Shown: positions 1-29,365 of the stretch, one piece after another | How the letters are laid out: every line of letters begins with the position of its first letter | Position numbering within the stretch: position 1 is the first letter of the stretch | Assembly (NCBI GenBank): GCA_024704765.1 | Contig: JAKMXF010000067.1 | Location: 1-29,365, forward strand | Length of the DNA: 29,365 nucleotides | Reading direction: 5' to 3' | Origin: Oopsacas minuta | Lineage: Eukaryota > Animalia > Porifera | Translations under genes and position numbers: made by a program | The notes under the pieces: model-generated | Databases searched by the model: none | Seen by the model: only the letters and a program-made list of their open reading frames with translations | Told to the model about the DNA's origin: nothing

Positions 1-180
1 TCACTGTATCAGGGATAATAGTGTATAAGTAATTATTCTCTCTCTCTGTAGTAATACTAGTCAAGTCACCACCCCATACAGCACAACTAGATTAAGCATC
101 TAACCAGTTGATTCCATCTCTCACTTCAAATAATCGATAGCAAAAGTCATCATAGATCAGATCACATCCTCCTGAGTTAC
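1..180 (-). pseudogene. C-type lectin domain exon, type B (5' part; runs off the window), with in-frame TAA at 92-94
   Basis: Acceptor AG at 182-181, then (G)NSGGCDLIYDDFCYRLFEVRDGINWLDA*SSCAVWGGDLTSITTERENNYLYTIIPDTV. Paralogous exons have CAA (Q) at the stop position. Confidence 0.85.
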
Positions 181-760
181 CTATCAAATTAGGTAACTAA
201 AAATTATACAAAAGTATTTACAACAGTATATTTATTTGAAAGGACCAAATACATTCTATAATATTTCACTATGTACTTCGTACATTATATACATTATTAA
301 GGGTCACATCGTCCAGGATATTAATAGATCAATATAGGATTCTCGGAGTTAGATTTTTGAATAGTCAGATTTTCAATTATGTGATTAGATATCAACTCCT
401 TGAAAATGTCGAATTTTACCCGTAGTATGCTATTGCTACACATAACACATCAAAACTAATTTTAGAACCTACATGCAGCTAATATATATTCTTGCTGTCA
501 CATAGCTATGACTTTAACTTTTCTGAAAAATATATAGAAATTTATAACTAGCTATCAATACCAGCGCTTCTATGGTTTTACGATATTTCTATTACAAAAT
601 TAAACATCCGTTTATATTTTACGTATATATATGGTGTGTAGGATCTTGTCCAGAATTTTTAATTGTGATGCTCCAAATATACAGGATTTAGACCTAATTA
701 TACTGGTCAGTCTGAAATATATTTTCAAGTGTGTGCTGATTTTTTAATACAATCACTTAC

Positions 761-1195
761 CTGCTTTGTTGCAGAAATAACAAGGTCTAGTAAAGGAACA
801 CCGTCTATTAATCCAACCGCTTGATAATACTCCTTCTACATTACTATATCTGAATCTAACACAGTCATTATCAGGACCTCCTGTGGGACTTGCATGACCA
901 AAGTTTGATTGGAAGTTCCTATAAGTACTGTTGCTACCATCTACCCATACAAATGCACTTACATTAGTACCAGCCTCTACATCTATATCATTTAGACCAA
1001 TATAACATGAAAAAGAATTATTGAAATCTATAATGGTATAGAACAATAAGCTATCTTCTTCTGCTGACTTGATTGTAGCAAGATGCCCTCCCCAGTTATT
1101 GCATTCTAATTCAGCATTTGTCCAATTTATTGGGCTCACTATGAAGTATCCAAATGTTGTATCATCATATGTTAGAGAAATATTAGGAGTTTGTG
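761..1195 (-). CDS. C-type lectin domain exon, type A (exon 2 of the left lectin receptor gene)
   Basis: 435-bp open phase 1-1 exon (ttaag|CACAAACT...AAAGCAG|gtaagt). CTLD motifs C..WGG.LATI, CYIGLND, FVWVDG, DCV, W.N..C, CYFC. Close paralog of 25989-26423, including flanking introns. Confidence 0.92.
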
Positions 1196-1832
1196 CTTAA
1201 GAAAGAGATAAAAAACATGATATTTAATTTATACGTTAGTATATTGACTAGCTAATTCTATACTAAATTATCTAACAGAACCGTTTTGCAAAGTCCTTGT
1301 ACATATACATCCTAATATATAAATATAATTGTAGATTATGTGTGAGACAAGTATTACAATTATTACATCGTTCAATTTATACCATTTGATCGTCCAAACT
1401 TAAATGGGATGACAAGATCCTGCATTATTCTAGGGAAGACTTAGCCAAACGTATCATAGCTGGTAGCAAATATGGATACATTGAATTTAACTCCGTGAAA
1501 TGTGATTTTTATGATGTCCAATGCAATTTTATCGAGTTGTAGCTTGGCCAGTATCAACAGTATAGCCTTGTGAATATTTGTTGGGTAGAAACATGATAAA
1601 CCTGGCCACCTTCTACAACAATGGGCATATACTAGGGTCAACTATGATTTGTACCAAATTCTGTCTATTAACAACCCTCAAGTGCAATAGCTGGACAAAT
1701 GTCGTTTTGACAGACGGCAACTATGTACACGCTATATAAAATTTACAAGGTAATAAGGTTCTACTGTTTATAAAGAGTGCGCACATACATATATTAGCTA
1801 AGGCAGAAATTCAAACTTAATAAGATAGTTAC

Positions 1833-1902
1833 CTGTTAAGATGGAAGAGAGTAATGCACTTATCGTGAATAATAGAATGACTTGATAAAGTCTTGTTCCC
1901 AT
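1833..1902 (-). CDS. Signal-peptide first exon (MGTRLYQVILLFTISALLSSILT) of the left C-type lectin receptor gene
   Basis: ATG at 1902-1900, 23 codons with a basic N-terminus and hydrophobic core, then a phase-1 donor (ACAG|gtaact) that splices in frame to the 1195 acceptor, giving ...ILTA-QTPNIS. Confidence 0.75.
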
Positions 1903-2291
1903 CTCAGTGCAAGTTAGTTTGATTCATATAATACTAATGAATTGACTTTATAATTTGCAATTTATTATTCCCAAATTCAATATGCAAACAATATTAGTTA
2001 CAAATGAAATACGAGAACTTTATGAATACATACAAATACCTCGAGTGGATATATTGCAACATGCAAGATTCTTCAGTGGTTCAATTACGTTTTGAAAGTA
2101 TACAATTGGATAGTTACTTTTCTTGAGTTTAGCATATAACATGTAAGAGATTTCTGTGATTCTCATAGCAGATTACTTTATGCAGTTTTGACATAGCTTC
2201 AAAATTGAGCGATTGATGCCATATTTTATAGAATGCTATACTCAACTGTATTGCAAAATGCAAATACATTGTGGAAGTTATCCCGCTGTTG

Positions 2292-2340
2292 TAGTGCCAT
2301 CTGTCCCCCCTAATTTAATCCCCCGGACTTCTGGCACTAG
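2292..2340. repeat. Short GC-rich dispersed element (TAGTGCCA...TGGCACTA); inverted degenerate copy at 3138-3197
   Basis: The reverse complement of 2292-2340 shares TAGTGCCAGAAGTC(C/T)GGG(G/A)GATT and GGGGGGACAG with 3138-3197. Confidence 0.6.
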
Positions 2341-2644
2341 GGTCAATAGTCCTCCCTTTGGGTCCGATGTACCCACCAGGACTTGTAGCACTAGAGCAAG
2401 GCGTCCTTGTACCAGTTAGATTTACTCAAAATATCCTAGATATTATGTTATATTCTAATGATGAATCATTAATCATAATTCATAACAACTAATAACAATA
2501 AATACCCGTTCTACTTCTGAAATTAGTTTCTATATTCTATAGTACTAGTAAAACCTATTTCAAATTCAGGTATTTCCAATGAATTTGTTACTATGACTTT
2601 CTCTGCCATCTCTTCGTGCACACTCGAAGTGTTTTTTTTGATGG

Positions 2645-2954
2645 AGGAACAGAGTTATGTTCAATTGTTCTAGACAGATGTGTAGATGTATCCTTATCTG
2701 GGTTTGATCGAAGGAGCACGTGTGTGGGTCAATGCCTTGGCATAATGTTGTAACAAAAAGCTATAGAAAATAGTCCACAATCTGCTCCTCTTGACTGTCT
2801 TTGAGTTTCGGCAAAATGTAATTCAAAACTGCGATCAGTTGTTTTAAGTATTGCAGCCACTTGTTTTCTCAAAGATGACGAACCAATTGAACATGCTGGA
2901 GTGCTATCATAAACATCAGACTATATTCACTATAATAGTACTTCTCTATCAATG
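2645..2954 (-). pseudogene. Decayed Ulp1/C48-like cysteine protease fragment, probably transposon-borne
   Basis: Minus-strand translation VYDSTPACSIGSSSLRKQVAAILKTTDRSFELHFAETQRQSRGADCGLFSIAF, then a frameshift at the A5 run 2755-2759, then VTTLCQGIDPHTCSFDQTQIRIHLHICLEQ. It contains the VYDS and Q.Q..G.DCG motifs of Ulp1-like proteases. Confidence 0.72.
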
Positions 2955-3137
2955 AAGGTCAGGAAACTACTTGACTTGATTGTAGGAACCACAAAATACT
3001 TGATTTTTAGACAACAATCTCTGTCTAAATCAGTGTCAATTACTATCATTGTTATTCAAGGGGTGTGCTCGAGCACCCATTGCGCGCTTCTAGATAGTGG
3101 ATACGCCACTAAGTATGTACAGTTGAAACCGGTGTCA

Positions 3138-3197
3138 TAGTGCCAGAAGTCTGGGAGATTCCTTGCCTTAGTTCCAGATGTCCGGGGGGACAGCTGA
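3138..3197. repeat. Second, inverted copy of the short GC-rich element at 2292-2340
   Basis: TAGTGCCAGAAGTCTGGGAGATT...GTCCGGGGGGACAGCTGAC matches the reverse complement of 2292-2340. Confidence 0.55.
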
Positions 3198-3512
3198 CCC
3201 TCTCACACCGCCTGTATCACGTATGTAAGTATGTATAATATTAGAATTCAATAAAATATTGTTCAATCCGCCTATTAGCAACTGTTTTCATGGAAGAGGA
3301 TATAAAGTACTGGTTTGTATAATAATTTGTGTGCATAAAAATTGTGTAATAGCAATGAAAAATATACAAAATTCGATTTGCAATTAGAAAGTTTCCACTG
3401 TATTAATATAAAATATTTAGACATTAGAAGCACTGATAAGTAACATATCTAAGGATGACCAATCTTATGTCGAGTTAGCGAAATGTATATGATTATAACT
3501 TGTATTCTTTAG

Positions 3513-3730
3513 GAAGAATTTTACTAAGTTGTCGCACCGAGAATACACAATATTATCTCTATAATGACAGAACACTAGTTTGTGCGAGTAGTGACACTAG
3601 TACAGAGCCAGAATGGAGACGAAATGGTGCAGTGATCAATGGAATCTGGGATCCTGTAATAGGAATAAGTACACTAGACATAACTACATCACAACAGGGA
3701 TATTATACATGTACTCTTGTAACAGGGACA
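3513..3730 (+). pseudogene. 5' part of an Ig-like exon of a fossil receptor paralog, interrupted by TE insertions
   Basis: Acceptor tttag at 3508-3512. GRILLSCRTENTQYYLYNDRTLVCAS...W...LDITTSQQGYYTC aligns by eye with the C-type Ig exons (GRLDF..ENTFLF..TLAC...W...VDIT.QGYYQC). Confidence 0.7.
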
Positions 3731-4500
3731 ATACATCCGAAAGTTGAGTATGCCTCTAGCGTATGGTCACCTATTTTCAAGAAGATCGACACGCTTGAGA
3801 GAGTTCAGAGAAGTGCCACCAAATGCGTTAGTTGTTTATCACATTTTGCCTATAGTGAGAGGATGCGTGCGTTAGGGTTGATTTGTTTAGAAAATAGGAG
3901 GAAAAGAGCTGATTCAATTTTAACATGGAAAATATTGAATAGTCACTTGTCTAATAATTTTGATATTCCTCTTACTTTGCGAGCAGTTAATAGGTTTAGG
4001 GATCACTCCCTTCACCTAGTTCCACCACAAAACCGTCCTGTTATGACGTCGGTCAGAATGAATGTTTTTACGGAAAGAGTGGCAAATGTATGGAATCAGC
4101 TACCCGAAGAAGGTATATCTGCTCCCTCTCTATCCACTTTCAAGGGTAAGCTTGACAAATTCTATAGAAACGAGCGAAACCTACTACCTTGTTCATAAGA
4201 TAAGAAGTCATTATTTTGTATTCCCCAGCCTGGTATTTGATTTTCCAGTTTCTAGTCGTTTGTATATTACTTTCACCTAAACTCTACTATGTTTTCATCT
4301 TGAGTTGTGCTTCAGTCTTTCCCATCTGTACTTTGTTTTCGGTCCTTTTGTGGTTTTTGGGTTTTGATCTTAACTTATATTTACAGCTATTCAACTTTAA
4401 TTTATAGTTTTCTGTTAAATAGTTTTGATGTGCCCAAGCTTCCTCAGGCAGCACTGTTTGTATTGTACATTTTACTCTGCACTAATTATTACTATTATTA
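3731..4500 (+). mobile_element. 5'-truncated non-LTR retrotransposon (CR1/L2-type): ORF2 C-terminus, 3' UTR and degenerate (ATT)n tail
   Basis: 3731-4198 encodes HPKVEYASSVWSP...LERVQRSATK...YSER...L.LE.RR.RAD...F..RV...WN.LP...SL..FK.KLD, the typical post-RT tail of CR1/L2-clade LINEs. Tail attattactattatta at about 4484-4500. Confidence 0.85.
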
Positions 4501-4929
4501 CGAGCCATTGGCTAGCCGCTTCGTGATGAACTCAGCGGATTGCGCCTCGAGGTATTCAACGGACAAACAAACAACAATTGAGATTTAATAATATTGATAT
4601 TGTTTACAATATCCAAACTCAGCATACTCGATTACCCCAGGATAGTCATTAAAGTATGATTCTACCTCAATATAAAATTTATTTACTTTATATACATAAA
4701 AACAACAATAAATTTATATATGATTAATCCATAAGTGTGAAAATCGGTTTCAGCATGTTCGGTATATCTAGTGAAGTTTTATTCAATTCTATTTACTTCC
4801 TTGATAAACACGATAATACATAGTCATGCGATAATTTAACATTGCATACCGTAAATCCTTTCCTTGACAACGGACAAACAAACAAACAAACAAACAGACA
4901 GACACCAATTGAGATTCAATAATATAGAT
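4499..4929 (+). mobile_element. Helentron-associated/DINE-1-like non-autonomous element with a duplicated 3' module
   Basis: The module caacggacaaacaaac(...)caattgagatt(t/c)aataatat(t/a)gat occurs at 4557-4598 and 4868-4929, with an (ACAA/ACAG)n microsatellite near the 3' end and an internal gtgaaaatcggt. The family assignment is from resemblance only. Confidence 0.5.
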
Positions 4930-5334
4930 TATATACAAGTGTTACCAGCTCCTATTGAACCGCTTCCAGTTAATGATTTAATTCAGACAATGATAATTGT
5001 ACAACAATTATCGTAATTATTGGAGCGATAGTTATACTCATCCCAATATGTGGTGTTATATACATCAAAAAGCGAAAGCGGATTTATTCTAAACTTACCA
5101 AACATCCCAATGCTTCAAAATCCAATCTCACAGATGCTGAACATAAACCTGGTAATGTTAATCTACCCACAATGCTCAGGTGGAAGTAAAACAAATGTGT
5201 ATTTAGGTACAGAGGTCTTAAACATAAAAAAATTAGGGAAAGACCCACCAAAAACAAATAAAGATGAAATAAAGAAACAAGAAAAGTCTAATGGAAGAAT
5301 TCCAATAATAAACAAATATGAAAGGAGAGTATAG
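4930..5334 (+). pseudogene. Continuation of the fossil receptor: end of Ig domain, TM helix and cytoplasmic tail (frameshifted)
   Basis: YIQVLPAPIEPLPVNDLIQTMIIV, then a 1-nt shift near 5000, then TTIIVIIGAIVILIPICGVIYIKKRKRIYSKLTKHPNASKSN. This is similar to IIVTTIILVPIFIFLYIKKRRPTKGKLSQCPKPSRSN of the 10213-11253 exon. Confidence 0.7.
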
Positions 5335-5375
5335 AAAATGAAATATGGAAATACACACATAGATAGAGTTGTATA

Positions 5376-6163
5376 TCAAAATATCAGTAGACAGTTCATA
5401 TTATGATTACACACTACAATAACTCTATCATGATTGTCTACTGTTACTGCTGTTGGATGCTCAGAGACTGGAATATTGTGAATTGATTGGATTTCAGGAT
5501 TGAAGATAGAAATAGAAATAGAAGAATAATCAGAATTGTAATGTTGCAAGAATTGTCAATAAAGAATGATCGGGGATATATTACTTGATTTCCATGTCCT
5601 CGTGAAATTGCACTCTTCAGGAGTATGTGATTATGATTGAATAGATGGATACAAGGATTAGATTCATCTAACACATAAATGTATTCTTTAGAGAGTTTAA
5701 CATCAAGAAGGAATGTGAATGAACCAATTTGTGATTTGGATTGGAAATCTTTTGAGAGTATTTGAACTCGATTGTTATTAGAATCACTAATGTAAATATC
5801 ATCATTAGATTTATTGACTGCTATACTCTTAGGATAGCTGAATTCTAATTTTCCTTTTCCCTGTTTACCATTGCTAGAAATATATTCACCATTAAAGTTA
5901 TAATTCAATATATAGTGGTTGTGAGTAATTATCATCCTACTCTTACAAATAACTAAGCTTCTTGGACAGGACATCTTTCCTTCATCTATACTGTCACCAA
6001 ATTTGAATATATATCCAGCAGTACTGTCAAATACTTTAACACAGTTATTAAAACAATCTGCTATATAGATATCTCCAGTTTTGTTGTCAACTATAACACA
6101 ACCGGGATAGGTAAGTTCCTCATTTCCTTTTCCTCTCTTACTAGCACTCACAAGAGGGTGCAT
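5376..6163 (-). pseudogene. NHL-repeat (beta-propeller; TRIM71/NHL-like) coding sequence with a 1-bp deletion near 5534
   Basis: Repeats YP..V.VD..TGDIYIAD..NN.VKVFD and F.YP..IAV....DIYISD..NNRVQIL. Restoring one base gives NITISDYSSISIFIFNPE...VTVDNHDRVIVV...LLIF* with the stop at 5378-5376. Could be an assembly error rather than a true pseudogene. Confidence 0.8.
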
Positions 6164-6773
6164 CCTCCTTGTTATCTATTATTGTTCTCACACTCTATTA
6201 GGATTAGCTGTGGCCATTATTCCTAGATATTTTTAGTTCAACTAATCAATAGCAATAATCATTAGGCATACCTGTAGTCGTGGTCTACTAAAGATTAGGC
6301 TTAATAACTTATTTGGACCAGGGATAAGAGGAAGTTGATATATTTGATGGGAGAATCAAGAAACTAGTACATTTCCACCCGAATATATTTATTTTGATAT
6401 CTAAGAATTCACAAACGCCACATTATTGAAAGTTTCAGATCGAAGTTAGGTCATTTGTTAGCGTAATTGTAAAATATATATAAATAACTCCTTCGTCTTT
6501 GAGATTATGCAGAATGATAATTATTTATCTATGTTCAAAATGTTGAAATATCAAATAATCTAAAATGGTCTCTGTTCAAAATTTATGAATCTTTTCATGA
6601 TAAGGTTAGCAAGTTTCTGAGTTATCATGCAGCCCATGGATGTTGCATGTTTTAACAATATCCACTTATAACTTTATCATCGTGGAATTTATTGTCATAT
6701 CAGGATACATTATTTAGGGGACAATGTACTAGTTGCCTATTATCGACGATTATAGATTTTCCTATCAAAATAT

Positions 6774-7178
6774 GGGGCGCATGCATTTGTTAGAATTTAG
6801 AAGTTGTCATTTGTTAGAATCATGCAAACCTTCACTTGTTAGAATCAGTTTTGAGGTAACCTTCACTTGTTGCAATCATTATAACTTGTCTTCTTTTGTC
6901 GAAATTTCAAGCGCTTCGTCATCTGTATGGATACGATAGTCCAATCAAATACCACGCTAGTTATCCGAACGAGTGTACTAAAATGCTCATCTTCTCAGCT
7001 CAAGCCAAGCTAGCTAGATAATCCATGAAAATGCCAATNAAATACTCTCATCAACTCATAGCGTTGGAGTTGTGTATTCAACAATACATCATGAATGAAC
7101 CATTCTAACAAATGCAAACATATGAAAACTCATTCTAACAAGTGCAAACTGTAGAAATTCTAACAAATGCTGCGCCCC
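6774..7178. mobile_element. TIR element with three CA(T/C)TTGTTAGAAT repeats inside each end; spans the single-N join at 7039
   Basis: Left end GGGGCGCATGCATTTGTTAGAATTT; reverse complement of the right end GGGGCGCAGCATTTGTTAGAATTT. Motif x3 at 6784-6845 and inverted x3 at 7102-7169. No TSD seen. Confidence 0.65.
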
Positions 7179-7791
7179 CGTCTGGTATTGATTGAAGGAA
7201 CTGGAAGACCTACAGGGCTGATTATACTGTACAGGGGTATTATGGGTCTGGCTAGGACAAGTTTCAATTCACACATATGCTGAAATTATGAAGTCATTGT
7301 TTGCTTTTGGATTTTCGAAAAAGACATTACTAACAAGTGCTCAGCCAATTTTAATGATAGGAGTTTGAAATTTCTATCACAGGTAACCCAGTGTAACAAA
7401 TGTCCCTACGTCATGACTCTAGTGATGAGTATATTCTGTCGCATAGCCTTCATAAATCTATACAATTTCGCTGTTGAATAATACGCAGAGATCTAGCAAG
7501 CGATGCAAGCCAGTCACACTATTAATATATTCAGTGTTCTTGTTGAATAAGAATCAATAATTATGGTAGAAACCTCAATTCTTTCATTAACATAGATATT
7601 ATTCTTGTAGTTAGGTTTCGTCTCAATATTCATAAAATATCTTAGTAAATTAGCTGATTACTATCAATACTGTATTTGGATTATCACTGACTTGCGAATA
7701 ATATAGGAAAACGATCAATACGGATTAAGCATGATTCTACCACAATTTTGAAATTTGTTTACTTTAAGTACCTAAAAGCAATATGTTGTTT

Positions 7792-7816
7792 ACACACACA
7801 CACACACACACACACA
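7792..7816. repeat. (AC)12 microsatellite
   Basis: Direct reading of the sequence. Confidence 0.95.
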
Positions 7817-8844
7817 ATTATGATTTCATAATATAAATAATTATCCATGTCAGGTTATACTTGTGTTAATTTGTTGGTGTATTTTTAACTAATGGTTAAA
7901 CAGAAAATTACACTATTAATTAAATTAGAATTAATCAACGCACAAAATGAATCAACAAATATTCAATTGTTCGGCTAATTACATACGTGTAATTATTGTT
8001 TAGCTTATTCTATGTGTATCTCGTGAATTCTAGGAAATGTGAATAATTCTTAATGTACAAATTCCCAGAAAAATATTTCGGGTCAAAGTATTTGTATAAT
8101 TGTATAAGATCATTGAAGTTAGTTTTTGCTGTTTGTATTCGCTGGAATTTTGTAAATTCTCACCAAATATAGGAGAAGCAAATCAATAAACTCTGACTTT
8201 ATACAAAATATTAAACTTAAAATTGAAATCCACTTTTTGATTCAGGAGGAGCATCTCTAGAACCCTTGAAAGATAATGAAGTATCTCCACAAATTAGAAC
8301 AGATATCTAGAACTCTGAAGTGTGAATCCCATCAACTGATTATTGATGTAACATAAGAATCAGTTTGTCTGTTGTATATCTACTTGTCTTAGTATATATT
8401 TTATTGTTGCCTATTACCCAATGTAAATAATCCAGGTCAGTAGCTATGTGTTACAATAACTTTGGTAGTCATTATGTATCTGTGAAATCACATATAAGAA
8501 AATAATAAATGAATCTTTGGAATTTGCAAGTATACGTATTTGAGGAAGAAAAGTTGAGCAGATTGAAAACAGTTGTCCAAATTACAATCCTAGACATATC
8601 AATAAGGCTATCAGAAAGAAAATAAGATTCTGTTGAATATACAAAACTAACGATACCATGTAAATTCCAAATATACTTTCACAAATACAAAACAGTTATC
8701 TTTCTTCTAATACAAAATACTTTTCAAATATTCTACATGTGTTCACACTATACCTGTAGAATATACAAATACATAATTCATACTAGGATATAATATAAAT
8801 TAAGAGAAGGGTAGAAAACTATAAACATTTCTGAAACTTCTAAG

Positions 8845-10211
8845 ATGATATCAACTAACAAGGAAATTATCTTTGTAATACTCATATTAAATTGTTTTGT
8901 TGTACTGGTCAAAGGCAACTGTGGGAATAGCCAAATAACCTGCAAAGATGGTACATCTAAATATGAATGTAGTGTTCATGGACAAAACACAGATGCAATA
9001 CAACAAAAAATGTACGAATGTTCTCAAGGAACTAAGGTCAGCCTCGCTATTGAACTCATCTTAGGGGGAGAAGGCGCTACATTGAATCTAAGCTTACCGA
9101 GTAATATAGAAGCTTTGTTTGTCTATAATTATTTCGACACAGCGTGCCATGTTGAAACTTCTTTGATAAATTCTAATATTGTAAGGATATCATTTAGCGG
9201 CAATGAAGTGTTCATCAATCATAACGACTTTTTAACATATTTCCCGAACTTGCAGGACTTCTATGCGCAAAACTTGGGATCGGATTTGATGCCATTTTTC
9301 ACCAACAATGTACATGTAACATCAATAGAAGTATACGAATCAACAATAACGGAAGGAAATGGTGTCATAGATCGGAGTATCATAGGAAGACTAGAGAAAT
9401 TAGAAGTATTTAATTGGGAGTATGGAAATCTAACAAAATTAATGCCCGATTCCTTTAACGAAACAAATATGTTAACACATTTGAGCTTTGTTGGAAATAA
9501 GATTAATGAGTTAAATGACTGTACTTTCCTGGGTTTACTGAATTTGGAACAACTGGATCTGTCTGGTAATGACATAACCAAAGTTGGAAAATATGCATTC
9601 ATTGGTTTGGAAAGTTTACAAATCATACGCTTGAGTAACAATCCATCATTTCTATTATCGACTCTAACAGTAGCGAAGAGCATTACAAGAATATACATAA
9701 AAAATTATAATCCTGCGTTATTGAATCCAGGAATTTTTCAACAATTCCCAAAATTATCACTTATAAATATGAGAGGTATTTCAGTTGATTGCACCTGTGA
9801 AATGGAATGGATTTCAATATTAAAAAACGAGTATAGCATCCGAATATCTTTAGACTCAAGCAGTTGCTCAGGAAATCCAAGCCTCCAAGTAGACGATCCT
9901 AGCCTTTATGTAAACTGTAGTAACCCCAGTTATCAGTGCTTCAATCATTCAATAGTATGTCCTGGTAATAATACGTGGTATAGAGCTGATACAGAAGATG
10001 GTTGTAACTGTACTTATCCACCAGAACGTGCCTTCTACAATGATAGTAGTTTCGTATGTTCAGACATAGATGAGTGTGAAGACAGTAGTATTACATGTCA
10101 AGGTAACTGTACAAACACAATTGGTTCCTACACATGTGATTGTCGCGATGGATTCATTAATCTCAATGAAACGTTCTGTAATGACGTGAATGAATGCGAG
10201 GTAGATAATGG
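8845..10211 (+). CDS. Secreted or receptor LRR protein: signal peptide, LRRs, LRR-CT, EGF-like and Ca-binding EGF domains; truncated at the single-N join 10212
   Basis: Uninterrupted ORF. N-terminal hydrophobic signal, LRRs such as LTHLSFVGNKINEL and LEQLDLSGNDITKV, LRR-CT (CTCEMEWI...CS), and cbEGF DIDECE...C.NTIGSY.C.C and DVNECE. The ORF tail after 10212 belongs to another contig. Confidence 0.9.
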
Positions 10212-10212
10212 N

Positions 10213-11253
10213 ATTAATATAGCTAGCATTGATATAATTACAGTCAAAATGTGGAGAATCTAATACAACTCTGTTTTCATCAAATGGTAGAATGTTTTTG
10301 ATTGGATTCTTTTGCAAATTTTCCTTTTTCGATGCATCGTCACTTTCTGGTACAACAGCGTTCTTAGAATCTTTATTTAATTTTTGAAATTCTACAGAAA
10401 ATAATGAATCATTTCCTATTCCAGATTCTACATACTGTTGATACATTGTAGGGAATTCTTTTATTGGTATGAATTTAGCTGTGAATTTGCTTTCTTCCTT
10501 TACAGAATTCATGGGTGTGTATTCTTCATAAGTCAGGACTTCCTTCATTTCTATATAACCTCTTTTCTCTTTTTTTTGTTACATTTTGGTGTGGAATATT
10601 TGACAAATTTGCATAACCTCGTTCATTAGGATTAGTGGGTGCGTCTAGAGTAGTTAACGATGTCTCATCTATTGTCATATACTCAGGGTTTGTATTTACT
10701 GAGAGATCTATGTACTCTTTAGATTGTGGATTGATCTCCGATAGAATAGTATAATCAGGATTACTTTCGTCACCTATTATATTGGATCGGGAGGGTTTAG
10801 GACACTGAGATAGTTTTCCCTTTGTTGGTCTTCTTTTCTTTATGTATAGAAAGATGAATATTGGAACTAGAATAATTGTAGTTACAATTATACATGTGAT
10901 CAATAATAGCATAATGATTATTATCGGTACCAGTGCACTGTTTGTTACTGATTCTGTTAGAGTTAGTATAGTAATATGTGCTGTGGTATATTCCACGCCA
11001 GAACTTGTAGAGCGAAACAATGAGAAAGTCTCGTTAAACTTAGAAGGCATTTCAGATATGCTATATGTAGATGTAATGATTATATTATTTACATTTGCAA
11101 TCATCCATACACATACAGGTAGGCTGCAGGTTAACGTAATATCCTTTGTTCCTTGAAGTATACTGATTACTTGTGGAGATGGAAATAATTCATTACTAAT
11201 ATCACTTGTGGTAAAGGTGTACCCTTCATAACTGATTGTTACTTCTACTGTAT
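10213..11253 (-). CDS. Large exon: last Ig-like domain, TM helix, Tyr-motif-rich tail and N-terminal part of a PTP-fold domain; +1 frameshift in the A8 run 10570-10577; truncated at N 10212
   Basis: Acceptor tttacag at 11254. TM LVPIIIIMLLLITCIIVTTIILVPIFIFLY followed by KKRR. Removing one A joins TKKEKRGYIEMKEV... to EFQKL...KNPIKNILPFDENRVVL...NYINASYIN (PTP motifs 1-4). Confidence 0.88.
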
Positions 11254-11305
11254 CTGTAAACATATGATAGATAATTTAATGATTTAATATATAATATCAA
11301 CAAAC

Positions 11306-11584
11306 CTTTGATTGCTAGCTGGAGACTTCCTAGAGAAGTTACTGGACTCATCCTATAAAACGAAGTTAAGGTATGCAAACCTGCTCCCACATTGGAGAAT
11401 ACTGCACTCAACACCACTGGATTCGGATACTCAATGCTGTAATTCTTATTGTCATCATATTTAACAGTGTCTGTTGTCCAAAGTATTATGTTATCCGAAC
11501 TACTTTTACTAGAATAGTAGAGCTTTGAAATAGTATCACTCACTGAATAATTAACTTGTATATTCTTTTCCAAGTTCGATACAA
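11306..11584 (-). CDS. Phase 1-1 ectodomain exon (F), probably a divergent Ig-like beta domain
   Basis: 279 bp, open, ag|TTGTATCG...ATCAAAG|gtttg. The fold assignment is an inference. Confidence 0.75.
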
Positions 11585-11641
11585 CTAGATAGAGACAAAT
11601 ACATGATATTCATTATATATTAAATATTGTTACCACCATAC

Positions 11642-11920
11642 CTGTTACTGAATCAATATTGATTTGTATGACGCAGACTTCTTCCCCATCCCAGTTTGTA
11701 ACATACAATTTATACAATCCAGCATTCTGTGACGTAATACCTGGAATTATTATAGTAACTGTTGGATCATTTCCATCTGGGAGTAACCATTTCCCCTCCA
11801 CATTCTTTGAAATTACAATGTCTATTACACCAACAGAAATGTTTAGAGTTTTCATGGTTGGATAAAGTGCTGAAAAACTCTCAATAGTATTGTCACCATA
11901 TCTGACAATTATTTGTGGTA
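11642..11920 (-). CDS. Ig-like exon (E type)
   Basis: 279 bp, open, phase 1-1. VPQI...P...GKW..PDG...I...NAGLY.LY..NW.G.E....QI.I, homologous to 23729-24022 and 27521-27811. Confidence 0.85.
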
Positions 11921-11978
11921 CTAGAAAAAAATATGTATGTTACAATATAGTGTAATGATATACAAGTCGTATCAGTAC

Positions 11979-12224
11979 CTATAAAACGGATGAGGTTTGT
12001 TGAAATTTCAGGCCCATTTCTCGAACAACTAGTACTATAGTTCTCTGCTGACGAAATATCAATCATACTGGCTATATTGATAGGATTGGGTAGAGTAGCA
12101 CTACCCTCCCCAATTGACCATTCTAATAGAGACAAACTACCGCCATCCATAGGATCACATAGTACTAATACATCCTGTCTGTCTAGTCCTACTATATAGT
12201 TGTATGTAGTTCCTGATATTGCAA
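11979..12224 (-). CDS. Ig-like exon (D type)
   Basis: 246 bp, open, phase 1-1. VA...TY.YIVG.D..D.L.LCDP...GSLS...W...NPINI...C, homologous to 23433-23663. Confidence 0.85.
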
Positions 12225-12285
12225 CTAGATGGGAGATTAGAATTATACATAGTTTAACTAATCAAAGAGTACCAAATATGCTGAC

Positions 12286-12582
12286 CTGTTGTTAAGGATG
12301 CATCATATAACCCAATCGTATAAGTTAATGAATTGGCTTGACACTGATAATAACCTTGTTTGGTAATATCAACTGCTAGCTAACTCAATCCTACTTCTGT
12401 ACTACTATATGTTGCTATAAGTACCTCACTATCTGATAAATCTGAGTTTTCTGAAAAAGTCCATACGATATCAGTACTCTCTTCTCTTCCACAGGCTAGC
12501 GTATGTGGGGTGAACAAAAAAGTGTTTTTTCTAATTGTTTCAAAGTCTAATCTTCCATTTGTAAGTTGTCCAAATCCTCCAA
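12286..12582 (-). pseudogene. Ig-like exon (C type) with in-frame TAG at 12382-12380
   Basis: 297-bp phase 1-1 exon reading GLS*LAVDITKQGYYQC where the paralogs read GLSWL / GWSWL (TGG>TAG). Confidence 0.85.
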
Positions 12583-12650
12583 CTAAACCATAATATTGAT
12601 TATTTCCTGAAACGACTGGCATAATATATATATGGCATAATATTCCTGAC

Positions 12651-12958
12651 CTGTTGTTACAGATGAAAGTCTTTTACATAGAAAAGCATTTAGCATTGTT
12701 CCACAGTCCACACTCCTCCAACTACCCTCTCCAGCTCTGATTATTTCAACACAATCTTCATTACTAAAAGATGGTTCACTCCCCGTCCAGTTTGTATGAC
12801 TATAAACTGAACCATCAGTCCAGATATATGTTCCCTCTACACTCCTATCATTCAATCCTATCCAGCAATTACTCACTGTATCAGGGATAATAGTGTATAA
12901 GTAATTATTCTCTCTCTCTGTAGTAATACTAGTCAAGTCACCACCCCATACAGCACAA
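12651..12958 (-). CDS. C-type lectin domain exon, type B (5' part lost in the N gap)
   Basis: CAVWGGDLTSI...CWIGLND...YIWTDG...EPS...DCVEI...W..VDC....AFLCK, with donor ACAG|gtcagg. Confidence 0.92.
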
Positions 12959-13903
12959 NNNNNNNNNNNNNNNNNNNNNNNNNNNNNNNNNNNNNNNNNN
13001 NNNNNNNNNNNNNNNNNNNNNNNNNNNNNNNNNNNNNNNNNNNNNNNNNNNNNNNNNNNNNNNNNNNNNNNNNNNNNNNNNNNNNNNNNNNNNNNNNNNN
13101 NNNNNNNNNNNNNNNNNNNNNNNNNNNNNNNNNNNNNNNNNNNNNNNNNNNNNNNNNNNNNNNNNNNNNNNNNNNNNNNNNNNNNNNNNNNNNNNNNNNN
13201 NNNNNNNNNNNNNNNNNNNNNNNNNNNNNNNNNNNNNNNNNNNNNNNNNNNNNNNNNNNNNNNNNNNNNNNNNNNNNNNNNNNNNNNNNNNNNNNNNNNN
13301 NNNNNNNNNNNNNNNNNNNNNNNNNNNNNNNNNNNNNNNNNNNNNNNNNNNNNNNNNNNNNNNNNNNNNNNNNNNNNNNNNNNNNNNNNNNNNNNNNNNN
13401 NNNNNNNNNNNNNNNNNNNNNNNNNNNNNNNNNNNNNNNNNNNNNNNNNNNNNNNNNNNNNNNNNNNNNNNNNNNNNNNNNNNNNNNNNNNNNNNNNNNN
13501 NNNNNNNNNNNNNNNNNNNNNNNNNNNNNNNNNNNNNNNNNNNNNNNNNNNNNNNNNNNNNNNNNNNNNNNNNNNNNNNNNNNNNNNNNNNNNNNNNNNN
13601 NNNNNNNNNNNNNNNNNNNNNNNNNNNNNNNNNNNNNNNNNNNNNNNNNNNNNNNNNNNNNNNNNNNNNNNNNNNNNNNNNNNNNNNNNNNNNNNNNNNN
13701 NNNNNNNNNNNNNNNNNNNNNNNNNNNNNNNNNNNNNNNNNNNNNNNNNNNNNNNNNNNNNNNNNNNNNNNNNNNNNNNNNNNNNNNNNNNNNNNNNNNN
13801 NNNNNNNNNNNNNNNNNNNNNNNNNNNNNNNNNNNNNNNNNNNNNNNNNNNNNNNNNNNNNNNNNNNNNNNNNNNNNNNNNNNNNNNNNNNNNNNNNNNN
13901 NNN
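12959..13903. other. Assembly gap (945 N)
   Basis: Run of N. The long X-filled ORFs over it are artefacts. Confidence 1.
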
Positions 13904-14238
13904 TGGTAAAAATTGTTCAATCCGATTGGAAATTTCAATCTGGGGTAACTCGCCTACGTAGAATTCAAATATCAAGTCAGAAATTATAGATTCTTAATAG
14001 GCTTTGAATTACCACATATTTTGATTATCAATAATTATCTAATAATTATTATAATTAACACCTTCAAAAAAGTGTAAATCGAAAATATTTTTTTGAAATT
14101 CTTGAAAAACATATGTTATTCTATACAAATTACTAGATAGCAGCTACGAATATAGACTACACAATATATAGGAGCGGGAAAGAGTATACAATTTATGACA
14201 ATATATTTGTGTGGTCGAATACTTTTGTCCCCTGACTG
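13904..14238 (-). mobile_element. Tc1-like element terminus running toward the gap
   Basis: Minus strand TA|CAGTCAGGGGACAAAAGTATTCGACCAC resembles Tc1 TIRs. The first ~140 bp are near-identical to 21486-21624, while the flanks outside the TA differ. Confidence 0.6.
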
Positions 14239-14896
14239 TAGATTATCATTCTTATGTATACTTATTTCGAGAAGATAGCAAGGTGTTCGGGCTTTACCAA
14301 TCCAGTCAGAGGCTCTGGGAACTGATTTCAGTTGGTCAGATTGATCTATACAATATACATGGCAAAAGCACTCTTCGACTGGTTGGAGGGGGATCCAGGA
14401 TACGAACAAGTCTGCTGAGTTAGAATTGAGAGTGTAGTATTTCGACAATAAGCAGGACCGACTTAACTATGCGACAAAGGGACAGCTGCCTTAGGACTCT
14501 TGTATAATTACGGGGCTCTCGTGAATTTAATTGCGTTTTAATAGTATAGATATTGTCCCAATGCTGGTCATTGCCCATTAGACGATCACTTTTAGTTTTG
14601 TAGAATATCAATAATTTATTATTACAGACCAGTAATCAAGTAATCAGTTATAAAGGAGTGAGCTCCAAATAGCACCGTTCCTATTTTGGAAAGCGAGACT
14701 TGGACACGCTCCATTTTTGGAGGAGCGCACACATTGGAGCGAGCTCCCATTAAGTACAATTTACAGAATTCAGTGAAATTTTGCATAAAATTCAGTTCTT
14801 GTGATAAAAGTGGATGATGGGATACTTTTTCATAATTTACTTATATATAATAATTGATTGAAATGGTTTGACAGATATTTAGCAATTTCCTGAATA

Positions 14897-15313
14897 CAGT
14901 ATTTATTCTAATAGTAGCCGGGACAATTATATACTTTAACCCCCTCCTTAGGGGGGGGTGCGAATGTTCGAATGAAGTGATTAGGTAGGTACTAGGTAGG
15001 TATTCATTTTATCCGCACTAAATAGAGTATTGCCATTAGTATTTACATTAACTTACTATTTGAAGAAATAAGTTTCGCTAGGGTACTGGGTAAACACCTT
15101 CCTATACTTGTACCCTCCATATCGTTGTTTATTTCCCTTGAGTATACGTCTTGTGAGTCTTGTGTGTGTAGTGTATGTATTACAGTCTAGTGTTTATAAT
15201 TCGACTTATTAACAATTCGAGGTAGGCGATTATTCGGGGTAGGCCGATTATTAATTTCAACCCCCAAAAAGGGGGGATTACTTGAATAGGGGCTACTATT
15301 CGAATAAATACAG
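14897..15313. mobile_element. Tc1/pogo-type MITE, 417 bp, TA TSD
   Basis: TA|CAGTATTTATTCTAATAGTAGCC versus reverse complement of the right end TA|CTGTATTTATTCGAATAGTAGCC (21/23). Confidence 0.8.
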
Positions 15314-15847
15314 TATACAATGGTTGAATTCAACCCTGATGCTGTATAATACAAATCTAATGAAAAGTAGCAAGATTGGAGCGCGGAGCGGGAAGGCTCT
15401 CCAAAAATGAGGAACATTTAATGTTCTGCAAGTAATGCCTGAAAATTTTCAACTAATACTGTATTCGTCAGGACTGCCAAAGCTAGTAATAAAATATGAT
15501 AGATGTATGTTAAAATTCCATCCAATTTCATAAAAATGGTTATGTGAATCCTGTAAAGGTAATATGTACGTAATATACGTATTAAGGTTAGGTATTTATA
15601 GTGAGTAGCGCATGCACTGAATATGAGTGAAGGGTAATTATGTAAAAATTATGTCTCAACAGCTGAAATAGCACGTAGGGGGTATTTAGAGTTAATCCGT
15701 CAAAGTTCTCCCACAATTATGTGAATAGCTTTCAAAACACACTATAACAACAAATAGGTTAGTAATTAGGGTTAATACATAAGAATTTATACATAAAAAG
15801 GCCTCCACAGGGTAAATATACATAAATAAATGCAATAGATTTGCTAC

Positions 15848-15875
15848 TCATATGTAGCGTATGCGCTACATATGA
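15848..15875. repeat. Perfect 12-bp-stem hairpin TCATATGTAGCG-TATG-CGCTACATATGA
   Basis: Direct reading of the sequence. Confidence 0.85.
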
Positions 15876-16047
15876 AATACATTGTTTTATTTAATTTGAC
15901 TATAATCTTGAATCGTTACAATTTACATACGAAACCTTCAATGTTATTAATCCAATCAGCTGTACATTCCCGAACAAACAGTAAGATATAACAAACTAAG
16001 AGTAAATACTGTAAATACAATACTCGGAAACAAATTGAAACAGAATA

Positions 16048-16231
16048 CAGTGAAACTTCATTTATACGAACACTAACGGACGGTCAAAAGTTGTCCGCCT
16101 TATCCAGAGTTTGTACTAACCGGAGTAAAACCAATTGAATAAGCATTATAGGGAACTGATTTTGTGTGATTATCTGTTCGTTTAATCTGGTAATTCATAG
16201 TAACCATGTTAGTATTAATGAAATTCCACTG
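16048..16231. mobile_element. Tc1/mariner-type MITE, 184 bp, TA TSD
   Basis: TA|CAGTGAAACTTCATTTATAC versus reverse complement of the right end TA|CAGTGGAATTTCATTAATAC. Confidence 0.75.
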
Positions 16232-17630
16232 TATTTCTCAAATCCAGCAAAATCTTTTGTCCTGATAAGCAAGTAGAATATGAAACTGATTCGCATACAA
16301 CCATAACTATCATTAAACATGTCTCATTGTCTATTTATAACACAAGAATATACAAATAGAATATATGTATAACAATTAAAACAAGAAACTTAATAGAAAA
16401 GTATTCACAAAATGCTAGAACATCACGATGTAAATTAGAGATGAATAGAACAATATTCATTTAGGAGAGAATAGCAAGTTGTATAACATGCCTATAAGAA
16501 GAATAGATAGTAGTAATATAGTAAGAAGAATTGGCACAAGGTGTTATAGATGGACTCGCGTTCTGTTGAAATTATTGTTACTTATCGAATATAATATGGA
16601 AACATTCAAACTAGTGACACAAGATAATACTAGATAATTGACCTGGTAAAATTGATGGCATTGGTGAACTTACAGGAGAAGTTTTATCCTGACGAATACG
16701 TGGTAAAAACTTTAGAGCTCAATCATAAATACTTTCCGGAATATTTAGTATCTTGGCTAGTACTTCCTAATTTGTCCTCAAACCACCTACCCATAAGGGC
16801 AAAGTACATTTCAGTAGACACATTATTAGTAAATTGATCTTATATCAATTATTGTTTACAACATGAGGTACACATGTAATGGTCATATTTGTAAATGTTT
16901 TTATGGTACTTGCAGCAAATGTAAACTTTACCCAAATCCTGTAAAGCAGATTTTGGCCGCAGAGAGGGAATACCCATGAGATATGTCATAAATTGTCACT
17001 ATATTGATAGGCATCAATCATGCTATAAAGTTTTAAAATAAATAGACTATTTCCGCTTATAGGTAATGGAATTTCTATAATATTTGCAATAAATGATATT
17101 TTATCTTCCTCGATTTCCCAGGAACTTTTCAGCTGACATTTTCGCCTGACTAAGAATGCAGAACTCGGCCTGTATACCAGCTAGATTCAAAAACTCAACC
17201 GTTTGGATAGATCTCTGTCTGTATGAAATTGTCTCGTGCGCTTTATCAATTTTGATAGCGGAATTTCAAACTTTTTATCCATAATGTTGTCGCGAATATT
17301 ACTGAAATTTGGAATCTACACTGTGGTCCAGATTCGAAATAAAAATTCAGAAACATCCGAACACAGGAACAAGTAAAGTACTGTAGTGTATGATTATTAC
17401 TATGTCTAACTATTCCCTTGAATATATAGGTATTAGAGACATAGATAATCAATTAGAAAAATATTCTAGGAATCAAGATTGAAAACTGAAACTGAGGAAC
17501 TAAATACGAATCTCAGAAATTTGATATATTTAGTTGTGTGAAATCATTAAAGTGTGAAAGTATATCGTCAAAACAATAAAATTTCTACAAACGATGACAA
17601 GAATGTATATGACAGTTAGAAAAGACTTAC

Positions 17631-18182
17631 CAAGGTAGGAACCATGTTCATTCTCTGTCTACGTAAGTCCTTAACAGCATTGAAGATATTAATAGATTTT
17701 CTTATGTTAAGATCTCTAATGGAATTCAACACTGTTATTATTATGCCAGTCTTAGAGATACCATCTTCACAATGTATGATTATAGAAACAGTATTTGAGT
17801 CTTGTTTCTGTTTCAGAATTTTGTTGAGAAGTACGATAACACATAACGAATCATGTACAGTGCCATCTTCATTCCATATTGGAGAAATACACTGAGTGAA
17901 TGAGTGTTCCTTTCCTGTTAAAGTATTCTTCAAACATATTTCCTGTTTCACAAATGCATTCGTTTCAGTAGAATTGATCAAAGTAGAAACAAAAGATTCA
18001 CAATTGAAAAGTTCATCCTTCTTAGGCCAGTAGCAGACATGATTAGATATTCCACTGAGTATCTTAGCTTTCTCCTTTCTCGTAGTCAGCATTATCACCA
18101 TACTAGCTTCTGTTTGATAGATCATTTGTAGGAAATCTAGATGTGTCTCTTTAGTTGGATTGATGGTAGCAATGAATTGATA
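17631..18182 (-). CDS. PTP-fold domain, C-terminal part, copy 1 (likely pseudophosphatase)
   Basis: YQFIATINP...DFLQMIYQ...VIML...CYWP...IIIHCEDGISKTG...NAVK.LRRQRMNMVPTL|gtaagt. It starts at the N join. The stop at 17616 is probably read-through into an intron. Confidence 0.88.
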
Positions 18183-18183
18183 N

Positions 18184-18747
18184 TATATTAATGATTATCA
18201 ATTCATTGCTACCATCAATCCAACTCAAGAGACACATCTAGATTTCCTACAAATGATCTATCAAACAGAAGCTAGTATGGTGATAATGCTAACTACAAGA
18301 AAGGAAAAAGCTAAGATACTCAGTGGGATATCTAATCGTGTTTGTTACTGGCCAAAAAAGGATAAACCTATCAATAGTGAACCTTTTGTATCTACTTTGA
18401 TCAATTCTACTGAAACGAATGCATTTGTGAAACAGGAAATCTCTTTGAAGAATACTTTAGCAGGGAAGGAACACTCATTTACTCAGTGTATTTCTCCACT
18501 ATGGAATGAAGATGGTACATTGAATGATGTATTATCTGCAATCGCCCTTCTGATTAGAATTATGAAACAGAAACAAGGCTCAAATAATGTTCCTATAATA
18601 ATACATTGTGAAGATGGTATCTCTAAGACTGGCATCATGATGACAGTGTTGAATTCTATTAAAGAACTTAACATGAGAAAATCTATTAACATCTTCAATG
18701 CTGTTAAGAACTTGCGTAGACAGAGAATGAACATGGTTCCTACCTTG
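18184..18747 (+). CDS. PTP-fold domain, C-terminal part, copy 2 (likely pseudophosphatase)
   Basis: YINDYQFIATINPTQETHLDFLQMIYQ...HCEDGISKTG...MVPTL|gtaagt (donor at 18748). The first 9 nt equal the last 9 nt of the PTP N-half ending at 10213. Confidence 0.88.
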
Positions 18748-21194
18748 GTAAGTATTATCTAACTGTCATATACATTCCTGTCCTCATTTGTAAGAAAATA
18801 TATTGTTTTTACGATATATTTCAATGATTTCATACTACTAAATATAGAGAATTACTGAAATTCGTTTTGGATTTAGTTTTCAATCCAAATTCCTTAAGTG
18901 TTTGCAATCCCATTTTGATCAGTATTTCTATACCTACCTGTCCTACGGAGAGTATTCCCTACAATACTAATACTTGTTCCAGTCTTCGGATGTTTTTGAA
19001 GTAATGACTTCAAAACTGCCCAGCATTCCAAAAATTCGATAATATTTTTATGTAACATTATGGGTAAACGTTTCTAATTTTCTAAAGCCAATTCCTCATA
19101 TTGTTTTTTGAGAAGCTGGCTGTCTATATTTCTCGAATTATGTTTGAAATATGTTCCAGATCTACTGTCTTACAAAGAATTTTTTACAGCATGCATCATT
19201 ATTTTGGTCAATTATAGTTGGGCAGTTGGGTTTACCTGGAAGCACAAATTCATCAATTTCGTAAGAAATTCTTTAATGTGTTTTAACAATCAAGTGAGAC
19301 AATTTTCATACAGGTTATTCAAAACGGTTGAGTTTTAGAATCTATCTGATATAGAGGCCGACTGGCAGAGTTTGGCATTCTTAGCCAGGTAAAATGGCGG
19401 CTGAAAAGTTCCTGAAAATCGAGGAAGACGAAACACCACTTTTTCACCGAAAAAATGGCCATTTATTGTAAATATTATACAAATTCCTGTACTATAAGCG
19501 TAAATAATCCATTCATTGAACTATATAGCATGGTTGATGCCTATCAATATAGTGGCAATTTATGGCGTAATCTCATGCCTCTGATGGCCAAAATCTGCTT
19601 TCCAGGTGGTTTGGGGGCAAATTGACATTTGTGTGCAAATAATATAAAAAATATTTACAGATAAGGCCATGAAATGTATACATCATGTTGTAAACATATG
19701 ACAGATAATACTTATGCAATAATTGATATAACTATTGGAGTGTACTTTGCCCTTATGGCTGGGTGGTTTGATGACAAAATTAGGGCTTGCTAGCCAAAAT
19801 GCTAGATATTTCGGAAAGTATTTATGATAGTGCTCTAAATTTTCCACCACGTATTAGTATGATAGAGAACTATCGAAAAATGTAATAATATCACTTTGGG
19901 AGTAAATTGGAATCTGTGGAAGTGCAGGGTAAACCGTACCCTTCAAGCTCACCAATGTTATCCCTTTCACCAGATCAATTATCTAGTATTATTTTGCATG
20001 ACTAGTTTGAATGTTTCCATATTATATTCGATTAGTAACTATAATTTCGACAGAACGTCAGTTCATCCATAACACCCTTATACCAATTCTTCATACTATA
20101 TTTCTATTATCTATTCCTCTTATAGGCATGTTATACAACTTGCTATTCTCTCCTAAATGAATATTGCTCTATTCATCTCTAATTTACATCGTGATGTTCT
20201 AACATTTTGTGAATACTTTTCTATTAAGTTTCTTGTTTTAATTGTTACACATATATTCTATTTGTATATTCTTGTGTTATAATAGTCAATGAAACATGCT
20301 TAATGATAGTTATGATTGTTTGCATGCGAATCAGTTTCATATTCTACTCGCGTATCAAAGCAAAACTGTCCAACTGTGGCAGACTGGGAGTGCAAGTCAG
20401 GATTATTTGTTTGTGTTATGATTAATCATATTCAATATGATTAATTGTGTAAAACTACATACCTAACATCTTTTGAATAAAATGCAATAAGTTACCAAGT
20501 GTGATTAATCATATGATAAATAATTTTGATAAGATTTAAAATGTCAAAATTGTAATCTAAATATTTTACTATACCTTACTAGCAGTTAAAACGAAATCTC
20601 TAGCATGATTTTGAAAAATATGCAAAGGTGTAAAATGTGATTATTCATATTATAATCTGTGAATATGGCACTTTCTGACTCGAAATTTCTCAACATCGGA
20701 CTCTACGCACCCAATTACTCCTGACAGCATGTTCAAACCTAATCTCTAGCTTGGGCGCTGGCGTTATTTCCGCCTCCTCTCAGCCCTTTTCCGGCTCCGA
20801 TTTTAGCTATAAATTGAAATAAAGTGTGACTGGTTGATTTATTTAGATTGTGCTTACAATATGTACTTACCATTATGAGGTTTTCATATGTTTTAAGCAT
20901 TTGTGTAGAAATGGATGCCCACAACGTCTGCGGAAACCTCATCCCAGAATGATTATATTTATTCAGATTATCAAATTGTAAATAGTTACAAATTTATGTA
21001 TTTATATCGGGGAGGATCCGAGTATTGAAATAACGAGAAAATATATAATTATCAACTTGATCTAAAATATATCACAATTATTTAGTTCCATGTGGGCATT
21101 GTTTTGCCAGTAATTGTTGGTAAGTGAGTCATCAGCTCAGGTGGTGTATCTGTTGATAAGTGTGTTACATATTGTAATAAATACTGTGTATTCA

Positions 21195-21229
21195 ACTCCA
21201 GGAGCCGTTGAATAAACTGCTCCTGGAGT
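21195..21229. repeat. GC-rich hairpin ACTCCAGGAGC-c-GTT-gaata-AAC-t-GCTCCTGGAGT
   Basis: 11-bp perfect stem plus a 3-bp inner stem. Confidence 0.8.
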
Positions 21230-21485
21230 ATTGATTAAGGAAAGTTAGTTTTAGAAAATCTCCTGAGCATACTAATATATGTTGGATGTGATACATTGGT
21301 CCAGGCTGAAACGGGGACCGGACCGCTGGGACTCAATACACCAATGATCCAAACTATCGCATCAAGACAGTTGTATCTGACAGGTCCTTTGGGTGGGCAA
21401 TTTGGCCTGGAGTTCATGCTCAAATGGCCTCCAAAAATCTATATTTTATCAAATACTCATCACTGAACACAATATTTAGGTAATA

Positions 21486-21624
21486 CAGTCAGGAGACAAA
21501 AGTATTCGAACACACAAATATATTGTAATAAATTGTATACTCTTTCCCGCTCCTATATATTGTGTAGTCTATATTCGTAGCTGCTATCTAGTAATTTGTA
21601 TAGAATAACATATGTTTTTCAAGA
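21486..21624 (+). mobile_element. Tc1-like element terminus, cut by the single-N join 21625
   Basis: TA|CAGTCAGGAGACAAAAGTATTCGAACAC. About 3 mismatches versus the reverse complement of 14100-14238. Confidence 0.6.
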
Positions 21625-21625
21625 N

Positions 21626-21904
21626 ATAGTATAACGGATATACAAACATACTTTAGATGCTATATTGGCCTGAATGATATACTTGTAGATGCTGGTACTG
21701 ATGGTAGTGCATTTGTGTGGGTAGATGGCAACACAAGTACATATAGGAACTTCGGTACATCAGGAGCGACATACCCTGCAGATACAGCTGACTATGATTG
21801 TGTTAGTTTCAGATATAAACCAGGAGGTGCTGGTCCTATATCAAATGGATGGATTAATCATTTTTGTAATATTCTAATAGATTGTCACTTCTGCACAAAA
21901 CCAG
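21626..21904 (+). CDS. C-type lectin exon, type A (A1; 5' part lost at the N join)
   Basis: RCYIGLND...FVWVDG...DCVSFRY...WIN..C....CHFCTKP G|gtaac. Confidence 0.9.
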
Positions 21905-21929
21905 GTAACAACATATTTGTACATTTTAT

Positions 21930-22463
21930 CAGGGGCGTAGATCCCGGGGGGATGCTCTATGTAATCATCCCCCTACTTTGAACTTTTGAGATACGTCTAC
22001 ATTATTTTTTCTCTCAAATCTTTTGAGTTTCAACAGATTATCCTCTTGTTATATTCAAATTTCACTGTTCTCGAGTTTTTTTCAAAGATATGAATCTGAG
22101 ATGTCATTCTCTATTCCTACTCATTGAAATATATGCTATAATCCGGATAAATGTATACTTGTAAATAATCTCTATCGTGCTTATTAATAATTCGCACTCA
22201 TAGAGTCTCTTCGAATAATTTATACTTTAATCTAGATATATTAAAACAATAGGTTCTAGGTTCTTTTCAGACTACCAAGTATAAAGTATACTATATATAC
22301 TATGGTCTATGTTCTCTGCTGTTTTTATTATTCTATAACTACCTTTTTGTCGTTTAGGAAGTTTAATGACTACGATTATGGCATATTCATATTTGTCATA
22401 TGTAGAAAAGTGCATTTTTAAATTCTCTATCTCCCCCCAGAAAATTACGGATCTACGCTTCTG
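21930..22463. mobile_element. hAT-type MITE in the A1-B1 intron, with 8-bp TSD CATTTTAT
   Basis: TIR CAGGGGCGTAGATCC / GGATCTACGCTTCTG (13/15). CATTTTAT at 21922-21929 and 22464-22471. Confidence 0.9.
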
Positions 22464-22613
22464 CATTTTATGCAAAATACAACTATAATATGACCTTTAT
22501 ACAACAATATATATGGTATAAGAATACATTGGGTACCTGAGAATGACCATAAATCATGTATCTAAAGTTTGTACATAGAATTGAAGCTATAAATATGTTT
22601 TGTTTACCTATAG

Positions 22614-23009
22614 CAACACCCAATGTATGTGATCTCATCTATGAAGGATCATGTTATCGAGTATTTGAAGTGAGTACTGGAATCAACTGGTTAGATGCTC
22701 AATCTAGTTGTGCTGTATGGGGTGGTGACTTGACTAGTATTGCCACACAGAGAGAGAATAACTACTTATACACTATTATAATGAGTAATAATTGTTGGAT
22801 AGGATTGAATGATAGGAGTGTAGAGGGAACATATACTTGGTCTGATGATACAACAGTTAGTTATGCAAACTGGACAAATCTCCCAACTACTGCTGGTAAT
22901 TGTATTGAGATTAACACAGATGGAGGTGTTAGTTGGGAAACTGTGAACTGTGAGGATAATCTAAACACTTTTGTATGCAAAAGAGCATCAACTAGTACTG
23001 TAACAATAG
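22614..23009 (+). CDS. C-type lectin exon, type B (B1)
   Basis: 396 bp, open, phase 1-1. Long-form CTLD CDLIY.GSCY...CAVWGG...CWIGLND...C.EI...WE..NC...FVCK. Confidence 0.93.
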
Positions 23010-23079
23010 GTTTGTAATTATATACTACGGATGTATATATATTCTTTGAATTTTTCATATTAATAATATCCACTCTCAG

Positions 23080-23376
23080 TTGATAGATTTGGAGAACTCA
23101 CCAACGAAAGATTTGACTTCCAACTGCTTAACTCAAATACTTTCTTGTTCACTTCACTTACATTAGCTTGTGGAGGAGTAGAGAGTAATGTTATCGTATG
23201 GAATTTTTCAGAAGACTCAGATCTATCAAACAGTGTAAGTATGATAGCAACGTATAGTAGTACAGAAACTGGATTAAGTTGGTTAGTAGTTAATATTACC
23301 AGACAAGGATATTATCAGTGTCAAACCAGTACATCATCTTATATAATTGGTTTGTATGATCCATCTTTAACAACAG
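23080..23376 (+). CDS. Ig-like exon (C1)
   Basis: 297 bp, open, phase 1-1. TLAC...IVW...L.VNITRQGYYQC. Confidence 0.9.
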
Positions 23377-23432
23377 GTGAGTAGATCGTTAATTGATATT
23401 TCTGAAATATTTTCCACTATCTTTCCCTCTAG

Positions 23433-23663
23433 TTGCGGTTGAAGAAGAAACATACATATATATAGTAGGAGTAGATAGTGAAGATATATTACTATTGTGT
23501 GATCCTACTGAGATTGGTAGCTTGAGTGCAATTATGTGGGATAGCGTGTATAATAACCCAATCAACATAAATAATGTGAGTGCTACATTACCAACAGAGT
23601 CTAGAGCATTCAGCTGTATGAGAGATACAGCTACTATCGTTATGATCTATCTTTCGGTGACAG
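23433..23663 (+). CDS. Ig-like exon (D1)
   Basis: 231 bp, open, phase 1-1. LLLCDP...MW...FSC. Confidence 0.87.
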
Positions 23664-23728
23664 GTATTCGATCAATATTTATTGTACAATTTACAAACTG
23701 ATTCATTCATCATTTTTCATATATATAG

Positions 23729-24022
23729 TTCCTGAAATATCCGTTTTCTATGGTCAATTCTTGGCTGAAAGCTTTTCATCAACTTATCCATCTACGAATA
23801 AGATTGCTATACCATTAGAATCAATAGATATTTCTATGTTCATCAACCTAATTGGAAAATGGAATATTCCAGGAGATATGAACAGTACTGACTCAACGAT
23901 AGATATTGCTGAATTTATGGAAGAAAACGCTGGATTATACACGTTCTATACTGATAACAACTGGAATCAAGAAGAAGCAATAGTTATGCAGATTAACATT
24001 ACATCTGCACCTCCTCGACCAG
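23729..24022 (+). CDS. Ig-like exon (E1)
   Basis: 294 bp, open, phase 1-1. GKWNIPG...I.EF.EENAGLY.FY. Confidence 0.87.
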
Positions 24023-24192
24023 GTATATACTTCTGAGGATAAATTATTATGTATTACGAAAGTAAGAAAACTCGTTGTGTATTCTTGAAGATCTTATGGA
24101 ATATATTCGGCCATGAGATGGATAACTATATAATATTTATAAGGAATCTGATAATAGAATAGTTTGAAAAGTAATTATTCTTGAATCTTTAG

Positions 24193-24636
24193 GTTTAATC
24201 CCAGATGAAGAATTTACATATGGTGGTACTTCTTTCGGATTAATCTCGAAGTCAACTGGATTAGACTGGTTAAGTGCTCAACTGAATTGTAATAACTGGG
24301 GTACTAGAGGAAATCTTGTTACTATAAAGTCAGCAGTAGAAGATAGCTTACTGTTATATAGTAGTACAGATATAAATACATACTTTGGATGTTGGATAGG
24401 TCTAAATGATATAGAAAATGATGCTGGTACTAATGCTAGTGCATTTGTTTGGGTAGATGGTAGTAGCAGTACTTATAGGAACTTCGATTCACAAATTGGA
24501 ATAAATCCCGGAGATGGAAATTCAGCATGGGACTGTGTTAGATTCAGATACAGGAATGGAGTAGGAGAATTATCAACCGATTGGATTAATCGAGGTTGTG
24601 GTGACATGAGAAATTGTTACTTCTGCAATCAACCAG
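24193..24636 (+). CDS. C-type lectin exon, type A (A2); missed by the ORF track
   Basis: 444 bp, open, phase 1-1. DWLSAQLNCNNWGTRGNLVTIKS...GCWIGLND...FVWVDG...WDCVRFRY...WINRGC...CYFC. Confidence 0.92.
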
Positions 24637-24692
24637 GTAAGTTATCATTACATGTAGTTGTTTATGAAAATAATGAATTTGTTTGATTCCAG

Positions 24693-25036
24693 CAAAACCC
24701 AGTGAATGTGATCTGATCTATAATGGATCTTGCTATCGATTGTTTGAAGTGAGTGATGGAATCAACTGGTTAAATGCTCAATCTACTTGTGCTGTATGGG
24801 GTGGTGACTTGACTAGTATTACTACAGAGAGAGAGAATAATTACTTATACACTATTATCCCTGATACAGTGAGTAATTGCTGGATAGGATTGAATGATAG
24901 AGATGGAGAGGGAACATATACCTGGACTGATGGTTCAGTATATAGTCATACAAACTGGACAGGGAGTGAACCATCTAATAGTAATGAAGATTGTGTTGAC
25001 ATAATAAGAGCTGGAGAGGGTAGTTGGGGGAATGTG
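24693..25036 (+). CDS. C-type lectin exon, type B (B2; 3' end lost in the gap)
   Basis: CDLIYNGSCY...CAVWGG...CWIGLND...EPSNSNEDCVDI. Confidence 0.92.
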
Positions 25037-25900
25037 NNNNNNNNNNNNNNNNNNNNNNNNNNNNNNNNNNNNNNNNNNNNNNNNNNNNNNNNNNNNNNNN
25101 NNNNNNNNNNNNNNNNNNNNNNNNNNNNNNNNNNNNNNNNNNNNNNNNNNNNNNNNNNNNNNNNNNNNNNNNNNNNNNNNNNNNNNNNNNNNNNNNNNNN
25201 NNNNNNNNNNNNNNNNNNNNNNNNNNNNNNNNNNNNNNNNNNNNNNNNNNNNNNNNNNNNNNNNNNNNNNNNNNNNNNNNNNNNNNNNNNNNNNNNNNNN
25301 NNNNNNNNNNNNNNNNNNNNNNNNNNNNNNNNNNNNNNNNNNNNNNNNNNNNNNNNNNNNNNNNNNNNNNNNNNNNNNNNNNNNNNNNNNNNNNNNNNNN
25401 NNNNNNNNNNNNNNNNNNNNNNNNNNNNNNNNNNNNNNNNNNNNNNNNNNNNNNNNNNNNNNNNNNNNNNNNNNNNNNNNNNNNNNNNNNNNNNNNNNNN
25501 NNNNNNNNNNNNNNNNNNNNNNNNNNNNNNNNNNNNNNNNNNNNNNNNNNNNNNNNNNNNNNNNNNNNNNNNNNNNNNNNNNNNNNNNNNNNNNNNNNNN
25601 NNNNNNNNNNNNNNNNNNNNNNNNNNNNNNNNNNNNNNNNNNNNNNNNNNNNNNNNNNNNNNNNNNNNNNNNNNNNNNNNNNNNNNNNNNNNNNNNNNNN
25701 NNNNNNNNNNNNNNNNNNNNNNNNNNNNNNNNNNNNNNNNNNNNNNNNNNNNNNNNNNNNNNNNNNNNNNNNNNNNNNNNNNNNNNNNNNNNNNNNNNNN
25801 NNNNNNNNNNNNNNNNNNNNNNNNNNNNNNNNNNNNNNNNNNNNNNNNNNNNNNNNNNNNNNNNNNNNNNNNNNNNNNNNNNNNNNNNNNNNNNNNNNNN
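25037..25900. other. Assembly gap (864 N)
   Basis: Run of N. Confidence 1.
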
Positions 25901-25988
25901 CGGTTCTGTTAAACAATTTAGTATAGAATTAGCTAGTCAATATAGCAACGTATAAATTCAATAACATGTTTTTTATCTCTTTCTTAAG

Positions 25989-26423
25989 CACAAACTCCTA
26001 ATATTTCTCTAACATATGATGATACAACATTTGGATACTTCATAGCGGGCCCAATAAATTGGACAAATGCCGAATTAGAATGCAATAACTGGGGAGGAAA
26101 TCTTGCTACAATTAAGTCAGCAAAGGAAGATAGCTTATTGTTCTATAGCATAACAGATATATATACTGCTTTTTCATGTTATATTGGTCTAAATGATATA
26201 GATGTAGAGGCTGGTACTGATACTAGTGAATTTGTATGGGTGGATGGTAGTAACAGTATTTATAGGAACTTCCAATCAAACTTTGGAAAAGAAAGCCCCT
26301 CAGGAGTTGCTGATTATGATTGTGTTAGATTCAGATATAGTAATGGACCAGGAATATTATCAACTGGTTGGCTTAATAGACGTTGTTCCGCTACTAGGTC
26401 TTGTTACTTCTGCAGTAAACCAG
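25989..26423 (+). CDS. C-type lectin exon, type A (A3)
   Basis: 435 bp, open, phase 1-1. Closest paralog of 761-1195. Confidence 0.92.
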
Positions 26424-26997
26424 GTAAGTGATTGTAGTAAAAAATAAGCCCAAAAACTTGAAATAAATATTACGGTGACCAGCATGTTTAGGTCTAAATC
26501 TTGGAGCATTGCACATTAAAATTCCTGGGCCTTTCCTAGACATTATATTAATTATTCTTTGAGAAGCATTTATATAAAAATATAAATGGATGTTCAATTT
26601 TGTAATAGAAATAGCGTGAGACCACATTTAACATTGCAAAGTTGCTACTGGTGTTGGTAACCAGTTTAAGAATTATGTTAATATTTCGGGAAAGATAAAG
26701 ACATAGCTATGTGATAGCAAGATTATATATTAGCTGCATGCAGGTTCTAAAAATGAGATATAATGCAATCGTACTTCAGGGGGGTTGATCTCTAATCATA
26801 TAATTTTAATATCCGAATATTCAAAATAATAATCTCGAGAATCCTGGACTGCTGTATTAAATCCTGGGTAATGGTCACACAAAAATATTACAGATAAGAA
26901 ACACTGAAAGAAATAGAATAAAATGTATTTTGTTCCTTTCAAATTACTAAACTGTTGAAAATACTTTTATTCAATTTTTAGTAACGTTATTCGATAG

Positions 26998-27405
26998 GTG
27001 ACTCACAAGGATGTGATCTGATTTATGATGGATTTTGCTATCGATTATTCGAAGTGAGTACTGCAATCAACTGGTTAGATGCGCAATCTAGTTGTGCTGT
27101 ATGGAGTGGTGACTTGACTAGTATTACTACAGAGAGAGAGAATAATTACTTATACACTATTATCCCTGATACAGTGAGTAATTGCTGGATAGGATTGAAT
27201 GATAGAGATAACAATGATGGAACGTACACGTGGATTGATGATTCAACATCTACTTTTACAAACTGGGGAGGTAGTACACCGAATGCTGGCAATGCTGATT
27301 GTGTTGACATAATAAGAACTGGGATAGGTAGTTGGGAAACTGTGGACTGTGAAACAACAATGATAAATGCTTTTCTATGCAAAAGACCTTCATCTATAAC
27401 AACAG
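26998..27405 (+). CDS. C-type lectin exon, type B (B3)
   Basis: 408 bp, open, phase 1-1, with CTLD motifs. Confidence 0.92.
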
Positions 27406-27520
27406 GTCAGTATAATAGGAATCCTACAATACAATATAAATAAGATCGTATTGGCCTCTATCTGCATAAATCACATAGTAGATTCCACAATACATATATT
27501 CATATTGTCCATTCGTTTAG

Positions 27521-27811
27521 TTCCAGAAATAACAATCCAAATTGATAACATCAGTGTTAGTAAATTCACGGATGTCTGTCCAACTATGAATGAGTTTGCT
27601 ATCCCATTATTAACACAAGATATTACTCTCTCTACTAATATTATTGGATACTGGACTGTTCTTGGAATTGCAAAACCTACTGGATCTACTACAGCAATTG
27701 AGAATTTCATGGAAGTAAATACTGGGCTATACCAATTCTATATTAACAACAGGGCTGGGGTTGATGTGTGTGCTATACAGGTTACTCTTATATCTTCACC
27801 AGCTATTACAG
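27521..27811 (+). CDS. Ig-like exon (E2), following B3 directly
   Basis: 291 bp, open, phase 1-1. VPEI...IG.W...IENF.E.NTGLY.FY. Confidence 0.87.
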
Positions 27812-27897
27812 GTAATAGTTACTTGATATATGTAATAATTTATTACTTATGGAAATCAAAATTTGATGATAAATATAATAATAATCTTGTTTGTTAG

Positions 27898-28329
27898 CAA
27901 TGAACCCAGAAGAAGAATTTATATTAGATGATACTACTTTTGGATATTTTAATATTTCCTCCGGGATCAACTGGATAACTGCACAACTCAATTGCATCAA
28001 TTGGGGAGGAAATCTTGCTACAATCAAGTCAGCAGAAGAAGATAGCTTACTGTTCTATAGTAGTACAGATATAAATACATACTTTTCATGTTGGATAGGT
28101 CTAAATGATATAGAAAATGATGCTGGCACTGATGCCAATGCATTTGTATGGGTAGATGGTAGTAGCAGTACTTATAGGAACTTTGGTACACTTGGACAAT
28201 CATATCCTGTAGCAACAGCCACTTCGGACTGTGTCAGAAACAGATATAAATCTACTGGTGAATTATCAACCGGTTGGGCAAATCAAGCATGCTCTGATAC
28301 TACAAATTGTTACTTCTGCAGTAAACAAG
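27898..28329 (+). CDS. C-type lectin exon, type A (A4)
   Basis: 432 bp, open, phase 1-1, with CTLD motifs. Confidence 0.92.
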
Positions 28330-28413
28330 GTTATTGATATATATCAAAAAGTCTTATTACTTATTAGTAACTATAACAGTATTTTCTGGTATTTCATGTT
28401 CAAAAATTTGTAG

Positions 28414-28818
28414 TTAACTCACAAGGATGTGATCTGATCTATAATGGATTTTGCTATCGAGTCTTCGAAGTGAGTGATGCTATCAACTGGTTAGATGCAC
28501 AATCTAGTTGTGCTATATGGGGTGGTGATTTGACCAGTATTACTACTGAGAGAGATAATACTTACTTATACACTATTATCCCTGATACAGTGAGTAATTG
28601 CTGGATAGGATTGAATGCTAGAGATAATAACGATGGAACATATATCTGGATTGATGATTTAGTATCTACTTATACTAATTGGCTAAGTAGCCCACCGAAT
28701 GCGGGCAATGAAGATTGTGTAGAAATAACAAGTGCTGGAGGAGGTAGTTGGGAAACCGTGGACTGTGAAACAACGATAAATGCTTTTCTATGTAAAAGAA
28801 ATTCATCTGTAGCTATAG
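28414..28818 (+). CDS. C-type lectin exon, type B (B4)
   Basis: 405 bp, open, phase 1-1, with CTLD motifs. Confidence 0.92.
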
Positions 28819-28880
28819 GTCAGTAAATTATTTATGCTATGAACGCTAGTAATTTGATATAGCATATGTATATGTTTTAG

Positions 28881-29177
28881 TTGGAGGATTTGGACAACTT
28901 ACTAATGGAAGATTAGACTTTGTAACAATTAGTGAAAACACATTTTTGTTCACCCCACATACATTAGCTTATGGAGGAGAAGAGAATATAGCCATTACAT
29001 GGCTATTTTCAGAGAATTCAGATCTATCATCTAGTCAACCAGAAACGCCAACCTATGAGAATATGGAAGCTGGATGGAGCTGGTTAGCAGTTGATATTAC
29101 CAAACAAGGTTACTATCAGTGCGAGGTCAATTCATTAACTTATACGATTGGATTGTATGATCCATCCTTAACAACAG
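28881..29177 (+). CDS. Ig-like exon (C2)
   Basis: 297 bp, open, phase 1-1. The first Ig Cys is replaced by Tyr (TLAYGG). Confidence 0.9.
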
Positions 29178-29245
29178 GTAAGTAGATCACTTTAATATAT
29201 TTTAATATATTTTACAGTCTTGATAACACCAACTTATCTATCTAG

Positions 29246-29257
29246 TTGCGGTTGAAG
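29246..29257 (+). CDS. Start of an Ig-like exon (D2), cut by adapter sequence
   Basis: ctag|TTGCGGTTGAAG, identical to the start of D1 at 23433. Confidence 0.7.
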
Positions 29258-29276
29258 AGATGTGTATAAGAGACAG
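29258..29276 (+). other. Tn5 mosaic end / Nextera junction adapter (library artefact)
   Basis: Exact AGATGTGTATAAGAGACAG. Homology with D1 stops here and the downstream 89 bp are unrelated. Confidence 0.97.
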
Positions 29277-29365
29277 ATCCAGCATGGTTCCATTTTCGAT
29301 CCCATTCGATGTATTTGCTTACTGTTTTTTATGTACACACTTGCGCCAGGTGATAACACTTTACT

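Follow-up and report, generated by a model that had tools for sequence, protein, structure and literature searches.

A glass-sponge family of lectin and Ig-like receptors with a tyrosine-motif tail and a predicted D2-type pseudophosphatase, in a mis-ordered scaffold of Oopsacas minuta

Among the questions raised by this locus, the central one is whether the exons for C-type lectin domains (CTLDs), Ig-like modules, a membrane span, tyrosine motifs and a protein tyrosine phosphatase (PTP) domain found along it encode a single kind of receptor. The stretch analysed here, called the window, comprises positions 1-29,365 of contig JAKMXF010000067.1 (assembly GCA_024704765.1) of Oopsacas minuta. A preliminary description had proposed a clustered, lineage-specific family of such receptors, engaged in glycan recognition, possibly for immunity, allorecognition or particle selection, and carrying a dead phosphatase. 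Our analysis favours, with a probability of roughly 0.7 for the explanation as a whole, a glass-sponge family of type I lectin/Ig receptors with a tyrosine-motif tail and a lone, dead D2-like PTP domain, laid out on a mis-ordered scaffold (Table 1).

The window is badly mis-assembled. Seven contigs have been patched together across single Ns (7039, 10212, 18183 and 21625) and two long gaps, and they hold pieces of four or more paralogous genes: A, C, D or E, and F and/or G. The adjacency across the N at 10212 was rejected as false, a plus-strand exon of LRR/EGF type and the PTP exon on the minus strand both being severed there in mid-exon. Around the N at 18183, the paralogous contigs D and E stand head to head as an imperfect palindrome with 597-nt arms of 90% identity, and with more arms reaching out to 14100/21624. 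At the gap 12959-13903, the letters past 12958 carry the lectin exon on, the right side (13904-14240) is made up of a repeat with roughly 1000-fold greater depth, and no bridging record was found among the contigs of the runs searched. Contig G opens with a sequence that matches, at 96% identity, the intron downstream of copy A's signal-peptide exon; the gap 25037-25900 may therefore contain a gene boundary. Pieces are also mis-ordered and inverted: the C-terminal halves of the PTP domain lie upstream of the copy C gene or on the opposite strand, and none lies downstream.

Table 1. Positions of the features in the window (X4, an RNA-like run; "joints", exon ends given by X4 splice joints).
Feature	Position	Strand	Evidence or remark
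Copy A, lectin A exon ~756-1175 and start of lectin B exon 1 to ~140	1-1175	minus	
Copy A, signal-peptide exon	1833-1902	minus	translation and GT donor, the donor from sequence alone
Copy C, PTP first part, cut mid-exon by N 10212	10213-10320	minus	Pfam Y_phosphatase profile positions 1-37
Copy C, cytoplasmic Tyr-motif tail	10510-10840	minus	NPDY-TIL, YIDL-x7-YMTI, YANL, YTPM
Copy C, membrane span	10841-10936	minus	translation; ~32 hydrophobic residues, then KKRR
Copy C, Ig-like module 5, opening the large near-terminal exon	10937-11253	minus	acceptor joint 11253; titin Ig profile matches
Copy C, module 4 exon, 279 nt, all-beta	11306-11584	minus	joints
Copy C, Ig-like module 3 exon, 279 nt	11642-11920	minus	joints; profile match CEA, E 1.4e-4
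Copy C, Ig-like module 2 exon, 246 nt	11979-12224	minus	joints
Copy C, Ig-like module 1 exon, 297 nt, phase 1-1	12286-12582	minus	joints at both ends; profile matches titin/NCAM2
Copy C, lectin exon, CTLD type B, 5' part lost in gap 12959-13903	12651-12958	minus	Pfam Lectin_C, E 9e-17; X4 donor joined to 12582
Copy C, introns	12583-12650, 12225-12285, 11921-11978, 11585-11641, 11254-11305	minus	X4 joints
Contig D, PTP remainder of another paralogue	17631-18182	minus	90% identical to E; altered motifs the same
Contig E, PTP remainder	18184-18747	plus	first 9 nt equal last 9 nt of copy C, exact, in frame
Contig F	21626-25036	plus	splice sites inferred
Contig F, lectin A, cut at N 21625	from 21626	plus	
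Contig F, lectin B	22587-23009	plus	
Contig F, Ig1	23080-23376	plus	
Contig F, Ig2	~23430-23663	plus	
Contig F, Ig3	23729-24022	plus	
Contig F, second lectin A	24193-24636	plus	
Contig F, second lectin B, cut by gap	~24690-25036	plus	
Contig G (25901-29365), exon region	25901-29257	plus	then Nextera adapter
Contig G, lectin A	25989-26423	plus	
Contig G, lectin B	~27010-27405	plus	
Contig G, Ig3-type	~27521-27811	plus	
Contig G, second lectin A	27898-28329	plus	
Contig G, second lectin B	28414-28818	plus	
Contig G, Ig1-type, first Cys replaced by Tyr	~28881-29177	plus	then start of Ig2
Nextera adapter	29258-29276		after contig G exons

Copy C (10213-12958, minus strand) has five RNA-supported GT..AG introns, seen as CT..AC joints in the X4 run. 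Spliced at these joints, the copy reads in one frame from lectin to PTP, through a single C-type lectin exon, four exons for beta-sandwich modules (297, 246, 279 and 279 nt, each of phase 1-1) and a large exon with an Ig-like module, the membrane span, the Tyr tail and the start of the PTP domain. Since the contigs behind these junctions are short and were accepted at 90% likeness, some junctions may derive from paralogues. An apparent frameshift at 10570 was rejected as an assembly error, an extra A that is absent from most contigs of all four runs. The preliminary description had read the ectodomain of this copy as a lectin domain followed by five Ig or Ig-like modules; the spliced order from lectin to PTP start stands, while an Ig identity is supported by profile matches for modules 1, 3 and 5, is weakly supported for module 2, and is not supported for module 4. 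The AF2 model of module 2 (pLDDT 68) has seven strands, and its best folds are CD3gamma, CAR, CD147 and CD4 (TM 0.55-0.59, all E-values weak). Module 4 (AF2 pLDDT 54) has no match in PDB or Pfam and no recognised fold.

At 10213, X4 contigs pass into 21 nt equal to window positions 18193-18213, a loose end that matches contig D as well as contig E. Judged by this loose end and by the exact in-frame overlap of 9 nt, copy C continues into contig E (18184 onwards) or into a paralogue identical across the join. The joined C+E domain is collinear with ten homologues and shows no gap at the junction. Pfam Y_phosphatase matches the first part in copy C (10060-10548, minus) and the remainders in contigs D (17616-18125, minus) and E (18253-18762, plus; profile positions 61-222 for both). 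In contig E, an intron of 47 nt and then the last exon (18795-18827) are likely to follow. The earlier addition of a PTP C-half to copy C requires the contigs to be put in another order.

Every catalytic motif of this PTP domain is altered (KNRY to KNIL, WPD to WNED, HCSAGVGRTG to HCEDGISKTG, MVQT to MVPT), as expected of the dead phosphatase predicted earlier. The catalytic Cys is retained in all copies, and the P-loop change from Arg to Lys is common to all lone domains and to D2 in the tandem PTPs nearest to them. In a quick ML tree, 19 lone domains group with 15 D2 domains (SH-aLRT 100) and all D1 domains fall outside. Between copies D and E, the PTP exon has a dN/dS of 0.27 at a dS of 0.26, which indicates evolution under constraint. 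On this evidence the domain is predicted to be a membrane-distal (D2-type) pseudophosphatase that has lost its catalytic residues, and its placement points to descent from D2 in tandem receptor PTPs of the sponge itself.

The ectodomain is made of phase-1 exon cassettes, paired CTLDs of two kinds and Ig-like beta-sandwich modules, and the large last-but-one exon supplies the final Ig-like module, the membrane span, the Tyr tail and the single PTP-fold domain. In contigs F and G, A and B lectin exons are interleaved with Ig-type exons, with phase-1-compatible AG/GT sites, as the preliminary description had it; the signal peptide that it gave to the paralogues is found in copy A, the only one within the window, and none is visible in 21626-29257. 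Pfam recovers Lectin_C in both lectin types, with E-values from 5e-17 to 5e-8 that pass the curated cut-off, and the lectin domains are most like those of the DEC-205/PLA2R type. No lectin domain of the window has the EPN/QPD + WND sugar/Ca site, which leaves the proposed glycan recognition unsupported. Across the family the tail conserves YIxL, YxTI[D/E]E and YxxM motifs, with NPxY in some copies; the YIDL-x7-YMTI pair of copy C has ITAM spacing, and most paralogues are without strict ITAM spacing.

Beyond the window, public contigs of 502 kb and 553 kb (L002 and L004) carry tandem repeats in which two to four lectin ORFs lie on the same strand as Ig ORFs and a TM-PTP ORF, which upholds the clustering, and the closest attributable relatives are all hexactinellid (O. 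minuta and Vazella pourtalesii), in line with a lineage-specific family. An O. minuta protein of 685 aa (P0176), named "Receptor-type tyrosine-protein phosphatase alpha", combines Lectin_C and Y_phosphatase in a single model with signal peptide, lectin, Ig-like module, TM, Tyr tail and D2-like PTP; it has only one lectin and one Ig-like module, unlike the window copies. To the same family belong P0001 ("RPTP epsilon-like", 70% identical over the PTP part) and P0003 ("RyPTPR4a"), truncated models without the lectin part that were named by automatic similarity. Signal peptide and PTP are joined by no individual read or contig; the spliced joints run from the lectin exon to the PTP exon, and no copy of the window shows one transcript over the whole length.

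The public O. minuta annotation draws a related locus (L001) as two neighbouring genes, a 448-aa Lectin_C model that stops 11 bp before a 530-aa PTP model, which would here mean a secreted or anchored lectin beside a short receptor-like PTP. This we find very hard to credit, since the spliced joints chain the lectin exon to the TM and PTP exon, the exons are all phase 1-1 and in frame, no signal peptide begins the 530-aa model, whose alignment passes over the membrane span, P0176 holds both domains, and the exon order recurs in the contiguous L002 and L004; the lectin and TM-PTP exons very probably belong to one gene, as had been claimed. Improbable too, if somewhat less so, is a PTP domain that is still catalytic, on an unusual substrate or by an unusual mechanism, for instance on phosphoinositides as PTPRQ (WPE loop). 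The retained Cys leaves room for residual or unusual activity, the HC..G..(K)TG frame is kept in all copies, the WPD-loop position is still acidic and selection is purifying; however, Lys replaces the P-loop Arg in all members, the P-loop is filled with acidic residues, neither the KNRY Tyr nor the Q-loop Gln is left, and the domain belongs to the D2 clade, D2 domains being mostly inactive.

A more serious possibility, although we hold it to be the lesser one, is that the window copies are dead, mere pseudogene debris and assembly chimeras, with the working family members elsewhere. Copy C has an in-frame TAG (12380-12382) in its Ig1 exon, at the site of a Trp in paralogues, reproduced exactly by an X1 contig that spans 12365-12747 and is identical to the window; copy A has a TAA at 92-94 in its lectin B exon, the Ig1 exon of contig G lacks its first Cys, and the seven contigs come with false joins, the palindromic D/E join and an adapter. 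On the other hand, X1 may come from the data behind the assembly itself, in which case the TAG might be an error or belong to one allele. The copy C exons are covered and spliced by RNA-like contigs, the remaining exons of contigs D to G are all open, and the PTP exon is constrained. Moreover, such a reading touches individual copies and not the family. Within the receptor family that we favour, copies C and A are probably pseudogenes or null alleles, and dead copies fit what is expected of a birth-and-death receptor family.

Among known systems, the best solved matches of the PTP domain are RPTPsigma, RPTPalpha and LAR. Fold and clade are shared with the D2 domains of tandem RPTPs (LAR/RPTPsigma, RPTPalpha/epsilon, CD45; sponge P0016, P0017, P0020), and the sponge D2 domains have an HCxDGIGKTG loop in common with the lone domains. 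Moreover, a sponge tandem-PTP paralogue locus with an active-type D1 (L003) carries Ig1-, Ig3-, module-4- and Ig5-type exons upstream, in common with the window family. In contrast to tandem RPTPs, the window family is without D1, has a Tyr tail that separates the lone D2-like domain from the membrane, and bears lectins outside. PTPRN2 is also among the solved matches, and IA-2/PTPRN and PTPRN2 are likewise type I, with one PTP-fold domain and a P-loop in which Asp takes the place of the Ala. IA-2 retains the P-loop Arg, and its luminal domain is SEA-like (PMC10815196). Unlike the window family, it has no lectin/Ig modules and no Tyr-motif tail and lies outside the D2 clade.

Lectin folds are coupled to (hem)ITAM or YxxM motifs in Dectin-1/CLEC2 and in NKG2D-DAP10, where a lectin-fold ectodomain acts through YxxM tyrosine signalling; these receptors are type II with a separate phosphatase/adaptor, whereas the window family is one type I chain with a dead-looking phosphatase. 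Draper/CED-1/MEGF10 have a type I tail with NPxY and an ITAM-like YxxL pair, a likeness in tail motifs without shown homology, but with an EGF-repeat ectodomain and no PTP. The mannose-receptor family (DEC-205, PLA2R) also bears multiple CTLDs per chain, together with ricin and FNII domains, which were not seen in the window copies, and no PTP. A 2006 survey of sea-urchin phosphatases reportedly included "PTPRLec", a receptor PTP with a C-type lectin ectodomain, for which we know of no ITAM-like tail or lone D2 domain. Dectin-1 tyrosine signalling is controlled by the receptor PTPs CD45/CD148 (PMC10815196). In Hydractinia, also non-bilaterian, the clustered Alr genes encode expanded, divergent Ig-like receptors with ITAM/ITIM-type tails (PMC9546547), although with no lectin and no PTP domain, unlike the window family.

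As to how such a receptor may work, a ligand, not necessarily a glycan, would cluster it through the lectin-like/Ig ectodomain, Src-type kinases would phosphorylate the tail tyrosines, and SH2 or PTB proteins (a Syk-like kinase, a PI3K p85-like adaptor) would then bind the phosphorylated tail. The D2-like domain would serve as a non-catalytic docking or regulatory module, and may pair with active D1-containing paralogues, whose ectodomain module types match. The architecture is not wholly new: a literature search found no paper describing that of P0176, but this protein is already public with lectin and phosphatase domains under an automatic name. The receptor family itself is real, multi-copy, tandemly arrayed and barely described, and is so far attributable to glass sponges only.

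The joining of lectin-like domains, Ig-like modules, a membrane span, a tyrosine-rich tail and a PTP-fold domain in one chain is a real receptor architecture. The preliminary description had spliced the exons of copy C into a single reading frame from lectin to phosphatase, and contigs assembled from run X4 bear this out through five GT..AG joints on the minus strand, with introns of 52-68 nt, which set the exons in the order lectin B, modules 1, 2, 3 and 4, and a large exon. The region was found in four runs from one sample, among which X4 appears RNA-like because of these intron-skipping joints, the other three being DNA-like. The internal exons of copy C (297, 246, 279 and 279 nt) are all of phase 1-1, and the large exon runs through an Ig-like module, a span of about 32 hydrophobic residues with KKRR after it, the tyrosine tail and the PTP domain.

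Only one apparent frameshift and one TAG codon interrupt the spliced frame of copy C, from the lectin exon through to the PTP domain. The frameshift, in a run of A, was traced to an assembly error, most contigs in all four runs having one A fewer. The TAG, where paralogues have Trp, is reproduced exactly by a contig from run X1, a run that may itself have gone into the assembly. A variant genetic code for this codon and for a TAA in copy A was dismissed, because each is one transition from Trp/Gln codons and the other exons read normally. Past the part held by contig E, the gene likely ends with a GTAAGT donor, a 47-nt intron and ten more codons, a model built on their conservation between contigs D and E. 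The window, 29,365 nt in seven contigs, is AT-rich animal DNA with a GC content of about 0.33, and an Rfam search of the whole window gave no match.

Features of the window, with position, strand and content
Feature	Position	Strand	Remarks
Contig A	1-7038
Copy A	1-1902	-
TAA codon, copy A	92-94	-	in lectin B
Signal-peptide exon, copy A	1833-1902	-	plausible
Ig-like ORF	3500-4198	+	first 75 residues Ig-like (Ig_2 E 8e-4, below cut-off); remainder, by eye, resembles a retroelement reverse transcriptase tail; perhaps an Ig exon into which a mobile element has inserted
NHL ORF	5444-6163	-	239 aa; NHL repeats, E 5e-16; part of a six-bladed propeller protein
Contig B	7040-10211
LRR/EGF ORF	8845-10211	+	signal peptide, LRR_8 E 2e-14, Ca-binding EGF modules; cut mid-EGF at N 10212
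Contig C (copy C)	10213-12958	-
Frameshift, copy C	10570	-
ITAM-like pair, copy C	10670-10717	-
TAG codon, copy C	12380-12382	-
Contig D	13904-18182
Repeat	13904-14240		recurs inverted at 21484-21624, 98% identity
Contig E	18184-21624
Contig F	21626-25036
Contig G	25901-29365
Nextera transposase adapter	29258-29276		within the assembly; seen again in run X2 as a loose end, at 14003
Contig separators	7039, 10212, 18183, 21625		single N at each, plus two long N runs

The limits first given for the receptor cluster, 10213 and 21626, are contig ends, and the third, 29257, is the last base before the adapter, so that continuity needed testing ahead of any gene model. At the N at 10212, the plus-strand LRR/EGF gene and the minus-strand PTP exon are both cut mid-exon, and the two are not true neighbours in that sense; the LRR/EGF receptor-like gene is unrelated to the PTP exon that it abuts. 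The C-terminal half of the PTP domain had been added to the spliced exons, and contig E does fit this role. Contigs of run X4 extend beyond 10213 by 21 letters, the reverse complement of window 18193-18213; the last 9 nt of contig C (minus) are the first 9 nt of contig E (plus), an in-frame overlap, and the joined product reads ..NYINASYIN-DYQFIATINP.. and aligns without gaps to ten homologues. However, contig D begins 12 nt deeper in the same PTP exon and holds 18 of the 21 extension letters, all identical, and it therefore stays a possible partner of copy C besides E. The 21-nt extension fits both contigs.

On either side of the N at 18183, two paralogous and collinear segments, contigs D and E, face each other head to head, with arms of 597 nt at 90% identity and further arms at 96%, 84%, 83% and 98% reaching 14100/21624; this layout is a scaffolding artefact and not a gene arrangement. 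The inverted repeat has no Pfam or Rfam match, and its word depth is about 1e5 in three of the four runs versus a few hundred nearby, the copy at the start of contig D being about a thousandfold deeper than its surroundings. Reads past 12958 carry the lectin exon onward, and a search of the four runs found none that bridges the gap between 12958 and 13904. The first 144 nt of contig G match, at 96% identity, the intron and the beginning of the exon that come after the signal-peptide exon of copy A, from which it follows that F and G may be two genes. The window's final 90 bases are probably chimeric.

Both parts of the PTP domain match Pfam Y_phosphatase above cut-off (N-terminal part E 1e-6, C-terminal part E 6.5e-26), and matches to solved RPTPs reach E 7e-30. 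Compared with RPTPsigma, RPTPalpha and LAR, KNRY has become KNIL, WPD has become WNED, HCSAGVGRTG has become HCEDGISKTG and MVQT has become MVPT. The WPD general-acid loop, the KNRY phosphotyrosine loop and the Q-loop Gln are thus all altered, and the HC(X5)R P-loop of active PTPs is absent, with Lys in place of its invariant Arg. Paralogues show the same altered motifs, this Lys being present in all but one of 19 lone domains. It is also typical of the membrane-distal (D2) domains in the closest tandem PTPs; the membrane-proximal (D1) domains of these PTPs are canonical. A quick maximum-likelihood tree of 94 PTP domains unites the 19 lone domains with 15 D2 domains in a single clade (SH-aLRT 100), and every D1 falls outside it. 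The stretch of about 200 residues that separates the membrane span from the PTP domain contains the tyrosine motifs but no catalytic D1. Moreover, a dS of 0.26 with a dN/dS of 0.27 between contigs D and E indicates a conserved pseudoenzyme. The claim of one dead-looking PTP-fold domain therefore stands, with altered catalytic motifs and no second PTP domain, and by its sequence this domain is a lone D2-type pseudophosphatase.

In the extracellular part, lectin types A and B both carry the CTLD signature, passing Pfam Lectin_C with 34-63 bits against a cut-off of 22.6, and the closest solved relatives of both are CTLDs of DEC-205, PLA2R, FcRY and the mannose receptor. In the mannose-receptor family, N-terminal ricin-type and FNII domains precede the CTLD array, whereas Pfam finds neither here, and in copy A lectin A directly follows the signal-peptide exon without a ricin or FNII domain between them. 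The proposal that these lectins recognize glycans is unsupported: EPN/QPD together with WND (Ca site 2) was sought in the lectin domains of both types and found in none, type B having EPS, TPN, PPN or PTT, and WET or WRS, at the sugar/Ca site and type A none of these motifs. Sugar binding is consequently not predicted for these lectin domains.

The Ig array holds in part. In Pfam, module 1 has only sub-threshold Ig matches and modules 2-5 have none, even at E 5. Profiles built from copies in the window and in related loci matched titin and NCAM2 for module 1 (E 2e-8 to 6e-5), CEA for module 3 (E 1.4e-4) and titin for module 5 (E 1e-8 to 1e-3). Module 2 is weakly supported as Ig-like, by fold only: its model is a seven-strand sandwich (pLDDT 68) resembling domains of CD3gamma, CAR, CD147 and CD4, with TM about 0.57 and poor E-values (above 0.03). 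Module 4 matched nothing in Pfam or the PDB profiles, and its AF2 model (pLDDT 54) was too weak for a fold search. Profile-profile comparison showed no similarity of module 4 to modules 1 and 5, or of module 3 to module 1. In three public ORFs (P0007, P0011 and P0018), an FN3-like module at the membrane replaces Ig-like module 5, with an fn3 match of E 4e-5 in P0018.

The intracellular tail of copy C contains NPDY, YIDL-x7-YMTI, YANL and YTPM, the second of which fits the ITAM pattern YxxL/I-x6-8-YxxL/I. Most paralogues keep the two ITAM tyrosines with a spacing of 5-8 and a variable +3 residue, and the canonical ITAM spacing is not general among them; YIxL, YxTI(D/E)E and YxxM persist among paralogues below 70% identity, YxxM being the best conserved motif of the tail. 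Since such motifs and D2 domains work that way in other animals, clustering of the receptor would be followed by phosphorylation of the tail tyrosines, on which SH2/PTB proteins could dock, with the D2 domain acting as a scaffold or as a partner of active paralogues. O. minuta has a homologue of TULA/UBASH3, which in vertebrates regulates ITAM/Syk signalling (PMC10253181).

Other copies in the window extend the same plan. In copy A (minus strand), the signal-peptide exon is followed by lectin A and lectin B. The announced pairs of lectins A and B interleaved with Ig modules are indeed found in contig F (lectin A, cut; lectin B; Ig1; Ig2; Ig3; lectin A; lectin B, cut) and in contig G (lectin A, lectin B, Ig3-type, lectin A, lectin B, Ig1-type and the start of Ig2), where all exons are open and have phase-1-compatible sites as read from the sequence. 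The signal peptides ascribed to the paralogues are plausible in copy A, but none is visible in F or G.

Beyond the window, 32 proteins scored below 1e-30 in a full HMMER scan, with KAI6661278.1 of O. minuta in first place (70% identity over the PTP part), and a further member occurs in a Vazella pourtalesii transcriptome. Most of these matches are ORFs of about 530 aa that correspond to the terminal exon (Ig5, membrane span, tail and PTP). At the public locus L001 (8093-13315; O. minuta GCA_024704765.1), a 448-aa Lectin_C model ends 11 bp ahead of a 530-aa 'RPTP epsilon-like' model, and the public annotation has here split one family gene in two; the Ig2-type exon of this locus has an in-frame stop on translation. 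ENA contigs of 502 kb and 553 kb carry lectin, Ig and TM-PTP ORFs all on one strand, and clustering of the family is confirmed by the locus L004, with three lectin/Ig/TM-PTP genes in tandem; a 360-aa ORF of this locus reads through two short introns. HiFi-type contigs bearing family members are deposited in ENA under ERZ20067936 and ERZ25766962. At the locus L002, no signal-peptide exon was seen by eye upstream of the first lectin exon. Public family loci are 68-93% identical to the window and none is identical, which makes the window a further family locus, in this sponge or a closely related hexactinellid. L003 (7381-12277; ENA ERZ20067936) contains a tandem-PTP paralogue whose D1 is canonical and which is preceded by exons of the Ig1, Ig3, module-4 and Ig5 types; in the 10 kb upstream of this paralogue, ORF calling gave no Lectin_C ORF.

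This receptor-PTP variant is essentially undescribed, and the window is a poor exemplar of it. Literature searches on RPTPs with lectin domains, covering sponges, choanoflagellates and sea urchin and the name 'PTPRLec', found no description. A local CTLD HMM found no lectin domain in the 151 closest PTP proteins, a result of little weight because these are mostly single-exon ORF calls. Lectin-type RPTPs reportedly figure in a sea-urchin phosphatase survey. The claim of novelty must nevertheless be narrowed, as the public O. minuta 'RPTP alpha' (P0176, 685 aa), retrieved by a word-index search, is already annotated with Lectin_C and Y_phosphatase; its layout comprises a signal peptide, one lectin, one Ig-like module, a membrane span, tyrosine motifs and a D2-like domain.

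A tentative reading, to which we give about one chance in five, is that glass sponges possess paired receptors, encoded by clustered genes with shared lectin/Ig cassettes, where an inhibitory arm with an active tandem PTP and an activating arm with a tyrosine tail and a dead D2 would be coupled through D2. If true, the two arms would be a non-bilaterian counterpart of the activating/inhibitory immune receptor pairs of vertebrates, serving in microbe sensing or self/non-self recognition. We know of no described receptor family in sponges that couples a diversified ectodomain to phosphotyrosine docking. Public Oopsacas models split or truncate the genes of the family, and the scaffold mis-joins them; their annotation needs long-read cDNA. 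In addition, the family offers a natural example of a D2 that works without its D1, relevant to the long-standing question of D2 function. Clustered and fast-evolving, and joining lectin-like and Ig cassettes to a tail with ITAM-like and YxxM motifs and to a conserved pseudophosphatase within a single chain, it supplies candidates for microbe recognition, phagocytosis or tissue compatibility in sponges.
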